Source: a virus. Taken from it: a DNA stretch of 64,000 nucleotides. Below the pieces are notes generated by a model. It was given only the letters and a program-made list of their open reading frames with translations, did no database searches and was not told the DNA's origin. Positions 1 through 64,000 of this stretch are shown here, in pieces. Numbering within the stretch: position 1 is the stretch's first letter; the number at the start of each line of letters is the position of its first letter. Both the position numbers and the translations under genes were made by a program. The stretch covers positions 2,860 through 66,859 of the IMG/VR virus record IMGVR_UViG_3300037010_001386. The stretch is one strand, 5' to 3'.

Positions 1-103
1 CTTCAATAATAACATTTGAATAATTGATGCCATTATTCGTTCGACCTTTTGTTGTATTTATAATTTTTCCGATAACTTCAATGTGATTTATTTTATTGTT
101 CAT
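1..103 (-). CDS. Hypothetical protein, runs off the window start (MNNKINHIEVIGKII...)
   Basis: ATG at 103 with A-rich leader just after the terminase stop; open to position 1. Confidence 0.5.
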   Translation of the reverse strand, partial: MNNKINHIEVIGKIINTTKGRTNNGINYSNVIIE

Positions 104-123
104 ATTTTTATTTTATATTTTTT

Positions 124-2331
124 TTAAAAAGTCAATCTTTTAACATAAGGAGGATCTTCTGAATGTGCTTCACTATGTTCTTTTTCTCTATTTTCACCTA
201 TTCTTTCGTTATCGCTTTCTGTTATTGCTTCCAAATCTAATTGTAAATCTTGATTTTCTGTTTGTTGTGTTTCTGGAATTTTTTTAACTCCTGTTATACT
301 AGGAACGCTTAATGTTTTACCACCAGATTGTCTTAATTCGCTAAAAGCAAACCATAAACTCATTAATCCATCGCCAGTATGTCCATCTGGAAATTTTCTC
401 ATTTCATTTATTAACTGAGATGAAATTTGTATTGTTCTTGGATCTGATAAATCATAAGGAATGACTAATTTACCATTTTCTGCTATGATAGCCAAACTAT
501 TTACACCCAATGTAGAATCATTTTTTTCACCACCAGTAACATAAGACCTTGTAGGTATTCCAGCATCTTGTAAATCAATAGCCATCGCTTTTTGATATGC
601 GTTAGATTCTACTCTAATTCCAACTGCATGATATATTTTATCCCATTCTATTGCTAAATCTCTAACATATTTAGGAGTAAATTGTGGAAGTTTTCCTCGT
701 TCCATATTTAATAAAACATAATCTCCCGGATTTATTAAAGGAACAATAGAATTTCTAACACGACCCATTGCACTCAATGCATTATCATCTCCTTTTTCAG
801 ATGCCGCCAAATCCAATCCTAAACATATGAGTTCAAAATCTATTCCCTTTGGCATTTCTGTGCTTAATCTTAAAGAAGCTCCTTTCTTTTTTGCATTATC
901 TAACCAATTTTCTTTGAATAACTGATTTGGTCTGTTTGCTGGATTACACATTCTCATTCTTTCAAATGAATATGAATCTGCCATTCTTTCTAAATAAAGG
1001 TCTCCGTAATTAAACATTTGTGGAAATAACAATTCTACCCCATCATCCATTTCTTTTTTGTGTTGTTGATAAAATTCTTCTGAGTCTTTTATTCTTTTTT
1101 CCTGTGATAATTCACTTTGTCCTAACGATTCATCTGTTCTTATTTTAGCCCATTCTTGCCATAATTCTTGATTATTTGCTTCGTGTAATATTGCAGGTAA
1201 TACTTTTTTATAATCAAATTGTGGGTCTTTAAGAAATGACATCATTAAATCATCTTCGTGCCAAATATTACCTAATGCAATTAAACGACCATCAGAACTT
1301 TGTCCTTTTATTGCAACTGGCATAACAGTAGTTCGAACCCAAGATTTAGTTTTTTCTCTTGATTCTTCTGTCTGCGTATTATCTTGTGTGCATAAATCAT
1401 CAAGAATTATAATATCTGCTCTTTTACCTACAATAGCACCACCAAGACCTATTGCACGAATTGTTGGATCTTTTAATTGTGTAGAAGATCTATCTATTGT
1501 CAATGCTTCAGAATTCCACTTTTCTTCTTTTTTCATAATTTTTCTCATTTTAGGAATAACGCCTTTTCCCCTTGGATCAATCCACTTTGACCAATTTTGA
1601 TATTCTTTATTATTTTCTATGTTATCCATTATCTGTGTTACAAACAATGAAGCCATTTCGCTGGTGCTTGATACGAGAAGAATTCTTATATTATGATTTA
1701 ATGCCATTTGCCATAATGGAAATCCTACAGATAAATGAGTAGAATTATGAGAAACTATACCATTTGCAAAAAAGTTTTCATTATCTTCTACTTGAATATC
1801 TATCATTTCCTCTTTTTCTTTCGTTTCTATTGAAACTATTTTATCCCATAAAAGTTCATCTGATTGTAATATTCTCAAATAATCATTATATGTAATATCT
1901 TTTGCTTGTTTGTATCCATCAGAAGTTAATAATCTATGGTCAGGACTTACTTTTATAAAATTGCCTGTTTTTGTTTTAAACGCAATAACATCTTTCAATC
2001 CAACATTATCTTTCCATAAAACATTCTTTTTTTCAATTTCCCCTTCTTTATTTACAGAATATACAACATCGCCAACCATAATATCAGATAGTTTTTTAAT
2101 TCCCTTATCTGTTAAAATATCGCTATCAATAGAAAGACATTTTCCATTACCACGACCTAATGCGATTGCTAATTTATAATATAATTTATTAGAAATAATA
2201 TCATCTATTTCATTTAGAAAATCTGGATTATCATATCCCATAACATCCTCCATAAATACTCTAAAGTATTTTTCTATAGATTTATATCTTAAATTATATT
2301 GTTCAGGTTGTAGAATCGTTAGTTCCGTCAT
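124..2331 (-). CDS. terL: Terminase large subunit containing a mini-intein
   Basis: Walker A GRGNGK|S interrupted by intein, Walker B-like IIILDD, nuclease motifs GLDLA, VESNAYQ, GDGLMSL. Confidence 0.9.
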   Translation of the reverse strand: MTELTILQPEQYNLRYKSIEKYFRVFMEDVMGYDNPDFLNEIDDIISNKLYYKLAIALGRGNGKCLSIDSDILTDKGIKKLSDIMVGDVVYSVNKEGEIEKKNVLWKDNVGLKDVIAFKTKTGNFIKVSPDHRLLTSDGYKQAKDITYNDYLRILQSDELLWDKIVSIETKEKEEMIDIQVEDNENFFANGIVSHNSTHLSVGFPLWQMALNHNIRILLVSSTSEMASLFVTQIMDNIENNKEYQNWSKWIDPRGKGVIPKMRKIMKKEEKWNSEALTIDRSSTQLKDPTIRAIGLGGAIVGKRADIIILDDLCTQDNTQTEESREKTKSWVRTTVMPVAIKGQSSDGRLIALGNIWHEDDLMMSFLKDPQFDYKKVLPAILHEANNQELWQEWAKIRTDESLGQSELSQEKRIKDSEEFYQQHKKEMDDGVELLFPQMFNYGDLYLERMADSYSFERMRMCNPANRPNQLFKENWLDNAKKKGASLRLSTEMPKGIDFELICLGLDLAASEKGDDNALSAMGRVRNSIVPLINPGDYVLLNMERGKLPQFTPKYVRDLAIEWDKIYHAVGIRVESNAYQKAMAIDLQDAGIPTRSYVTGGEKNDSTLGVNSLAIIAENGKLVIPYDLSDPRTIQISSQLINEMRKFPDGHTGDGLMSLWFAFSELRQSGGKTLSVPSITGVKKIPETQQTENQDLQLDLEAITESDNERIGENREKEHSEAHSEDPPYVKRLTF
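1744..2139 (-). mobile_element. 132-aa mini-intein (Hint domain only) in TerL Walker A
   Basis: Starts CLSIDSDILT, block B SPDHRLLT, ends DIQVEDNENFFANGIVSHN followed by Ser; no LAGLIDADG motif. Confidence 0.92.
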
Positions 2332-2785
2332 TTTTTTCTTGTTCTATTAATATTTTTTCCATATTCCTTCCAATTTTACCATATACAACAAAATGCATAT
2401 CTTCTGGTGTAAAGTCGCCATCTCCAAATTTAGAACTTAAAGAATTTAATTGATTAAACAGCATAATAATATAATCTGTTTTATCTTTTTCTGTAAATTT
2501 GTAATTTGTTTCTCTTGCTTGTGTTTCTTTAATTTTTCTGCGTAACCATTCTTTTTGCAATTCAATTTCATCTTTATGGTCTACTGCCCATTTCTCTTTT
2601 GCTTTTTTAATAAGTAAACCAGCAAGTTCAGGACTAACATTTAATTGTTTTGCAATAACGCCTATATGAAACTCCAATTCTTCTGGAATACTTTTTGCCA
2701 GTTCATCTATAATTCTTTCTTTTACTTCTGGCTTTAGATTGCCATTATTCAATCTATCGTCTTGTGTTACTATTGATAATTTCAT
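2303..2785 (-). CDS. Putative terminase small subunit
   Basis: 160 aa, overlaps TerL start, HTH-like IAKQLNVS followed by helical region; positional inference. Confidence 0.45.
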   Translation of the reverse strand: MKLSIVTQDDRLNNGNLKPEVKERIIDELAKSIPEELEFHIGVIAKQLNVSPELAGLLIKKAKEKWAVDHKDEIELQKEWLRRKIKETQARETNYKFTEKDKTDYIIMLFNQLNSLSSKFGDGDFTPEDMHFVVYGKIGRNMEKILIEQEKNDGTNDSTT

Positions 2786-3084
2786 ATTGTTTCCATGTAA
2801 AGTTTATAAACATTTTTTTCATCTCCTAACCAATACCATCCATTTTCTTTTTCTGCTTGTATATTACCATTTTTACTTATTATAACATCTTCTATATGAT
2901 AGATATTTAACACATAATCGTTTTCATTCTTTTCATATCTACTTGATTTTTTATTTTTTTGCTCTTTTTTATTATGTGGTAATTTTATATTATTTTTAAA
3001 TACGAATCTTACATCGGAAGAAAATTCAGTATCTTTATCTACAATTAATTTACCAATAATTTGTTTCATATTTTTAATTTTCAC
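2782..3084 (-). CDS. Hypothetical protein
   Basis: ORF coupled to neighbours; start may be the second Met. Confidence 0.55.
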   Translation of the reverse strand: MKIKNMKQIIGKLIVDKDTEFSSDVRFVFKNNIKLPHNKKEQKNKKSSRYEKNENDYVLNIYHIEDVIISKNGNIQAEKENGWYWLGDEKNVYKLYMETI

Positions 3085-3586
3085 ATTCTCCTATTTTATG
3101 TCTTAATCCACATATAGAACATATTTCATATTTTTGAAATGAATGTTCGTGTCCATCTTCCTGTGTATGTTTTCCAAGCAATCCATTTATTTCTTCTTTC
3201 CAATCCATCGGTGTTGCAACTCTTGCTATATCAATTAATTTTTCTGCTTGTTCTTTATTATTTGCAACTTTAACTATATCTGATAATCTGGTAAATGGCA
3301 ATGCGAGTAATTCAGTAAAATTAAATTTAAAATCATCTACAAGTTTATGTTTAATTTTTATTAATTTATCCGCCCAAGCTCTCGTATAATGTATTTCTGG
3401 GTCTGATAAATATCCCGCCCAAGATCCATCTTCTTGTCCAAGCGATTCTTTATAAAGTTCAGCATCTCTTATCTCTTCTAATATTGAAGCTTGTTTAGAT
3501 ATAGAATCTCTTATAATTTTTTCATTATTTTTCAATTCCTGTGATAAGTAAAAAGCTCTTTCTCCTCTTTGTTCTTTTGTTTCCAT
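3074..3586 (-). CDS. Hypothetical protein with C-terminal HxH...CxxC motif
   Basis: 170-aa ORF ending HEHSFQKYEICSICGLRHK. Confidence 0.65.
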   Translation of the reverse strand: METKEQRGERAFYLSQELKNNEKIIRDSISKQASILEEIRDAELYKESLGQEDGSWAGYLSDPEIHYTRAWADKLIKIKHKLVDDFKFNFTELLALPFTRLSDIVKVANNKEQAEKLIDIARVATPMDWKEEINGLLGKHTQEDGHEHSFQKYEICSICGLRHKIGECEN

Positions 3587-3592
3587 ATATTT

Positions 3593-4300
3593 TTAATTAT
3601 TTAATAATAATACCGACTCTTTAAATGTTTTGTTTTGTGTTTCCATAATATACGATATAGTATTCCATGTTCTTCCACAACCAAAACAATGTAATGTATT
3701 ATTTTTCTTATTCCACGACATTGATGGTGTCTTTTCATTATGTGCAAAACACTTCATAAAACCTCTTCTGTTTAATTGAACTAATTGATTAAATGGATAT
3801 TTCTCTGCTCTCTCTATTTGTTCTTTTGTTATCTTATTTGTTGTAATATCACTTTTTAACCATTTAAGTTCTTTTCTAAATCTTTCTAACATTAACTTTC
3901 TTTGTTTTATGTATGTATTTCCCCATATTATTGCCTGTAAAAATACACGAGTTAATATTGAATATCCTTTTTTCTTAAAATCAATCATATCATTTTCATA
4001 ATCAAATAATTCTTTTTCAATTGTTTTAATAGATGTTTCAAGATAATTTATTCTTCGTTCATTTGCAAATTCTTTATTCTCCTCTATGAATTCTTGAATT
4101 CCCTTTTTTACAATTGGCATTATTGTTGATTGATAATAATCTTGTTCTTTACTGGTATTCAAAACATCTATCCAATCCAACTCTTCCAACTGATTAAACT
4201 CTTCATCACTAATGTTTAATATACCATATTTCGTAAATAAATGCAATATATGATGATATGCTGGTATTGTATTATATTTATTCCAAATAGTATTTATCAT
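3593..4300 (-). CDS. Protein with C-terminal CHC2 (primase-type) zinc finger
   Basis: CFAHNEKTPSM...HCFGCG motif; no TOPRIM domain. Confidence 0.8.
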   Translation of the reverse strand: MINTIWNKYNTIPAYHHILHLFTKYGILNISDEEFNQLEELDWIDVLNTSKEQDYYQSTIMPIVKKGIQEFIEENKEFANERRINYLETSIKTIEKELFDYENDMIDFKKKGYSILTRVFLQAIIWGNTYIKQRKLMLERFRKELKWLKSDITTNKITKEQIERAEKYPFNQLVQLNRRGFMKCFAHNEKTPSMSWNKKNNTLHCFGCGRTWNTISYIMETQNKTFKESVLLLNN

Positions 4301-5133
4301 AGTGTTATTTCGTCTAATGTTTTATCATATTCTGTCGATTGCTCTATCAATTCACCATTTACAAAATCAAGTTTAACATAGCTCCCCAACGATCCAGTTC
4401 TTCTATCTTTAGATACAATAACAAGCGTTTTACCGCTAAAATCATATTGTCTTGTATCTTGATTAAGTTTTCTTTCTCTCCAAACAATAAGAACCTTATC
4501 AGATTCTTGTGCTACGAAAGAAGAATCTCTTAAATCTGATTCAGTGGGAGCGACATCGTATCTCGTTTTTGTCATATGAGCCATTAGAAAAATAGTTATT
4601 TCTCTATCAACTGCAAATCTTTTTAAATCACGAATAACAGAACCTACTTCGATAGATGAATTTCTATTTATTTTTTCCATATCTACCAAATAATGAAGAT
4701 GGTCTATAAATACTGCTTTTACTTTTGGATATTTTATCATAGATTCATCAATTCTATCTTGCATCCATTTCCAATCTCTATCTTTTAATTTTCTCGGTAA
4801 ATAAAATATCTTTGCTTTTGCAAATTTTTCAAACATCTGAGATGGAATAACTTCATAGGAAAACCAAAGAGATTCTATTCCTTTTTCTTCAAAATTCTTT
4901 GTTAAACTATGAGAAAATGTTGTTTTCCCTTGACCAGTTGGTCCGCTGATAGTTATTAATTCTCCTACTTGAAATCCATCTATAAATTTATCCAATGATT
5001 GAATACCAGAAGAAAATCCAAATGCTTTTAACGAACCAGATTCATCAAGTTCTTTTTTGAATTCCACAGAAGAAATGACTTTATCTTCTCCGTCATAACT
5101 TGCTAATTCGATTTCCTTATTTATGTCAATCAT
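4297..5133 (-). CDS. DnaB-like (SF4) replicative helicase, ATPase domain only
   Basis: SGIQSLD, GPTGQGKT, FSYE, VFIDHLHYL, DLRDSSFVAQESD. Confidence 0.85.
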   Translation of the reverse strand: MIDINKEIELASYDGEDKVISSVEFKKELDESGSLKAFGFSSGIQSLDKFIDGFQVGELITISGPTGQGKTTFSHSLTKNFEEKGIESLWFSYEVIPSQMFEKFAKAKIFYLPRKLKDRDWKWMQDRIDESMIKYPKVKAVFIDHLHYLVDMEKINRNSSIEVGSVIRDLKRFAVDREITIFLMAHMTKTRYDVAPTESDLRDSSFVAQESDKVLIVWRERKLNQDTRQYDFSGKTLVIVSKDRRTGSLGSYVKLDFVNGELIEQSTEYDKTLDEITL

Positions 5134-5675
5134 AACAAATTTATATATTTAACTAATGTTGATATTTGCCAATCCCACTTATACATTTTTAATGATTTAT
5201 CATCGTATGCTTTACTATCTGCTATTTCTATCAATTTTGGTATATCTTTAAATTCAACACAATCTGCAATTTGTTTAGCAAATGGCAAATCCCTTAAAAA
5301 TTGAGTCATTGCCATATCTTTTGTTGCAAATTCAAATGTATATCCATATTGGTCTCTTAATGCTTTTTTCTTTTGTTTTCCTTTCCAATATAATGCAACA
5401 ATATACTTTTCCACTGAAATACCTTTCCCTTTATTTATAAGATATTTCCAGCCGTAAGTATTTTCTGTTAAATTATATTCATCTTTTATAAATTCTTTTT
5501 CTTTCAGTTCATTAAGAGTTTCTTGATTCTTTTTGAATGTATCAGTTTTATCGATTATTTTATTTCTAACTATTTTTTCTTTTTTTGAAATAAAATGTCT
5601 TTTATCTAATAATTCAACAACTGCTTCTGCTATTTTTTGAATCTCAATTTCTTCAAGCATATTTATAAAAAACAA
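5130..5675 (-). CDS. Hypothetical protein (replication region)
   Basis: ORF between SSB-like and helicase genes, coupled by ATGA overlap. Confidence 0.6.
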   Translation of the reverse strand: MFFINMLEEIEIQKIAEAVVELLDKRHFISKKEKIVRNKIIDKTDTFKKNQETLNELKEKEFIKDEYNLTENTYGWKYLINKGKGISVEKYIVALYWKGKQKKKALRDQYGYTFEFATKDMAMTQFLRDLPFAKQIADCVEFKDIPKLIEIADSKAYDDKSLKMYKWDWQISTLVKYINLL

Positions 5676-5677
5676 AT

Positions 5678-6301
5678 TTATAATTCTAAATCTAAATCAT
5701 CTAACTCTGTAATATCCTCTCCTTTTGTTGTATCTGATTTTTCTCCTAAAACTTTTGCACGAGCCTTATCTTTTCTGAGTTTAACATAATCCGCTATTGA
5801 TATTTTTTTACTGAGTTCATTTAATATATCTTGGCTTAATTCACCGCTTTTATCTTTTGGAACTGGTGTTGTTTGATAATCAACTTCCTTTGTTCCTGCG
5901 TTTGTTGCGTTGATAATTATATCATACGGCATTGGCAATTCTGTAAATCCCCATATTTCATCACGTTGTAAATTATCAATAGCACTTGTTACCTTATATG
6001 GAAATTCTGCAATTTGTATTTCTTCAACAATATTTCCATCTACTACATTGCTTTTATTTAATAAATATACAACATTTTTTAACGATGCCTTTGGGTCGGA
6101 TTCACTATGAAATGGACATCCGTTTTTTATACCAAAACAAACTATAGATTGATTTTTAACTCTATGTATTGCTATAGGTGTTCCACCACTTAATATTCTA
6201 ACTCTATTCTTACCTTCTTTGAAATGAAAATAATCGTTTTTATTATAATTATTTTTTATTCCATATTCTTCTTGAATGTTATCATTTTGTTCTTTAAACA
6301 T
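5678..6301 (-). CDS. gp32-like single-stranded DNA-binding protein
   Basis: FKEGKNRVRIL, CP, YDIII..AGTKEVDY motifs and acidic C-terminal tail ELDDLDLEL. Confidence 0.65.
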   Translation of the reverse strand: MFKEQNDNIQEEYGIKNNYNKNDYFHFKEGKNRVRILSGGTPIAIHRVKNQSIVCFGIKNGCPFHSESDPKASLKNVVYLLNKSNVVDGNIVEEIQIAEFPYKVTSAIDNLQRDEIWGFTELPMPYDIIINATNAGTKEVDYQTTPVPKDKSGELSQDILNELSKKISIADYVKLRKDKARAKVLGEKSDTTKGEDITELDDLDLEL

Positions 6302-6319
6302 TTTTTTAATTTATTATTT

Positions 6320-6505
6320 TTATTTATTAACATCTTTTGGAATATCTAATATCTGCATTCCAATTTTTATATTCCATTCGCCATTTTCACCAGGAACAAA
6401 TTGTGGAAATGAGACAATATCTATTCCATATTTATCAACCAATGCTTTGTATTCTTTCATAAATTCCTCTTTCTTATTTACATCTTCCTTTTGTTTTTCC
6501 TTCAT
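6320..6505 (-). CDS. Hypothetical protein
   Basis: 61-aa ORF with AAAGGTCG leader motif at 6532-6539. Confidence 0.65.
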   Translation of the reverse strand: MKEKQKEDVNKKEEFMKEYKALVDKYGIDIVSFPQFVPGENGEWNIKIGMQILDIPKDVNK

Positions 6506-6561
6506 ATTATTTTTTATTTTATTTATTTTTTCGACCTTTGTTTAGTTATAACCATTTTTTA

Positions 6562-7203
6562 TCAAACATGATTTCTTATTTTCAATGGTCTAATTTTATA
6601 GTCTCCAAGCACATACTGATTTTTCCAATAATTAGAACCAGTTTTATTTGTAATATTAGTAATCTTTCCTGTGTCATCTCCACCAATAAACCAACCTTTA
6701 GTAAATGACGCATTTTCACAAATCCAAGCATTACTACAAACCTGAGCATCACCAGAAACCCGAGCATCACCATATACCCAAGCATCATTATAAATCCGAG
6801 CTTTGCCAGCAATATAAGCATTGCCAGAAATCCAAGCATTATCATAAACCCAAGCGTTACCACAAACCCTAGCGTTACCAACAACTCGAGCATTGCCAGA
6901 AACCATAGCATATTCATATACCCAAGCATCATCATAAATCCAAGCATTACCATAAATATGAGCATTGCCAGAAATTCGAGCGTGACCAGCAATACGAGCA
7001 TTATCATAGACATAAGCATTACCATAAACACAAGCATTGCTAGAAATCCAAGCATTATCTTCCTGACTAAGATTTTCTTCTTTCTCTATATATCCACCCA
7101 AATCTCCTTTAGTTACATTTCCAAAACTTCTTTCTGCTTTTATTTGAAATAATGTTGTTCCAAATAATTCTTTTTTATTTTTTGTTATTGAATATTTTTT
7201 CAT
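6562..7203 (-). CDS. Hexapeptide-repeat (left-handed beta-helix-like) protein, copy 1
   Basis: LFQIKAERSFGNVTKGDLGGYIEKEENLSQ followed by (G/D)NA(W/R/C/Y)(V/I)(S/Y) repeats. Confidence 0.8.
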   Translation of the reverse strand: MKKYSITKNKKELFGTTLFQIKAERSFGNVTKGDLGGYIEKEENLSQEDNAWISSNACVYGNAYVYDNARIAGHARISGNAHIYGNAWIYDDAWVYEYAMVSGNARVVGNARVCGNAWVYDNAWISGNAYIAGKARIYNDAWVYGDARVSGDAQVCSNAWICENASFTKGWFIGGDDTGKITNITNKTGSNYWKNQYVLGDYKIRPLKIRNHV

Positions 7204-7244
7204 TTTCTTATATTTTTGACCTTTTAAATAATGGATATGTTTTT

Positions 7245-7291
7245 ATTATATACTAACCTTTTTAAATTGCAAGTGCATAAATTGTGTATAA
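7245..7291 (-). promoter_or_regulatory. Sigma70-like promoter (TTGCAA-N16-TATAAT) with adjacent DnaA-type box
   Basis: Intergenic; TGTGTATAA at 7283-7291. Confidence 0.55.
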
Positions 7292-7316
7292 AATTACACC
7301 AGTTTTTTGATTAATT

Positions 7317-7538
7317 TTAATCTATATGAAACATTTCATCTCCACCCACAAACTTTCTTTCTTTTGTTTCCCCTAATTTAGCTAAAACATTTCCTTTTTT
7401 ATCAACCAAATAACAAACCCTTTGTATCGGATTATCCGATGTCCCATTTCCCTCATTAACTTCCACTTTTATAACTTCAATTACTTTACAGCTTCTAAAT
7501 CTTGAAAATAATTCTTTGTTTTCTGTTTCTTCTTTCAT
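7317..7538 (-). CDS. Hypothetical protein
   Basis: 73-aa ORF with A-rich leader. Confidence 0.65.
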   Translation of the reverse strand: MKEETENKELFSRFRSCKVIEVIKVEVNEGNGTSDNPIQRVCYLVDKKGNVLAKLGETKERKFVGGDEMFHID

Positions 7539-7658
7539 ATTTTTATTTGTTTTTACTAATTGGAATTTCTATATATTGTATTTTTTGTTTTTTATTTTTC
7601 ATATTTTTTTATTTTAATTAGATTCTAACGATCTTTGTTTAGTTATAACCATTTTTTA

Positions 7659-8228
7659 TCAAATATGATTTTTTATTTTTAATGGTCTAATTTTATAGTC
7701 TCCAATCACATATTGATTTTTCCAATAGTTAGAACCAGTTTCGCTTGTAATATTAGTAATCTTTCTTGTGTCATCTCCACCAATAAACCAACCTTTAGTA
7801 AATGACGCATTTTCACAAATACGAGTATCACCAAAAACACGAGTATTGCCAGAAATTCGAGCATTACCATAAATCCAAGCATTATCAGAAATACAAGCAT
7901 TGCCAGAAACCATAGCATATTTACAAATACAAGCATTATCAGAAACCCAAGCATTGCCAGAAACACAAGCATTATCAGAAACCCAAGCATTGCCAGAAAT
8001 ATAAGCATTGCCAGAAACACAAGCATTGCCAAAAACCCAAGCATTGCCAGAAACACAAGCATTATCAGAAACCCAAGCGTCCCCATCTTGGCTGAGATTT
8101 TCTACTTTCTTTATCCAACCACCCAAGTCTCCTTTCTTTACATTTCCAAAACTCTTTTCTGCTTTTATTTGAAATAATGTTATTCCAAATAATTCTTTTT
8201 TATTTTTTGTTAGTGAATATTTTTTCAT
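7659..8228 (-). CDS. Hexapeptide-repeat protein, copy 2 (paralog of 6562-7203)
   Basis: Near-identical N- and C-termini to copy 1, four fewer 6-aa repeats. Confidence 0.8.
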   Translation of the reverse strand: MKKYSLTKNKKELFGITLFQIKAEKSFGNVKKGDLGGWIKKVENLSQDGDAWVSDNACVSGNAWVFGNACVSGNAYISGNAWVSDNACVSGNAWVSDNACICKYAMVSGNACISDNAWIYGNARISGNTRVFGDTRICENASFTKGWFIGGDDTRKITNITSETGSNYWKNQYVIGDYKIRPLKIKNHI

Positions 8229-8455
8229 AGTTTTATTTTATTTTCTAAATATTTATATAATTTATCAGCAAATTGTTCAAAAAACGATTCATCTAAAGAA
8301 TGTTCAATCCCAAAAGCTACCGACTCACCATCACTATTAACTGCCATAATATATATACTACCATCCAGTATCTTTCCCACTCTAATTTCTATCGATTCAC
8401 AATAATCACATACTGAATCATTATTCTTTTCTTTATTATTCTTTTCTTTTCTCAT
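8225..8455 (-). CDS. Hypothetical protein (CxxC)
   Basis: 76-aa ORF coupled by ATGA overlap. Confidence 0.6.
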   Translation of the reverse strand: MRKEKNNKEKNNDSVCDYCESIEIRVGKILDGSIYIMAVNSDGESVAFGIEHSLDESFFEQFADKLYKYLENKIKL

Positions 8456-8498
8456 AGTTTTATTTTTCGTATTTTTTTATTTTCTTAAACACGCAAAT

Positions 8499-8633
8499 TT
8501 ATAATAAAATCATTACAAAGAAAAAACCAATAAAAATACCAAAAACTATACTGGCTATTATTTCTTTCCAGTCTGACTCTTCTGGAGCTAACCAACCCAC
8601 ACCATCAATTTCTTTTATTTTATATTTTTTCAT
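8499..8633 (-). CDS. Small single-TM membrane protein, 44 aa (not in ORF track)
   Basis: MKKYKIKEIDGVGWLAPEESDWKEIIASIVFGIFIGFFFVMILL; A-rich leader. Confidence 0.6.
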   Translation of the reverse strand: MKKYKIKEIDGVGWLAPEESDWKEIIASIVFGIFIGFFFVMILL

Positions 8634-8708
8634 ATTTTTCTAATTTATTTTCTATGAGGGGAAAGCTCGGCAGCATACCCCCCATAGAAAGCCGACCTTT
8701 GTTTTTTT

Positions 8709-8888
8709 TTATTTTTTATTTGCTTGAACTATTCCAACTATTGAATATGCTATCAAATACATTATCGCTATAATTCCCCAACCTATTGCTGATTCGTAAT
8801 CGTTGATATTATCAAACGCACCCACAAAGAACCACGACAAAACTGATAATACCAATCCTGTAATACCCATAACCTTTAATGTTTTCAT
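8709..8888 (-). CDS. Small two-TM membrane protein, 59 aa (not in ORF track)
   Basis: MKTLKVMGITGLVLSVLSWFFVGAFDNINDYESAIGWGIIAIMYLIAYSIVGIVQANKK; AAAGGTCG at 8914-8921. Confidence 0.65.
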   Translation of the reverse strand: MKTLKVMGITGLVLSVLSWFFVGAFDNINDYESAIGWGIIAIMYLIAYSIVGIVQANKK

Positions 8889-9060
8889 TTTTTTGTTTAT
8901 TAAATTAGTTTACCGACCTTTATTCTAATTGTGTTATTATTAAATTATTTTTTGTTAAATCGTGTTCAATCATATTCATACTCATATAAGTGCATTTATA
9001 TTTCATAATATTATTTATTTAACTTACAAACATTTATTCTATTATTATTTGTTTATTTAT

Positions 9061-9510
9061 TTATTCTGCATTATCCCATTCTGCTTTGAGTTGTGAACGA
9101 ATATCTAATTCTTTACTTTTAAAAAATGTTTTTCCTCCATCTTCTGTGATAAATACATTATCTCTTGATAATTCATATTTTGCTTTCTTTCCAAGTTTGT
9201 CAAAGTTTATTTTCAAGTAAGCAAAAGTATTTCCATTGTCATCTGTAATTATTTTTGGTCTATTGGCAAATCCCTCTCTTGCAATAAAATCTTTCATTTT
9301 AAAGACATCTAAGTCGTGAATATCAGCTAAAACTCCTTCTCCTTTAGGTTTTATATTCTGTTTAGTTTTAATATAAGTATCTGGATATTTTTCAAAAAAA
9401 GTATATCCGCCAGCTACTTGTGTGTAATCTTGTTCTTTCAATATTTCCATATTCGCCCATTCATCAAAACTCATCCCAGATGCTTTTGCTTTTAAGATTG
9501 ATTCATTCAT
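9061..9510 (-). CDS. Hypothetical protein
   Basis: 149-aa ORF downstream of a promoter and AAAGGTCG motif. Confidence 0.7.
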   Translation of the reverse strand: MNESILKAKASGMSFDEWANMEILKEQDYTQVAGGYTFFEKYPDTYIKTKQNIKPKGEGVLADIHDLDVFKMKDFIAREGFANRPKIITDDNGNTFAYLKINFDKLGKKAKYELSRDNVFITEDGGKTFFKSKELDIRSQLKAEWDNAE

Positions 9511-9568
9511 TTTTTTATTTTCTTTATATTAATTATTTTCTTGTGCCGACCTTTTAATTTATACTTTA

Positions 9569-9614
9569 ATTATAGCATACTATTTTTAGATTGCAAGTGA
9601 TAGTTATGCACAGG
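9569..9614 (-). promoter_or_regulatory. Sigma70-like promoter (TTGCAA-N16-TATAAT) with DnaA-type box
   Basis: CCTGTGCATAACTATCACTTGCAAT identical to the element at 19831-19855. Confidence 0.65.
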
Positions 9615-9706
9615 CTGTTTTTTGCATAATAGTTAATGAATGTTAGGTTAAATATTACTTCCAGTAACAATATGCGTTAAATGTTACTTGTTATGTTACT
9701 TTTAAC

Positions 9707-10843
9707 TTATACAATGATTGGTGTTACCATTGTTTTTGAAGCATACTTTCTATTTACCAAGAAGAATGCTTGTTGCGGTCTTTCATATGGAGCTTTTATA
9801 CTTATTGCATAAGAATTATATCCTATCAGAGAACCATTTGAAACGAAGTTTCCAGCGTCAATATATTGATGGAAGTGTCCGAATACATCTAAATCTACTC
9901 TTTCGTGTAGCGGAGATTTTTCTTTATTCCACTGGTCTATTGCTTTATTTACTGGAATATATATTCCTCCTATTCCACCACCATATTTTATAAAATGTCC
10001 GTGATGCAATCTAACTGTATATTTATCCCATAAATTAATATATGAATGATATGCTTCTGATACTATAAAACTTATTCTTTTTTCATCTTTGAAAATTGAA
10101 GCTATATTGTGATACATATAATTTTCAATAGAGTTTTCTGCTTCAGTTGCTATTCTTTGTTTATCTGTCATTCTGCCGTGATTACCCGAAGCACATACTA
10201 CTTTTAATTCTGCGTCTGTGTGTTCTAATAAAAAGTTTATACCCGAAACTATTAAATCTTGTGCTTGTCTTATCGCCGAGACATTTCCTATCAAGTTTGA
10301 TTCTTTTGCGTCATCGTGTATTGTATTATTGATAAAATCTCCTAACAGAGCAAGAACTATCACCTTGATTTGAGTGTCTCTTCTTAAAATATCCCATAAT
10401 CTTTGTCCGCCCGAAAAGAAATTGATTGCTCTTGTTTTTGCTATTTCTGGTGTGAATTTATTTAATCCATTTACCTGTTCCTCATCTACTCTTTCCCCAA
10501 TATGCCAATCTGACGCCACCATAAAAGCGACTGATTCTGAATTACCCGAAGGTATTTTAGGTTCAATCTTAAATATCTGCGGAGTTTTTGCTAAATTGAT
10601 TGCCAGTTCTTTCATATCTTCCGCCGTTTTAACCCTTTCTTCAAGTTCTTTTATTATATCAGCATATTCTGCGTTTTCTTTTTGTAATAGATTTTTATTG
10701 TTTTTGATGCTCTGTTTTACCATTTCCATTTTATAGAGACTTCTTAATTCATCTCTTGTCATTCCATAAATTTCAAATGGGAATCTTTTATTTAAAGCAT
10801 CATATGGAGTTTCTAACAACTCTTTGATTGAAATCTTTTTCAT
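9707..10843 (-). CDS. Calcineurin-like metallophosphoesterase
   Basis: DWHIGE, LLGDFI, GNHGR, HHGH, GHFH motifs. Confidence 0.85.
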   Translation of the reverse strand: MKKISIKELLETPYDALNKRFPFEIYGMTRDELRSLYKMEMVKQSIKNNKNLLQKENAEYADIIKELEERVKTAEDMKELAINLAKTPQIFKIEPKIPSGNSESVAFMVASDWHIGERVDEEQVNGLNKFTPEIAKTRAINFFSGGQRLWDILRRDTQIKVIVLALLGDFINNTIHDDAKESNLIGNVSAIRQAQDLIVSGINFLLEHTDAELKVVCASGNHGRMTDKQRIATEAENSIENYMYHNIASIFKDEKRISFIVSEAYHSYINLWDKYTVRLHHGHFIKYGGGIGGIYIPVNKAIDQWNKEKSPLHERVDLDVFGHFHQYIDAGNFVSNGSLIGYNSYAISIKAPYERPQQAFFLVNRKYASKTMVTPIIV

Positions 10844-10897
10844 CTTGTTAATTTATAACGACCTTTCTATACATCTTTTTTAATTTAATAATATGAT

Positions 10898-11200
10898 TTA
10901 AATTTCTTCTGGCCTTAATGCTTTATCATCTATATAATAATCAGCAACCATTTTTTCCATTGATATTGCGTGATATTTTACATTATTTTTCTTAAGCCAT
11001 TTTCTTGTCGCATCATATAAATCATCAGTTCTTGAAGTATGAATTATAATTAAATTATGTTTATAAAGTTCGTTTATCTTTTTAATTATATCTTTTCTGG
11101 GTTTTGCTGTTAATGCTTGTTTTATATTCCAAGATGTTTTTTGCGTTAATGTTTTATCTAAATCAACCGCTATTATTTTTAAATGTAAATTATTTTTCAT
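10898..11200 (-). CDS. HAD-superfamily phosphatase (capless)
   Basis: IAVDLDKTL, HTSR, K..ADYYIDDK; start moved to MKNNL at 11200. Confidence 0.8.
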   Translation of the reverse strand: MKNNLHLKIIAVDLDKTLTQKTSWNIKQALTAKPRKDIIKKINELYKHNLIIIHTSRTDDLYDATRKWLKKNNVKYHAISMEKMVADYYIDDKALRPEEI

Positions 11201-12251
11201 CTTTAAATCCATTAATCCATTGTTTAAGAGGCAAACACCCGAAGAATACTTTTTTATCTGTTTCATAATCAGTAGGAACATAAAGCACTTCTAAGTTATT
11301 AGGAACTTTGCGAAATTCGTGTGTTGTTTTATCGTATATTTCTCTTTCTGTTGTTTTAGGAAGTCTAACTAAAATCCTTTCGTCAAAGTTAATTCCATAA
11401 TTTTCAAATGCCGCCTGATACCCTGCTGTTTGCAAATAATAATCTTCTGAAAAATGTGTTGCAAATTTAAAATCAATTAATGCAAGTTTTCTATCTTTCA
11501 TAACAGCAACGGCATCAAGTGTTCCTGCATAACCATATTCAAGATTACAAACTCTCGCCTCGGATAAAATTGGATATTCAACATTATCATAATACCAATC
11601 AAGATATTGAGAGATTGGTCTTTCTAATAAATCAGTTGGAGGTTCTGGATAATTATATTTTATCCTTTCTTCTTTTGTTAATTCATTATATCTTTTATGT
11701 TCAACTCCAATCTTATTTTTTCTTATTTCTGCAAGTGTAAATTCAGATAACCATAAATGTCCTTTTGTTCCATCTGCTAATGCTTCTTTACTTTTTCTTG
11801 AAGGAGCACCCTTTGCCTCTTTTAAGAATTCTATCCATTGTGCTTCTATCGTTTTCTTTACATTGCCATCTTTATCTAAAACAGGACTAAATGATTTTAT
11901 TTTTTCAAGAATTTCTTTTGCTCGTTCTTTTTCTTGTTCTTCATTTTCATAATCTGTATATCCGAGAAATTTTACAGCCTCTTTTGCACCCCAAGCAGAC
12001 AACCAATCTTTTGGAACAATAGAAGACACAGTAGAAACACCCTGAAGCCATTTTCCATCAACTGTTGTATATATATGATTTTCTTCATCAAAACGACACA
12101 ACTTCATCATATCTAATACAGCATTCTGTATTTTATCTTTTAATTTCCATTTAGCAAGAACTTCTTCTGCGTGTTGTGGACAAACATTTTGAAATGGTCC
12201 GCCAATGAATTCTTCTCCTCCTACTTCACAAATTTTCTTTTTTTGTTCCAT
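11190..12251 (-). CDS. PD-(D/E)XK exonuclease (Cas4/RecE-like)
   Basis: GVSTV, GTKGH, SEARV, YAGTLDAV, LIDFK, LQTAGY. Confidence 0.8.
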   Translation of the reverse strand: MEQKKKICEVGGEEFIGGPFQNVCPQHAEEVLAKWKLKDKIQNAVLDMMKLCRFDEENHIYTTVDGKWLQGVSTVSSIVPKDWLSAWGAKEAVKFLGYTDYENEEQEKERAKEILEKIKSFSPVLDKDGNVKKTIEAQWIEFLKEAKGAPSRKSKEALADGTKGHLWLSEFTLAEIRKNKIGVEHKRYNELTKEERIKYNYPEPPTDLLERPISQYLDWYYDNVEYPILSEARVCNLEYGYAGTLDAVAVMKDRKLALIDFKFATHFSEDYYLQTAGYQAAFENYGINFDERILVRLPKTTEREIYDKTTHEFRKVPNNLEVLYVPTDYETDKKVFFGCLPLKQWINGFKDEK

Positions 12252-12252
12252 A

Positions 12253-13347
12253 TTATTTTATTATTGGTTTAATAATATATATATATTTATCATCTGTGTT
12301 TTGTTTCATTATTACAGGCGAGTTTTCATCATTGAATCCCATAATTACATTTTCAGATGTTGTAACATCTAAAAAGTTCATTATAAATTTACTATTAAAT
12401 GCAACTTCAAATGGATCTGATTCTATTACTGCATCTATTGTATATTTATTATGACCTAATCCCTTATCGCTTGAACTATCTAATTCAACATTTCTTTCTT
12501 TTATATTAAAAGTAATTTCATTATTTACTTGTTCAAACACACTGACAAGTTTAATCGCTTTTTGTAAATTTTCTCTATTAAATGTTATTGTTTTACTTGA
12601 TTTTTCTGGTATTAATGCATCATATTCTGGAAAGTTGCCTTCTGCCAATCTAGAAATAATCTTTGTATTTTTAATAACAAACATTATCTGTTTATCGTTA
12701 AAAATAATTTTTACATTATCACCACCTTGATATCCTATAATACGAACAACCTCTTTAATTGTCGCAGATGGAACTAATATAATTTCTTTTATATCTACAT
12801 CTTTTAATTCTATCGTTTTTTCTGAAAGTCTATAACCATCAGTAGATGCTAATTTAAGTTTGTTTAATTCAAATTTAAATAAAACACTTTCAAATTCTAC
12901 TCTATTATAATTTGTCGTGCTTATTGATTGTAATACCTGATTAAACGATTGTTTCAATAAAGAACTATCTATATCTAATACATTTTTACTTTTTATTAAT
13001 TCAAATTCTGGAAATTCTTCAACTGGATTATTGCTTATTTTTGCATTATAATTATCAGCAGATAATGATATTGAATTTTCATCTGTTTCTATTGAAATAT
13101 TATCGCTTTGTAAGTTTGATAAAATACCAGATAGTAAATTAAATGGTATTAATACTTTACCAGATTCATCAACCTTTCCTTGCGTCAAATGAATTGTATT
13201 AATTTCCATATCTGTTGTTTTAAAAAAAATACCAACATCATTTGCTTCTATTAAAACATTTTGCAAAATAGGCAAATTTGTTTTTATTGATTTTTTTACT
13301 ATTTCTACCGCATCTTTTATGTTACTTTTTAATATTTTTATTTTCAT
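12253..13347 (-). CDS. dnaN: DNA polymerase III beta sliding clamp
   Basis: LPILQNVLI, TDMEI, STDGYRL, SRLAEGNFPEY, AFNSKF, YIIKPI; 364 aa. Confidence 0.92.
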   Translation of the reverse strand: MKIKILKSNIKDAVEIVKKSIKTNLPILQNVLIEANDVGIFFKTTDMEINTIHLTQGKVDESGKVLIPFNLLSGILSNLQSDNISIETDENSISLSADNYNAKISNNPVEEFPEFELIKSKNVLDIDSSLLKQSFNQVLQSISTTNYNRVEFESVLFKFELNKLKLASTDGYRLSEKTIELKDVDIKEIILVPSATIKEVVRIIGYQGGDNVKIIFNDKQIMFVIKNTKIISRLAEGNFPEYDALIPEKSSKTITFNRENLQKAIKLVSVFEQVNNEITFNIKERNVELDSSSDKGLGHNKYTIDAVIESDPFEVAFNSKFIMNFLDVTTSENVIMGFNDENSPVIMKQNTDDKYIYIIKPIIK

Positions 13348-13353
13348 ATTTTT

Positions 13354-13382
13354 ATTATATACCCTATTAAATTAAATTGCAA
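13354..13382 (-). promoter_or_regulatory. Sigma70-like promoter (TTGCAA-N17-TATAAT); near-leaderless dnaN mRNA
   Basis: -10 box ends 6 nt before the ATG. Confidence 0.55.
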
Positions 13383-13552
13383 GTCTATTTCGTGATTTCT
13401 GTAGAATCTTTTTTATACTCTTATTTATATAAACTATCGTTGATTTTTCTTTTCCTATAACATTACCATGCATATCTCTAATAAGTCTTGGTCTTAATAA
13501 AGATTCTTTTAAATAATTCTTATAAGTTTTAATTTTAACTTTTTTCATATTT

Positions 13553-13897
13553 TTAAAATGATATTTTTGAATATTCTTCTAAAAATTCATCTAAACTATG
13601 TGCTAATATATAAATACCACCAGCTTCTTCTAATCTATTTTGAAATTCTATTTGTTTATCTGATTGCTTACCTTTTGTTGCTTTTACCTCTATTCCAATA
13701 TATTTTCCACTACCTTGCTGAATTAAAATTACATCAGGACTGCCAACATATCCAAATCTTGTAAATCTTTTTTTGCCATTATATTCAGATACAACAGCTC
13801 CAACATTATTGCGATAAAAAAATTCGTGATTTTTTGCAAGCCAGTCCATTATTTCTTTCTGAACATCTTTTTCACTTTGTATTATTTTTTTACTCAT
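13553..13897 (-). CDS. VRR-NUC domain nuclease
   Basis: EKDVQKEI, GSPDVI, IEVKATKGKQSDKQ. Confidence 0.88.
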   Translation of the reverse strand: MSKKIIQSEKDVQKEIMDWLAKNHEFFYRNNVGAVVSEYNGKKRFTRFGYVGSPDVILIQQGSGKYIGIEVKATKGKQSDKQIEFQNRLEEAGGIYILAHSLDEFLEEYSKISF

Positions 13898-14073
13898 TTA
13901 TTAATAAATCAATTAATTTTTCTAACAAATCAAATTTTGTCAATGTTGGATATTCTATTTCGCTATATATTTCATATCCAAATTGTTTGTCATTTTCTAT
14001 TTTTTGTAATTTGCTTTTTTTCATTATATTATAACTATTTAGAAAATGTAATAAAATAACCTGTGAATAACTA

Positions 14074-14934
14074 TTATTTTTTAAATACTAAAATATATTC
14101 ATGCACTCTAACTGATTTTCTATTTGATTCAAACTGCCCACTTCTGCTTGCCGCTATACCTGCAGCACCCCAAAATATTAATTCATCCCATAAATGAAAA
14201 CCTACTTTTTTTGCAAGACGAACTGTATCTCCGTTAAAGTGAACAAGATTTCCTTGTTTGTCTCTAAAGTTTCCGACAACCCATACTGCAAACGAACCAG
14301 GTTTTAATGCATCATATGTTACTTCCAAAGAACGCTTAATACCATTCAAAAATGCTTCATATGTAGGAAGATTACTTAAATCTCCTTGTAAAAGTGAATA
14401 CTTTTCCAAATCATAATAAGGAGGACAGGTATATGAAAAATCATATGCATTAGATTCTACTCCATATTCTTGACAATCCGCACACACCATTACAAAATTG
14501 CTATTTAACTTTTTCTGTTGTTCTTTTATTCTATCAACTTCTTCCTGTCTAATTTCAACGCCCAAATATTTATGCCCCATCGATGTAGCAATAAACCCTC
14601 TAGTGCCACCACCACCAAATGGATCAAAAATATCTGCATTCTGAGGACAATATGCAGATAAAATCATTTGAGCAAGATGAGGATTAAAAATACTTACATC
14701 GTATTTACTACCCATTAACGACATCTTTTTACCAACAAGTTCTCTCGTTTCTCCATCATCTCCTATAATATCTTTTAATTTTTTAACAATAGTCCAATCA
14801 GGTTTCCAAATACTAATAGGAAGAAATCCAATTCTATCCATCATTGATAATTTTTTAACTTCTTTTCCAAACAAATCATGCTCAATTGCAATATTGTCAA
14901 GATTTTTATTAAACAATTCATCTTTATTTTCCAT
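14074..14934 (-). CDS. Amino (N4-C/N6-A) DNA methyltransferase
   Basis: FDPFGGGGTRG SAM motif followed by TCPPY catalytic motif. Confidence 0.82.
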   Translation of the reverse strand: MENKDELFNKNLDNIAIEHDLFGKEVKKLSMMDRIGFLPISIWKPDWTIVKKLKDIIGDDGETRELVGKKMSLMGSKYDVSIFNPHLAQMILSAYCPQNADIFDPFGGGGTRGFIATSMGHKYLGVEIRQEEVDRIKEQQKKLNSNFVMVCADCQEYGVESNAYDFSYTCPPYYDLEKYSLLQGDLSNLPTYEAFLNGIKRSLEVTYDALKPGSFAVWVVGNFRDKQGNLVHFNGDTVRLAKKVGFHLWDELIFWGAAGIAASRSGQFESNRKSVRVHEYILVFKK

Positions 14935-15007
14935 TTGTTTTTTTAATATAATTTATAATTATGTTTTTATTATTACTTTTTTAATCATTCTATATATTTT
15001 ATTTTCA

Positions 15008-15205
15008 TTATCGTAAAAATCCTCGTGGATCAATTTTTTTTGGTTTAATATTAAATCTTTTTCCAATCTCTATTGCTTTTTTATTTGCATAATCGGTGTA
15101 ACGAGTAACTATTTCAAGTGCTTTACTATATGTTATTTCGTCTCTGAAAAGCAATTCTCTTGCATTTAATGAATCGTTATAAAGTTGTTCCATTTCTTGT
15201 TCCAT
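15008..15205 (-). CDS. Hypothetical protein
   Basis: 65-aa ORF directly behind a promoter at 15212-15240. Confidence 0.65.
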   Translation of the reverse strand: MEQEMEQLYNDSLNARELLFRDEITYSKALEIVTRYTDYANKKAIEIGKRFNIKPKKIDPRGFLR

Positions 15206-15267
15206 GATGATATAATAACATACTTAATTATTAAAAGCAAGTAAGAAAGTGCATAACCTGTGCATAA

Positions 15268-16272
15268 CTATTTTAATTTTGATAATACTTGTTTATATAC
15301 TCTATATGCAACTTGTGCCATCATAATAGGGGGAACACTCATTCCAATAACATATTGAGAATGTTGACCGCAATAATTATAGTCAAGAGGAAAACTTCCT
15401 ATCAATGAAATCGATTCATCATCTACTAATGTTTTTTCGTCAATCCAATAACGATTTATATCAGTTGTTATAGTATTGCTAGGATTATTAAGATTAAGCA
15501 TAACATCTCCGTATCTATTCTTTGAGTAATGCTGTGTTTCTTTTTTATTCTTTCCTTTTACAAAATCTTTTATAGGAATAATATCTTCGTCAAAATACAT
15601 ATCTATATTTGGTGATTTATTAAATAAATCGTCAGTTTCTATCTTTTTAGATAAATCTTTTCTAATTGCTATAAAAAATACTCTTTCTCGTGCTTGTGGA
15701 ACTCCCATTGTTTTTGAATTTAAAAGATAATATTTAACAACATAACCTGCTTCATCGAATTCTTTTAATATCCTCTTTACATATTTTACAGCATTTCCCA
15801 TTAATAAACCCTTAACATTTTCAGCTATAACTACTTTAGGTTGAAGTTTTTTTGCCAAATCTATGAAATCAAAAAATAATGTATCAAGAACCTGATTAGA
15901 CTGTCCTTCTCTAAACTTCTTTTCTTTACCCCAATCTTTTTCTCTATTACCTGCCATAGAAAAATTAGAACACGGAGGGCTACCATCAAGAACATCCAGA
16001 TTATATAATTCTTCAGGTAAATCATCTCTATCTTTCATTGTTTTAATACCATCTAATATATAATATTTAGGATGATGATTTGCTTCATAAATCTCTTGCA
16101 TTCTTGGGTCTATATCTTCTGCACCAATTACATTATAACCCGCCAGTTTATAACCCATACTTGACCCACCACCACATGAAAATGTGGAGAATACAGTACA
16201 TCCATGTTTTTCTATTCCTGGTGCAGGATATCCATCTGATATTTTCCATTTATAATTAAATTTATGCATCAT
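15268..16272 (-). CDS. C5-cytosine DNA methyltransferase
   Basis: FSCGGG, GSPPC, ENVKG, QARERVF, GMSVPP. Confidence 0.92.
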   Translation of the reverse strand: MMHKFNYKWKISDGYPAPGIEKHGCTVFSTFSCGGGSSMGYKLAGYNVIGAEDIDPRMQEIYEANHHPKYYILDGIKTMKDRDDLPEELYNLDVLDGSPPCSNFSMAGNREKDWGKEKKFREGQSNQVLDTLFFDFIDLAKKLQPKVVIAENVKGLLMGNAVKYVKRILKEFDEAGYVVKYYLLNSKTMGVPQARERVFFIAIRKDLSKKIETDDLFNKSPNIDMYFDEDIIPIKDFVKGKNKKETQHYSKNRYGDVMLNLNNPSNTITTDINRYWIDEKTLVDDESISLIGSFPLDYNYCGQHSQYVIGMSVPPIMMAQVAYRVYKQVLSKLK

Positions 16273-16518
16273 ATTTTATATTTACTCACATCTAATTATA
16301 CTATAACTATTTATAAAATGCAATCCATAACCTGTGCATAACTATAATGTGTTATTAATTATGTTTCTGTTTGTATTTACTTTTAAAGGAATGAAATGTT
16401 TTTGCATTTGACCCATTATCAATAACTAAAATATCACTATCACTACTTTGTAATAAAAAATTAATAATTTGAGCTGTTATCTCAAATTGATTCAAGTAAG
16501 ATACTATCGATGTTATCT

Positions 16519-16926
16519 TCATATTTTTTTTAACAAATTTAATTTTTCAATAAAAAATCCAGCTTGATTTTTTTCTCTTGGAACCCATACCATTTTGAAA
16601 TTTACAAATGATTTAATTCTATTGATTTCAGATATTATTGATAAAACTAAATTTTTATCATTTAATTTTTTGCCTACTTTCCCACTCATTACCCAAGCAA
16701 GATTATTTTTACTATCAGTTCTTATTTCAACATTTTTTATATTATTATTTTTACACCATAATAGAGCTTCTTTAACTGCAATAAGTTCTGCTATATTATT
16801 AGAACCACCATCTACTCTTTTATCTATAATAATATTTCCATTTTCATTTGTAACTACAGAGATCATTTTACGAAAAGAAATGTCTTTTTGATTATTACTA
16901 CATCCACCATCTGTGTATAATATCAT
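16519..16926 (-). CDS. rnhA: Ribonuclease HI
   Basis: YTDGG, NNIAELIAV, TDSK, WVPREKNQA. Confidence 0.85.
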   Translation of the reverse strand: MILYTDGGCSNNQKDISFRKMISVVTNENGNIIIDKRVDGGSNNIAELIAVKEALLWCKNNNIKNVEIRTDSKNNLAWVMSGKVGKKLNDKNLVLSIISEINRIKSFVNFKMVWVPREKNQAGFFIEKLNLLKKI

Positions 16927-17229
16927 TTTCTTAATTTTTATTGTTTACTGAATTTACTGTTTTTACTTATATAAAGTTTTTGTTTTAAAAAAATAAAAAA
17001 ATTTTTGAATTTTTTTTAAATTCATTCTTTCATTTTCATAGTTTTCCTAGTTTTCTTGATTTTCATAGTTTTCCTAGTTAAAATATATCTTTTTTATTGA
17101 TTTTAACTATCCTTTGGTATATTATTTGCTTTTTAAGACAACCCCATTCCTTTTTTTGGAAGGAATTTGTTTTAAAAAAATATGAATGGTAATTCAAATG
17201 AATATATTATTGGATTTATTTTAGGATAG

Positions 17230-17670
17230 CATAAAAATCAGTTAACTAATTTAAAAACTAATTAATTGATTTTTATGTTTGTGCTTTAGCAGTTTGAAGA
17301 TGGTTCAAGAGTTCTATCACCGTCTCTATAAAATTACTTATATTCCTGCCGTCCCCATAGTATTTCTACTACTCTGATTTCGCATAAAAGTTGCACATCC
17401 TTTTTATTGCGATTTTGATGTTGCTGGTGTTGTTGCGTCGCAGAGCATCTACCCCTCAGGGTTTTACCAATAATATATAGAATTCTATTATTTTCATTTC
17501 ATCTTAACCCAGACCTTGGGCAATGTATCTTCTCTAACGATTCGCATACTTACAATTCAGATATATCAGATACAACGATTCAGAGGTGAATTCACAATAA
17601 TCCTCATTCTCGATGAAACATAGTGTAGTCGAACACTACACTTTATTTTCTATGTTTTTTTAATTTTCTT
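17230..17670 (-). ncRNA. Candidate structured non-coding RNA
   Basis: ORF-free, GC-enriched, several hairpins, two upstream promoters; family not recognised. Confidence 0.4.
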
Positions 17671-17676
17671 AATTGC

Positions 17677-17757
17677 AGTATAGCACTTCTAAAAAAAATT
17701 GCAAGTTCTATCATTTCTGGTTTTTTTCATATTTACATTATACTATTTTTTTGCATT
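17677..17757 (-). promoter_or_regulatory. Tandem leftward promoters: TTGCAA-N16-TATACT and AATGCA-N9-TATAAT
   Basis: Match the two promoter classes seen elsewhere in the window. Confidence 0.5.
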
Positions 17758-17974
17758 TTTTTTGAATGCTATTATGCTTTAGATGACAGTTCCTGCACAT
17801 TATCATTTAAAAGGATAATTTTAGCAAAAGGTTACACTTTTTATTTCTTTTACTATGTATTTTAAATGATATAGTAAGTGCCTTTACTATATTACTCTAC
17901 TGATATAGTAAGATAAAATGTCTGTTTATCCTATAAAATAAAGGATTTTATGGTTATTTACTAAATGGATTATT

Positions 17975-18001
17975 AAAAAAAGTGCATTTTTTGTGTATAA
18001 T
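17975..18001 (+). promoter_or_regulatory. Late-type promoter A-tract-AGTGCA-N9-TATAAT
   Basis: Core identical to copies at 29404 and 34932. Confidence 0.7.
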
Positions 18002-18007
18002 ATAGAT

Positions 18008-18832
18008 ATGGAAACAAATAATATGATTAACTTAGGAGCAAAAGAAAGACCACGAGACGACAGAGATTATAAACTCGGTCAGATTCAAGCGCCAATTCAA
18101 ATACCCGAAACTTACTTGCCTGATTATTCTTGGATTATTCCTTTGAGAAATTATCAAGGGCATTTACCAACCTGTTCTGCAAACGCAGATACTCATTTAA
18201 GAATGGTTATGGATTATGACCCGCTTCTGCCACCGCCGAAATATAATCCGAGATTTAATTGGATTGAATTCAAGATTTTAGATTCTTATCCTTTGGAAGA
18301 TGGAACAGATATGAGAACGATTTTCAAAGCAAATCAGAATAATGGATTCTGTGATTATAATTTGCTTGATAATGATATTACTTTACCTCTGACTACATAC
18401 TCTGACCCGAGCGTATTAAATCAAACAATAGTTCAAAATGCTTTGCCAAGAAGAATACAATCTTATGCTTTTGGAGAGACGGATTATAATTCTTTGGCTC
18501 AACATATTTATCAAAATAAAGCCGTATTGCTTTTAATTAAATGCGATGATGGATTTTGGGGAACAGAAACTCCTACTTTTACAACAGGTAAATATGGACA
18601 TTTTGTGTGTGCAATAGGATATGACCCAGTAAAAGGTATAATGATAATTGATTCAGCTGACCCGAATTATGCAATCAAGTTTATCGCTCCGCAGTATTTA
18701 TCGTTTGTGATAGAAAGCGGAACAATGGTTGAACTCCCGCCGACGAAAGAAACTCTTATGACAAAATTGATAGCATATTTACAGCTATTGGTAGGTTTGC
18801 TTAAAAAGAAATTAGGTGGTAAAATAAATTAA
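18008..18832 (+). CDS. Papain-fold (C1-like) cysteine peptidase, possible endolysin
   Basis: QGHLPTCSANA, GHFVCAIGYD, IIDS; adjacent to holin-like gene; start at 18008 or 18023. Confidence 0.7.
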   Translation: METNNMINLGAKERPRDDRDYKLGQIQAPIQIPETYLPDYSWIIPLRNYQGHLPTCSANADTHLRMVMDYDPLLPPPKYNPRFNWIEFKILDSYPLEDGTDMRTIFKANQNNGFCDYNLLDNDITLPLTTYSDPSVLNQTIVQNALPRRIQSYAFGETDYNSLAQHIYQNKAVLLLIKCDDGFWGTETPTFTTGKYGHFVCAIGYDPVKGIMIIDSADPNYAIKFIAPQYLSFVIESGTMVELPPTKETLMTKLIAYLQLLVGLLKKKLGGKIN

Positions 18833-18855
18833 AAGGTCGTTTAATAAATAAAACA

Positions 18856-19041
18856 ATGAATTATTCACTTTTAAGAAGTAAAACATTTTGGACAATTGTG
18901 TTTATGTTTGTCTTTAATGGTTTTGTAGCAATCAGTTCTAAAATACCAGCGGATTATGTATTAGCAATAAATGCTATTTTAACAGCAGTTGCAAGTATTT
19001 TCCATTTACAGACTGGACAAAGCACTGATGGTAGTAATTAG
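18856..19041 (+). CDS. Holin-like two-TM protein
   Basis: LLRSKTFWT then two hydrophobic helices, 61 aa. Confidence 0.6.
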   Translation: MNYSLLRSKTFWTIVFMFVFNGFVAISSKIPADYVLAINAILTAVASIFHLQTGQSTDGSN

Positions 19042-19200
19042 TTTTAAAAACAGGAACAACAAAAACAAATCAATCGTATACCAATCGTTTAATAATCGTA
19101 TAATTTAGGAATTATAAAAAGTTGCAAAATATTGGTATAATATAGATGAGGTATGATATTGATGATTTCGCAAGAAATTATTGATATTATCACTCGATAA

Positions 19201-19701
19201 ATGAAAAACAAAATATGGTCGATGGGGTTGAATGTTGTTATTACTGGCTTTTTCATATTAACTATTTCGTGCATTTTAATAAAATTTAAATGTGCGGATG
19301 CAAGTGTTGATACACATGTGCCTACGATAGTAACATTCTCAACCAAAGACTCAATTAGTTCTTCATCAATTAAGGATTATTTGATTGATGAGACAAAATT
19401 GTTTGGATTAGATACAAATGTTGTTATCTGGATTGTATCTAAAGAAAGTCAATTTGATCCAAACAAGCAGGGTGACGATAATATTTGTAATAATATCAAT
19501 AGTATTAATTATAAAAAGAGAACTGTCAGTAGAGGTCTTTTTCAAATTTCGTCTTGCTATCATCCAGAGATTTCTGATGCGTGTGCATATAATATAAAAT
19601 GTGCAACGCAATGGAGTTTGCAACATATGGCTGACGGATATATTAACGAATGGTCTACTTATAGGTTTAGAAATTTGTGGTATAAAGATTTCCCAAATTA
19701 A
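19201..19701 (+). CDS. Lytic transglycosylase (SLT/lysozyme-like) with N-terminal TM
   Basis: KESQF, SRGLFQIS, EWSTY. Confidence 0.75.
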   Translation: MKNKIWSMGLNVVITGFFILTISCILIKFKCADASVDTHVPTIVTFSTKDSISSSSIKDYLIDETKLFGLDTNVVIWIVSKESQFDPNKQGDDNICNNINSINYKKRTVSRGLFQISSCYHPEISDACAYNIKCATQWSLQHMADGYINEWSTYRFRNLWYKDFPN

Positions 19702-19781
19702 AAAACTTGCATTTTAAATTAATATACGTTAATATATTTAAGGTCGAACAAATAAACATACGTGAGGTGTATGTGATTAAT

Positions 19782-19823
19782 AAGAAGGAGATTCCCACTA
19801 ATAAAAAGTGGGATTTTCTTTTT
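19782..19823 (+). terminator. Rho-independent terminator
   Basis: GAGATTCCCACT...AGTGGGATTTTC stem followed by T-tract. Confidence 0.7.
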
Positions 19824-19830
19824 CAATTGA

Positions 19831-19876
19831 CCTGTGCATAACTATCACTTGCAATTAAAATCAAATAATGTATAAT
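19831..19876 (+). promoter_or_regulatory. DnaA-type box plus sigma70-like promoter (TTGCAA-N16-TATAAT)
   Basis: Same 25-nt element as 9590-9614 on the opposite strand. Confidence 0.65.
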
Positions 19877-19882
19877 ATAATT

Positions 19883-20344
19883 ATGAAACATAAAATATTT
19901 GTATTTGTTGTTTTAATCTTAATATTAATTTTACTTTATAAAATAAATATTTTGAACGAAACAAAGAAAACGCAGAAAGAAGAAAATGTATTACAAAATA
20001 AAATAGCAGAAATGAAATCAGATGCACTTGCGAGTTTGCGTAATTGCGAAGCAAATGGATATAAAGTAGATGACGCACCTATTATTTTAGATAGCAATAG
20101 AAAAATGAGTATTGGATTATATATGTTTCAAACTGCAACAATTCAGTTTTATTACAAAACATTATATAATAAAGATATCACAACAAAACAAGCAGTTCTT
20201 ATTGCATTAGATGAAAATTCATCTACACAACTTGCGTCAGATATATTATTTACAACAACAAAGTCATCTAAAAATTGGTTTAATTGTTCTAAAAAAATTA
20301 AACTGCAAAATAAAGTAGATTTAATAAAACAATTAGAAAACTAA
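19883..20344 (+). CDS. Membrane-anchored lysozyme/transglycosylase-like protein
   Basis: N-terminal TM, CEANG, SIGLYMFQTAT, NWFNCS. Confidence 0.55.
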   Translation: MKHKIFVFVVLILILILLYKINILNETKKTQKEENVLQNKIAEMKSDALASLRNCEANGYKVDDAPIILDSNRKMSIGLYMFQTATIQFYYKTLYNKDITTKQAVLIALDENSSTQLASDILFTTTKSSKNWFNCSKKIKLQNKVDLIKQLEN

Positions 20345-20435
20345 AATGAAAGAATTAAAGTAATACCAGAAAAACTAATATAATAAAGACTTGCTTTTCG
20401 CAAAAATATGTGCTACACTTTAATTAAATAAAAAT

Positions 20436-21467
20436 ATGGCAAAAAAAAATGTAGATGATAAAAAAGGGATAGAAGCATTACTTTCTGGATTGCGTAAAAA
20501 ATTTGGAGATGAATCATTAACTATATTTGATAGCACAAAAATTGAAAAAGTAGATGTTATATCTACTGGTTCTTATGCGGTAGATAGAGCATTGATGGTT
20601 GGCGGTTTGCCACGAGGAAGAATAACAGAAATATTCGGACCAGAAAGTTCTGGAAAAACTACATTAGCATTAAGTGTATGTGCTCAAGCACAAAAAAATA
20701 AAAATAGTTTTGTTGCATATATTGATGTGGAAAATGCTCTTGATAAAGATAGAGCATTTCAATTAGGAGTGGATTTGAAAAGAATGATTATTAGTCAACC
20801 ACAAAGTGCAGAAGAAGCATTAAATGTTTTATTGGGATTGGTAGAATCTGGTGAATTTGATGTTGTTGTTGTAGATTCTGTTGCAGCATTAGTTCCTAAT
20901 GTAGAAGCGGAAGGAAATATAGGAGATATGACAATGGGATATATGGCGAAAATGATGGCTCAAACATTGCGTAAATTGACACCAGTTTTGGCAAAAACAA
21001 AAACAGTTGTTATTTTTATAAATCAAATCAGAATGAAAATAGGAGGTGGTGTTTTTATGGGTAATCCAGAAACAACACCAGGCGGAAAAGCATTGCCATA
21101 CGCAGCATCTATTAGAATAGACATTAGAAGAATTGGAACTGTAAAAGACGGAGAGGTTGCTATTGGAAATAATGTTCGTGCAAAAATAGTTAAAAATAAA
21201 GTTGGACCACCATATAGAACTGCAGAATTCTTTTTATTATATGATAAAGGAATATCATACGAAACAGATGTATTTAGTGTTGCATTGAATGAGGGTATTA
21301 TACGAAAAGAAGGACATTCTTATTTCTTAGATGAAGAAAAAATAGCAACAAGTTCAAAAAGTGCAATGGCTGAATTTCAAACAAATCCAGAATTAGTAAA
21401 AAAGGTTGTTGATTTATTGGATAAAAATAAAAAACAAAAAATAGACGAAAACGATGAGAACATTTAA
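20436..21467 (+). CDS. recA: RecA recombinase
   Basis: GGLPRGRITEIFGPESSGKTT, VVDSVAAL, FINQIRMKIG, KNKVGPP; promoter TTGCTT-N17-TACACT at 20391-20419. Confidence 0.96.
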   Translation: MAKKNVDDKKGIEALLSGLRKKFGDESLTIFDSTKIEKVDVISTGSYAVDRALMVGGLPRGRITEIFGPESSGKTTLALSVCAQAQKNKNSFVAYIDVENALDKDRAFQLGVDLKRMIISQPQSAEEALNVLLGLVESGEFDVVVVDSVAALVPNVEAEGNIGDMTMGYMAKMMAQTLRKLTPVLAKTKTVVIFINQIRMKIGGGVFMGNPETTPGGKALPYAASIRIDIRRIGTVKDGEVAIGNNVRAKIVKNKVGPPYRTAEFFLLYDKGISYETDVFSVALNEGIIRKEGHSYFLDEEKIATSSKSAMAEFQTNPELVKKVVDLLDKNKKQKIDENDENI

Positions 21468-21816
21468 AACTGGTGCTACAAGAGATGACGCAGAAAATAA
21501 AATAGATTATGAAGGTTTTTTATCTCCAAAGGTATTAGAAAGATACGGGAAATATATGCTTAAACATCAAATTCAATCGGACGGACAATTAAGGGCTTCT
21601 GATAATTGGCAAAAAGGCATAGATAAATCAGCTTATGTAAAATCTCTAATCAGACATACAATACAATTTTGGGGCGTAGAAAGAGGCGAAGAGATGCGAG
21701 ATGATAAAGGAAATCTCATTGATAAACAAGAAGCTTTATGTGCTATTTTATTCAATGCGATGGGCTATTTATATGAAGATTTAAAAGAAAAAAATATATG
21801 CAAAAAAAGGGATTAA
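21454..21816 (+). CDS. dATP/dGTP diphosphohydrolase-like (DUF5664-type) protein
   Basis: FKTGATRD, KIDYEGFLSP, NWQKG, SLIRH, AILFNA. Confidence 0.65.
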   Translation: MRTFKTGATRDDAENKIDYEGFLSPKVLERYGKYMLKHQIQSDGQLRASDNWQKGIDKSAYVKSLIRHTIQFWGVERGEEMRDDKGNLIDKQEALCAILFNAMGYLYEDLKEKNICKKRD

Positions 21817-23069
21817 AAATTCTCAGTCTCTTTGATGGAATGTCGGTCGCACAGCAAGCATTAAAAAATGCAGGGATTAAAGTTGATGCTTATTATGCCA
21901 GTGAGATTGACCCATACGCAATAGCAACGACACAGAGCAATTTTCCTGATACAATACAATTAGGAGATGTTAAAGATTTAGCTAACGAATTAGAAAAGAT
22001 AAATAGGGAATGGACAAAAGACATAGATTTAATGATTGGTGGCAGTCCGTGCCAAGATTTATCAATTGCCAAGAAAGGCAGAGAAGGATTAAATGGTTCT
22101 CGCTCAGGATTATTCTGGGATTATGTTCGTATTCTCAAAGAAGTTAAACCAAAGTATTTTATATTAGAGAATGTTAATTCAATGCCAAAAGAAGCAAAAG
22201 AACTTATAACAGAAACTTTATGGGGAATTGAACCTGTTATGATAAATGCTGCTTTAGTTTCTGCTCAAAATAGGAAGCGTCTATTCTGGGTGGGCAAACT
22301 GGACGAATTCGGAACTTATAAGAAAGTGGAAATACTACAGCCAGAGGATAAAGGTATTTTACTGAAAGATATTTTAGAAGAGAATGTTGATGAAAAATAT
22401 ATTTTAAATGATAGTACGATAAAAGAACTTCATAGAACTTCTTATGGTGCGAAAGAAGTTCAAACAAAGGCGAATACAATCCGCATAGGTTCTTTCAATT
22501 CGGGCGGTCAAGCTGATAGAGTGTATTCTACTAATGGAAAATCTACAACTTTATCAGCAAATGGTGGTGGCAGGGGTGCAAAGACAGGATTATATCAAAT
22601 CGGTTATATTGATGGAAAAAATTATCAGGGTAAAAGAGTTTATTCCACTGAAGGAAAATCTGTGACACTTCAAGCGGGAACATCTGCTGGTGGTGAATAT
22701 GGACAAAGAACTGGGTTATATTACATTTCAAAGACTGGAGTTAAAAGTGAAATTGTGGGTAATAAATTGCTGAATAGCGAAAATAAAACACACCAACAAG
22801 ATTTATTGCAAAATACCGAAGGCAAATGTAGGACAATACCAGCTGGTACACACGGTTCAACTCCTCATCTATTAAAAACAATAATGTCAGATAATACAAT
22901 CCGCAAACTAACTCCGATAGAATGTCTCAGATTACAATCAATGCCAGACGATTATTTTGATAAAGCAATTTATAAAGGGAAACCAATATCAAATAGTCAA
23001 AGATATAAAATGGTAGGAAACGCTTTTAATTGTAAAGTCGTAGAACATATAATTAGATCTTTAAAATAA
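21798..23069 (+). CDS. C5-cytosine DNA methyltransferase
   Basis: LFDGMS, GGSPCQD, ENV, QNRKRLFW, LTPIECLRLQ, GNAF; repeated RVYSxxGKSxTL in the TRD region. Confidence 0.93.
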   Translation: MQKKGLKILSLFDGMSVAQQALKNAGIKVDAYYASEIDPYAIATTQSNFPDTIQLGDVKDLANELEKINREWTKDIDLMIGGSPCQDLSIAKKGREGLNGSRSGLFWDYVRILKEVKPKYFILENVNSMPKEAKELITETLWGIEPVMINAALVSAQNRKRLFWVGKLDEFGTYKKVEILQPEDKGILLKDILEENVDEKYILNDSTIKELHRTSYGAKEVQTKANTIRIGSFNSGGQADRVYSTNGKSTTLSANGGGRGAKTGLYQIGYIDGKNYQGKRVYSTEGKSVTLQAGTSAGGEYGQRTGLYYISKTGVKSEIVGNKLLNSENKTHQQDLLQNTEGKCRTIPAGTHGSTPHLLKTIMSDNTIRKLTPIECLRLQSMPDDYFDKAIYKGKPISNSQRYKMVGNAFNCKVVEHIIRSLK

Positions 23070-23073
23070 AACT

Positions 23074-23334
23074 ATGAAACTTTTAATAGACGAAATAAAC
23101 AGAAAAGCAATGATAGAATTCAATCACGATGATTTTGTTATTATTCCATCAGATGACGAATCAAAGGGAGATTATGCTTTGGCGTGGAAAATAGATAGAA
23201 GTTATTCTGGTAAAGATTCAGATATTGGAAGTCCTGCTATTTATATTACAGAAGATGAAGCTAAAAAATTAAAGTCGATTTTAGATGGATTGGATTTGCC
23301 AGATTATTTTTACGAATATGAAAACAATAGATGA
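23074..23334 (+). CDS. Hypothetical protein
   Basis: 86-aa ORF between methyltransferases. Confidence 0.6.
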   Translation: MKLLIDEINRKAMIEFNHDDFVIIPSDDESKGDYALAWKIDRSYSGKDSDIGSPAIYITEDEAKKLKSILDGLDLPDYFYEYENNR

Positions 23335-24628
23335 ATTTAAAAATAAAATAATTTGTGGTGATTGTATTGATGTAATGAAGGAAATAGATGATAATTCTAT
23401 TGATACAATAGTAACTGACTCTCCTTATGGATTATCTTTTATGGGTAAGGAGTGGGATAATTTTGGCACAGATTTAAGAAAGTTTCAAGAGTGGACAAGG
23501 TTATGGGCTGTTGAAGCTATAAGAGTAGCAAAACCTGGAGCAACTATGCTTTGTTTTGGTGGAACACGCACTTGGCATCGGTTAGCTTGTGGGTTAGAAG
23601 ACGCTGGGTGGCAAATAAAAGATACTGTGATGTGGTTATATGGACAAGGATTTCCAAAATCGTTGGATATTGGAAAAGGTGTGGATAAGTTACAAGGAAA
23701 TAAGAGAGAAGTTATTGGGAGTAAAACTTATGGTTATCAGGTATCAATTTCTAAAAGTAGAGTAGAACAGGGGTATAGACCAAATCTTACAAATTCAACG
23801 AATGAAGTTATTATTAATAAAGGTAATTCCGAATGGGAAGGATATGGAACCGCTCTTAAACCAGCTTGGGAACCAATAATAATGGCGATGAAACCGAATG
23901 AAGGTTCTTATGTCAACAATGCGTTGAAATGGGGGGTAGCAGGGCTGAATATAGATGAAAGTAGAATAAATCATAATGAAAATTTAGCAGTAGAAAGAAA
24001 CGAAAATAAAAAATTAGACACACAAGGACAGGGTTGGGGATTTAAAGCAGTCAGTAGAGGTAATCAAGGTCGTTTCCCGTCAAATTTAATTTTAGAATGT
24101 ACTTGTGATAATGTGATAGAAGGGAGAGAGGAAGTAAAAGAACCAGAAGAAGTGAAAGGTGGAATATGGCATAAGTCAGAAGACAAACCAGCAGGGAGAA
24201 CTTATAAAGGGACTAGAACAATTCATACAAATCCAGAGTGTCCTTGTTATATGTTAGATGAACAACAAAAAGGTGTCTCTCGTTTCTTCTATATAGCGAA
24301 AGTAAGTAAAAGCGAAAGGAATATGGGGTGCGAGGCGTTGGAGGACAAAGAAGGAATAAGAACAAATGTTTCAAGAGAAAACGAAAATAAAAAAATTTCA
24401 GCAAGAAAAAACAACCACCCAACAGTCAAACCTTTGAAACTTATGGAATATCTTGTTAGATTAGTAACTCCTCCAAATGGGATAGTATTAGACCCATTTT
24501 TAGGTTCAGGAACAACGGCAATGGCTTGCAAAGCGGAGGGATTTAATTTTATTGGAATAGAAAAAGAACCTGAATATGTTAAAATCGCTGAAGCAAGAAT
24601 TAAAGCAATACCAAAAAAACTAATATAA
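23318..24628 (+). CDS. Beta-class amino (N6-A/N4-C) DNA methyltransferase
   Basis: VTDSPYG before HPTVKP and LDPFLGSGTT. Confidence 0.9.
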   Translation: MKTIDEFKNKIICGDCIDVMKEIDDNSIDTIVTDSPYGLSFMGKEWDNFGTDLRKFQEWTRLWAVEAIRVAKPGATMLCFGGTRTWHRLACGLEDAGWQIKDTVMWLYGQGFPKSLDIGKGVDKLQGNKREVIGSKTYGYQVSISKSRVEQGYRPNLTNSTNEVIINKGNSEWEGYGTALKPAWEPIIMAMKPNEGSYVNNALKWGVAGLNIDESRINHNENLAVERNENKKLDTQGQGWGFKAVSRGNQGRFPSNLILECTCDNVIEGREEVKEPEEVKGGIWHKSEDKPAGRTYKGTRTIHTNPECPCYMLDEQQKGVSRFFYIAKVSKSERNMGCEALEDKEGIRTNVSRENENKKISARKNNHPTVKPLKLMEYLVRLVTPPNGIVLDPFLGSGTTAMACKAEGFNFIGIEKEPEYVKIAEARIKAIPKKLI

Positions 24629-24633
24629 ATTTA

Positions 24634-25002
24634 ATGAAAAGATCTCGAAACAATTTTGATACAGAACAGATTGCTAAATATTATGTAGACGCTACTGCTT
24701 GTTGGTGGTGTCAAATAACAAAACCTAATGACGAACTTCATTGGAATTATGGAAATGCTCTTCATCATATTTTAGGGAGAAGAGGACATTTTAATAATTC
24801 AATTTTAAACTCTTTCTTTATTAATAATGAAAAATGCCATATACCAAATCATCCAATATTAATGAAAAAAGAAAATCAAATAAAAATGTTAGAAAAAACA
24901 TTACAATGGTTATATGAGCATAATTATGTTATGAATGATGATGATTATGGTTTTATAGAAGAACATAAAGATTATTATGAGTCTATTTTAAAAATGGATT
25001 AG
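24634..25002 (+). CDS. HNH-like zinc-binding protein
   Basis: CWWC, LHHILGRR, CH. Confidence 0.5.
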   Translation: MKRSRNNFDTEQIAKYYVDATACWWCQITKPNDELHWNYGNALHHILGRRGHFNNSILNSFFINNEKCHIPNHPILMKKENQIKMLEKTLQWLYEHNYVMNDDDYGFIEEHKDYYESILKMD

Positions 25003-25017
25003 GAATTTTAGTAAAAA

Positions 25018-25824
25018 ATGAAAAAAATATCAGTTATAATACCGTGTTTGGGATTATGGAATGAATATACAAAACAATGTATAGATAGTTTGTATTCTGA
25101 TAAAAATAAATTATCTATTGTTTTAATAGATAATAATAGCCAAGATGAAACTGCAATTGAATTTGCTAAATTAAAAGATACAGATAAGAAAGAATATCAT
25201 TATATTCATAACGATAATAATAATGGTTGTTCTTCTGCGTGGAATCAGGGAATAAAATATGATAAAGCAGATTATTATTTTGTTATAAATAATGATACTT
25301 TATTTAATAAATATGCAATAGATAACTTGGTTGATTATTTAGATTCTGCTGATAATACGATAGTTATGGCGACTTGTTGTGATATGAGAGATAGTATTAA
25401 ACCGCAAGAAATTATTAATTTAGAAAAAATAATTGGTATAGAAAATAAAGAATTGCCAGATTTTTCTGCGTTTATGATTAGTCAGAATTGTATAGATAAA
25501 GTTGGTTGGTTTGACGAGGGATTTTCTTATTTTGGAAAGGCTTATTTTGAGGATAATGATTTTGCGTTGCGTATTAAATTATCTAATTTATTAGCAATGA
25601 ATATTTCTGATGCTCCTTATTATCATTTTGGGTCAAAGACACAGAGTGTTGTTTCTGCTGGATTTGAGATAAATCATAAATACTTTAAATTGAAATGGGG
25701 CTGTGATACTGATTATGTAGGCTGTTATAAAAATCCATTTAATGATGTAAAAAATGATTTAAAATGGGTATGGCAAAATGAGACACAAGAAGCAAGAGAT
25801 AGTATATGCAAATTGTTGCATTAA
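25018..25824 (+). CDS. Glycosyltransferase family 2
   Basis: ISVIIP, IDNNSQD, AWNQG, NNDT, FDEGF, EDNDF. Confidence 0.88.
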   Translation: MKKISVIIPCLGLWNEYTKQCIDSLYSDKNKLSIVLIDNNSQDETAIEFAKLKDTDKKEYHYIHNDNNNGCSSAWNQGIKYDKADYYFVINNDTLFNKYAIDNLVDYLDSADNTIVMATCCDMRDSIKPQEIINLEKIIGIENKELPDFSAFMISQNCIDKVGWFDEGFSYFGKAYFEDNDFALRIKLSNLLAMNISDAPYYHFGSKTQSVVSAGFEINHKYFKLKWGCDTDYVGCYKNPFNDVKNDLKWVWQNETQEARDSICKLLH

Positions 25825-25870
25825 GGACTTGCTTTTTGCAAAAAAGTGTGCTAAACTGAAATAGTTAAAT

Positions 25871-26425
25871 ATGAATGAAAAAACAGAAAGTGAGTTATTA
25901 ACAAAAAGTTCAGAGATTTTAGAAAATTCAAATAAAATAATAGCTCTTTTGAATGATTTTAAAAAGAGCAATGAAATGAAATCTATGGAAATGCTTTCGT
26001 GGGCAAAGCAATTTCATATAATGTTAGAATCTGAATATGCAAAAGGAGCACAGGGTAATGTGTTCGCTATTTTGTTTCTTAATAAAAATACAGAAGAAAG
26101 GAGATTAATTCAGGTCGTTGCAAGTGATTTTGAAAAGGCTTATGCGTTATCCATTAGGGCTATAAATGGGTCGATGGATAGTCCTCCATCTGATTGGGTA
26201 ATAGAAACTTATACAAAACAATCAGTTCCAATAGATGAAAAATTATTAGAAAATATAAATAAAAAAGTAAATAATATAGAAAGACCTCTTGAATCTTACA
26301 TTAATTCATTAGAACTTGCAAGAGACAGATGGGCGAGAGGCATTACACAAAAAAAAGTAATAAATGTAATAATAAAAAAAATAAAAAAATATGGAAGAGA
26401 AAAATATGCAATATCCGTGGATTAA
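25871..26425 (+). CDS. Hypothetical protein
   Basis: 184-aa ORF behind promoter TTGCTT-N17-TAAACT (25829-25857). Confidence 0.65.
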   Translation: MNEKTESELLTKSSEILENSNKIIALLNDFKKSNEMKSMEMLSWAKQFHIMLESEYAKGAQGNVFAILFLNKNTEERRLIQVVASDFEKAYALSIRAINGSMDSPPSDWVIETYTKQSVPIDEKLLENINKKVNNIERPLESYINSLELARDRWARGITQKKVINVIIKKIKKYGREKYAISVD

Positions 26426-27179
26426 TACAGTAGCTCCTGAACAAAAGGTTGCTATTATTGTTCCTTTATACGGATATTTTAAAGATTTAAAAGAGAGAGA
26501 ACTTGGAAAGGATACGCTAGAATTATTAGCAAGAGATTTGCAAACATCTTCTGTTAAAAATTATATTATATTTGTAGCAGAAAGTAAAAGACTTACAAAA
26601 GATGTTAAAAACTTTTTAACAGTTAAATTTGCAAGTGGAAATGTTAAAGCAATAGAAGTTGAAGAGTTTGCTTCATATAATCAATATATAGAAGAGGGAA
26701 TAGATTGTGCGTTGAATGATACAGATGCCAATTTTATTGTTGTTGCTAATCCGTGGATAACATTAAGAAGCGGAGAGATAGATGGATTAATAGGTAAATT
26801 GAATATAGGAGATGCAAGTATTATTAGCGGATTTGATGTTAGGTCAATTGGTGTTAGTGATGAAGAATTTGATGGATATGTTTTTCCAGCACCAAGAGCT
26901 ATGCCAGGATTTAATTATAATTTCTGGGGAACAACAAGACAAATGGCTCAGATGTTTAGTATAGATATTGATTTCAAAACTAGATATTTTACAGAAGACG
27001 ATTTTTATCAGACATTTGTTCGTAATAATTTTGTAACAGAAACAAGTCAATATTTCCCAATATATACATTACCAGTTGATTGGAAAATTTTAGAATCTGA
27101 AAAAGATTTCTTTGAAGATGGACAGCGATTTATAGATAAATGGCATTTTATGCCAGAAAAAGTAATAAAAAGAGATTAA
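26391..27179 (+). CDS. Degenerate GT2-fold protein
   Basis: VAIIVP, EEGIDCAL, IDIDF..YFTEDDF, FIDKW; the DxD position reads NPW. Confidence 0.55.
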   Translation: MEEKNMQYPWINTVAPEQKVAIIVPLYGYFKDLKERELGKDTLELLARDLQTSSVKNYIIFVAESKRLTKDVKNFLTVKFASGNVKAIEVEEFASYNQYIEEGIDCALNDTDANFIVVANPWITLRSGEIDGLIGKLNIGDASIISGFDVRSIGVSDEEFDGYVFPAPRAMPGFNYNFWGTTRQMAQMFSIDIDFKTRYFTEDDFYQTFVRNNFVTETSQYFPIYTLPVDWKILESEKDFFEDGQRFIDKWHFMPEKVIKRD

Positions 27180-27180
27180 A

Positions 27181-27966
27181 ATGAAAAAAGAGCTAATTAA
27201 AAAGGAAGATAAAGTAATAAAAGTTCCAGACGATGCAGATGTTAAAAATATGGGTATTAATGCAATAACTGGAGAACCTTTTATTATTCCAAAAGATAAT
27301 GACGAATGGATTAAAAATAGAGAGATAGATAAAGATGGTTCATCTATTATCATTACCCCAAGTGGAAAAAAACTTGAACTTAAAAGAAGAGGAGTTGACG
27401 CTAAAGAACTTGGTGCAATTATGTTAAGCGATGATTTAACAAAAGATGAAAAGAATAAAGCAGTTAGTCAGTATATTGCACAGGAATTTTCAGATAATGG
27501 AATGTTTGTTGCTGAGATATTTCAATCTCGTGGCACTTATACAAAAGAAGCAAGACATTTTTATTCGCAGATGAGGTTTGATTTTGAGAATTTTGCTGGT
27601 ATATTTCAAAGATTTTTAGAAGATAGAGCAAAATCAATTATAAAATTACTTGAATTATCAAAAAGCGAGATTGAAAAGATAATAAAAGATTTGCCAAAAG
27701 TTAAAGGAGATATTCACGAAGCACTTTTGAAATCTGGGATAATAATGGAAAAGTCGCAAGAAATCTTATTAGAATTTGCAATTGCTTGTTTAAATGAGTC
27801 TGATGCATTGAAAGATGGAATAGATAGACTAACAAAAGAAAGAGAAAGATTAAAGGGTGGCGGTAGTTACATTTCTAAAAATGGAAATGTTTACAATCTT
27901 AATGATATAGATATTGCAGAAGTGGTTCAAAAAGAATGGGAAGAAAATCAAAAAAATAATAAATAA
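27181..27966 (+). CDS. Hypothetical protein
   Basis: 261-aa ORF in operon. Confidence 0.7.
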   Translation: MKKELIKKEDKVIKVPDDADVKNMGINAITGEPFIIPKDNDEWIKNREIDKDGSSIIITPSGKKLELKRRGVDAKELGAIMLSDDLTKDEKNKAVSQYIAQEFSDNGMFVAEIFQSRGTYTKEARHFYSQMRFDFENFAGIFQRFLEDRAKSIIKLLELSKSEIEKIIKDLPKVKGDIHEALLKSGIIMEKSQEILLEFAIACLNESDALKDGIDRLTKERERLKGGGSYISKNGNVYNLNDIDIAEVVQKEWEENQKNNK

Positions 27967-27970
27967 AAAT

Positions 27971-28198
27971 ATGACAAAAGAAGACGAAATAGTTTTTGGT
28001 AAAGTATTTTTAGAAAAACAGATAGAAGAGGCAAAAGAAAATTTGTTAAAATTAAAATTACAAGAAAGATATTTAAATTATAAATATGCATCTGCAAAAT
28101 CTGGGAAGCCAAATATCGAAGAGAATTTAAAATATATCTCACGGTCGATTGATGATATAAAAGATTTTATAGATTATCTAAAATTATTAGAACAATAA
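27971..28198 (+). CDS. Hypothetical coiled-coil protein
   Basis: Start at MTKEDE. Confidence 0.6.
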   Translation: MTKEDEIVFGKVFLEKQIEEAKENLLKLKLQERYLNYKYASAKSGKPNIEENLKYISRSIDDIKDFIDYLKLLEQ

Positions 28199-28200
28199 TT

Positions 28201-28551
28201 ATGGCACAGAATGAAAAAAAATTAAAAACATATTTTTTATGTGAAGCGTGTGGGAAATATCATCCAGAAGATGAATGTGAAGAAGTGTATATTAAAATTA
28301 TTAAAGGGAAGAATTGTGTTCTTAATCTTAGTAAGGATTATACATTTACATCGAAAGATGATGCAATATCTCACATAACAACACCAGAACAGGATTTGAA
28401 ACAAGATATGTCGATAAATAAAAGTATTATACCATCTGGATTAAAAAAACGACACGCAGGAGGGGATATTCCATTGATTCCAGCAGCAGGAAATGGAAAT
28501 GGAGCAAGAGGGAATATTTCACCTGCAAGTGTTTTTACACCTCCAGTTTAA
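28201..28551 (+). CDS. Hypothetical protein with CxxC motif
   Basis: CEACGKYH..C. Confidence 0.6.
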   Translation: MAQNEKKLKTYFLCEACGKYHPEDECEEVYIKIIKGKNCVLNLSKDYTFTSKDDAISHITTPEQDLKQDMSINKSIIPSGLKKRHAGGDIPLIPAAGNGNGARGNISPASVFTPPV

Positions 28552-28555
28552 AAAT

Positions 28556-29128
28556 ATGACAAAAAAACACGCACCGATTGAAAAATTAAGAGAGGCAAAA
28601 AAAGAGGCTGATAGGTTGATGATTGACAAGTATAAGGTAAGAGCGAAAGAAAGTGTCATCGATACTATTGAAGCTACACATGGAGAAGTTACACTTCCTG
28701 GCATACCATCTTATTTACCATTTCCTTGGACAATAAATGCAACGAGAAGGATTTTATACGACATAGCAAGATTGTGGCAATTACATACAGAAAAAGAAAA
28801 TTTAAAATCAGAAGATGTAACAGAGTTTTTTAAATTCGTATTAAATGAACTTCGAGAAACTACTGGCATAATAGAACAACTTATGGCAAAAACAGTTAGA
28901 GATAAAAAGTTTGATACACGTTATTTACATCAAAGAGAGGCTGTAGCTGGTGTAAAGAAATTTCTTGTTGATAGTTTTGCCGTATCTGTTTTAGAAAAAC
29001 AAAATTCATCAGTTTCTGATTATTTGGAATGGTTTTTTGATTGGACAGATTCTTTACTTGCAAAATATGCGGAACGATCTAGGTCGATAGATGGTAAGAC
29101 AAAAAGTGGAATAATATTACCTAAATAA
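28556..29128 (+). CDS. Hypothetical protein
   Basis: Start at MTKKHA; ends TKSGIILP. Confidence 0.65.
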   Translation: MTKKHAPIEKLREAKKEADRLMIDKYKVRAKESVIDTIEATHGEVTLPGIPSYLPFPWTINATRRILYDIARLWQLHTEKENLKSEDVTEFFKFVLNELRETTGIIEQLMAKTVRDKKFDTRYLHQREAVAGVKKFLVDSFAVSVLEKQNSSVSDYLEWFFDWTDSLLAKYAERSRSIDGKTKSGIILPK

Positions 29129-29397
29129 TGCAAGAATGGCAGAATGTAAATATTGATAATATTTCTTTAGAAGATGCAGATGAAATGGATTTGCCTTTAC
29201 AGGATTTGGATTCTACAATAAATGTAGAGATGTTCATTTTTAGTATAAAAAACAGAGATTTGGTGAAAATCTTATTATTAAGAGCACTTGGATTAAGTCA
29301 TAAGGAGATTATAAAGATTATCAATATAAATAATAATGTATATTATTCGTTACTGAATGAACTTAAAAAGGAGTTCATTGCATTTATGGACTATTAA
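29128..29397 (+). CDS. Sigma70 region-4/LuxR-like HTH protein, candidate late regulator
   Basis: ILLLRALGLSHKEIIKIINI...VY; last gene before the portal promoter. Confidence 0.5.
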   Translation: MQEWQNVNIDNISLEDADEMDLPLQDLDSTINVEMFIFSIKNRDLVKILLLRALGLSHKEIIKIININNNVYYSLLNELKKEFIAFMDY

Positions 29398-29424
29398 AAA
29401 AATAGTGCATTTTTTGTGTATAAT
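29396..29424 (+). promoter_or_regulatory. Late-type promoter for portal
   Basis: AAAAAAATAGTGCATTTTTTGTGTATAAT. Confidence 0.7.
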
Positions 29425-29438
29425 TAAGATATAAAATT

Positions 29439-31925
29439 ATGAATTCTCAAAACGGGGATAATTTAAAAAAATTGGTTACTGGCAATGTTTTAATGGACGA
29501 ATACATACAGAAGTCAGATTCTGAACGCATAAGTCAAGAGCGTTCTTTTGCGTTTACTAAAAGGAAAAGATTGTCTTATTCAATAGAAAAGGGTCTTTCA
29601 AAGCCAGGACTTGTATCATACGATGTTTTACGCAGAATAGTTAGGTCTGTTCACGCAGCAAGAATATGCGTTAATGTTTTAAAAGATAAGGTTGCAAAAA
29701 CAAAGTGGGTCATACAACCTATTAATCCAAGAGAAAAAGTTGACCCAGAAAAAATAAAACAAGTTGAAAATTTGTTTAAGTATCCAAATCCATCAGAATC
29801 GTTTAGAACATTATTGGATAAGATAATGGAAGATTTGCTTTCTCTTGATACTGTTTTTATTGAAAAAGTTAGATATAATGATGGGACACTTGCTGGATTA
29901 TTTTATTGCGATGCGGCAACAATAAGACCAGTTTTTAATGAAAAAGGAGAACAAGATGTTATCGTTCCATTACCAGATAAAAATGGAGGAGTAAAGAAAT
30001 TACCAGTTTCTTATGTTCAAATAGAAAATGCAAGTCCTTATGGAGGTGCTACATCTGGTAACGTTGTAGCAGCATGGCCTAAAAAAGATATGGTTCATTT
30101 CAATATGCATCCACAGGGCAATATGGAAAATTTTGGATATGGACTTTCACCGATTGAAAGCGTGTTGGGCGTTATAACAAATATTTTAAATGCAGATAAT
30201 TACAATAGCACTTATTTTCAAGAAGGTGCATTCCCACCAGCTATTATACAATTAAAAGCAAATATTGACCCTCGTGAACTTGAAAATCTCAGAGAATATT
30301 TATATTCAGAACTTAATGGACAATTCCATAGACCAGCAGTATTTGCAGGAGATATGGATATGGATGTAAAAGATTTGAAAACATTGACGCAGAGAGATAT
30401 GCAGTTTATGGATTATATGACATTTATGTTAAAATTGCTTGCTGCGGCATTTGGTTTATCAGGACAGGATGTTGGATTATCTGGTGATATAAATAGCACA
30501 GATTCTAATGTTCAAAAAGATTTATCACAAGCAAAAGGATATGGTGCATTACTTACTTTATTACAAGAGGAATTTAATCAACAAATTATTTGGAAAGATT
30601 TTGGATATACAGATATAGAATTTGCGTGGATAAATCCAGACACAGAAGATCCAAAAGAAAATGTAGCTGTTTATGATACTTCGCTTAGAAATGGTTCGCT
30701 TACATTAAATGAAGTTAGGAAAAGTTTAGGAAAAGAACCTTATGGGGCTTGGGCTGATATTCCTATGGTTTTAGGTGCGATGGGATATACACCTATTATG
30801 CCAAAATCAGATGCTGCGAAACCAGAAGGAGAAGACGAGGAAGAAACTCATTCAGATTCTGATTTTGTGGGAATGGAAAAACCAATGAAAGAACAAGCGA
30901 TAGAAGATGATAGCAATTTAGAAAATACAACAACAGAAGAAATACATAAAAGTATTTTGACTCCAGATGGTTATGAAACTTATGTTGATGATCGTGGATA
31001 TGGACAGCCATTTATATTTTATAAGATTTTAACAGGAGAAGGATATGTTATTAAACCTCCTGTTGCAGTAAATTTAGATAGTCAAATAATGGAAGAAAAA
31101 TTGACACATAAATTGGCAGATGAAGGATTGAGAGTAAATCCTGTAACAAGAATGACATTGGCAGATATTGAAACAAAATTATTAACATCAGATACTTTAA
31201 GAAAGCAGTTTAACGATTATGTAGAAATGGCACCAGCTTACGATAGTAAAAAATGGTCAGCTACTTTTGGCAATAGCAGAAAGTATCCTTATTATTCTGT
31301 TAGTAAATTTATAGATGGAAGAAGTTTGAAAGATCCTTTACTTATAAAGGATATGCAAAGAGTTCCACAGGATTACAAACAAGCAATTAAAGAATTAGCT
31401 GATTTATGGTTAGCTGAAAAGAAATATGTTTTAGGCGATAGACGAGCAGACCAAGTATTATTTACTCCAGATAAACATATTATGGCATTTGATTTTCAAT
31501 TCGAGGGCAATAAAAACAGATGGAAGAGTACAAAGGATTCATACGCAAACGCACTGAAACCAATACCAGAACTTTATAATTTATTTATAGAATTGACAAA
31601 TCAGAACAAAGAGTCTGTTGTTAAAAAGATAAAGAATATATTTAAAAAAGATGCATTAGAAAGTCCTACTAATGAGTATTTTGCTTTCGGAACGCTTGTG
31701 AATGGCGATGTAAAGTTTAAGGAAAATGTAAAAAAAGTTTTTGACAAAAAATCAGAGGATATTTTAATCGATAATGGTTTTACAGAATTGAGTTTTATGT
31801 ATGATTTTAATACTGCTCAAAAGATTTTATCTGATTATGTAACAAAAAATCCAAAAGCATATGGTGGTATATTCATAAAAGAAGATGAGAGAGGGCTGAT
31901 GTATTGTATATACACTAAACAATAA
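29439..31925 (+). CDS. HK97-like portal protein with C-terminal kinase-like extension
   Basis: PNPSESFR, YGLSPIE, YFQEGAFP, DMQF, LTLNEVRKSLG; extra ~320 aa after residue 504. Confidence 0.88.
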   Translation: MNSQNGDNLKKLVTGNVLMDEYIQKSDSERISQERSFAFTKRKRLSYSIEKGLSKPGLVSYDVLRRIVRSVHAARICVNVLKDKVAKTKWVIQPINPREKVDPEKIKQVENLFKYPNPSESFRTLLDKIMEDLLSLDTVFIEKVRYNDGTLAGLFYCDAATIRPVFNEKGEQDVIVPLPDKNGGVKKLPVSYVQIENASPYGGATSGNVVAAWPKKDMVHFNMHPQGNMENFGYGLSPIESVLGVITNILNADNYNSTYFQEGAFPPAIIQLKANIDPRELENLREYLYSELNGQFHRPAVFAGDMDMDVKDLKTLTQRDMQFMDYMTFMLKLLAAAFGLSGQDVGLSGDINSTDSNVQKDLSQAKGYGALLTLLQEEFNQQIIWKDFGYTDIEFAWINPDTEDPKENVAVYDTSLRNGSLTLNEVRKSLGKEPYGAWADIPMVLGAMGYTPIMPKSDAAKPEGEDEEETHSDSDFVGMEKPMKEQAIEDDSNLENTTTEEIHKSILTPDGYETYVDDRGYGQPFIFYKILTGEGYVIKPPVAVNLDSQIMEEKLTHKLADEGLRVNPVTRMTLADIETKLLTSDTLRKQFNDYVEMAPAYDSKKWSATFGNSRKYPYYSVSKFIDGRSLKDPLLIKDMQRVPQDYKQAIKELADLWLAEKKYVLGDRRADQVLFTPDKHIMAFDFQFEGNKNRWKSTKDSYANALKPIPELYNLFIELTNQNKESVVKKIKNIFKKDALESPTNEYFAFGTLVNGDVKFKENVKKVFDKKSEDILIDNGFTELSFMYDFNTAQKILSDYVTKNPKAYGGIFIKEDERGLMYCIYTKQ

Positions 31926-31933
31926 AAAATAAT

Positions 31934-32230
31934 ATGGACCCATTACGCAATGTAAAAACAACAATTATTCCTCTTAATGTAGCAAATACAGAGTATTCTT
32001 TTTTCTTACCAGATGAAACAAAACAGATTTCGTTTGGATTAAGGACTGCGGGTGCTTATTTATATTATTCGTGGCAATCTGGGCAGGTTCCATCTAATAA
32101 TGGTGCATATATAACATTACTTCCTGGAAGTTCTATTGAAATTAGTGAAATGAATTTATTGGGTGGTAAAACAATATATTTTTCAACAGATACAGATTCT
32201 CAGATTGTGGAAATGGAAGTATGGAATTAA
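31934..32230 (+). CDS. Hypothetical small beta-rich virion protein
   Basis: 98-aa ORF in head cluster. Confidence 0.55.
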   Translation: MDPLRNVKTTIIPLNVANTEYSFFLPDETKQISFGLRTAGAYLYYSWQSGQVPSNNGAYITLLPGSSIEISEMNLLGGKTIYFSTDTDSQIVEMEVWN

Positions 32231-32248
32231 AACATTAAGATAAACAAT

Positions 32249-34678
32249 ATGAAGATTAATCCTAATTATTGGATATTACAAGGTAATCAGTTAAAACCAT
32301 CTAATCCTAATTGGTCTGTTTGGGGTGAGGGTTCTGTTTTGTGGGGCTCTATAACTGGCACACTTTCTAATCAGACTGACCTACAATCAGCTCTCAATGG
32401 GCTTGTTCCTTACTCAGGAGCAAATAAGAACTTATCAATGGGAAATTATAATGTTTCTGCTCTGGGATTAACTTCTACTAATCTTACCGTTGATACAAGC
32501 ACTCTTTATGTAGATAGCGTCAATCATAGATTGGGGATTGGGACGACAAGTCCCGGTACGACGCTGCATGTCGTTGGAACTTTTCGCCTCGCAAGTAATG
32601 GTTCTAATTTTGTAAATATAACCAATTCTAATGTAGGAAGTGGTTCTATCTCAATACCAAATCTTGCTGGTGTTGATGTATTTGATGTATTAGGCACAGC
32701 TCAAACATTTACTGCCACAAAAACATTTTCAAATAGTACATATTCCGCACTTTTTACTGGTGGCAATGTCGGGATTGGAACAACAGCACCAAGAGCAAAT
32801 TTTGAAGTAGATGGATCAGTTTGGTTGAAAACACATTTAGCAGATGATGCGGAAACTCTTATTATTGAACCAAACACAAGTGCAAATGCTGTTCAATTAA
32901 GAACCTATGTGGCAGCTGGAAACATAATCATAGGTAACAACTCTAATAATGTTTTATTAGCTACGGGTTCTGGCAATGTGGGCATCGGAATGACATCGCC
33001 AACTTCTCAGCTTACTCAAAAATCTACTACTGCTTTACAAAGCGCTCCATTAGGTAGTCAATTATTATCAACATCTAACTGGACGACAACAGGTTGGACT
33101 GGTGATTTCGTTAACGGATTTACTCATACAACAGGAAATACGACAGCACTGACCAACACATTAGCGGCAACTTCTGGCAATTTATATCAAATCTCATTTA
33201 CGGTTACAAATAGAACTGCTGGTTCATTTACAATTAGTTTCGGAAGCGTAACATCAGGTAGTTATACAGCAACAAATGCGTGGGGAGTAAAAGCAACAGG
33301 AACAGGAACGCTATCTATTACACCAACTAGTGATTTCAATGGGACAATAGTAATAGGTATTCAACAAATTACAGGAATATATTCGCCTATTTATGCTATT
33401 CAAGATAACACTGGTGCTAATAATATTGAAATTAGAAGCAGTTTAAATTCGCTTAATAATCTATTTATTGGTAAAAACACTGGAGGTCATAATACGACTG
33501 GTTCCAGTAATACATTTATAGGAGCTAACTCAGGGGCATACAACACCACAGGAAACAACAACACAGCTAATGGATATGCTTCTTTCAACTCCAATACCAC
33601 AGGAGGATATAACACAGCAAATGGATATGGATCTCTCAACAACAACACAACAGGTAACTACAATACAGCTAATGGATTTTATTCCCTCTACTATAACACA
33701 ACAGGAAACTACAATACAGCAAATGGTGTAAGCACACTCCAAGCCAACACTACGGGGGTATATAATACAGCCGATGGTATGAACGCACTTTCCTCAAACA
33801 CTACGGGAAGCAGTAATACAGCTAATGGGGCAAGTGCATTATCATCCAACAACACAGGGTCTAATAATGTAGCCAATGGAGTAAGCGCTCTCTATTCCAA
33901 CACCACAGGCACTAGCAATACAGCTAATGGATATTATTCTCTAAATTCCAATACTACAGGTAACTATAATACCGCATTAGGTTATTATTCTGGTCGTTTT
34001 ATTGCTGATGGAGCAACAGGCAACGCTACATCAACTAATTCTATATATTTAGGAGCAAATACAAAAGCATTAGCCAGTGGAGATACAAATGAAATAGTAA
34101 TAGGTTATAACGCAACAGGGTTAGGTTCAAATACGGCTGTTTTAGGGAATAGTTCAATTGTTACCACTGCTTTATATGGAAATGTCGGCGTTGGAACGAC
34201 AACGCCACATGACAAATTAGATGTAAACGGAGTAATAAGTTCAGGATACACTGCTGGTAATGGTGAAATTAGAATGTATCAGAATAATAATCAAGATGGT
34301 ATTTATGTTGCGTTAAAAACCGATACTACGAATAAAAAAAGTGGATTATTTAGAAGTAATACCAATTTTTTCAATTATTATGACACAAATACTGGTGATA
34401 CTGTATTAGATGCTACTTTTGCTAGTAGTTCTGACATCTTTAAGATACAAGGTGTTGAAAAAATGAGAATAGCAAATAACGGCAATGTCGGTATTGGAAC
34501 TACTACACCAAATTACCAATGTCATATCAATGGCACATTAGGATTTACACCTGGAAGCTCCGTGACACCAGCTAATAATGGTGATATAGTTATAGAAGCA
34601 ACGAGCAACACATCAGTTACTATAAAATTAAAAGGTTCTGATGGTGTTGTAAGAAGTGTTGCACTTACACTATCATAA
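32249..34678 (+). CDS. Fibre/adhesin-like virion protein
   Basis: Repeated GNVGIGTT motifs and about a dozen 14-aa NTTGxxNTAxGxx(S/A)L repeats. Confidence 0.75.
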   Translation: MKINPNYWILQGNQLKPSNPNWSVWGEGSVLWGSITGTLSNQTDLQSALNGLVPYSGANKNLSMGNYNVSALGLTSTNLTVDTSTLYVDSVNHRLGIGTTSPGTTLHVVGTFRLASNGSNFVNITNSNVGSGSISIPNLAGVDVFDVLGTAQTFTATKTFSNSTYSALFTGGNVGIGTTAPRANFEVDGSVWLKTHLADDAETLIIEPNTSANAVQLRTYVAAGNIIIGNNSNNVLLATGSGNVGIGMTSPTSQLTQKSTTALQSAPLGSQLLSTSNWTTTGWTGDFVNGFTHTTGNTTALTNTLAATSGNLYQISFTVTNRTAGSFTISFGSVTSGSYTATNAWGVKATGTGTLSITPTSDFNGTIVIGIQQITGIYSPIYAIQDNTGANNIEIRSSLNSLNNLFIGKNTGGHNTTGSSNTFIGANSGAYNTTGNNNTANGYASFNSNTTGGYNTANGYGSLNNNTTGNYNTANGFYSLYYNTTGNYNTANGVSTLQANTTGVYNTADGMNALSSNTTGSSNTANGASALSSNNTGSNNVANGVSALYSNTTGTSNTANGYYSLNSNTTGNYNTALGYYSGRFIADGATGNATSTNSIYLGANTKALASGDTNEIVIGYNATGLGSNTAVLGNSSIVTTALYGNVGVGTTTPHDKLDVNGVISSGYTAGNGEIRMYQNNNQDGIYVALKTDTTNKKSGLFRSNTNFFNYYDTNTGDTVLDATFASSSDIFKIQGVEKMRIANNGNVGIGTTTPNYQCHINGTLGFTPGSSVTPANNGDIVIEATSNTSVTIKLKGSDGVVRSVALTLS

Positions 34679-34704
34679 TAAAGGTCGTAAAAAATAATAA
34701 AAAT

Positions 34705-34926
34705 ATGAATTACATCGCAAAACAAATTAATCAAGAAGGAATGGGCAATGACTATTATGAATTATTTACACCAGTTGAAATGACTGGGGTAGATGGAACA
34801 ACGGTCGAAGTATTGCAAAGTATTGGAACTTATTCCTTATCAGACTTAAATGCTCAGAGGCAAAATTACTTAGACCAAATAAATAGTATTGAAGAAAAAA
34901 TTACAGCTATAAATAACTTAAAATAA
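34705..34926 (+). CDS. Hypothetical protein (possible fibre chaperone)
   Basis: 73-aa ORF with AAAGGTCG leader motif. Confidence 0.6.
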   Translation: MNYIAKQINQEGMGNDYYELFTPVEMTGVDGTTVEVLQSIGTYSLSDLNAQRQNYLDQINSIEEKITAINNLK

Positions 34927-34992
34927 AAAATAGTGCATTTTTTGTGTATAATTAAATTATAAAGGTCTAAAAAATTAATCAATAATAAAAAT

Positions 34993-35142
34993 ATGATAAT
35001 CAAATTGAAATTAGATGATAAGTTCTACGAAGGAGAAATCAACGAAGTTGCACAACCAGAAATTGTTACTCCGACAGAAGAAACAACAGCGGAAGTCGCA
35101 GATGAACCAATAGTGGAATCGGAGGTAGTTGATGCAGAGTAG
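34993..35142 (+). CDS. Acidic 49-aa protein (not in ORF track)
   Basis: MIIKLKLDDKFYEGEINEVAQPE...; own late-type promoter (34932-34952) and AAAGGTCT motif. Confidence 0.65.
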   Translation: MIIKLKLDDKFYEGEINEVAQPEIVTPTEETTAEVADEPIVESEVVDAE

Positions 35143-35152
35143 GGTATTGTAT

Positions 35153-35205
35153 GCGAGGGTCTGTTCTATTTATAAAATATATTTTTTTTAACAACAGACC
35201 CTCGT
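35153..35205 (+). terminator. Stem-loop (terminator or processing site)
   Basis: GCGAGGGTCTGTT...AACAGACCCTCGT 13-bp stem with large AT-rich loop. Confidence 0.5.
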
Positions 35206-35258
35206 ATTTCAGAGATATAAAAAATAGTGTATTTTTTCTATATAATTAAGATAACAAA

Positions 35259-35498
35259 ATGAAAAAGTTAATGTCGGGCGAAACAAGTATAACAATTCAG
35301 GTATTACTGACAATTATCAGTGGAATTGCGATTGGAATATTTACTGCGATTAGTTATGTGAATTCACAAATATCCCCAGTTGCAGCAGAAACACAAGCAA
35401 ACTCACAAGCAATCGCAGGAATGCAAAGCGATATATCTTGGGTTAAACAAGCACTTCAAGCTCAAGGATTTTCTCCTAAAGGTCAACAAATCAATTAA
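35259..35498 (+). CDS. Single-TM coiled-coil protein
   Basis: Hydrophobic helix then heptad-like region; promoter at 35226-35246. Confidence 0.6.
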   Translation: MKKLMSGETSITIQVLLTIISGIAIGIFTAISYVNSQISPVAAETQANSQAIAGMQSDISWVKQALQAQGFSPKGQQIN

Positions 35499-35502
35499 AT
35501 AA

Positions 35503-36021
35503 ATGTTTGAAATAATTTGGAAATCGTTACAGGTAAATAAAGACACGTTAGATGAAGTTATTGAAGAGATTAATCGTGAGATTAGTCGTATTAGTGCAAA
35601 TCGTATTCCATATTTAACTGGTCGTGCATTAAAAAAGGAACTCGTTCGTGTTCAAGAATTAAGAAATCAACGAGATATTATTAAAAAGAAATTTGGAACA
35701 GCTACTCCGAAAAATTCTGCAGATAATGAAATTGATGAAACTGATAAAGATATGGGTGTAGAAAATGCTGGAAATATACCAGTATCTTTGTTAGCTCGTC
35801 AAGACCTTTCAGAAACTGAAAAATCTGAAGATTATGTAACTGGTGATTATATACATTTATATAATAAACGAGCAAAAATTAAATGGAGGGATGGACATGG
35901 AAACTATCAAGTAGAGTTTTTAGATGGAAAGGATAAGGGAAAAACAATGATAGTGCCAGAAAACGAGATAGACAAAATGATTTCAAAAAATATAGATTTA
36001 ATAATAAAAAAATATGAATAA
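35503..36021 (+). CDS. Putative internal head protein with C-terminal SH3-like segment
   Basis: IWKS, TDKD and TEKS linkers; C-terminal ISKNIDLIIKKYE shared with the next protein. Confidence 0.55.
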   Translation: MFEIIWKSLQVNKDTLDEVIEEINREISRISANRIPYLTGRALKKELVRVQELRNQRDIIKKKFGTATPKNSADNEIDETDKDMGVENAGNIPVSLLARQDLSETEKSEDYVTGDYIHLYNKRAKIKWRDGHGNYQVEFLDGKDKGKTMIVPENEIDKMISKNIDLIIKKYE

Positions 36022-39000
36022 ATTATTCAAAATGTTGTTAAGAAAAACAAGTGACGGCACAGAAGAAGAGGATGCGTTAAAAAGTGCTGATTTAACTTGT
36101 TGGGTTCAAAATGCTAATGATTTATATGAACAAGGTAAATCATATAATTATATTATATCAGATTTACAAACGAAAGGAGTATCGCCAAGTGATATTGCAA
36201 TAGTAATGGATTTATTCCAGCAAATGGTTGGTGACGAAGGAATTGTAAAATCTAATGTAGAAAAGATTATAAGACACGAAGGAAATGAATGGGTTTTATA
36301 TTCTCACGAAGGAAAGGTATTAGGAAGACATCCTACAAAGGAAAGTGCAGAAGGACAAGAGGCGGCAGTTCAAGCAAATAAATCACAGGTTAAAAAAGGA
36401 TTAAGTTATGACGAATGGGAAGAAAAAGTTATTGAAGAATTAGCAAAACTTTTAGATGCACCTATTTCAGATATACAAGGTATTATTATGTTGCAATCTT
36501 TCATTTTAGACAGAGAATGGGCAAAAGATACTGACCCTAAAAAAGTTGCTCAACTTATTGAAAGAGCTTCAATTGTTCATAGGTCACAAAAAGAATTAAG
36601 CCGTGACGAATGGGAAGAAAAAGTTATTGAAGAAGTAGCAAAATTTTTTGGTATATCTATTTCAGATGCACAAGGTATTGTTATGATACAACCTTTCATT
36701 TTACAGAAAGAATGGGTAAAAGATACTGATCCTGAAAAAGTCGCTCAACTTATTGAAAGAGCTGCGACAATTCATAGGTCACAAGATGAAACATCTACAG
36801 AAAAAGATATAGTTGATTATCTTGATAAAAGTTTTTCAGATGATAGTGTAATAACAGTCGCTGTTGTAAAAGAGAAAATTCGTAAAGCATTTCCAGAGAT
36901 TAAATCAGATTGGTCAGTTGGAGTATTGGCTAGTTTATGGATTGATAGACAGAGATTGAATAAAGCGTTTCCATCGTTATCATCTAATATTACAAAAAAT
37001 CTTACTGATGTAAGAGTTGCAGAAAAACTTTTGACAGAGGAAGAATCTATTAAAACCTATTTGCATTTAGATGGCGATGATTTGTCAGGGAATCCGCAAT
37101 ATATTAAGGAAGTAAGTAAACTTAGTCGTTTTGGCGTAGGTCCAGATGTTATGAGAATATTAGAGGATGCAGGTCATCATTCATTGGTTAAAGTGCTTAT
37201 GAGTTTAGGTTCTCCAAGCCCTGCTATTCAGAAATCATCATTTAACGTTACAAAGAATGCTAATGATGATGAAAGAGTTGCAGAAAGATTAATGGCAGAT
37301 GAAACAAGAATTAATAATGATTTACATATACAAGGCGGAGACCGTTCAAATGATCCACAATATATTGATAGAATAAAGAGAATTAATCGTTCGGGAATTA
37401 ATCCAAATGTTATGGCAATATTGGAGGACGAGAATTATCATTCATTGGTTTCAGTGCTTATGAGTTTAGGAGCACCAAGACCTGCAAATAAAGTTCGCAG
37501 AGGAGGAATAGATGATGATGAACTATGGGGAAAATCTCAAGATGTTACCAATAAATCAATTGAAAAAAGTAGAATTCCAGAACGAACCATTATGATTGCT
37601 TCGCTAGATGAAATGGATTATATACAAATGGGAGTTAAACAAGAAACTCCAACTAGTTGGATTGATTCCAATGGGAATGTCTGGCCAAAAAGCGAATACA
37701 AGTTTGTTGAAGAATTGAAACCTGTAAAAAAGGATGATACTACCAATAAATCAATTCCCAATCGAACAGAACAAGCAAAAGTATTAATAAATGTTGACCA
37801 CGATCTTCGGGTTAAACTTGGATTTTTTGATGGAAAAAGCATGAATGATCCTAGGAACTGGAATGAATACAAACAAGAATTAAGTGAAAGATTTGTTGGA
37901 AATGTTTCTCAAGAAACTTTATCAGATTTAAAGGATAGTGGTTATAATTCGTTAGTATTGGCATTGAAAGAATTAGGTAGAATAAGTAAATCTCAAGATG
38001 TTACCAATAAAGGAATTTATAATAAAACAGAACAAGCACAAGTATTAATAAATCTTGACTACTATCTTCGGATTAAATTTGGATTTTTCGAGGGAAAAAG
38101 CATTAAGGATCCCAAAATCTGGAATGAATACAAACGAAAATTAGGTGAAATGTTTGTTGGAAATGTTTCTCAAGAAACTTTATCAGACTTAAAAGATAAT
38201 GGTCGTGATTGGTTAATATTGGCGTTGAAAGAATTGGGTAGAATAAGTAAATCTCAAGATAATGTTACCAATAATACAGAAAAGGATTTAAAGACATCGC
38301 TTGGCGTTCAAAGACATAACAATAGAATGGATAATATTTGGAATGATGCAAAAGAACTTGAGCGTAAGCGTGTTGCGGCAGGTGAAGAACCAAATCCAAG
38401 TCTTACCAGCCCAGAAGAAGCTGCAAAGTACGGATGGGTGCCAGTTAAAATAGATGGATATAATAGGTATCAGAGAAAAGCACAGAAATCACAGGATAAT
38501 GTTACTAATAAATCATTTGAAAAAGGATCTAGATATACCATTGTTAGAAGAACTTTTGAAGCAGAAAAATATCCAAAAGGTAGTGCAGAGAGAGCAAAAT
38601 TAAATGAAAATCCTTTAACTAGTGAATATGCACATTCATATAAATATGCAGTAGTTGATGGAAGTGGAGAATCTATGGAGGAGTTTTATAGTAAAACAGA
38701 TGCTCAGAATTGGATTGATGCTCATACAAAAAATACTACTAATAAATCATTTGAAAATCCAACAGCAGAAGGAGAACGATTAATGATTATTGATAATGAA
38801 ATTTGGGATAAATTTGGATTTAGAAGCGGAAGCGATGTAGATAAGAACTGGAATAAATATAAACAGGCAGTAAATGAAAAAGTTCATGGAAAAGTTTCTA
38901 AAGAAACTTGGGAAGATTTGGAAGATAATAATTATCACTCAATGATAAAAGCATTGAATGAATTGGGCAAGTTAGAAAAATCACAAATTCAAAAAGGAAG

Positions 39001-41365
39001 TCTTTCGTATGGCGTTGAAGGAGAAATACAATTAGAGGCTGAAAATAATTTTGGACCATATTCAACAAGACGAGAGGTTGAAAATAATGTTAAATCTGCA
39101 ATAAGGGATATGTTTAATTGGGTCAAAGATAAAGATGACTTAAAAAAACTTAAAGAAGTTTCAAATAATCCATCTAAAATAAAAGATATTGTTGATTCAA
39201 TTTGCGAAGATTCGGATATTACAAAAACAGAGAAATCTCAAGTAGAAAAAGCAGATGATTCAAATTCTCTTAGAGCAGTAAATGCACGAAAACTTTATAC
39301 AGCACAACAGATTCATTCAAAATATGCAGGGAAGTTTGTAGATTTCTATCCTTATTATCATGATTATTGGAATGATAAAACTAATCGGTATGAAACTGTT
39401 TATGAGGTAAGAGGAGTAAGTAGCAAGGAGAGAGAGAATTATCGACCAGCAGAAGACATTGGTAAGTCTATAGAAAAAGCTCGAACAATTGGTGCTCATT
39501 GGAAAGGAGAGATAAAAAGGATTATGGCACAGGGCAAGAAGCAGGGTATTGAAAATATTAATCAGATGAAAGATTTTGTTTATGACAAACTTCCACAGGA
39601 AGCATTTGACACATGGGAAAGTGCATACTCGGAAATCGGTAATTTAGTTCATGAATATTGGGATAGTATTCCAGATTCTCGACCAAGTTATATGAAAGCA
39701 CAGGGCGATCATTTTTATTTTGGCGAGCGGGTTGATTTCATATTTGGTGATAATAACAGAGCGACAGGAAAAATTATTAGTCTTTGGAGGTCACGAGATA
39801 GACAAGCACTTGCAATTAAAAGCGATGAAACTGGTAAGATATATGAGTATTGGTCTGATGATCCTAAAGTGATTAAGCTCAAGAAATCTCAATTAAAAAA
39901 AGGAACTTTTGATTCTGATATAAAAGAAGAAGAGGAAGGTTCAGAACATTATGAAGACCTTGCAAATAAATATCCAGAATTTAGTTCAGAGTTTAATGAA
40001 ATGGCTCAACAGGAATTGGGACATAAAAAGAACCTTGAAGAAATGAAGAATAAATTAGATGCGACAGAAACTACAAAGTCAAGACAAGATATTAACGATT
40101 ATATAGATGATTATTATCGTGGCGGAGATCATCATTCTGAAGCAGAAAAAATAACAAATATTCTTTTTGATAATCCGAGTCTAGAAAAGGATTTAGAAAA
40201 AATAGGGAATGAATTTGATGTCAGCCATTATGTTGAGAGTTATTTAGATAGAACCTATAAAAAGAAATCTTCTTCTGAAATTAGAAAAACAACATGGGAC
40301 GTGACTGTTGAATATGCGGATGCAAAAGATGGATATAAAAGAAAGAAACAGACATTTAGATTAAATATAGCAGGAGATCCTGTATATGAATGGAGAGACG
40401 CATTGAGCATGAAAGTTGGACCATTAGAATTTGCACGTTTTACAGATACACATGTCGTTAAATATGATATGCCTTTTTTTGGAACGAGAAAATCAATTTC
40501 GAATGATGAGCAAGATGATACTACAGAAAAAGCAACAATGTATACTGGATACAAATGTAAATTATGTGGAGAAGAGTTTTTTCCATATACAGACCAACAG
40601 TTATCATCGCATCTTAAGAATAAACATCCACAACAATATAAAGAACTTCAAGATGCTGAAGATAATTACGAAGATTTAATGTTATGGGATTTCTTTACAA
40701 AGTTTAAGAGACTTCTGAAATCACAACCATTAAAAGTAACAGATGCAGAGATCCGAGATTTTTTAGGACAGAATAGTGATATTCATGATGTTGAAAAACT
40801 AATTAATATGGTTATGCAGAAATTTAATTTTCATCGTAGTGGAGCCATTGATCAGGTTTGGGACTTTATAGAAGATGTTATTCCTCCAGAGAGACGACAT
40901 CTTTATAAATCTCAATTAGTATCAAAAGCAATAGATGGTTTTATTAACAAGTATGAAAAAAGTGCTGTTACAGACGAAATAGCTCGACAATTACGAACTC
41001 TTGGATGGAAAGGACCAATTGTATCTACTGGTAGTAATTCAGTTAAAGTTAATAATGGATTAAAAGGTGTTACTATAACTTATAACGAAGGAAGTGATTT
41101 ATATGATTTAGTTCCTTATGACGCAACTAACGGATTGAAATATGGTAGTCGTATTAGCGATATATATGCAGATGATTTGGTATCAACTATTGACAGATTA
41201 ATATCACAGACGAGTAAATCACAAGTATCAAAAACAATAGATAATATTTTTGATAAATACGAAACAATACAAAAGCCAGGAGCATCGCATTCTATAACCA
41301 ATAAGGGAATATTAGAATCAAGGATTGATAGAAATGGTAATATAAAGCATAAATGGGAAGATTAA
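36014..41365 (+). CDS. 1783-aa modular polyprotein, putative capsid-internal cargo
   Basis: Many 40-90 aa modules, several internally duplicated, separated by K|S-type linkers; directly upstream of prohead protease. Confidence 0.75.
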   Translation: MNKLFKMLLRKTSDGTEEEDALKSADLTCWVQNANDLYEQGKSYNYIISDLQTKGVSPSDIAIVMDLFQQMVGDEGIVKSNVEKIIRHEGNEWVLYSHEGKVLGRHPTKESAEGQEAAVQANKSQVKKGLSYDEWEEKVIEELAKLLDAPISDIQGIIMLQSFILDREWAKDTDPKKVAQLIERASIVHRSQKELSRDEWEEKVIEEVAKFFGISISDAQGIVMIQPFILQKEWVKDTDPEKVAQLIERAATIHRSQDETSTEKDIVDYLDKSFSDDSVITVAVVKEKIRKAFPEIKSDWSVGVLASLWIDRQRLNKAFPSLSSNITKNLTDVRVAEKLLTEEESIKTYLHLDGDDLSGNPQYIKEVSKLSRFGVGPDVMRILEDAGHHSLVKVLMSLGSPSPAIQKSSFNVTKNANDDERVAERLMADETRINNDLHIQGGDRSNDPQYIDRIKRINRSGINPNVMAILEDENYHSLVSVLMSLGAPRPANKVRRGGIDDDELWGKSQDVTNKSIEKSRIPERTIMIASLDEMDYIQMGVKQETPTSWIDSNGNVWPKSEYKFVEELKPVKKDDTTNKSIPNRTEQAKVLINVDHDLRVKLGFFDGKSMNDPRNWNEYKQELSERFVGNVSQETLSDLKDSGYNSLVLALKELGRISKSQDVTNKGIYNKTEQAQVLINLDYYLRIKFGFFEGKSIKDPKIWNEYKRKLGEMFVGNVSQETLSDLKDNGRDWLILALKELGRISKSQDNVTNNTEKDLKTSLGVQRHNNRMDNIWNDAKELERKRVAAGEEPNPSLTSPEEAAKYGWVPVKIDGYNRYQRKAQKSQDNVTNKSFEKGSRYTIVRRTFEAEKYPKGSAERAKLNENPLTSEYAHSYKYAVVDGSGESMEEFYSKTDAQNWIDAHTKNTTNKSFENPTAEGERLMIIDNEIWDKFGFRSGSDVDKNWNKYKQAVNEKVHGKVSKETWEDLEDNNYHSMIKALNELGKLEKSQIQKGSLSYGVEGEIQLEAENNFGPYSTRREVENNVKSAIRDMFNWVKDKDDLKKLKEVSNNPSKIKDIVDSICEDSDITKTEKSQVEKADDSNSLRAVNARKLYTAQQIHSKYAGKFVDFYPYYHDYWNDKTNRYETVYEVRGVSSKERENYRPAEDIGKSIEKARTIGAHWKGEIKRIMAQGKKQGIENINQMKDFVYDKLPQEAFDTWESAYSEIGNLVHEYWDSIPDSRPSYMKAQGDHFYFGERVDFIFGDNNRATGKIISLWRSRDRQALAIKSDETGKIYEYWSDDPKVIKLKKSQLKKGTFDSDIKEEEEGSEHYEDLANKYPEFSSEFNEMAQQELGHKKNLEEMKNKLDATETTKSRQDINDYIDDYYRGGDHHSEAEKITNILFDNPSLEKDLEKIGNEFDVSHYVESYLDRTYKKKSSSEIRKTTWDVTVEYADAKDGYKRKKQTFRLNIAGDPVYEWRDALSMKVGPLEFARFTDTHVVKYDMPFFGTRKSISNDEQDDTTEKATMYTGYKCKLCGEEFFPYTDQQLSSHLKNKHPQQYKELQDAEDNYEDLMLWDFFTKFKRLLKSQPLKVTDAEIRDFLGQNSDIHDVEKLINMVMQKFNFHRSGAIDQVWDFIEDVIPPERRHLYKSQLVSKAIDGFINKYEKSAVTDEIARQLRTLGWKGPIVSTGSNSVKVNNGLKGVTITYNEGSDLYDLVPYDATNGLKYGSRISDIYADDLVSTIDRLISQTSKSQVSKTIDNIFDKYETIQKPGASHSITNKGILESRIDRNGNIKHKWED

Positions 41366-41399
41366 AAAAAATAACATAATTTTAGTATAATTAAAGTAT

Positions 41400-43481
41400 A
41401 TGAACAAGATAATCGCAACGTTTAATGGAAATACACCATTTAAGTTTTTTATAGAAAAAGCTGAATCATTTAATCCAGAAGATTATAATGGCGAATGGGT
41501 TATTTATGGATGTGCTTCTTCTACAAACACAGACCACGATCAAGAAAAAATGGCTCCTCAAGCATTGGAGCAAATGGCAGAGATAATCAACAAGCAACCA
41601 ATACCGCTTAGATATGAACATCAAAAAGATGAAAATTCTATTATAGGAAAAGTATTTGAAGCAAGTGTTGATGCTCGTAATAAATTGATGATTAAAGCAC
41701 AACTTGATAAAACAAATCCTATTGCAAAAGTATTATGGGACGGAATTATATCAGGTTCAAAAATGGGATTTTCAGTAGGAGGAAGAGTAGTTCAAGCGGC
41801 GAGAGAATTAGTGGAGGGAATAGGTAAAAAGATTAGAACATTTTATAAAGTAGATGTCGATGAAGTTTCAGTAACTCCTCGACCATCTAATTTTGATGCG
41901 TGGATGGTAAATCATTCTTTCGCTAAATCAATATCGGAGGCAAGCACATATAGAGATAATTTTAGTTTCTATGGTGCATTTTTAAGAGACAATCCCGGAT
42001 TAGATTATTTGGCAGTGATTGAAAAATCAATACCAGATAAAGATTGGATAAAGGTCGATAGTAACATACAAAATAAAAAAATGAAAATAATTAAAACAAG
42101 CAGAACTTCAACGGAAACAGAAGAAACAACACCATTTGTTGAAACAACAGAAACAGATTCATATGGTAAAACATCTCCAGATCTAATGGCAGAAGCAAGA
42201 AAATTAATGAAAATTAATGATGAAATTTATAATAAACTTGGAATTAAAAGTGAAAAAGATTTAGATGATAACTGGGATAAATATCAACAAGCAGTAAGTA
42301 GTAAAGTTAATGGAAAAATTTCTAAAGAAGTAATGAAATATCTATTAGATAATCGTTATTATGCAATAGTAAGTGCATTATTTCATTTGAATAAGATAGA
42401 AAAATCTCAGTCTCAGGAAGATGAAACATCAGAAACGACAGAAGAAAAAGAAAATTCTACCATTGATGAATTAATAACTTCTGATAAAAGTATTCCAGAA
42501 ACATCTGATACTGAAACGACAACAAAAGAAACATCAGATACTGAAACAACAACAAAGGAAGAAGATGAAGAAACTGTAACCTCAAAATCGTATGTTGATG
42601 AAGTAGTTGGAAATCTTAAAAAGGAACTTGATTCCAAGTTCAGCGATGTACTTGGCGTTTTAAAAGCCATTAAGAAATCTATTGATACTACCGACACAAC
42701 AGACGAAACAACTGAAAAAGATGAATCAGAAACAACATCTGAAACAGAAAAAGATATAGATGATGAATCTGAAACAACTGAAAAAGATGAAACTGAAACA
42801 ACAAATGAAACAACAAAAGGTTTTACAACTTCTACAACAGAAAAAGATGTAGACGATGAAACAACTTCTACAACAGAAAAAGATGTAGACGATGAAACAA
42901 CATCTACAACATCTGAAGCTAAAAAAGCATTTAGCAGAAAATCATCTTCAACAGAATCTACAACAACAAAAGCAGAAGAAACAATTTCTGAAACTTTTGA
43001 AACAACCGATTCTGACACAACAGATTCTGATGAAACAACAACATCTGATACAACTGATTCAACTACAAATGATTATGGTGCTGAATATGTAATTCCAGAT
43101 GTAAATGAAGCAATGAAATCTGCAAGAGCGATGGGAATAAATCCATTAGATGCTTTTGTATATGCTTTAACAAAGCATATCAAACAATTCGAGAATAAAA
43201 TAATGGAAAAGAATAATACAAGAATTGTTGGATTAGCAAATGAAGTTGCTACTATAATTAGAAACGATAAGACCATTCAAAAATCTATCAAAGGATGGAT
43301 GAATGAACCAATCGCTCCTAAATCAGTAGCGTTTGGAGTTCCTTACATTAAAGAAAGAAACGGAGATTTATTTAGATTAACACCTATTAATAAATCAGAA
43401 GACGAAGAGTTAAGGAAATCATTTGTTGGTAAGAGTTTCAAAGAACTTTATCAAGCAAAATATTCAACTACATTGGAATAA
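41400..43481 (+). CDS. HK97-family prohead protease fused to T/E/S/D-rich scaffold region
   Basis: IYGCASS..DHDQE, LRYEH, IGKV, MGFSVGG, DEVSVTPRPSN. Confidence 0.88.
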   Translation: MNKIIATFNGNTPFKFFIEKAESFNPEDYNGEWVIYGCASSTNTDHDQEKMAPQALEQMAEIINKQPIPLRYEHQKDENSIIGKVFEASVDARNKLMIKAQLDKTNPIAKVLWDGIISGSKMGFSVGGRVVQAARELVEGIGKKIRTFYKVDVDEVSVTPRPSNFDAWMVNHSFAKSISEASTYRDNFSFYGAFLRDNPGLDYLAVIEKSIPDKDWIKVDSNIQNKKMKIIKTSRTSTETEETTPFVETTETDSYGKTSPDLMAEARKLMKINDEIYNKLGIKSEKDLDDNWDKYQQAVSSKVNGKISKEVMKYLLDNRYYAIVSALFHLNKIEKSQSQEDETSETTEEKENSTIDELITSDKSIPETSDTETTTKETSDTETTTKEEDEETVTSKSYVDEVVGNLKKELDSKFSDVLGVLKAIKKSIDTTDTTDETTEKDESETTSETEKDIDDESETTEKDETETTNETTKGFTTSTTEKDVDDETTSTTEKDVDDETTSTTSEAKKAFSRKSSSTESTTTKAEETISETFETTDSDTTDSDETTTSDTTDSTTNDYGAEYVIPDVNEAMKSARAMGINPLDAFVYALTKHIKQFENKIMEKNNTRIVGLANEVATIIRNDKTIQKSIKGWMNEPIAPKSVAFGVPYIKERNGDLFRLTPINKSEDEELRKSFVGKSFKELYQAKYSTTLE
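42081..43481 (+). CDS. Probable nested in-frame scaffolding protein (466 aa)
   Basis: AAAGGTCG at 42050-42057 plus A-rich leader before in-frame ATG (Met228). Confidence 0.55.
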   Translation: MKIIKTSRTSTETEETTPFVETTETDSYGKTSPDLMAEARKLMKINDEIYNKLGIKSEKDLDDNWDKYQQAVSSKVNGKISKEVMKYLLDNRYYAIVSALFHLNKIEKSQSQEDETSETTEEKENSTIDELITSDKSIPETSDTETTTKETSDTETTTKEEDEETVTSKSYVDEVVGNLKKELDSKFSDVLGVLKAIKKSIDTTDTTDETTEKDESETTSETEKDIDDESETTEKDETETTNETTKGFTTSTTEKDVDDETTSTTEKDVDDETTSTTSEAKKAFSRKSSSTESTTTKAEETISETFETTDSDTTDSDETTTSDTTDSTTNDYGAEYVIPDVNEAMKSARAMGINPLDAFVYALTKHIKQFENKIMEKNNTRIVGLANEVATIIRNDKTIQKSIKGWMNEPIAPKSVAFGVPYIKERNGDLFRLTPINKSEDEELRKSFVGKSFKELYQAKYSTTLE

Positions 43482-43694
43482 AAAAAATAATGGTAGGGAA
43501 TTGGAACTCCCGAACCTAAAAGCCTATCTGAGACCAACGTCTATGAAGAAGGAAGCCTCTAAAAATGGCAAATTCTATTGGTAATGTTTTTATGGTCGAT
43601 ACATTTAAGTTCGCTTGTTTATATCTACATTAAGTTGTTATATAAATGAGATAAGGACAAAGCCAATTGTTATTAGTACATTTACAACAAAATT

Positions 43695-44738
43695 ATGAAA
43701 GAAATTAGTGCTTTAGAAAAAGCATTAGGAAGGATAGAAAAGGATGTTAATGTTTCGTTCGCTGGACCAATTCCATCAGGATTATTGGCACGTCAAGATT
43801 TGGAGTCGACATTAGTCGTGCTCTCAGATCGTCTTACGCCATTTCGTGATAGAGTTAGTCGTGAACAAGGACAGGGCAATGCCCATCTTTGGAATCAAAG
43901 AACAAGACTTGACACCATTTCTAAAGGACCTGCAGGACTGGTAAATTTGTTTTATGCTGATGGAAACATTCCAAATCAGAATGACCCAGCATATGTTCAA
44001 AAATCAGCTGCATACAAATACCTTGGTCAGACTGCGGTAATTACTGGCCCGATGATTGCATCAGGTAGGTCTTACATTGATATGGAGGCGGAAGTTGCCG
44101 AGGCAGCTTTACGTGCCGTTATACAATGTGAGGAATGGGCTGATTTCAAAGCATCATCGTCTGTCAATTCATTGGCATATGATGGTTTTGATGCTCAGTT
44201 AACAACTGCGGTCATTGATAATACAGGAAATACTTTAACATCTACAGGACTTACAATCCCTGCATTCGACTCAGTCATAAAGGCTACTCGTAATCAGGGC
44301 AATACTAAAGTAGATGCTATCTATCTCTCGTATGGTCTTCAAACATTAGTAAATCAGATAATCTCAGGACAAGCTCGTTACTTCGTTCAACCTGACGGTG
44401 GACGAGGAACGACTTTGGCAGCTGGTGACAATGTCGTCAGCTATATGAGTCCTTTGGGAAGTGTTCCTATTATAGGAGATTTCTTCTGCAATCCGACTTT
44501 GCCATATCCTTATGATGCGGCTGGTTCGTCTGATGTTTCAGGTAGTCCACTTTCTGATGTTTACTTCTTAAGACACGATTCGCTTGGAAATGAGATGGTT
44601 GATTTGATGCCAATAGGACGCACAGAACTTGCAAAAATTGCAGACTCAGTTCGTTTCTATATTAACGAATACACAGTTTTGGCTTTGAAAGCTGAACCTT
44701 GGAATGGCATTTTATTGAACGTCGCAGATCCTGCATAA
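43695..44738 (+). CDS. Major capsid protein
   Basis: 347 aa after protease/scaffold; LARQDLE, EEWADF, AYDGF, FYINEYTVLALKA; biased codon usage. Confidence 0.85.
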   Translation: MKEISALEKALGRIEKDVNVSFAGPIPSGLLARQDLESTLVVLSDRLTPFRDRVSREQGQGNAHLWNQRTRLDTISKGPAGLVNLFYADGNIPNQNDPAYVQKSAAYKYLGQTAVITGPMIASGRSYIDMEAEVAEAALRAVIQCEEWADFKASSSVNSLAYDGFDAQLTTAVIDNTGNTLTSTGLTIPAFDSVIKATRNQGNTKVDAIYLSYGLQTLVNQIISGQARYFVQPDGGRGTTLAAGDNVVSYMSPLGSVPIIGDFFCNPTLPYPYDAAGSSDVSGSPLSDVYFLRHDSLGNEMVDLMPIGRTELAKIADSVRFYINEYTVLALKAEPWNGILLNVADPA

Positions 44739-44762
44739 TCGTTCTTAAAATAAATATAACTT

Positions 44763-44825
44763 GTGGCAGTGAGAGATTGAGTGGTTCTTCCGAGCCTACT
44801 CAATCTCTGCTGGAAGCATTGTCAC
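44763..44825 (+). other. Nested stem-loop after the capsid gene
   Basis: GTGGCAGTG/CATTGTCAC outer stem and GAGATTGAGT/ACTCAATCTC inner stem. Confidence 0.6.
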
Positions 44826-44835
44826 TAAAAATAAC

Positions 44836-46035
44836 ATGATAGTAAAAATAATAGATAAAAGAGTAAGTGCTATTTTATGGAAAAATAAATATCTGCCAAC
44901 AAATGTAGATATAGATTTATCGGTAAGTGATATATTGCATTTCTCTAGAAGGAATCCAATAGAATTTAATATACCAACAATTGATTATAATCCTGAAACA
45001 TGGAAGAATAAACAATTTGTTTTAATAGGGGACGCTGATTCTACCAGTGGTTTTGGTAATTGCACGACTAATTTAATAACGCAATCTATTAAAAATAAAT
45101 ACGATATTAGATGGATTGGAAAACAATACGAAGTTCCACAATTAACGAGATATAATTATCAAGATATATCAACTGATATGGGTGTGGTATTCCACGAACA
45201 ACCAAAACAAGAATGGCTAACTTTACCATTCCAGAAAAAACTTGCAATTGTTCCATTTGAAACAACTCGTATTCCAAAATCTTGGGTTTATAAAATAAAC
45301 TCACTTGATGCAATAATGGTTCCTTGTAGTCAGAATGTGCAAATGATGAAAGATTCTGGTGTAACTATTCCTATTGAAGAAATAAGATGGGGTGTGAATA
45401 CAAAAGAATTTCCATTATTAAAAAGAAATAATAAGTATTTTACATTTGGACAAATGGGTGCTTTATCATTAAGAAAAGGAACTGATACTTTAATTAGTGC
45501 TTTCAAGAAAGCATTTCCTATAGAAGAATATCCAAATGTTAGATTATTATTAAAAACATCAAACGATGGTTTTTTATTTGAGACAAAAGACGATAGAATA
45601 AAAGTGCAAATAGGAAAATTCAATAAAAAAGAATTATTAGATAATTTCTTACAGCAAATAGATTGTTTTGTATTTCCTACAAGAGGTGAAGGTGCTGGAC
45701 TTCCTCCATTAGAAGCAATGGCTACTGGATTGCCAGTTATCTGCACAGATTGGTCTGGTCCAAAAGATTATCTTCCAATTGATTATACATATTGGCTTAA
45801 ATATAAAATGGTTCCTGCTACAGATTTTAGCAAGAAAATATATAAAGAACCTTGCGGAGATTGGGCTGAACCAGATGAAGAGCATTTAATAGAACTTATG
45901 CGATATTGCTATAATAATCAAGATGAAGCAAAAAAGATGGGAGAACTTGGCTCTAAATGGGTTCATAAAAATATGACATGGGATAAAAATATACATTTAT
46001 TCTTTGATGTTCTTAATAAGTATTTTAAAAAATAG
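44836..46035 (+). CDS. GT-B (GT4-like) glycosyltransferase
   Basis: PFETTRIP, RKGTDTLI, PTRGEGAGLPPLEAMATGLPVI. Confidence 0.88.
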   Translation: MIVKIIDKRVSAILWKNKYLPTNVDIDLSVSDILHFSRRNPIEFNIPTIDYNPETWKNKQFVLIGDADSTSGFGNCTTNLITQSIKNKYDIRWIGKQYEVPQLTRYNYQDISTDMGVVFHEQPKQEWLTLPFQKKLAIVPFETTRIPKSWVYKINSLDAIMVPCSQNVQMMKDSGVTIPIEEIRWGVNTKEFPLLKRNNKYFTFGQMGALSLRKGTDTLISAFKKAFPIEEYPNVRLLLKTSNDGFLFETKDDRIKVQIGKFNKKELLDNFLQQIDCFVFPTRGEGAGLPPLEAMATGLPVICTDWSGPKDYLPIDYTYWLKYKMVPATDFSKKIYKEPCGDWAEPDEEHLIELMRYCYNNQDEAKKMGELGSKWVHKNMTWDKNIHLFFDVLNKYFKK

Positions 46036-46068
46036 TGCATATTTTCTGTATAATTAAGATATAAAACA

Positions 46069-47052
46069 ATGGTAACACCAGATTATGTAAATATTCAAAG
46101 TGGAGATTGGGATAGCAATAGTAACAGCACACCAACTGGAGCTCCTTTCGCATTCGCAAAAGATAATCCTTATATTACAAAAGATTATCTTATATCTACG
46201 CCAGAAGCGTTGGGTTTAGGAATTAGTGCTACATCTGCAGATGGATTTTATGCGTCTGGAGCATTAGATGCTGTTATATTAGAAGCGAGTGCGATGGTAA
46301 ATAAGATTTGTCAGAGATATTTTGATGTGCAAACTATTGATGAACAAAAAACTCGATTTTCTGTAGCACCTGCAAATCCAGAACTTGTTACTGTATTTTT
46401 AAATAATTCTCCATATCAGAAAATTAATTCTATTTACATACAAGTATTAAAATGGTTTATACAGATAGATACATCTCCAGAAACGGGATATGTTCAAGAT
46501 TTTCCTGCAAATGGTTTTTATAAAATAGTTCCTATGTTATCAAATGCTGGAGCTGGAACTGGATCGCCAATACCATCAGAAATATTAGAAAGACAACCGC
46601 TTGGAGTTCTTTGGACAAATTATACATTCGGATTTGGTAAAAGATTATTATCTTATGGATTAGGAACAGCAGATGGAATAACAAATGTTTATCAAGCATC
46701 TTTGGGAAACAGATTATGGGCTCCGAGTCAGGGAGTTAATGTTTATTTTAACGGAGTATTACAATCTGAATATACAATAGATTATCCAAATGGAAAAGTA
46801 ACATTCAATACAGCACCAACTGCGGGAACTATTGTTACTGCAGATTTTACAACAAATGAATCCATACCAGCAGATGTTAGAAGAGCAACATTATTATTAG
46901 TAATTGATTTACTTGGAAGAGCTATGCATAATCCACTTGGATTAAGTAGCGAGAGTATTTTATCACATAGCGTTAGTTTTGGAGATAGCGTTATAGAAAA
47001 AGCAAAACAGATATTGAAACCTTATATCAAAAATACCATAAAATTATTCTAA
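46069..47052 (+). CDS. Head-tail connector/adaptor with inserted beta domain
   Basis: EASAMVNKICQRYF, IPADVRRAT, KQILKPY; promoter at 46034-46054. Confidence 0.65.
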   Translation: MVTPDYVNIQSGDWDSNSNSTPTGAPFAFAKDNPYITKDYLISTPEALGLGISATSADGFYASGALDAVILEASAMVNKICQRYFDVQTIDEQKTRFSVAPANPELVTVFLNNSPYQKINSIYIQVLKWFIQIDTSPETGYVQDFPANGFYKIVPMLSNAGAGTGSPIPSEILERQPLGVLWTNYTFGFGKRLLSYGLGTADGITNVYQASLGNRLWAPSQGVNVYFNGVLQSEYTIDYPNGKVTFNTAPTAGTIVTADFTTNESIPADVRRATLLLVIDLLGRAMHNPLGLSSESILSHSVSFGDSVIEKAKQILKPYIKNTIKLF

Positions 47053-47435
47053 TGACCCCAGACCTTTTTATAGATACTATTTCAGTAAAACGCAGAAAGA
47101 ATACAACTTCCGCAAGTTTAGATATTTTAAATAATCCTATTTACGGAGATCCAACGACTTGGGATTTTGTATATACGAATATAAAAGCAAGATTGTTATG
47201 GGGTTCTAAAAAAATGATATTTGCAGAAACGGGAGAATTAATTAGTCCGAATGGAACTTGTTACATACCAGCTAATATTAAAATACTACCACAAGATCGT
47301 ATTATAACAGTAGATACTCCTGGCTATAGTAGCAATATAGAATATGTTTGCGAATCTGTAATACCGGGATTTTCAATGTTAGGTGGTCCGATAGCATTTT
47401 ATGAGGTCGAATTAAGCTTACCTATATCAAATTAA
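47052..47435 (+). CDS. Head closure protein
   Basis: Size, position and ILPQDRII motif. Confidence 0.55.
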   Translation: MTPDLFIDTISVKRRKNTTSASLDILNNPIYGDPTTWDFVYTNIKARLLWGSKKMIFAETGELISPNGTCYIPANIKILPQDRIITVDTPGYSSNIEYVCESVIPGFSMLGGPIAFYEVELSLPISN

Positions 47436-47439
47436 AATT

Positions 47440-47907
47440 ATGAACGAAATACGCAAAGAATCTTTAATAGTAGCATTAAATAAATTTTATCAAGAATTGA
47501 AAGATTTGGGTGCAAGTGATTCAGAAACGAAAGATATGATGGCAGAATTTAAAAAATGGTTTGAACAATCATTAGATTATGACTTGGCTTCTAATCGTGT
47601 AATTGATAAATACTTTGGAAAGTCAATGAGTCAAAAAAATCATTTTAAAGAATCGTGGAGAACTGAAAAAGGTTTCTTGGGAATTTTTGGAACACCAGAA
47701 ACTGATAAAATTAGAAGATATATAGATACACAATTATTAAATGGCGAAAATCCAGCAGATGTATATAATGCATTGGCAGTGCTTGGAGCAGAACAGATGG
47801 GAATTGATGAGAGCACAAAAATGTTAATTAAAATCAAAGAGATGGTCGAGGAAGAATATAAAAAGATTGAAGACAAAGGTCTATTAGCTTGGAAAAGAAA
47901 TGGATAA
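47440..47907 (+). CDS. Hypothetical, possible minor head protein
   Basis: Contains FGKS and TEKG linkers. Confidence 0.55.
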   Translation: MNEIRKESLIVALNKFYQELKDLGASDSETKDMMAEFKKWFEQSLDYDLASNRVIDKYFGKSMSQKNHFKESWRTEKGFLGIFGTPETDKIRRYIDTQLLNGENPADVYNALAVLGAEQMGIDESTKMLIKIKEMVEEEYKKIEDKGLLAWKRNG

Positions 47908-48325
47908 ACAATTTTTAAAATCGTGGATTGATATAACAAGATTTGAAAAGAAATTAAATCAGCAAGAAATAAAACAAATCGATAATGACATCGAGAGATT
48001 AAAGCCTACAAAAAATTCGTCTGAAATAATAACTTATTTAAAAAGAAAGTATCCAAAGATAAACGAACAATATGAAGCAGAAAGAGCATTTTGGACAGAA
48101 ACAAAGAAATTAGATGCTTTAAGAATAAAAGAAGAAGCAAAAGCGTTGGGAGAGGATTTATTTACGATAGAACCGAATACTGGAGCTTGTGAATTTTGTT
48201 TGCAATTTACTCAAAATGGAACAAAGGTATTTAAAGCAAGTGAATTGTTTTTGAATGGTCGACCAATACCTCCATTACACCCTGGATGTTTTTGTCTTCT
48301 AAAACCTTATATCAAAGATGATTAA
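47900..48325 (+). CDS. Short MuF/SPP1 gp7-like head morphogenesis protein
   Basis: AERAFWTE, ACEFC, PPLHPGCFC. Confidence 0.7.
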   Translation: MDKQFLKSWIDITRFEKKLNQQEIKQIDNDIERLKPTKNSSEIITYLKRKYPKINEQYEAERAFWTETKKLDALRIKEEAKALGEDLFTIEPNTGACEFCLQFTQNGTKVFKASELFLNGRPIPPLHPGCFCLLKPYIKDD

Positions 48326-48365
48326 AACTAATTGTAAAGAATGTGGCAATATTTAGAACTCCATT

Positions 48366-48836
48366 ATGTTTAAAATAAACGAACAAAAATTAAAAAGAAG
48401 TATTGATAATGTAAGTAAAGACATTATTGGTAAGTCGTCATCTGAACTCAGAAAGCGAATGGATAGAGTTGCAGAGATTGTTTATAGAACTGCAACAACA
48501 AAAAGACCAGATATCAATGCAGTGGGAAGTGGTATTGCACCAGTTGCAGTTAAAGGTTCTAAAAAGAAACTTGCAGCAATGGGTGCAAGACGAATATCCA
48601 ATCCAGATGCAAAGTTTGGAGTTCCTGTTAGAACTGGTAATTTAAGAAATGCTATTTATAAAGATGTCGAGCAAGATGATAAAAAGATATTAGTAAGAGT
48701 ATGGGTAGATACAAATAAAGCACCTTATGCAAAAGCAATGGAATATGGAACATCTCGTGTTGCAGCAAGACCATTTATTAGGCCAGCATTATCTATGAAC
48801 CAATCGTTAATTGAAAAAATAATAAAAGCAAAATGA
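48366..48836 (+). CDS. HK97 gp10-like tail completion/neck protein
   Basis: PVRTGNLRNAI, YAKAMEYGTS, ARPFIRPA. Confidence 0.85.
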   Translation: MFKINEQKLKRSIDNVSKDIIGKSSSELRKRMDRVAEIVYRTATTKRPDINAVGSGIAPVAVKGSKKKLAAMGARRISNPDAKFGVPVRTGNLRNAIYKDVEQDDKKILVRVWVDTNKAPYAKAMEYGTSRVAARPFIRPALSMNQSLIEKIIKAK

Positions 48837-49249
48837 TTGATATATTATCACAAACAATTTCAACATTAGTTAATGATGCGACATTGGCAACATTAATGTC
48901 CACGACTGTTCCTAATAAAAATATACATTCAGGAAGAGTTGATATTATAAAAGAACAACAAAATACATTGGGATTTCCTACTATAGTATTATTACCTATA
49001 AGTGAAAACTTTTCAACAGTTCCATTAAATGCAAAACAATCAACTATACAAATAGATATATGGGGTAGAAATAGCGAATTAGAAGTATTAAATATATATG
49101 AAAGATTAATGACATTGCTTAATTATAAAACAGGAGATAATAAAGGAACGCATACATTTTGGCAAAGAAGCAATTCATTTACAGAATCATTAGAATCTGG
49201 AGAAAACTTATGGAGAATATCAAGTGATATAGTATTATGGAGTGTTTAA
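48833..49249 (+). CDS. Tail terminator protein
   Basis: LVNDATL, FPTIV, IQIDIW; position. Confidence 0.65.
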   Translation: MIDILSQTISTLVNDATLATLMSTTVPNKNIHSGRVDIIKEQQNTLGFPTIVLLPISENFSTVPLNAKQSTIQIDIWGRNSELEVLNIYERLMTLLNYKTGDNKGTHTFWQRSNSFTESLESGENLWRISSDIVLWSV

Positions 49250-49311
49250 AAAACAATGCAATTTTTCTGTATAATTAAATAAAGGTCTAAATAAAATAAA
49301 TTAATAATAAT

Positions 49312-49788
49312 ATGGCATATACAACAGCAGGAATTCCAGAATCAAGTTATCTGTTTTTTAATTCAGGTTTCTTAGATTTTGGCAACAAAAGAGTAGTTAA
49401 TTTGGATAGTTGCAAGATAGATTATAGTGTAAGTGAAGCATCTTTTTATGTTCTTAACTCAATAAAGAAAGCAGCACATGCTCGTCATTCTTTAACAGTT
49501 ACGATAACAGGAAAGACAAAATCATTTCAACCAGCTATAGATGCATTATTCTTTGGATCTTCGTCAAATGACGCTACTACAACAATGTATTCAGTGTTAG
49601 ATGGACAACCAACAGCACAGAATCCAGTTTTGACAGTTTATGATCAGGACAATAAAGAATATCAGTATCAAATATACGGAGCATTACTTACAAGATATGG
49701 TATCTCAGCAAATCAGGAAGCGTATTCAGAATGGGACTTTACATTAGATTGTTTAGATATTCAACTCATAACACCTTTAAACGCTTAA
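49312..49788 (+). CDS. Tail tube protein
   Basis: 158 aa, beta-rich, between terminator and chaperone; own promoter at 49255-49275. Confidence 0.6.
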   Translation: MAYTTAGIPESSYLFFNSGFLDFGNKRVVNLDSCKIDYSVSEASFYVLNSIKKAAHARHSLTVTITGKTKSFQPAIDALFFGSSSNDATTTMYSVLDGQPTAQNPVLTVYDQDNKEYQYQIYGALLTRYGISANQEAYSEWDFTLDCLDIQLITPLNA

Positions 49789-49808
49789 TTAATTAATAAA
49801 TAATAAAT

Positions 49809-50180
49809 ATGGCAGAAGAAAATACATTATTGGATTTAACAAATCCGCCATTTACATTTAAAATTGGCGATAAAGAATTACAGGTAAAGAAAGCATCGAT
49901 AGTTCAGATAGAACAATTCTATATTAGAAAAGATGCATTAATGAAAAATCCAGAACTAACAGATGAAGTTCGTAGTTTGAAAATGGTATCTTATGCTCTT
50001 TTCTTAATAGCAAACGCAGCAGACAAAAGTATTACTGAATCGTGGATAGAAGAGAATGCGAATAGCGTTAGCAATCCAATTAGTATACTTGCTAAATTGG
50101 GTTTTATAGACCCGCTCCAAGCGGAGATGGTAAGCAAAATTCAGTCGAAATTGATTACAGAAAACAATTCAGTGCAATAA
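49809..50180 (+). CDS. Tail assembly chaperone (gpG-like)
   Basis: Position before tape measure; contains slippery site. Confidence 0.75.
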   Translation: MAEENTLLDLTNPPFTFKIGDKELQVKKASIVQIEQFYIRKDALMKNPELTDEVRSLKMVSYALFLIANAADKSITESWIEENANSVSNPISILAKLGFIDPLQAEMVSKIQSKLITENNSVQ

Positions 50181-50347
50181 CCGCAAGGACAGGATGGACA
50201 CCAGATCAAATAGGAGCATTGACAAGAGAACAATTAAATGCATATATCTGGGCTTGGAATAATGAATCAGTATCACAACCAAGCGATATAACATCTTTCA
50301 ATGCAATGTTACTGAATAGACAACGATTGGAGTCGGGTAATAAATAA
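50099..50347 (+). CDS. -1 frameshift extension of tail chaperone (gpGT-like)
   Basis: G GGT TTT heptamer at 50099-50105, downstream CCGCT-CCA-AGCGG hairpin, -1 frame open to 50347 with GWTPDQIGALT. Confidence 0.8.
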   Translation, partial: GFYRPAPSGDGKQNSVEIDYRKQFSAITARTGWTPDQIGALTREQLNAYIWAWNNESVSQPSDITSFNAMLLNRQRLESGNK

Positions 50348-50359
50348 TAAAAAAACAAA

Positions 50360-51823
50360 ATGTCTGATTTGGAGATAGGAGTATTATTAGACTATTCGAG
50401 TTTAAAATCCCAGTTATCTACAATGATGACTGGGGTAGGAAAACAATTCCAAAATGTTCTTGGAACTGGTTTAGATTTGAATAAAGCAAGTATGGAATCT
50501 TTCAAGACAATGAATTGGTCGCCAATCTTGTCTAAACTTTTTGCTCCTGCAAATTTGATAGCAATGTTTAGTGCTATGGCAGCATTGGGAATAACATCTG
50601 CTATTCAGAATGAACGCAGTGTAACGGATGTTCCAGGTGGTGCCAATTTAACACCTACTCAAAGAGGTGAAATTACAAAAGCAGCAATGGGAATTTCAGA
50701 TACTACAGGAATGAATGCATCTGACATAGCGACATCAATAATGACATTAAAACCAGCATTGGGAAATAATATAGATGCAACAAATCAATTAGCAATACAA
50801 GTAGCAAAAGTAGCTTCAACTACTGGCGATAATTTAGGAACATTATCTGGTGCGTTTGGGGAAATTCTTCAAACTCTTGGAATTACAAATATAGATGATG
50901 CAACAGCACTTTTACAATCTTTTGAAAATGCTGCATCACAATCAGGTCAACAAGTTTCAACATTAATGGATAGTTGGGAAAATTTTAATCCAAAAGTTAA
51001 GGAAGCAAATATTGGACAAAGAGGAATTAATAATGCAATACAAGAATTTGGTGCAGCGGTAGAAGGAGCTGGATTGCCAGCGGCAAATGCTGCGTTTACA
51101 TTATTATTTGATTCTATTACACCTACACAATCTCAAATGGCATTTTCTAATCTTGCAGGAGGTGCTAATAAATTAAAACAAGCAGTTGCAGATGGTCAAA
51201 CTGGCAATGCGTTAAATGGTATTGCAGATGCTGTCAAGAAAATGGAAGTTGATGGAAATATAGAGTTATTGAATAGTCAATTTGGAATTACATCGTCTGT
51301 TCTTGCTGGAATAGAGGGTAATTTGAATACATGGCCCATAGACAAACAAAAAACAATAGATGATGCTTTTAATAATACAAATACAGCAGTAAGACAATTA
51401 AACGCTAGTTGGCAAACTTTTAAAAATTTAATAACAGGAGGATTTACAGACACAGGATTTATAACCTTTTTGACAACAACAATGACTGATTTGAATAATT
51501 TAATTCCTGTAGTAGGCAATGTTAGTAATATGTTTATTTCTTTATGGAAATTTTTACAAGGTGGATGGTTACCAGATGCGTTAACTGGATTAGGTAAGTT
51601 ATTTCAAGGAAATCCATTGGGTGATTTTAAAAACGAGACAACTATACAATCTGCAAATAATTCTTTATCAACCACAATTGCAGATTCATTAAAAACAATA
51701 GCCAAAAATACAGATCCTAATAATCAAAAACCAATTAGTTTTACACCATCATTTTTTTCATCATCTAATAATGCTTCTTATACATCATTGTCGTTACAAA
51801 ATGCATTAAATGGAATACACTAA
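50360..51823 (+). CDS. Tape measure protein (short, 487 aa)
   Basis: Ala/Gly/Gln-rich helical protein following the chaperone pair. Confidence 0.75.
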   Translation: MSDLEIGVLLDYSSLKSQLSTMMTGVGKQFQNVLGTGLDLNKASMESFKTMNWSPILSKLFAPANLIAMFSAMAALGITSAIQNERSVTDVPGGANLTPTQRGEITKAAMGISDTTGMNASDIATSIMTLKPALGNNIDATNQLAIQVAKVASTTGDNLGTLSGAFGEILQTLGITNIDDATALLQSFENAASQSGQQVSTLMDSWENFNPKVKEANIGQRGINNAIQEFGAAVEGAGLPAANAAFTLLFDSITPTQSQMAFSNLAGGANKLKQAVADGQTGNALNGIADAVKKMEVDGNIELLNSQFGITSSVLAGIEGNLNTWPIDKQKTIDDAFNNTNTAVRQLNASWQTFKNLITGGFTDTGFITFLTTTMTDLNNLIPVVGNVSNMFISLWKFLQGGWLPDALTGLGKLFQGNPLGDFKNETTIQSANNSLSTTIADSLKTIAKNTDPNNQKPISFTPSFFSSSNNASYTSLSLQNALNGIH

Positions 51824-53229
51824 TGAATCAATCAATTTTAACAAATTGGGCTAACGCAATTCAAAAATACGAAGGATGGTATATAGGTTCTCGTTCTTAT
51901 AAAAATAATAATCCAGGGAATATTACATATGATGCCGCTATTCAATTAGGAATGGTAGGAGTAACAGGAAGCGATGGAGGTTCTCCTAATATGGCTATTT
52001 TTGATACATACGAAAATGGATTTGCGGGATTGGAACTTTATATAACAAAAGCGTGTTCTGGAACTTGGGGATTATATCCACCAGGAACAACATTTTTACA
52101 ATTTTGTAATATCTATGCTGGTAATCCTTCAAATAATTATATAAATGGTATTGCAAGTGAAATTGGATGTAATACGAATGATATTATTTCTGCTATATTA
52201 AATGGAACATTTTCATCGCAAGGAGAAGCAATTCCAGATTTAAATCCTGATAGTTTAATAGTAACACCAGCAGTAATAACTCTTGGCGGCGATTCTTCTG
52301 ATACTTATAAGTTCGTTGTTCAACAAGGAACATACGAAAGAACTTGGGTTAGATATACGAATTCAAATGCTATATTAGGAACTGGCGGTCAATATATAAA
52401 TATGATTGATAATGGCGTTGGAACTAATTCATATACATTTACTATTATTTGTAGGAATTGGGATTCAAATTCATCTATTGTAAAAAGTGGTGTTCCTGCT
52501 GATTGGAAAACACAAAAAATTAATTTAGAAAAAATTTATGGACAAACAGGAACTGCTCATACTTTTATAGACCCATTTGGACAAAATCCACGACAAGGAT
52601 TGCCAGGTGTATATATAACTAATTTAGAAGAAACTATTGATAGTTCTTCCACGCCAGATAGTCCTTGCACTTTATATGCAGTAACTCTTTTACAAGCTCC
52701 ATTTGGTAGCATTATAGATACTCCAACATTACAAGCAATTCAACCTCCAGCACCATCTAATTTAATGGCAGTTCCAGTTATTGCTCTTGGATTAGATACT
52801 GCAAGTGGAATACAATTATTTGCAATAAAACAAGGTTCATATTCAAGAAAATGGTCGAGATATAATAGTAGCACATCTATTCCAGGGAGTCCTAAATGGT
52901 TAAGTTATGTAGATTATGGACCTGGAATAAATGAATACGATGTAACAATTATTTGCAGAAATTGGGAGCCTACTTCGTTGCCTTATTTATATGGAGTAAC
53001 TCAATCGTGGGCTCAACAGAAAAGCAGTATAGAAAATATGTATAATAAAACAAATACAGCTCATTTCTTTTTAGATGCGTTTGGACAATATCCAACACAA
53101 GATTCAACAAAAGGTGTTTATATTGTAAAACTATCAGAATCAGTTGATGTATCATCTACACCATCAGACCCAGTAACATATTTTGACCTTGTTTTATTAC
53201 AAACACCACCTGGAGTAAATATAGAATAA
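51823..53229 (+). CDS. Tail-tip protein: lysozyme-like N-domain plus two tandem Dit-like repeats
   Basis: EGW...NNNPGNI...ENGF; duplicated ~150-aa unit (QGxYxRxWxRY, TIICRNW, TAHxFxDxFGQ, GVYI). Confidence 0.6.
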   Translation: MNQSILTNWANAIQKYEGWYIGSRSYKNNNPGNITYDAAIQLGMVGVTGSDGGSPNMAIFDTYENGFAGLELYITKACSGTWGLYPPGTTFLQFCNIYAGNPSNNYINGIASEIGCNTNDIISAILNGTFSSQGEAIPDLNPDSLIVTPAVITLGGDSSDTYKFVVQQGTYERTWVRYTNSNAILGTGGQYINMIDNGVGTNSYTFTIICRNWDSNSSIVKSGVPADWKTQKINLEKIYGQTGTAHTFIDPFGQNPRQGLPGVYITNLEETIDSSSTPDSPCTLYAVTLLQAPFGSIIDTPTLQAIQPPAPSNLMAVPVIALGLDTASGIQLFAIKQGSYSRKWSRYNSSTSIPGSPKWLSYVDYGPGINEYDVTIICRNWEPTSLPYLYGVTQSWAQQKSSIENMYNKTNTAHFFLDAFGQYPTQDSTKGVYIVKLSESVDVSSTPSDPVTYFDLVLLQTPPGVNIE

Positions 53230-53240
53230 ACAAAATTAAA

Positions 53241-53591
53241 ATGATTGAAATAACATTACAAGACGGAACTACATTAACTGATTTTGATTGGGATGAAATA
53301 TCTTCAGATACGCTTGTTAATTTTATGGAAAATCAGAAGGTTGTTAAATTATCTTGGTATCCTATAACAAAAATTAAAGTTACTTATGATAATTTGACAA
53401 CAACATTGACACCAAATAAAGATGAAAGAGTTTATTTTGGATATAAATCAATCGCACAGAAAGTAGATAATGAATTAAAAGAACATATAATAGGTTGCGT
53501 GGTTGGAATAGTTAGAAAAGGATTTGTAGTGGAAGAAAACTTTTTAAGCTCAGTCGACAATGAATTACACGGATTAAAAATAAATAAATAA
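53241..53591 (+). CDS. Hypothetical tail-region protein, paralog of 56728-57138
   Basis: Shared WxExS, YP, RVY, GxVVGxVRxGxVxEExF. Confidence 0.65.
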   Translation: MIEITLQDGTTLTDFDWDEISSDTLVNFMENQKVVKLSWYPITKIKVTYDNLTTTLTPNKDERVYFGYKSIAQKVDNELKEHIIGCVVGIVRKGFVVEENFLSSVDNELHGLKINK

Positions 53592-53592
53592 T

Positions 53593-53784
53593 ATGAATAA
53601 TATAACAAGTAAAACAATAGTTACAATGACAATTATAAAAGCGAATGGCAAGATAAAGAATCTTGGTATTGCTTCTGGTGGAACGATAACACAAAAGATT
53701 CTTTTCTGGATAAAAGTAAAGATAAATAATATATGTGCATTAACGGAAAGATTGTTCAAAAAAGGTCGATTAATTAATAAATAA
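53593..53784 (+). CDS. Hypothetical protein
   Basis: 63-aa ORF in operon. Confidence 0.5.
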   Translation: MNNITSKTIVTMTIIKANGKIKNLGIASGGTITQKILFWIKVKINNICALTERLFKKGRLINK

Positions 53785-53790
53785 AATAAA

Positions 53791-54156
53791 ATGGCAACAG
53801 TATTGACAAATACAGGAAGAGCACAGATTATTTCTAGATTGAATTCATCTATAACAACTCCATATATTGGTTGGGGGACAGGAAGTGGAACATCGGCAGT
53901 TACAGATACAACTCTTTTCACAGAAGTAACAGCAGAAAGAGCAGCGGCAACACAATCAATAGTCACAACGACAGTTACTGGGGATACATTACAAGATGTT
54001 GCAACATTAACATCTGTTAATGGTGGAACATATACTAATGTAGGAACATTTGATGCTTCATCTGCTGGTAATTTATATGTTAAGAAAGACTTTACAGGAG
54101 TAGTTCTTAATGCTGGTGATAAAATACAATTCACGATACAACTTCAGCAACTCTAA
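53791..54156 (+). CDS. Small virion structural protein
   Basis: LTNTGR, YIGWGTG, DTTLFTE, GTFDASSAGNL, GDKIQFT. Confidence 0.7.
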   Translation: MATVLTNTGRAQIISRLNSSITTPYIGWGTGSGTSAVTDTTLFTEVTAERAAATQSIVTTTVTGDTLQDVATLTSVNGGTYTNVGTFDASSAGNLYVKKDFTGVVLNAGDKIQFTIQLQQL

Positions 54157-54194
54157 AAGATAAAGAATTAAAGGTTGTTAAAATAAAATAAAAA

Positions 54195-54452
54195 ATGGAT
54201 AATTTTGTTCAGACAAATTCCTATCTTACAAACACAACTTTACTGGGGGTTGTTGTATTATCATTATTTATAATTCTTCAACTGGTATGGCAGAAAAGAA
54301 GTATAAATAGCATTAAAGACAATCACATTCACAGCGTCGCAGAAACACTTGAAAGAATTGAAAATATATTAAACAGGCAATCCGAAACTCTTTCAGATAT
54401 TAAAACAGGAATCGAAGTAGTAAAGACAAAATTAAATGGAATAGATAAATAA
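54195..54452 (+). CDS. Single-TM coiled-coil protein (holin-like)
   Basis: TM helix then NHIHSV coiled coil. Confidence 0.5.
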   Translation: MDNFVQTNSYLTNTTLLGVVVLSLFIILQLVWQKRSINSIKDNHIHSVAETLERIENILNRQSETLSDIKTGIEVVKTKLNGIDK

Positions 54453-54455
54453 AAT

Positions 54456-56723
54456 ATGGCAGCTCATTTTACCAAAGACACAAACGGCACACTAACTACA
54501 GGACTTGTCGGTTATTGGAAAATGGAGGGCAACTCCAATGACTTTTGGGGTTCAAATAATGGTTCGGATACTTCTATTACATACGGGACAAGTTATGGGA
54601 AGATAAATCAGGGGGCGAGTTTTAACGGAAGTTCATCTTACATTTCTTTACCAACATTACCTATTGGTTCACAACATATAACTCTTACTGCTTGGATAAA
54701 ACCTACCGCTAATAGTCACGGCGGAAGAATTATATCACTCTGGAATGGAGGTTATGGAGTTATATTAGGCATTGACAATACAGCGAATCCGATGAAATTA
54801 GGATTTAGTATTAACACTGGCACACGGACTGATGCAAGTGAGACTACGGGAAGTGTTACACCTGGTGTGTGGAACTTCGTAGCACTTACCTATGATGGTA
54901 CAAATGTTCGGCTTTATTCGAATGGTGTTAACACACTTACGGTAGGTCAAACAGGTAATCTTACTCAAGGTAGTTCACATAATTTTGGTATAGCAGAAAA
55001 CAATGACCCAAATCAAGCATATCTCGGTAGTTTAGATGAAGTTGGAATTTGGACTAAAGTTCTTTCCGCAACTGAATTTTCTGATCTCTACAACGGCGGA
55101 GCTGGGGACACGATGGTAATTTCACAAACATATTATCAAACTGTTTTACAGACAGTAACATCAAATGTTATTGCATCTTATGCGAAAGTATTTCCAAAGA
55201 TTTTACAATCCGTAACATCTAATGTTGTTGCATCTTATGTGAAAATTTATGTTAAAAAGATTTTACAATCTGTAACAGCCAATCCTATTGTAACACAAAA
55301 GACTATTATACAGCCAAGTGTAACAGCAGAATGTTGGGGTGGTGGAGGAGGAGGTGATGGTTCGTATGGTGGTGGAGGAGGTGGTTATGGAAAGAAAAAT
55401 AGAATAGTAATTACATCTGGAACTGGTTATACAGTTGTTGTTGGTGCTGGTGGCGTTGCTGGTTCTAATGGTGCTACTGGTGGTGGTCAAAGTTATTTTA
55501 TAAATAATACAACAGTTGCTGGTAATGGCGGTGGTGGTGCTATTAATGCTGGCGGTGCTGGCGGTGGATATGTTGGTGATATTGGATATTCTGGAGGTTC
55601 GGGTGTTTATGGAGGGGGTGGCGGAGCAGGAACAACACAAAATGGTAGTAATGCTTCTGGTGGTAGTGGTGGTAATGGCGGTGTATATGGTGGCGGTGGT
55701 GGTGGTGGTGAAAATGGTGGTAGTGGTGGCACTGGCGGTGGTGCATATCTTGGTTATGGTGGTAGTAATGGTGATAGTTCTCCTAATAGTGTTTATGGCA
55801 GAGATGGTGCTTTTTTTGGCGGTGGTGGTAGTAGTGGTGTTGATGCTGCTGGAAATGGTGCTTCTGGTGCTGTTATAATAACTGCTCCAGTTAGAACAAT
55901 GAATGCAACAGGCGGAACTCATACCATAGTTGGTAGTTTAGATGTTTGGGCTTTTACAACTCCTGGAACTTATACTTGGACACCAACACTTTCACAAACA
56001 TATTATCAAACTGTTTTACAGACAGTAACATCAAATGTTATTGTAAATTATATTAGAGTTTCAAAGATTTTACAAAAAGTAACATCTAATGTTATTGCAC
56101 GTTCTACAATAATACTTTCAAATATTCTTCAGACAGTAACAGCAAATCCTATTGTAAAAAAATGGACTCCTGCAAATCCAGCAATAACATTTACATATCA
56201 AAATAATGGAATAGTTCCAAATTCATTATCTTATTATACAACGATAAACACAACATCACAATTGCCAGTTTTGGTAGGAGAAGAAAGTGACCATATAACT
56301 ATTCGTGTTTATAATAATTATGTAGGTAATATGGGAGCTCCTGAAATATATAATGTTCAATTTCAAACATTCGATGATTTAACATTTATGTCACAAAGCA
56401 CACAACCAGTTACACAATGTTGGTTGCATATGAGACAGACTGGTTTTGGCGAAAATGCATCAAGATATACTCCTGCACTTTATACTGCATATAGCGAAAA
56501 AACAGATACTGCTGTTGGTGGTTCATCATCTGCTTATATACCATCGTGGGGAAGTGATGGAAGTTCAACTGCTATTATAAGAGCTGGAACAACATCTGAT
56601 AGAAGTGGATTTGGAACTGGAATGCTAGAATTTGATACTTATATTTCAATACCAGTTGGAGCATCTGTTAATAATACTGAATATTCTTTTGTGAATGGAA
56701 TTATTTATGATTGGAATAACTAA
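54456..56723 (+). CDS. Tail fibre/adhesin: LamG domain, stalk repeats, glycine-rich domain
   Basis: LVGYWKMEG...LDEVGIW LamG; (I/V)LQxVT(S/A)N repeats; WGGGGGG. Confidence 0.75.
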   Translation: MAAHFTKDTNGTLTTGLVGYWKMEGNSNDFWGSNNGSDTSITYGTSYGKINQGASFNGSSSYISLPTLPIGSQHITLTAWIKPTANSHGGRIISLWNGGYGVILGIDNTANPMKLGFSINTGTRTDASETTGSVTPGVWNFVALTYDGTNVRLYSNGVNTLTVGQTGNLTQGSSHNFGIAENNDPNQAYLGSLDEVGIWTKVLSATEFSDLYNGGAGDTMVISQTYYQTVLQTVTSNVIASYAKVFPKILQSVTSNVVASYVKIYVKKILQSVTANPIVTQKTIIQPSVTAECWGGGGGGDGSYGGGGGGYGKKNRIVITSGTGYTVVVGAGGVAGSNGATGGGQSYFINNTTVAGNGGGGAINAGGAGGGYVGDIGYSGGSGVYGGGGGAGTTQNGSNASGGSGGNGGVYGGGGGGGENGGSGGTGGGAYLGYGGSNGDSSPNSVYGRDGAFFGGGGSSGVDAAGNGASGAVIITAPVRTMNATGGTHTIVGSLDVWAFTTPGTYTWTPTLSQTYYQTVLQTVTSNVIVNYIRVSKILQKVTSNVIARSTIILSNILQTVTANPIVKKWTPANPAITFTYQNNGIVPNSLSYYTTINTTSQLPVLVGEESDHITIRVYNNYVGNMGAPEIYNVQFQTFDDLTFMSQSTQPVTQCWLHMRQTGFGENASRYTPALYTAYSEKTDTAVGGSSSAYIPSWGSDGSSTAIIRAGTTSDRSGFGTGMLEFDTYISIPVGASVNNTEYSFVNGIIYDWNN

Positions 56724-56727
56724 AAAT

Positions 56728-57138
56728 ATGAAAGATAAAATAGCAAAACAAATAAAACCTCGTAAAAATAAAATCGATTTAATAGAAGACGGATATTTTC
56801 ATGTTGTTTTTAATGATAAATCAGAAGCACACGAAAGAGATTTTTCGTGGGCTGAAATGTCAGAACATACGATAGTAGATTATATGGGGCAAAAAAGAAT
56901 TGTTAGATTATGCAAATATCCAGTCAAATCTATTGAAATAAAACACAGAGATTTAATAACAGAAATTCAACCAGAAAAAGATACTGATAGAGTTTATACA
57001 TCTATTCGTTCTATAGCAACAAATGGACATCAAAATATTATATTAGGAAGAGTTGTTGGTGTTGTAAGAAATGGAAAAGTTATAGAAGAAAAGTTTATAG
57101 GAACAGATGATATAAAGGGAGTAAAATTTAACGAATAA
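56728..57138 (+). CDS. Hypothetical tail-region protein, paralog of 53241-53591
   Basis: See paralog; start at MKDKIA. Confidence 0.65.
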   Translation: MKDKIAKQIKPRKNKIDLIEDGYFHVVFNDKSEAHERDFSWAEMSEHTIVDYMGQKRIVRLCKYPVKSIEIKHRDLITEIQPEKDTDRVYTSIRSIATNGHQNIILGRVVGVVRNGKVIEEKFIGTDDIKGVKFNE

Positions 57139-57156
57139 TTGTTATAATAAAGATAT

Positions 57157-60100
57157 ATGGCAAATGTAGTAACATATAATTATACAGGAGGCATACAGAC
57201 ATTCACTGTTCCAAATGGTGTAAATTCTATTACCGCAACAATTGCAGGAGCACAAGGAGGAGCTGGTGGATGGACAGCTATAAATGGTGGAACTGCTGGT
57301 GCTGGCGGAATTACCAGTGGAACAATTAATGTTACTCCAGGTCAAATTTTATATATAGTTGTTGGCGGACAAGGAAGCAACGGCATTCAAGTAACTGATG
57401 GATATGCTCATTATAGTGGAACTGGTGGTGGTGGAGGTGGAAAATCTTGGATTTCTTTATCATCCTCGTTTGATTCTAATGTATTATTAGTAGCAGGTGG
57501 AGGAGGTGGTGGTGGTAGTAATGGAGACCCAAATACTTTTCCAAATGCTTATGGTGGTGCTGGTGGTTATCCGAATGGAGGCAAGGGTGGTAATAATGAT
57601 GGAAGTCATGGGGAACCTGGTGCTGGTGGTGGCGGAGATGGTTGGTATGGAGGCGGTGGTGGTCCTTCTGCTGGTAGTGTGCCTGTTAGCGGAGGAACTG
57701 GCGGAACTCAATCTGCTGGAGGAATATCTGGCGGTGCTTTTGGTGCTGGTGGTAATGGAGGTCCTGATGGTGGAAATGCTACTTATTATGGAGGCGGATG
57801 TGGAGGTGCTGGAGGAGGGACTGTTGGTGCGACAGGACAAAATGGATTATCTGGAAGTTATTATATTGCAAGTGGAGGAGGCGGTGGTTCATCTTATGTT
57901 GCTACATCAGTTTCAAATCCATCTATTCAACAGGGAGGAAATAGCGGAAATGGTTATGCGACAATTTCATATATTGCAACTCCAACTATATCATCTCCGA
58001 CATCTTCTAATGTTACGCAAACTTCTGCAACATTAAATGCAAATTTAACATCTACAGGTAGTGATACTTGCACAATTGGATTTTATTGGGGATTAAATCC
58101 TGATTCAATGACTAATTGGTTACCTGCTGGAACGACTACATCAACTGGCATATTTTCTGCGTCATTAACAGGATTAACAAGTAATACTCCATATTTTTAT
58201 TATGGATATGCATCTAATAGTGCTGGTAATGCTTCTACATCAACAAACGACTTTTCTACATTACCGACAATTCCTGCTGTTTCCACACAACCAGTTACTG
58301 GACCATTTAATGTAGATGGTGCAATAGCAAATGGGACTATTTTATCACAAGGACAAGCAACAATAACATCTGCTGGTGTTTGTGTTAGTTCGACAAATCA
58401 AACACCTACAACATCGGATACTATTTTTACAACAACGACAACATCTGGAGCATTTTCAATTCAGATGACAGGATTAACTGCAAATCAAACTTATTATGTT
58501 CGTGCTTATGCAACAAACGCAGGAGGAACTGCTTATGGAAATGTTGTTACATTTATAACAGCACAACCAACAATAACATCTATAACACCAAACAACGGAG
58601 CTAATACTTCTGTTGTATTTATACAATCAATTACAGGAACAAATTTTGTTTCTGGATGCACGGTAACTCTTACAAAAACAGGACAATCTAATATAAATGG
58701 AACTGGATTTACTTTTACAAATCAAAATACATTATCTAATGGTTCTTTTAATATAACAGAAGCAACTGCTGGATTATGGAATGTTGTAGTAACAAATCCA
58801 GACGGACAATCTTCTACATTATTTAATTTTAATATATCTTCTTATGTTATAGGAGGAGAACTTATTAAAGTTCAAGCATCTAATTATAAATGGGCAACTG
58901 GAACATTATTATCAGCACAACAATCATCTGCTACAAGACCTTATATAAATTGTCAAATAATTGATAAGGGATTTAGAGAAGTATCCGAACCAATATCTTC
59001 TGCTTTTGGTAGTCCTCTTTCTTTGGAATTTGGTAATTCTATAAATGCTCCAGACGGAACAATTCTTACAATAGGAAGAGATACAAATGGATATTTAAGA
59101 TTTGGCAAAATAACAGATGCATCGCAATCATCTCAATGGAGTTCTTTATATAATGCAACTTCTGGAATTCCAATTGCATCAAATGCTATTTTTTCAAATG
59201 GATCAGCAACTCCAATTTCTGCTATATTTCCTAATCCAGCAATGAATCCGAGCATAGCAGTTTCTGATTGGATAAATGGAAATTATGTTATTGATATTTA
59301 TTGGTGGTATACAGATTCCAATGCTAATTTTCAAATAGACCATGCAAGGTCAACTGATAGCGGAAATACTTTTGTTGTGGATTATACTTTGCCTAATATC
59401 AATATTCCAAATAGCACATTATGTTATTTATGGCTTGTTGCAGGAAAACCAATTTTTGACCCATCTACTGGTAATGTATCAGCAACTGTTTATTATCTTG
59501 ATAATTATACAAATTATACATCAAGTAATAAAGCATCTATTATAAAATATATAACAAGCAAAACTGGTGTATCTGCATCGTGGGGAACTACTTGGACGCA
59601 ATTTCCATTATCATTAGATACGCAAGATTGGAATATACATAGTTTTGATGTTATAACAATTCCAAAAACAGGACAATCATTTAAACAAGGTTCTGTTAGT
59701 TATGATGGACACGCAACTTATTTGACTTTTTCTGGCTATCATATGACATTAAATAATGCTAAAAATTATGGATTATATATATCAAGAATATATAATTTAT
59801 CAGGAGATTCTACAATTGCAGATAATGCAGATTATTGGGGCGAGGCAATTCCTATTATAGAAATACAATCAAATATAGCAAACAATGCAACAAACTTTTA
59901 TTATCCAACATTTTCATTTGATGGAGAAGAATTGGAATTAGTAGCAAGAGGAGATGTCGTTACTTCTGTTAATAATAACGGAAGTGCAACAACACAAACA
60001 TATTATTTTTTATGGAGCTCTGTTGATTTTACAAACTTTACATATCCTTTGCAATTAGTTGATATAAATGGAAAATCATTCCCTAATGCTAATTTACCAC

Positions 60101-62592
60101 AAACAAGTTCTTTTAATTCTTCTTATAGATTAGTTCCACAATCAGTAAAAGGTAACTTTTATGTATTAACAGGAACTTCTTTCGTCTGGCAATTTGAACA
60201 AATGAATACAATAGCAGATATATCTAATTATATTATTAGTTATAATATAAACGAACAAGTAGCTGGAACATCTTCTATAAGTTTAACAATAGATAATTCT
60301 GATTCAAAATGGTATGGAACAAATCCAACAGAATTAGGAGCATCTGCAATAGCAAAAGGAAGTTTAATTTATTTAAAACAAGGTTATTGGAACGCAAATG
60401 GAAAAGCAGAAGTAGTTCCTAAAAATGTTTTTTATATAAATAATATATCACAAAATATATCTGCAACAGAAAATCAGTTAGTCATAACTGGCGTTGATTT
60501 GAATTATCTTTTACAATCGCAAACAACTCAATATTCTTATACATTTAACGGACCAGATATGTATTATGATATGTTTAATAATACTTCTATGAGTTATTGG
60601 AATATCAGTAGTGGCAATTGGACACAAATAGCAAATCCAAATTTATCAATAGCAAGTAATGTTTCTCAATCTGGAGCTTATTATCCAACAGGTCTTGGTG
60701 GTGTATTTTTGCCATTAACATCTGGAACTCCAAACGCATCACCAGTATTAAACGGAACTACACTCGCAACTCTTGCTGGATATATAACAAATAAACAAGA
60801 ATCAGCGATGAGCATCTGTGCGTATATACCATCAGCAGGAGAAGTTGATATATACCCATTCTTTATTGATTCAAATAATTATATGAAAATTAGTATAGTT
60901 GGTGGTTCTTCTTCATTCACAGTTAATGTTACTGGAAATTGCAATGGAATTGGAACATCACAAGCTGTTACATATACTGCAAATCAAGCATTACCTGCAA
61001 ATGTTAATAGTGCAACAAATAAATGGTATCCTATTTTTATACATAGAAAATTCTTGCAAGGGAATGCTCCTGTATATACAATTAGTATAGGGGGTAGTCA
61101 AACTTCATCTAATAATTCATTCTATAACGTAATAAATAATTCACTTTTATTAACAAATGTAACACCGACATCATCTATTTATTATCCACCAAATTCTGCG
61201 GCAACTATTGCAATTGGAACAAGTGGAACGTGGGGAACATTAACAGCAAATAATTATACTAATTATGGATTTGGTTCGTTTAAATTTATTCAGTATGATT
61301 ATTCACAAGATATAGAACAATTAACAAAGAAAATAGGAACATTATCTAATGTTTTATATTATAAAGCAGAACATAAATATGATTTTGATACAAGCAGTTT
61401 AACTGAATGGTATGGCAATGCAGTTATAAAAAATAATTGTTTAAATGTCCCTATAAATGGAATGACATTCAATAATACAATATTATCAGATGAGCAGATT
61501 GAATTTGACGCAAAAGTTTTTCCTACATCTAATAATCTTGAATATGCATTTGATTTTCTATTTAGAGTTCCAAATTCTGGGAGTATAACAAATGCTTTTG
61601 CGGTTAGATTTGGACAACATATGAATAGTGATGGCACACCAAGATCTATTGTTTCAATAATTTATCACGATGGAGGAACTGGTGATAATAATTATGGAGG
61701 ATATCATATATATACATCAAATGGATTTATGACTTATGGAACTTCTACTTCTTATGATATTAATGCATTTTTTGATTTACATATAGACTGGACACAATGG
61801 CATCATTATGCTATAACATTTAATGAAAAATGGATATATGTTTATGTAGATGATAGAATGGTATTATCATATTATATAGATTATACAGATATTCCACAAC
61901 AGACTTCTGGTTCTTGGGGATTTAGCACAAACAAAACAACATATCCTGCTGGTAATACAACTTGTTCTTTATTAGTAAAAAATGTTTATACTCCAATGTT
62001 CTGGAATCAAATCAATTCGTTTATCATAAATACTGGTGATAATTTTCAAAATGATATTCAATCTAATCTTGCAACTGTATATGGATATTATTTCTCGGAT
62101 TTAGCTGGTAGATTAAAATTAATTAAATTAGAGCCAACAGATCCTGTATCATATTATTATGGATCTTCTGCACCTAATTATCAACTTATAAGTCAAACAA
62201 TAAATTCGTCGTCGAGCGAATATGTAAATGAAGTTGTTGTTATAGGAGATGGCGTATCAGCAACCGCACAAGATACTGTTTCAATAGGAAAAAATGCAGT
62301 AGTTAGAACAAATGTAATAACAGATTTAAAGATACAAACAGTCGCAGATGCACAAACAAGAGCAAAACAAGAATTAATATCTGCGGATAAATATGGGATA
62401 CAACCATCTCCAAAACAAACAATTAATGTCGGGTCTGAAATATTTGATGTAATAAATGTAGTAGATAATTCAACGAGTAATTCTACTGGATTAAATGGAA
62501 ATTATCGTATATATGTTCAATCCTTTAATGAAGGTGGAACATCAAATGATTATACATTTACATTTAATACTGGCAATGTTTTAAATAATTAA
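57157..62592 (+). CDS. Large tail-tip/hub protein with Gly-rich, FN3 and IPT/TIG-like domains
   Basis: YTGGIQTFTVP, GLTANQTYYVRAYATN, PTITSITPN, C-terminal NEVVVIG...RAKQEL. Confidence 0.75.
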   Translation: MANVVTYNYTGGIQTFTVPNGVNSITATIAGAQGGAGGWTAINGGTAGAGGITSGTINVTPGQILYIVVGGQGSNGIQVTDGYAHYSGTGGGGGGKSWISLSSSFDSNVLLVAGGGGGGGSNGDPNTFPNAYGGAGGYPNGGKGGNNDGSHGEPGAGGGGDGWYGGGGGPSAGSVPVSGGTGGTQSAGGISGGAFGAGGNGGPDGGNATYYGGGCGGAGGGTVGATGQNGLSGSYYIASGGGGGSSYVATSVSNPSIQQGGNSGNGYATISYIATPTISSPTSSNVTQTSATLNANLTSTGSDTCTIGFYWGLNPDSMTNWLPAGTTTSTGIFSASLTGLTSNTPYFYYGYASNSAGNASTSTNDFSTLPTIPAVSTQPVTGPFNVDGAIANGTILSQGQATITSAGVCVSSTNQTPTTSDTIFTTTTTSGAFSIQMTGLTANQTYYVRAYATNAGGTAYGNVVTFITAQPTITSITPNNGANTSVVFIQSITGTNFVSGCTVTLTKTGQSNINGTGFTFTNQNTLSNGSFNITEATAGLWNVVVTNPDGQSSTLFNFNISSYVIGGELIKVQASNYKWATGTLLSAQQSSATRPYINCQIIDKGFREVSEPISSAFGSPLSLEFGNSINAPDGTILTIGRDTNGYLRFGKITDASQSSQWSSLYNATSGIPIASNAIFSNGSATPISAIFPNPAMNPSIAVSDWINGNYVIDIYWWYTDSNANFQIDHARSTDSGNTFVVDYTLPNINIPNSTLCYLWLVAGKPIFDPSTGNVSATVYYLDNYTNYTSSNKASIIKYITSKTGVSASWGTTWTQFPLSLDTQDWNIHSFDVITIPKTGQSFKQGSVSYDGHATYLTFSGYHMTLNNAKNYGLYISRIYNLSGDSTIADNADYWGEAIPIIEIQSNIANNATNFYYPTFSFDGEELELVARGDVVTSVNNNGSATTQTYYFLWSSVDFTNFTYPLQLVDINGKSFPNANLPQTSSFNSSYRLVPQSVKGNFYVLTGTSFVWQFEQMNTIADISNYIISYNINEQVAGTSSISLTIDNSDSKWYGTNPTELGASAIAKGSLIYLKQGYWNANGKAEVVPKNVFYINNISQNISATENQLVITGVDLNYLLQSQTTQYSYTFNGPDMYYDMFNNTSMSYWNISSGNWTQIANPNLSIASNVSQSGAYYPTGLGGVFLPLTSGTPNASPVLNGTTLATLAGYITNKQESAMSICAYIPSAGEVDIYPFFIDSNNYMKISIVGGSSSFTVNVTGNCNGIGTSQAVTYTANQALPANVNSATNKWYPIFIHRKFLQGNAPVYTISIGGSQTSSNNSFYNVINNSLLLTNVTPTSSIYYPPNSAATIAIGTSGTWGTLTANNYTNYGFGSFKFIQYDYSQDIEQLTKKIGTLSNVLYYKAEHKYDFDTSSLTEWYGNAVIKNNCLNVPINGMTFNNTILSDEQIEFDAKVFPTSNNLEYAFDFLFRVPNSGSITNAFAVRFGQHMNSDGTPRSIVSIIYHDGGTGDNNYGGYHIYTSNGFMTYGTSTSYDINAFFDLHIDWTQWHHYAITFNEKWIYVYVDDRMVLSYYIDYTDIPQQTSGSWGFSTNKTTYPAGNTTCSLLVKNVYTPMFWNQINSFIINTGDNFQNDIQSNLATVYGYYFSDLAGRLKLIKLEPTDPVSYYYGSSAPNYQLISQTINSSSSEYVNEVVVIGDGVSATAQDTVSIGKNAVVRTNVITDLKIQTVADAQTRAKQELISADKYGIQPSPKQTINVGSEIFDVINVVDNSTSNSTGLNGNYRIYVQSFNEGGTSNDYTFTFNTGNVLNN

Positions 62593-62596
62593 AAAT

Positions 62597-62878
62597 ATGA
62601 ATAATTCACAACCTCTTGATTCTTATAAAAATCTTCATAGAAAATTAAATGATAAAGTTACACCAACAGAATGGATGCGTGGTATTATTGTCGCAGTTCA
62701 TTATGCGTCAAAGACAGCAGATGTTTCTCTCCTTGGTAATAATGCGTCTATTATAAAAAATATTCCATTAAGTTCTGGAGTTGGTGCGATTGCAAATGTT
62801 AAAGTAGGACAACGATGCCGTGTAGATTTATTTGATTCTAGCAATCCATCGGATAGTTGTGTTGCATATTTGTATTAA
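62597..62878 (+). CDS. Small tail-tip protein (OB-fold-like)
   Basis: RGIIVAV..TADV..KNIP..VGQRCRV. Confidence 0.5.
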   Translation: MNNSQPLDSYKNLHRKLNDKVTPTEWMRGIIVAVHYASKTADVSLLGNNASIIKNIPLSSGVGAIANVKVGQRCRVDLFDSSNPSDSCVAYLY

Positions 62879-62906
62879 AAACACCCTAATAAATAGGATG
62901 TTTTTA
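62878..62906. terminator. Probable bidirectional terminator between convergent genes
   Basis: AAAAACACCCTA-ATAAA-TAGGATGTTTTT inverted repeat. Confidence 0.6.
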
Positions 62907-62911
62907 ATAGT

Positions 62912-63949
62912 TTATTGTGTTATATCATCGGTTGACGAAGTTACAAAGAACTGTCCAATATATGGTATATATAAATATTCTCCTACCCATTCGCCATTGT
63001 TATCAGAACTTGTTGGAATTGTAAATGTATATGTAGATGTTGAAGTATATTCAGGAAACCATTGTTTGCCCATTGGCATTGGTTTATATTTAATACAATA
63101 TAATGAAGTAAAATCTCCAGTAACAGTAATTTGTTCTCCCAAATTTACACGAAATTCGTTAAAGTGTTGAGCTACTGAATCCCAATTATTAAGTGATTTT
63201 AATGGTTTTCCATTAAATGTATCAACACGAGTTATTACTCTACTAAATTTATCAATCAAATCCATATTTTGTGTTGTAGTTGCGTATGTAAGAGCAGGAC
63301 AAGTTACTGGATCATCTGTTCTTAAATGATGTAATCCACCATCAGTTGTACCGACTACCGAACCGTGATCAAGAAACCATAGATAATTTGCTGGTAAAGT
63401 AGCTGGTGCTGTCGGTGTTGTCGTTTCTATCGGTGCTGTGCTTTTCCCTGTTTGTATTGTTTGTTGTTGTATAACTGGTGTTTGTTGATTTGGTAAAACA
63501 TTTACAAAAACACTTGACGATGCTTCATTTATTCCATTGCATAAAACTGTATATGTCTGTGAATTTGTAACATTGATATTTCCAGAAGTTCCAAATAACC
63601 CAGATATTTTCAATGGTGAAACACTGCACGAACTTGCATTAGTTGAACTCCATTTAATTTCAACAGGAGCATTATATGCAACCGTTATTGAACCAGCAGA
63701 ACCATTTGCTGTAATTGTTGCTGTTGTTGTCGCAGTCGTTGTTGTAATTGCAATTCCTGTTGTTGTAGAGTTTGTTCCGTTTAATGCTAATAATTGTTGT
63801 TCTAGATTTTGTATTTCTTGAATTAATAAATTAATCAATTGCTGAAGAATTGAATCTGGAACTCCTACATAACTTGTTGTTTGAGCAAATGATAGCGATG
63901 GAACTATTAATGCTATTGCTAATACAAAACCTATTATTTTATTTTTCAT
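62912..63949 (-). CDS. Secreted/surface protein with signal peptide and Ig/PKD-like domain
   Basis: MKNKIIGFVLAIALIVPSLSFA|Q, LQQLINLLIQEIQNLEQQL coil, WSSTNASSC...YTVLC. Confidence 0.7.
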   Translation of the reverse strand: MKNKIIGFVLAIALIVPSLSFAQTTSYVGVPDSILQQLINLLIQEIQNLEQQLLALNGTNSTTTGIAITTTTATTTATITANGSAGSITVAYNAPVEIKWSSTNASSCSVSPLKISGLFGTSGNINVTNSQTYTVLCNGINEASSSVFVNVLPNQQTPVIQQQTIQTGKSTAPIETTTPTAPATLPANYLWFLDHGSVVGTTDGGLHHLRTDDPVTCPALTYATTTQNMDLIDKFSRVITRVDTFNGKPLKSLNNWDSVAQHFNEFRVNLGEQITVTGDFTSLYCIKYKPMPMGKQWFPEYTSTSTYTFTIPTSSDNNGEWVGEYLYIPYIGQFFVTSSTDDITQ

Positions 63950-64000
63950 TGTTTTATTTTAATTAATTTTTGTTTGATCTTTATTAATTTTATATAATTA

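Follow-up and report, generated by a model that had tools for sequence, protein, structure and literature searches.

Results

The window, by which we mean the whole 64,000-nt stretch of viral DNA analyzed (positions 2,860 to 66,859 of IMG/VR record IMGVR_UViG_3300037010_001386), carries genes for an exonuclease, a prohead protease and head and tail-region proteins. The heptamer AAAGGTC, often followed by G, lies ahead of early and late genes alike (Table 1). An earlier note had listed 14 exact sites of this motif on the coding strand; all 14 were recovered, none displaced by more than 1 from its listed start, and each lies on the coding strand with an ATG downstream. Four copies were missing from that list: 43-49(-), 996(+), 35803(-) and 47061(-). 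The last three lie within genes or antisense to genes, and the first is probably without function.

Table 1. Copies and variants of the motif in window coordinates. Spacing runs from the C of GGTC to the A of the ATG.
Motif	Position	Strand	Spacing (nt)	ATG	Gene or ORF	Context
AAAGGTC(G)	43..49	-			only an 11-codon ORF follows	inside gene -169..103
AAAGGTC(G)	6533..6539	-	27	6505	61-aa ORF 6320-6505	
AAAGGTC(A)	7218..7224	-	14	7203	213 aa, phrog_5070	
AAAGGTC(G)	8694..8700	-	60	8633	44-aa ORF	
AAAGGTC(G)	8915..8921	-	26	8888	59-aa ORF	
AAAGGTC(G)	9548..9554	-	37	9510	149 aa	TTGCAA/TATAAT promoter upstream
AAAGGTC(G)	10860..10866	-	16	10843	378-aa exonuclease, phrog_284	
AAAGGTC(G)	18832..18838	+	17	18856	61 aa	overlaps upstream ORF stop
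AAAGGTC(G)	34680..34686	+	18	34705	73 aa	
AAAGGTC(T)	34961..34967	+	25	34993	49 aa	
AAAGGTC(A)	35478..35484	+	18	35503	172 aa	within 3' end of ORF 35259-35498
AAAGGTC(G)	42050..42056	+	24	42081 (in frame)		inside gene 41400-43481
(G)AGGTC(G), variant	47404..47408	+	31	47440	155 aa	weaker candidate
AAAGGTC(T)	47875..47881	+	18	47900	141 aa, head-morphogenesis-like	within 3' end of ORF 47440-47907
AAAGGTC(T)	49281..49287	+	24	49312	158-aa tail-region gene	about 5 nt past TATAAT box
AAAGGTC(G)	53761..53767	+	23	53791	121 aa, phrog_240 head protein	
AAAGGTTG, variant	54170..54177	+	17	54195	85 aa	

Several sites have further features close by. Site 7218..7224 (-) lies 21 nt 3' of a TTGCAA-N17-TATAAT promoter, and a late promoter copy at 34931-34956 places its TATAAT about 8 nt ahead of site 34961. 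Site 34680..34686 (+) begins 2 nt past the stop of gene 32249-34678, and a stable 42-nt hairpin (-25.4 kcal/mol, z -4.1) separates site 8694..8700 from its ATG. The promoter-leader module of site 9548 is repeated outside the window, where the motif lies at -936, ahead of a gene starting at -970.

AAAGGTC occurs 18 times in the window, versus 7.34 ± 2.54 expected from 100 dinucleotide shuffles, none of which reached 18. Using our own gene calls on the whole 66,859-bp record (86 genes), we found AAGGTC in 14 of the 86 upstream regions (-45..-1), or ahead of about one gene in six; 2,000 dinucleotide shuffles of the same regions gave 0.60 ± 0.77, with a maximum of 5. The antisense word GACCTT was absent from all 86 of these regions. 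Permuting the same six letters gives 180 words, of which AAGGTC scored 14 and the runner-up 3, and every sense copy near a start fell in the bins from -45 to -16. The observation of the earlier note is borne out, and these data establish the enrichment, strand and position of the motif.

The distance from AAGGTC to the first ATG is always 10 to 37 nt in the 14 genes, with individual spacings of 14, 16, 17, 17, 18, 18, 18, 23, 24, 25, 26, 27, 28 and 37 nt. These values roughly match the two spacer clusters, near 16-17 and 22-26 nt, that had been suggested before. This broad spacing (10 to 37 nt, once 60 nt, at site 8694) is unlike what a site that positions the P site would show. In all 14 genes and at the internal start described below, the ORF that begins at the first ATG past the motif is at least 40 aa long. 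Eight genomes yielded 40 candidate copies, chance internal ATGs among them; in these, A was found at -1 in 31 and at -2 in 27, and G directly followed GGTC in 24.

The motif is independent of promoters. In the five cases with a TATAAT box, the distance from box to motif is 6, 9, 14, 21 or 26 nt; where a box exists, the motif sits about 5 to 26 nt 3' of it and hence in the transcript, as had been argued earlier from two sites. When 31 copies from eight genomes were examined, 11 had no TAnnnT within 30 nt and the rest were scattered over 1 to 24 nt, so that no fixed distance to any -10-like hexamer was found. No second conserved block was found upstream of the motif in the copies compared. The variable distance to -10 hexamers does not fit a sigma-70-type promoter element.

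Other start signals were also surveyed. The Shine-Dalgarno (SD)-like tetramers GGAG, GAGG and AGGA occur at -20..-4 in 4 of 86 genes, which agrees with the earlier remark that canonical SD sites are nearly absent; in four relatives, SD-like motifs precede between 3 of 41 and 11 of 91 genes. TATAAT lies 6 to 9 nt ahead of many ATGs in this phage family, and 38 of the 86 starts overlap an upstream stop codon or lie within 12 nt of one. The motif cannot be a requirement for initiation, since 27 of the 86 genes lack it and show neither coupling nor a nearby TATAAT box.

One copy is nested within an ORF. Gene 41400-43481 encodes an N-terminal prohead protease (phrog_1028), and its in-frame ATG at 42081, codon 228 of the 693-aa protein, would yield a 466-aa scaffold-like product. 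In 12 of 13 aligned family members (the exception being L208), an in-frame ATG follows 7 to 14 codons past a conserved Trp-x-x-Val/Ile, usually W-x-K-V, that closes the protease domain. The Lys-Val at the nested-start motif is written with the rare codons AAG GTC in both the phage under study (G000) and its relative G001; the probability of this from codon usage is 0.0087 in G000 and 0.063 in G001. An internal in-frame start is a location where only a translation signal makes sense, and a bacterial genome cannot easily supply such a case.

The motif was also found in related phages of one clade, ahead of orthologous genes and ahead of unrelated ones. Among non-A/T 7-mers upstream of starts, AAGGTCG ranks first both in G001 (5 of 41 versus 0.17 expected) and in L001 (3 of 18 versus 0.10 expected). 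The motif precedes gene 49312 in G000 and its ortholog in five relatives (G001, L001, L203, L205 and L213). G000 and G001 have only structural genes (41400-62878) in common, and both carry the motif ahead of unrelated non-structural genes. In a tree of the 327-aa virion protein, the motif-bearing clade has 100/97 support, and the motif is present in 5 of its 6 members versus 3 of 24 genomes outside it. Motif carriers form one clade; therefore, inheritance in the phage lineage is not separable from host choice. As a negative control, 74 unrelated RecA-bearing viral loci were searched for AAGGTC upstream of starts, which occurred not at all in 63, once in 10 and three times in 1.

Gene products that might read the motif were sought in the phage. 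No RNA-binding family was found among 53 different proteins scanned, and genes for S21, an S1 domain or sigma region 4 were not found either. Gene 47440-47907 is common to motif-bearing genomes only, and a protein family search gave no match for it.

All six organism-named sequences among the best 120 RecA matches belong to Patescibacteria, Parcubacteria, Liptonbacteria or Colwellbacteria (50 to 55% identity), and DnaN gave a 29% match to Levybacteria. The sole match in the genome collection, a phage contig, had been binned in a Micrarchaeota-labelled MAG without a RecA match. PMC9297842 describes a subgroup of Parcubacteria without the anti-SD motif. Taken with the SD-less starts of the phage family and its promoters close to ATGs, the RecA and DnaN matches lead us to infer a host from the anti-SD-less Parcubacteria (Patescibacteria/CPR) as the most likely one. 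The earlier note had suggested looking for a complement of the motif in host rRNA, and metagenomes were scanned for GACCTT located within 15 to 40 nt past the universal 16S 3' anchor. The scan returned 79 loci, 69 of which keep CCTCC, and lends no support to such pairing. The single lead among the 10 loci without CCTCC is L049, a bacterial 16S end that lacks CCUCC and holds CGACCUU; its organism reads TGA as sense, and the phage uses TGA as stop. Of the rest, L061 is eukaryotic and L101 organellar, and L069 gave no match to an rRNA; L084 repeats the matched sequence of L061, and L081 that of L069. L047, L051, L078 and L103, outside the Rfam check, make up the remainder of the 10.

Discussion

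The recurrent AAAGGTC(G) leader motif of this phage is confirmed, and no paper on it was found in the literature searched, in keeping with the earlier impression that it has no known description. A translation-linked mRNA signal is favored over a promoter because the motif lies in the transcript, is anchored to starts, is strand-specific and precedes an in-frame internal start. The earlier note had read it as a translation enhancer, a ribosome stand-by site or a site for an RNA-binding protein; the translation-linked mRNA signal common to these fits the data, and the choice among the three, like the idea that translation is raised, does not follow from them. We give about even chances to the reading that AAAGGTC(G) is an mRNA leader signal for translation initiation read by a host without SD/anti-SD pairing, most likely one of the Parcubacteria. 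The motif probably copies a start signal of tiny host bacteria that lost SD docking.

According to this reading, the consensus U-A-A-A-G-G-U-C-G and the A/U-rich tract that follows would form a cis-acting element of the mRNA leader. Host machinery, either a ribosome component or a protein, would read the element in place of a phage protein, and the element would mark or promote initiation at the first AUG 14 to 37 nt downstream. Starts would then be made in three ways: on short-leader or leaderless transcripts from promoters close to the ATG; by coupling to an upstream stop codon; and through the motif, for cistrons that come after a longer gap, within the end of the preceding ORF or nested in an ORF. 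A host reader is preferred to a phage reader because G000 and G001 share structural genes only and yet both use the motif before unrelated non-structural genes, because the motif serves the early arm and the late arm, and because searches of the phage turned up no gene for S21, an S1 domain or sigma region 4, and no RNA-binding family among the 53 proteins scanned.

A stronger form of the same idea, which we put forward as tentative and on balance unlikely, is that AAAGGUCG serves as the mRNA partner in a genuine SD replacement of anti-SD-less Parcubacteria, docks the small subunit directly and has been copied by phages. Docking might occur by pairing with a rewritten single-stranded 16S segment or via a ribosomal protein. 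The docked subunit would slide over the A/U-rich tract to the first AUG, and phages would have taken over the signal even for a nested internal start. If so, uncultured phages could be assigned to anti-SD-less Parcubacteria by the presence of this motif in their sequence.

It is rather improbable that the motif instead governs mRNA stability or processing, as a site at which a host RNase or 5'-end-binding factor cleaves or protects the RNA. Such a site would create or stabilize transcripts with an unstructured A-rich leader and affect translation only indirectly, in the manner of 5' stabilizers such as STAB-SD. Several copies do lie about 5 to 26 nt from a -10 box and so near the predicted 5' end, and the spacing to the ATG is loose. 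Copies between cistrons would suit processing as well: cutting there would expose a new 5' end in a host favoring leaderless or short-leader mRNAs. However, making scaffold by cleavage at 42050 would sacrifice the protease mRNA, and a pure stabilizer needs no constraint such as the one seen here, where the motif lies at most 37 nt from the start save in one hairpin case.

Strict strand specificity and a location in leaders would also be expected of a signal in the non-template strand, such as a pause or loading site for an NusG/RfaH-like factor that couples the ribosome to the nascent transcript, or of part of an unusual promoter. RfaH-dependent operons offer a precedent: they are without SD sites, and their leader element ops recruits the ribosome through the factor. 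We consider action at this level improbable, since the motif has neither a fixed -10 distance nor a conserved upstream partner, stands ahead of single downstream cistrons in operons and within an ORF, and belongs to a phage in which no sigma region 4 gene was found.

The confinement of the motif to one phage clade, together with the restriction of gene 47440-47907 to motif-bearing genomes, could point to an RNA- or DNA-binding regulator made by the phage, which would repress or activate translation on the model of T4 RegA. Use of the motif in both arms, the lack of a common non-structural gene in G000 and G001, the scan for RNA-binding families and the position of gene 47440 among head-tail genes make this very doubtful. 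The same applies to a phage small RNA: the complement GACCTT does occur at 17512-17517 (+), in a 1.07-kb non-coding region, but this region is no more stably folded than its shuffles (z -0.65) and matched nothing in Rfam. A compositional or repeat artifact without function, such as a duplicated promoter-leader module, would account for the leaders at 9548 and -936, which are clear duplicates over ~45 nt, and for the paralogous genes 6562-7203 and 7659-8228 with their similar 3' flanks, but is extremely improbable given the enrichment counts (18 versus 7.34 in the window; 14/86 versus 0.60 upstream), the lack of anything in common among other copies beyond the 8- to 9-nt core and the retention of the motif in relatives despite diverged flanks.

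If the host-read leader signal is real, the question of how start codons are chosen on leadered and polycistronic mRNAs in anti-SD-less bacteria gains a concrete, mutable target of 7 to 9 nt. Start calls for genes of candidate-phyla-radiation bacteria and of their phages would improve, and the motif would provide a simple marker for host prediction in phages whose hosts are hardly ever grown in culture.

The motif can be compared with several known systems. The calicivirus TURBS is a eukaryotic case in which a short motif upstream of the restart AUG is thought to tether the small subunit via rRNA pairing. It resembles the phage motif in its place ahead of the AUG and in its frequent overlap with the last part of the upstream ORF. 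However, TURBS requires termination near the restart codon, whereas many copies of the phage motif follow promoters and not ORFs. Ribosome stand-by sites and S1-dependent A/U-rich enhancers work from tens of nucleotides upstream, in unstructured leaders and at a flexible distance. The phage motif, read as a host signal, would likewise act from upstream at a flexible distance; those elements are loosely defined A/U- or CA-rich tracts, whereas the motif is a specific G/C-containing word in an A/U-rich tract.

SD pairing also uses a short purine-rich mRNA motif upstream of starts on the coding strand only, and AAAGG is common to the phage motif and the extended SD sequence. An SD site was nevertheless rejected, since the motif contains no GGAG, GAGG or AGGA and has no complementarity to the CCUCC core. 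SD spacing is about 4 to 10 nt, in contrast to 10 to 37 nt for the motif and 24 nt at the internal start, and the presumed host group is described as being without CCUCC (PMC9297842).

The start-associated sequence (SAS) of Cluster K mycobacteriophages (Pope et al. 2011, PMC3203893) is a 13-bp GGGATAGGAGCCC-type repeat 3 to 7 bp from the start that contains AGGAG, precedes non-structural genes only and is absent from the host genome. Relative to that description, the motif is shorter (7 to 9 nt), lies further upstream, is without an SD core and serves structural genes too, and it was rejected as a Cluster K SAS because sequence and spacing both differ. The two are nonetheless alike, on the same account, as phage-wide short motifs in one orientation ahead of the starts of many unrelated genes that are kept across related phages, and a role in translation initiation has been proposed for SAS (PMC3203893), as we propose here for AAAGGTC(G).

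The motif is a leader element anchored to start codons

AAAGGTC occurs 18 times in the window against 7.3 expected, and each of the 14 exact sites listed in the earlier note precedes an ATG on the coding strand. Using a codon model blind to the motif, we called 86 genes on the whole 66,859-bp record of the phage under study (G000). AAAGGTC is present in 14 of the 86 upstream regions, compared with 0.53 expected from genome frequency and 0.60 ± 0.77 (maximum 5 in 2000) in dinucleotide shuffles of the same regions, which upholds the enrichment. The strand bias is also upheld, since the antisense word is found in none of the 86. AAAGGTC is the sole word with G or C among the top upstream k-mers, and no other permutation of the six letters of AAGGTC rises above 3 in these regions. 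The genome holds 29 AAGGTC hexamers, and about 19 were counted before a coding-strand ATG. Copies near starts all fall between -45 and -16. For the 14 genes the motif-to-ATG distance is 14 to 37 nt, with clusters at 14 to 18 and 23 to 28 nt (19 to 27 nt in G001, a related phage genome), and in every motif-preceded gene measured the first ATG past the motif is the gene start. These data establish the motif as a real, strand-specific, start-anchored leader element.

Forty candidate copies from eight genomes, including some chance internal ATGs, were aligned on AGGTC and gave the consensus T-A-A-A-G-G-T-C-G. Directly after GGTC, 24 of the 40 have a G; A/T-rich sequence then fills the space up to the ATG, and no conserved sequence was found farther upstream in the aligned copies. 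As a wider core, GTCG is enriched only in the motif clade (16 versus 3.4 expected in G000, 9 versus 4.4 in G001, and 4 versus 0.9 in the locus L001) and is near expectation in the remaining genomes tested.

The near-absence of Shine-Dalgarno (SD) sites was likewise borne out: SD-like tetramers precede only 4 of the 86 genes. One gene of this otherwise SD-less phage, starting at window position -619 and so just outside the window, carries a perfect AGGAGGTG 5 nt upstream of the ATG and may be a recent acquisition. The motif copies at 35478, 47875, and 53761 are placed inside the 3' end of the preceding open reading frame (ORF). The copy at 8694 is 60 nt from its ATG, and 42 of these nucleotides form a very stable hairpin, which lies between the motif and the start of a 44-aa ORF. 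The loop bases of this hairpin and the motif could possibly pair (6 of 7 positions by eye) in a pseudoknot that would hide the motif.

The motif lies within the transcript and is not a promoter element

Early promoters of G000 are sigma-70-like (TTGCAA-N17-TATAAT), and a 26-bp late promoter of the TAGTGCATTTTTTGTGTATAATTAAG type is present in five copies, with none expected by chance. In three of these copies only 12 to 14 nt separate the end of TATAAT from the ATG, which would give the structural genes concerned very short leaders. A sixth, looser copy is found ahead of gene 49312, a 158-aa tail-region gene with the motif at 49281. When a TATAAT is located ahead of the motif, 6, 9, 14, 21, or 26 nt lie between the two; among 31 copies from eight genomes, -10-like hexamers are 1 to 24 nt from the motif or, in 11 cases, absent. 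The motif thus keeps to the start codon rather than to the transcription start, and it is not a promoter element. Its position downstream of TATAAT boxes, where these are present, places it within the transcript, as the earlier note inferred. With respect to start contexts, 38 of the 86 starts overlap an upstream stop or sit at most 12 nt from one, 7 have TATAAT within 20 nt, 14 have the motif, and 27 have none of these three.

Two further sequence classes were observed among the promoters. A 15-bp operator-like repeat, TTATGCACAGGTTAT, adjoins early promoters in 5 copies (0.44 expected) and is probably bound by a repressor or early regulator of the phage. A third promoter type, located ahead of recA and gene 25871, has an extended -10 (TGTGCTAnACT) downstream of a palindromic CTTGC-TTTT-GCAAAAA box and may represent a middle class.

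The motif is recreated before an internal start in the protease/scaffold gene

The 693-aa product of the protease/scaffold gene contains a prohead protease domain at its N terminus, the end of which is marked by a conserved Trp-x-x-Val/Ile (usually W-x-K-V). In 12 of 13 aligned family members, an in-frame ATG is found 7 to 14 codons past this sequence, with an A-rich stretch between; the exception is the locus L208. In G000 the motif at 42050 is 24 nt ahead of the in-frame ATG at 42081. Both G000 and G001 encode the Lys-Val as AAG GTC, thereby recreating the motif. The probability of AAG GTC from codon usage is 0.0087 in G000, where it is used for only 2 of 88 Lys-Val pairs, and 0.063 in G001. 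A motif selected within an ORF, immediately ahead of an internal start, argues for a translation signal and against a promoter or cleavage site. This layout is known from phages in which translation of the scaffold begins within the protease gene, such as lambda (C/Nu3).

The motif is concentrated in one clade of related phages

Searches and an alignment with the 327-aa virion protein identified 30 family loci, and a portal-protein scan added only two short ones, so that 32 loci were examined for the motif in total. The whole family is without SD sites, and in many of its genes TATAAT lies 6 to 9 nt ahead of the ATG, so that the mRNAs would be leaderless or nearly leaderless. In G001, AAGGTCG is the top upstream word (5 of 41 versus 0.17), and in L001 it precedes 3 of 18 starts (versus 0.10). 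Two copies are present in L203 and one each in L205, L006, L213, and L215. No start in the remaining 25 of the 32 loci has the motif upstream of it, and in the complete genomes G002 to G005 the motif is not enriched relative to a reversed-pattern control. The tree built from the 327-aa protein has one clade (100/97 support) in which 5 of 6 members carry the motif, versus 3 of 24 members outside it.

The ortholog of gene 49312 is preceded by the motif in six genomes despite diverged flanks. TATGGTCGA, before the G002 ortholog, was considered as a variant of the motif, and a -10 box is the simpler reading. None of 74 other RecA-bearing viral loci was judged motif bearing (AAGGTC before starts not at all in 63, once in 10, and three times in 1), and the SD-poor loci among them have only A/T-rich upstream words. 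No cultured relatives of G000 were found by DNA or with the 327-aa protein, and terminase matches are only distant (at most 27% identity). In the G001 record, a stretch of about 6 kb (L105, 5560-11486) holds 33 tRNA genes and one tmRNA-like gene by ARAGORN, a set that is very large for a phage of its size class.

A host factor is favored as the reader

The sole gene content common to G000 and G001 is the structural module, and unrelated nonstructural genes are preceded by the motif in G000 and G001 alike. The motif is used in both arms of the G000 genome. No S21, S1-domain, or sigma region 4 genes were found in the phage, and no RNA-binding families were found among the phage proteins scanned. 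The only gene confined to motif-bearing genomes is located among head-tail genes and has no family match. The motif on unrelated genes, its use in both arms, and the lack of a phage reader candidate therefore appear to favor a host factor, though not firmly, given the single-clade distribution. We infer both function and reader in proposing that the motif most likely serves an SD-less system as a translation-initiation signal read by the host.

One candidate host reader is a rewritten 16S tail. Metagenome contigs were scanned for the universal 16S 3' anchor with the motif core's complement 15 to 40 nt beyond it, so that the scan covered tails with gaps of up to 40 nt. It returned 79 loci, 69 of which retain CCTCC (the anti-SD) and have the hexamer in the spacer. 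Among the remaining 10, L061 is a eukaryotic 18S sequence, to which the matched sequence of L084 is identical; L101 is organellar; and L069, whose matched sequence is identical to that of L081, has no rRNA match. The Rfam check of the non-CCTCC loci left out L047, L051, L078, and L103. L049 (1-130) is a bacterial 16S end without CCUCC, in which CGACCUU, a 7-nt complement of the motif, follows an extra small hairpin past helix 45. Its organism, by inference Gracilibacteria/SR1-like, reads TGA as sense, whereas TGA is a genuine stop codon in G000. As the lone match among so many records, L049 is within chance. Pairing of the motif with a rewritten 16S tail is neither supported nor excluded.

The host is most likely a Parcubacteria lineage without an anti-SD

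Of the 120 proteins that best match the RecA of the phage, six bear an organism name, every one of them Patescibacteria, Parcubacteria, Liptonbacteria, or Colwellbacteria (50 to 55% identity). The best named match of the beta clamp is a Levybacteria protein (29%), and an ESM Atlas search with RecA returned mixed phyla. Tsurumaki et al. 2022 (PMC9297842) report an anti-SD motif for just 48% of Parcubacteria and presume that lineages lacking it form no SD helices. The RecA matches, taken with the SD-less genes and near-start promoters of the phage family, point to anti-SD-less Parcubacteria as the most likely host. A genome-collection scan with the 327-aa alignment gave a single match, a 7.4-kb family contig (L023) in a metagenome-assembled genome (MAG) labeled Micrarchaeota; this is probably a binning artifact, because the phage encodes a bacterial RecA and beta clamp and the MAG has no match to the phage RecA.

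Genome organization

The IMG/VR record is rated complete, and the window covers 64,000 of its 66,859 bases. About 31% of the bases are G or C, and the genes form two arms diverging near 17.5 kb. On the minus arm, the large terminase lies alongside the replication and DNA-modification genes, namely those for a primase zinc ribbon, a DnaB-like helicase, two exonucleases, a bacterial-type beta clamp, VRR-NUC, RNase H, and methyltransferases. Products of the plus arm are RecA, more methyltransferases, glycosyltransferases, the portal, the protease/scaffold protein, the major head protein, connector and tail proteins, and a pair of roughly 1,800-aa proteins that match no family. No tRNA genes and no Rfam families were found in the window, with none of the latter in 16900-18000 at E ≤ 1.

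The DNA methyltransferase set suggests heavy anti-restriction investment. Two paralogous early genes of unknown function have near-identical C termini and duplicated 3' flanks, and the exact motif is retained in only one of the two flanks. The leader of a 399-aa glycosyltransferase-like gene (44836) contains a long hairpin, and relatives have GC-rich, hairpin-prone sequence in the same place (L003 before 6914, L005 before 8395). The noncoding region separating the arms, which could be a replication origin, has a GC-richer core and a terminator-like hairpin. The plus strand of 17270-17655, a candidate small-RNA partner, folds no better than shuffles.

Coordinates of features in the window
Feature	Position	Strand	Assignment or basis
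Large terminase	124-2331	-	
Paralogous early genes	6562-7203, 7659-8228	-	phrog_5070
Hairpin after motif copy 8694	8640-8690	-	-25.4 kcal/mol, z -4.1
TTATGCACAGGTTAT repeat copies	9604-9618, 14056-14070, 15253-15267, 16327-16341, 19827-19841		
DNA methyltransferase genes (at least four)	in 14074-16272 and 21798-24628		two C5, one N6/N4, one phrog_67 type
Noncoding region between arms	16927-17992		about 1.07 kb
GC-richer core	17270-17650		
Terminator-like hairpin	17622-17642		
Late promoter copies	17980-18005, 29403-29428, 34931-34956, 35225-35250, 46033-46058		repeat count
Third promoter type	20370-20435, 25805-25870		
Protease/scaffold gene	41400-43481	+	prohead protease domain
Major head protein	43695-44738	+	phrog_752
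Long leader hairpin	44765-44815	+	
327-aa virion protein	46069-47052		
Gene confined to motif-bearing genomes	47440-47907		

Comparison with known leader elements

No description of the AAAGGTC(G) leader motif was found in the literature searched. Among published elements, the start-associated sequence (SAS) of Cluster K mycobacteriophages comes closest; it is absent from the host genome and differs from the G000 motif in sequence, in distance to the start, and in SD content (PMC3203893).

Follow-up and report, generated by a model that had tools for sequence, protein, structure and literature searches.

A giant modular polyprotein gene in the head-assembly operon of an uncultured phage, a candidate substrate of the prohead protease

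Results

Organization of the head-assembly locus

We analysed a 64,000-nucleotide stretch (the window; positions 2,860 to 66,859 of IMG/VR record IMGVR_UViG_3300037010_001386) of the 67-kb DNA of an uncultured phage, in which a portal gene, a fibre-like gene, a gene for a 172-aa protein, a giant gene, a protease-scaffold gene and the capsid protein gene follow one another in this order. The main features are listed below, arrows in motifs marking proposed cleavage positions.

29439..31925, + strand: portal protein of 828 aa, with which the head-assembly block begins (PF04860, E 1.6e-35; phrog_12, E 1.2e-50)
35503..36021, + strand: 172-aa small family member (N-terminal M-F-E-I-I-W-K↓S signature)
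36014..41365, + strand: giant polyprotein of 1783 aa, predicted products of 4-16 kDa
41400..43481, + strand: 693-aa fusion of a prohead protease (aa about 1-209) with an acidic scaffold rich in Thr and Glu (phrog_1028 'head maturation protease', E 1.3e-6)
42189..42404, + strand: inserted family-B module within the scaffold (aa 264-335), with I-E-K↓S-Q at its end (50% identical to module M13 of the giant, E 1.9e-21)
43695..44738, + strand: major capsid protein of 347 aa (phrog_752, E 1.6e-15)

The giant ORF has no internal stop and encodes a protein of 205 kDa with a pI of 5.6. Its gene is part of the head-assembly operon and is followed, after a gap of 35 nt, by the prohead protease-scaffold gene; its place between the portal block and that gene, among the head morphogenesis genes, is where a T4-type internal protein gene would be looked for. 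The stop of the 172-aa ORF overlaps its start (ATGAATAA). Among the ORFs of the window, the N-terminal signature occurs in the 172-aa ORF and the giant only, and the motif LLARQDL in the 172-aa ORF and the capsid protein only. The capsid N-arm motif occupies aa 22-37 of the capsid protein (nt 43758-43805), and its copy in the 172-aa protein, at aa 83-104 (nt 35749-35814), begins right after a Lys. The giant itself is without an N-arm copy, and its signature is degenerate, having no Trp. A Phage_Mu_F domain, which marks MuF/SPP1 gp7 minor head proteins encoded after the portal, was detected neither in the giant (Pfam-A, E up to 1) nor in the 172-aa or 809-aa ORFs (Pfam, E 0.01).

The giant protein is an array of small modules

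The initial annotation had described a polyprotein of many small modules, and this is indeed what the ORF encodes: about 23 modules of 39-136 aa can be delimited, including two duplicated families, A with two copies (aa 129-191 and 192-256) and B with five (aa 331-407, 414-507, 580-659, 666-746 and 912-989). The modules discussed here are the following.

36014..36082, + strand: first 23 aa, carrying the signature of the family (here L-F-K-M-L-L-R-K) and ending K23↓S
36266..36382, + strand: M2, aa 85-123, between K79↓S..K84 and K123↓S..K128↓G (phrog_3684, E 5.8e-7)
36398..36805, + strand: family A duplicates, aa 129-191 and 192-264 (71% identity, E 3e-31)
37016..38251, + strand: four family-B modules, aa 335-407, 414-507, 580-659 and 666-746, and the unique M8, aa 519-579 (pairwise E 1e-4 to 2.5e-41)
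38285..38746, + strand: M11 (aa 758-825) and M12 (aa 838-911), delimited by AlphaFold and homologue ends
38747..38980, + strand: M13, fifth family-B module, aa 912-989, delimited by AlphaFold and homologue ends
38996..39466, + strand: M14 (aa 995-1074) and M15 (aa 1080-1151), delimited by homologue ends
39902..40078, + strand: M17, aa 1297-1355, two-helix half ferritin-like unit with E...E-x-x-H
40532..40720, + strand: M20, aa 1507-1569, candidate C2H2 finger (C-x2-C...H-x4-H)

Subsets and orders of modules vary among relatives, a multi-domain build of the kind known from polyvalent proteins. The 709-aa relative P0002 has the N-terminus of the giant and 10 of its modules with their order kept; it has one copy of family A and is without the entire region of four B modules and M8. 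Modules of family A or B are also found in two polyvalent-type proteins, P0060 with 1452 aa and an ORF of 1591 aa at locus L053. M2-like modules are present at 43 IMG/VR loci, and among four standalone M2 loci examined, two lie in head modules and one between ribonucleotide reductase genes.

A Lys-Ser linker recurs between the modules

The core of the linker, repeated between modules, is K-S-Q-x-x-K-[G/A]. Lys-Ser (KS) occurs 32 times in the giant against 14.6 expected, a count reached in 0 of 2000 shuffles, KSQ 11 times (0.58 expected) and the paired pattern KS[QIFS]x1-5K[GASTDN] 12 times (0.56 expected), whereas the remaining ORFs of the window, pooled, have 60 KS against 74.8 expected. Only this part of the broader cleavage motif h-x-K↓(S/A/G/D/T/N) suggested by the initial annotation is enriched in the giant, the other dipeptides being at chance: K[GA] 20 versus 18.6, KD 14 versus 14.9, KT 9 versus 8.5 and KN 7 versus 10.6. 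With no overall enrichment of K[GA], the second site of the linker, K↓G/A, has no statistical support of its own. The pattern KS[QRIM]x2-3K is enriched in seven related proteins (P0002, P0003, P0004, P0005, P0008, P0010 and P0015) and has no occurrence in P0009, P0013, P0060 and P0081, where B or M14 modules stand in a different context. The linker thus belongs to a lineage and not to the modules.

Linkers coincide with domain boundaries

Boundaries were examined in three independent ways, namely, by homologue termini, by indels relative to P0002 and by AlphaFold confidence. We mapped 109 standalone homologues of at most 200 aa onto the giant, and found the median distance to a KS site to be 6 aa for N-ends (n=75) and 2 aa for C-ends (n=57), compared with a null median of 15. 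In the six modules with per-module medians (12 boundaries), all of these are at a distance of 0-6 aa from a linker Lys. The ends are 758/819 for M11, 838/906.5 for M12, 911/989 for M13, 995/1075 for M14 and 1081/1153 for M15, the last two modules being flanked by K989↓S..K994↓G, K1074↓S..K1079↓A and K1151↓S..K1155↓A; standalone homologues of M2, 44-57 aa long, end at aa 76 and 126 of the giant. Every indel between P0002 and the giant breaks at linkers; for instance, M15 is missing in P0002, with both breakpoints at '..EKA'. AlphaFold gives module cores a pLDDT of 89-97 and the linkers tested a pLDDT of at most 54. Specifically, the model of M11-M12 (69 rows; pTM 0.47) has cores at 89-96 and drops to 50-54 over aa 810-839, where the linker reads K825↓S-Q-D-N-V-T-N-K833↓S-F-E-K837↓G; M13 is predicted as a compact five-helix domain (pLDDT 86.9), preceded by a linker (aa 905-912) below 50. 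Of the checks proposed by the initial annotation, these results cover three: the linkers tested lie at predicted domain boundaries, modules match small standalone phage proteins elsewhere, and module content changes among relatives, in P0002 by breaks at linkers only.

Lys-Ser enrichment is shared with the protease-scaffold protein

The protease domain also gives weak tblastn matches (E 2e-5 to 8e-3; 27-29% identity, with 80-89% of the domain covered) to annotated prohead proteases of Herelleviridae. For the protease-scaffold protein, nothing was found in Pfam or by sequence search of the PDB. As had been noticed earlier, the scaffold shares the motif with the giant: the protease-scaffold protein of the window contains 14 KS versus 6.6 expected (p about 0.003), and its counterparts in four relatives contain 50 versus 25.3 (about 2-fold). 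The KS enrichment of the giant is thus found in the scaffolds of five phages, the protease itself being identified by phrog_1028 and the weak tblastn matches. KS is not enriched in the capsid (2 versus 3.3), portal (9 versus 11.5) or fibre-like proteins (2 versus 3.1) of the relatives, nor in the portal of the window (6 versus 4.5, p 0.30), for which the motif had also been claimed. Four scaffold sites, at K209, K396, K641 and K673, are invariant in the four sequences of alignment A1, which are otherwise 34-36% identical. The family-B module of the scaffold falls in a gap of three relatives' scaffolds and is present in that of the window phage only.

The motif had further been placed in the capsid leader. 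The capsid protein has a single KS, yet its K16 is invariant in six of the six aligned sequences (alignment A2), as are L30, L31, R33, Q34, D35, L36 and E37; we propose a putative 16-aa propeptide (nt 43695-43742) ending at K16. The HK97 protease cuts at Lys↓Ser. From the enrichment and conservation described here we infer that the protease of this phage may prefer K↓S.

The signature family in related phages

All relatives with upstream sequence (loci L003/L006, L004, L007 and L055) have a gene of 145-220 aa with the F-K-x-F-W-K signature directly upstream of the protease-scaffold gene, and these small-gene counterparts bear the capsid N-arm copy as well. This F-K-x-F-W-K-type signature ends in K↓S or K↓G, and we propose that the N-terminal 23 aa of the giant may be a removable targeting propeptide. 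In pattern form, F[KNTQ]x[FLHYM][WL] occurs within the first 16 aa of 14 of the 151 retrieved proteins, among them P0002-P0006 and P0008, the nearest multi-module relatives; most standalone homologues (137 of 151) are without it. The giant has no match in the complete 61,811-bp relative G001. The giant gene is a lineage-specific expansion at a conserved locus, and growth of the array is by module insertion and duplication at linkers.

Predicted folds of the modules

A Pfam-A scan of the giant (E up to 1) gave nine weak families, all under curated cut-offs, and no MuF, peptidase or LPD family is among them; Pfam includes the LPD families. Pfam and PHROGs assigned no function to any module. The half ferritin-like unit recognized by the initial annotation is M17: a profile of its seven copies matches diiron ferritin-like proteins of the PDB, namely, aldehyde decarbonylase (E 4.3e-5), a Dps-like protein (5.4e-5) and sulerythrin (2e-3), its Pfam match to Rubrerythrin (E 0.0024) is under cut-off, and E10, E38 and H41 are invariant in the seven copies. 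M17 has 59 aa and one motif pair, a complete four-helix bundle with two motifs being absent; it would need to dimerise for a full ferritin-like bundle and is a putative metal binder. The C2H2 finger reported for M20 stands as far as its ligand pattern, kept in four copies (P0001, P0002 and twice in P0005); its Pfam zinc-finger matches are under cut-off (zf-met2, E 0.073; zf-C2H2_4, E 0.34). Modules B, M11 and M12, which were folded, gave no significant fold match, and B (M13) has none in the PDB. For the anti-defence or effector role suggested earlier, Pfam, PHROGs and the structure comparison of these three modules gave no match to any known family or fold of that kind.

Discussion

A proposed protease-processed, capsid-internal polyprotein

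We propose, with a probability of roughly 0.6, that the giant is a capsid-internal polyprotein from which the prohead protease releases small proteins, most of them of 7-10 kDa. The original idea of packaged, protease-released cargo has partial, circumstantial support: the beads correspond to standalone proteins, the gene belongs to the head operon, and KS enrichment and a B module are shared with the scaffold; its wide set of P1' residues and its motif in the portal are not retained. The giant would be made late, together with the upstream 172-aa protein, the start and stop of the two overlapping. It might enter the procapsid core through its N-terminal propeptide of the F-K-x-F-W-K type, through the family-B module that it shares with the scaffold, or through both, and its 172-aa neighbour might enter using its capsid N-arm copy. 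The scaffold-fused protease would then cut after linker Lys residues, at K↓S and again at K↓G/A 4-7 residues on, to free about 23 folded proteins, the short spacers being dropped. The freed proteins, about the size of T4 IPI* (76 aa), would remain alongside the DNA in the head and probably exit with it at infection.

We consider it unlikely that the giant is instead an uncleaved or barely cleaved protein of the polyvalent type, in which K-S-Q-x-x-K-G forms flexible hydrophilic connectors that are spread by recombination and are no protease sites. The Ser codons are TCA or TCT at 20 of 20 linkers versus four of 12 other KS sites, which fits recombination at a repeated DNA junction, as does the restriction of the P0002 indels to linkers; the recurrence of the motif is therefore partly due to common descent of linker DNA and not to independent selection. 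Moreover, packaging or transfer without processing occurs for some polyvalent proteins, such as the N4 virion RNA polymerase (PMC5512222). However, this leaves unexplained why position-invariant KS is enriched about 2-fold in the non-homologous scaffolds of five phages and not in their other structural proteins, why relatives with modules of only about 40-55% identity have kept the linker, and why the natural ends of standalone homologues fall at linker Lys residues.

Cleavage as proposed could also serve an auxiliary scaffold or core protein whose fragments exit the capsid at maturation, with no delivery to the host. The module and KS enrichment common to giant and scaffold would suit such a role, propeptides and scaffold fragments generally leave heads (PMC10052503), and the complete relative G001 manages without a giant. 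We nevertheless hold this to be quite improbable, since the predicted products are confidently folded domains of 7-10 kDa and not short peptides, modules that are independent small proteins of other phages are hard to square with architectural filler, and T4 IPI* is kept and injected (PMC3012670).

Very improbable, in our judgement, is an unpackaged late cytoplasmic polyprotein from which a phage or host protease yields small accessory proteins in fixed ratio. The signature is missing from most standalone homologues, and one standalone M2 lies among nucleotide-metabolism genes, as this would predict; but the giant gene is inside the head operon, overlaps the upstream head-locus gene and ends 35 nt before the protease gene, and neither the signature of the family nor the copy of the capsid N-arm occurs outside this locus.

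Contigs from three public runs, each of a different study, tile the region 35400-43600 with no differences in the listed pieces (the samples are microbial mat and sediment, and one run, X1, is possibly the source sample), and a single X1 unitig of 4697 nt covers 38158-42854, from about aa 716 of the giant into the scaffold gene. Unitigs end near the internal repeats of the giant. An artificial long ORF made by mis-joining of these repeats (71% aa identity), close to which the unitigs break, is extremely improbable given this gap-free agreement, the uniform GC content and the same architecture in the independent relative P0002.

More broadly, the locus might be a general, recombination-driven cargo loader of an HK97-type lineage, in which any small protein captured between protease-site linkers enters the head via two portable tags and is freed by the protease for injection. 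We regard this extension of the polyprotein model as doubtful. Its two address tags would be the N-terminal F-K-x-F-W-K propeptide and the capsid N-arm copy hitching onto the scaffold.

Comparison with known systems

A close parallel to the proposed processed, packaged polyprotein is found in phage T4, whose internal proteins have a capsid targeting sequence, mature IPI* being 76 residues long. Proteins IPI, IPII, IPIII and Alt enter the scaffold core by a short N-terminal signal, as proposed for the giant; the prohead protease trims them, after which they remain with the DNA and are injected, steps that would apply to the giant as well; and behind their conserved signal they are diverse and evolve fast, with IPI* matching the module size (PMC3012670). 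In T4, however, these are separate genes with a signal each, whereas here about 23 units share one ORF with cleavage-type linkers, and the T4 proteins have no sequence similarity to the giant. The protease family and predicted specificity also differ, cleavage being predicted after Lys here, whereas the T4 prohead protease cuts after Glu.

Many internal head proteins of phiKZ, 201phi2-1 and SPN3US are cut by the prohead protease at a short consensus, as we propose for the giant, and in SPN3US the prohead protease cuts head proteins at several motif sites; there, however, cleavage strips long N-terminal propeptides from single large proteins and does not free an array of small domains (PMC10052503). 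Those phages are jumbo phages, unlike the one with a 67-kb genome studied here. Polyvalent proteins have 2-15 domains per polypeptide, are heavily shuffled and are predicted to be delivered with the DNA, processing being sometimes proposed (PMC5512222, Iyer et al. 2017), and their multi-domain, shuffled build is like that of the giant. Unlike them, the giant has none of their hallmark domains (enzymatic, LPD, MuF or zincin-peptidase), and Pfam gave no family over cut-off. Its modules are tiny, and processing would occur at a regular linker through the prohead protease, a separate protein, and not through a built-in peptidase.

Literature searches listed no tailed-phage cargo polyprotein with a regular linker. 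As proposed, the giant would resemble the picornavirus-like and retroviral Gag-Pol polyproteins in that one ORF carries sites for the virus's own protease between units. Those polyproteins have maturation-protease sites between the units of one ORF and yield fixed stoichiometry; they belong to RNA and reverse-transcribing viruses, where they encode essential structural and replication proteins. Encapsulins offer an analogy only: an HK97-fold shell loads cargo via a short targeting peptide, and the targeting elements are unrelated. Encapsulated ferritins are built, like M17, on a two-helix half-ferritin unit with E...ExxH, but the M17 profile reaches only E 0.36 against the encapsulin cargo chain EncB (7s5k). 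If the cargo-loader extension were true, DNA phages would have in this locus a counterpart both of viral polyproteins and of encapsulin loading, including a half-ferritin cargo.

Genomic context of the giant gene

The source record of the window is 66,859 bp long and is rated complete in IMG/VR, and the window represents most of it. The GC content is about 30%, the composition is uniform across the region, and all 1783 codons of the giant ORF are open. The genes of the region are arranged as follows.

29439-31925: portal protein (PF04860, E-value 1.6e-35)
32249-34678: fibre-like protein, 809 aa
Between the fibre-like gene and the 172-aa ORF: two small ORFs
35503-36021: 172-aa ORF, its stop overlapping the start of the giant
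36014-41365, + strand: the giant, a putative polyprotein
41400-43481, + strand, 35 nt 3' of the giant: protease-scaffold, 693 aa, its first 170 aa matching 'head maturation protease' (phrog_1028, E-value 1.3e-6)
43695-44738: major capsid protein (phrog_752)

Beyond its first 170 aa, the protease-scaffold is acidic, Thr/Glu-rich and scaffold-like. The portal and the protease show distant similarity (23-29% identity) to their Herelleviridae counterparts; Herelleviridae were rejected as a model of the locus, since Bacillus phage Goe3 lacks a cargo gene at this place and has its protease gene immediately behind that of the portal. Positions 35400-43600 are tiled by contigs from three sequencing runs of three studies (microbial mat and sediment), one of which is possibly the source sample, with 0 differences in the listed pieces, and an assembly artefact is excluded for the giant's DNA. 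None of the runs listed for the phage is an RNA run.

Several other features of the window were recorded. At 36006-36021, an A7 run immediately precedes the point (ATGAATAA) where the stop of the 172-aa ORF overlaps the start of the giant. A hypothetical +1 shift at this run would fuse the 172-aa protein to the giant; fusion by a -1 frameshift was rejected, since it reads into a stop. The 809-aa fibre-like protein is Lys-poor, has many repeats of the N-T-[AG]-x-G-Y-x-[AS] type and matches tail-spike and virion structural PHROGs; its location, after the portal and before the head cargo locus, is odd for a fibre gene, and its version in relatives has 1109 aa. Genes for a C5-cytosine methyltransferase (21798-23069, E-value 8e-51) and an N6/N4 DNA methyltransferase (23285-24628, E-value 9e-41) lie side by side. 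One glycosyltransferase gene (44836-46035) separates the capsid protein from the head-tail adaptor (phrog_2170, E-value 1e-37), and a second one (25018-25824) lies 5' of the portal block. The large terminase gene (124-2331, - strand; phrog_38, E-value 8e-63) lies some 27 kb away from the portal gene, on the other strand, and the N-terminal part of its product weakly matches helicase and DnaC-like families.

A Lys-Ser linker shared with the scaffold

The initial annotation had described the giant as a string of modules bounded by a wide motif, h-x-K|(S/A/G/D/T/N), which was said to recur in the scaffold and the portal. We found 32 K-S dipeptides in the giant versus 14.6 expected from its composition, a count reached in 0 of 2000 shuffles, while K-S-Q occurs 11 times (0.58 expected) and paired sites of the form KS[QIFS]x1-5K[GASTDN] 12 times (0.56 expected). 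Lysine before G/A, D, T or N is at expectation in the giant. The protease-scaffold is the sole other K-S-enriched protein of the window (14 versus 6.6, p about 0.003), as had been claimed for it; the portal is at expectation (6 versus 4.5), and the remaining ORFs of the window, pooled, contain 60 K-S versus 74.8 expected. The linker serine is encoded by TCA/TCT in 20 of 20 cases, compared with 4 of 12 at the giant's other K-S sites and 67% after lysine elsewhere in the window. This codon bias fits growth of the array through recombination at linker DNA, and part of the linker's recurrence reflects common descent.

Relatives retrieved through the capsid protein (62-73% identity), with one more from a contig in an archaeal MAG, have protease-scaffolds only 34-36% identical to that of the window. 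Four K-S sites are invariant in their alignment, namely, K209 (directly after the protease domain), K396, K641 and K673. The dipeptide is enriched in each of four relatives' protease-scaffolds (in sum 50 versus 25.3 expected) and shows no enrichment in their capsid proteins (2 versus 3.3), portals (9 versus 11.5) or fibre-like proteins (2 versus 3.1). Lys16 of the capsid protein is invariant and is followed by D, S, A or T. The protease domain (aa 1-209) has an invariant His46 and Ser125; Pfam, also on four relatives, and a PDB profile search gave no match for it. We infer that the K-S pattern may be the mark of a protease cutting after Lys, preferably before Ser. The HK97 protease cleaves at Lys|Ser. 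The archaeal-MAG contig (L055, CAZJZM010000044.1, 7.4 kb) shares its cargo, protease-scaffold and capsid genes with the others and is filed under a 'Candidatus Micrarchaeota' MAG, which is either a mistake of binning or a pointer to the host.

Linkers coincide with domain boundaries

Module boundaries were located by three approaches, all independent of the motif: standalone homologues, a compact relative (P0002) and structure prediction. Aa 1-1200 of the giant, used as query in an exhaustive HMMER search, returned 274 proteins with E-values of at most 0.001, and many of the 150 matches listed are standalone proteins of 50-140 aa corresponding to one module each. When the natural ends of the 109 listed matches of up to 200 aa were placed on the giant, the median distance to a K-S was 6 aa for N-terminal ends (n = 75) and 2 aa for C-terminal ends (n = 57), versus 15 aa for random positions. 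As matches within one module are not independent, we also took per-module medians of the two ends, namely, 76/126 for M2, 758/819 for M11, 838/906.5 for M12, 911/989 for family B, 995/1075 for M14 and 1081/1153 for M15; all of these lie 0-6 aa from a linker lysine.

P0002 comes from a different metagenome and is 709 aa long; its N-terminus is that of the giant, and ten of the giant's modules are present in unchanged order. All differences in module content between the two (one copy of family A, aa 331-904, M15, the second half of M16, M18-M19, and M21-M22) break at linkers. AlphaFold predicted the family-B module (21 sequences) as a compact five-helix domain with a mean pLDDT of 86.9, the value falling below 50 in the linker at aa 905-912. 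For M11 and M12 together (69 sequences), the cores reached 89-96, compared with 50-54 in the 30 residues around K825|S...K837|G, and with a pTM of 0.47 the two are predicted to be separate domains joined by a flexible tether. A five-module alignment (A4) was left out since two families were misplaced in it. Where tested, the giant's linkers are domain boundaries; those of M1, M5, M8, M18/19 and M21-23 are based on the motif and partly on P0002 indels. The motif counts, the termini of standalone proteins, the breaks in P0002 and the structure predictions thus bear out the view of the giant as a modular, linker-joined protein.

The linker follows the lineage

No full-length relative of 980-3121 aa was found in a set of 5.8 billion proteins, nor did tblastn of the giant and of the capsid protein against INPHARED phages return one. 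A search for shorter proteins, with the whole giant and with aa 1200-1783 alone, found only P0002. No loci coding for the giant, P0002 or the related P0005 were found in IMG/VR or in JGI metagenome contigs, and a locus scan with a smaller alignment of B modules (A7) found two distant loci, both in large polyvalent-type proteins. The closest multi-module relatives (P0002-P0006, P0008, P0010 and P0015; 329-1663 aa) have modules about 40-55% identical to the giant's in different orders. K-S-[QRIM]-x2-3-K is significantly over-represented in P0002-P0005, P0008, P0010 and P0015, and occurs once, not significantly, in P0006. No such linker is present in four further proteins (P0009, P0013, P0060 and P0081), whose B or M14 modules have an unrelated setting. 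The linker is therefore a property of the lineage rather than of the modules. Nothing in a complete 61,811-bp relative matches the giant, and this genome differs in size from the window's record by about 5 kb, which is the length of the giant gene.

A small putative cargo gene with a copy of the capsid N-arm

Directly 5' of the protease-scaffold gene, all relatives with upstream sequence (L004, L006/L003, L007 and L055) encode a protein of 145-220 aa. These proteins have the signature M-x-x-F-K-x-F-W-K at the N-terminus and contain a single small module, which is either of the half-ferritin type or a Cys-containing unit, W-D-x-C...A-[IV]-C. They further carry a copy of the capsid N-arm, G-P-[IV]-P-x-S-L-L-A-x-Q-D-L-E, which comes immediately after a Lys, just like the N-arm of the capsid protein itself after K16. 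The window's counterpart is the 172-aa ORF, and the two N-arm sequences are as follows.

35749-35814: copy of the N-arm, about 20 residues, aa 83-104 of ORF 35503-36021
43743-43805: mature N-arm of the capsid protein, capsid aa 17-37

In the window, the N-arm motif occurs in these two proteins only, and the N-terminal signature in the 172-aa ORF and the giant only. As the N-arm copy sits within the polyprotein in P0003, P0006, P0008 and P0015, the 172-aa ORF and the giant are jointly the equivalent of a single protein elsewhere. P0006 has the 'N-terminal' signature twice internally, both times after K-S, which suggests that the arrays were formed by fusion of genes each beginning with this signature. 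Scaffold proteins bind capsid N-arms in P22 and 80alpha; by analogy, the N-arm copy is possibly a scaffold-binding address tag, which would hitch the cargo onto the scaffold.

The Cys-containing unit, W/F-D-x-C-[IV]...N-x-[FY]-A-[IV]-C-x-A in fuller form, recurs in the giant's family (P0002 aa 650-709; L004:7760-8278; L055:288-950; P0003, P0005 and P0006), is absent from the giant and matched no Pfam family. In two loci (L006:7711-8244 and L003:1636-2169), a DUF559/Vsr-like endonuclease gene (E-value 7.5e-14) separates the small cargo gene from that of the protease-scaffold, and looks like a homing-endonuclease-type insertion.

Modules in the scaffold and in other proteins

The window's scaffold contains an inserted family-B module that is 50% identical to M13 (E-value 1.9e-21), where relatives have a gap, and that has K|T on one side and I-E-K|S-Q on the other. 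B modules may associate and in this way recruit the giant, or the scaffold may be a mere second carrier; a complex prediction of the scaffold module with M13, run without controls, scored 0.01, which weighs on neither side.

In other phages, M2-like modules were found at 43 IMG/VR loci, alone (44-57 aa) or fused. Among the ten long M2-carrying ORFs scanned, two have an XkdF-type prohead protease domain (one strong, 1e-31, and one weak), one a phage scaffold domain (weak, below the cut-off), one a nucleotidyltransferase domain, one a LigD phosphoesterase domain, one a below-cut-off DUF6313, and four no match. Of four standalone loci examined, two adjoin portal or capsid genes and one lies between ribonucleotide reductase genes. 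In L040:6882-8108 and L041:6396-8108, a 45-aa M2-like module is C-terminal on proteins with nucleotidyltransferase and LigD 3'-phosphoesterase domains, respectively. The M2-like module might be a portable capsid-association tag for enzymes.

Nature of the modules

Most of the predicted products have 7-10 kDa; acidic and basic ones both occur. The half ferritin-like unit of the initial annotation is corroborated: by profile comparison and a below-cut-off Pfam match, M17 is the two-helix half of a ferritin-like diiron site. In M20, noted there as a C2H2 finger, the C2H2-type ligand pattern is conserved. The other modules matched no family of known function in Pfam or PHROGs, and these two databases gave no function for the standalone homologues scanned. 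Foldseek against the PDB (E-value of at most 0.001) returned no match for B or for M11 and M12, and a wide VIA-align search with M11 and M12 reached a best Z of 4.9, with none at or above 5, which is not proof of new folds. M15 had no usable match in the ESM Atlas. Since no functions were found for these modules, the idea that they are effectors injected with the DNA draws solely on the analogy to T4 internal proteins. Such small domains are also common as standalone ORFs, and roles in first-minute host takeover or counter-defence are candidates.

Interpretation and comparison with known systems

With a probability of roughly 0.6, we consider the giant to be a protease-processed capsid cargo polyprotein. 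The earlier reading, in which the prohead protease frees the cargo, is thus retained in part: the linker boundaries and the K-S shared with the scaffold speak for it, and the wide motif and the portal do not. If the protease frees the modules, this would be a polyprotein strategy for capsid cargo and a new gene strategy for tailed phages, in which about 23 small proteins would be delivered in fixed ratio from one gene by one targeting event, and the array could gain or lose units via recombination at linkers. The linker motif, the N-terminal signature and the N-arm copy could together flag cargo in uncultured phages from sequence, and the modules form a catalogue of small phage domains. The N-arm copy and the scaffold-shared module suggest testable recruitment routes for cargo, and could be put to use in packing HK97-type shells with foreign proteins.

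Processing of internal or ejection proteins by the prohead protease is established in T4 and phiKZ-like phages (PMC10052503, PMC3012670). The T4 internal proteins are described as a diverse set that shares a conserved targeting sequence, with the mature form of IPI* an injected restriction inhibitor of 76 residues (PMC3012670). Multi-domain 'polyvalent' proteins travelling with phage or plasmid DNA have also been described (PMC5512222). Full-text searches of the literature gave no tailed-phage gene with about 20 small independent proteins on a regular scaffold-shared linker; the supplementary domain lists of PMC5512222 might name some of the modules. The hallmark domains of the polyvalent class were sought in the giant and not found, which places it outside that class. 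We file the giant as a variant of processed internal head proteins.
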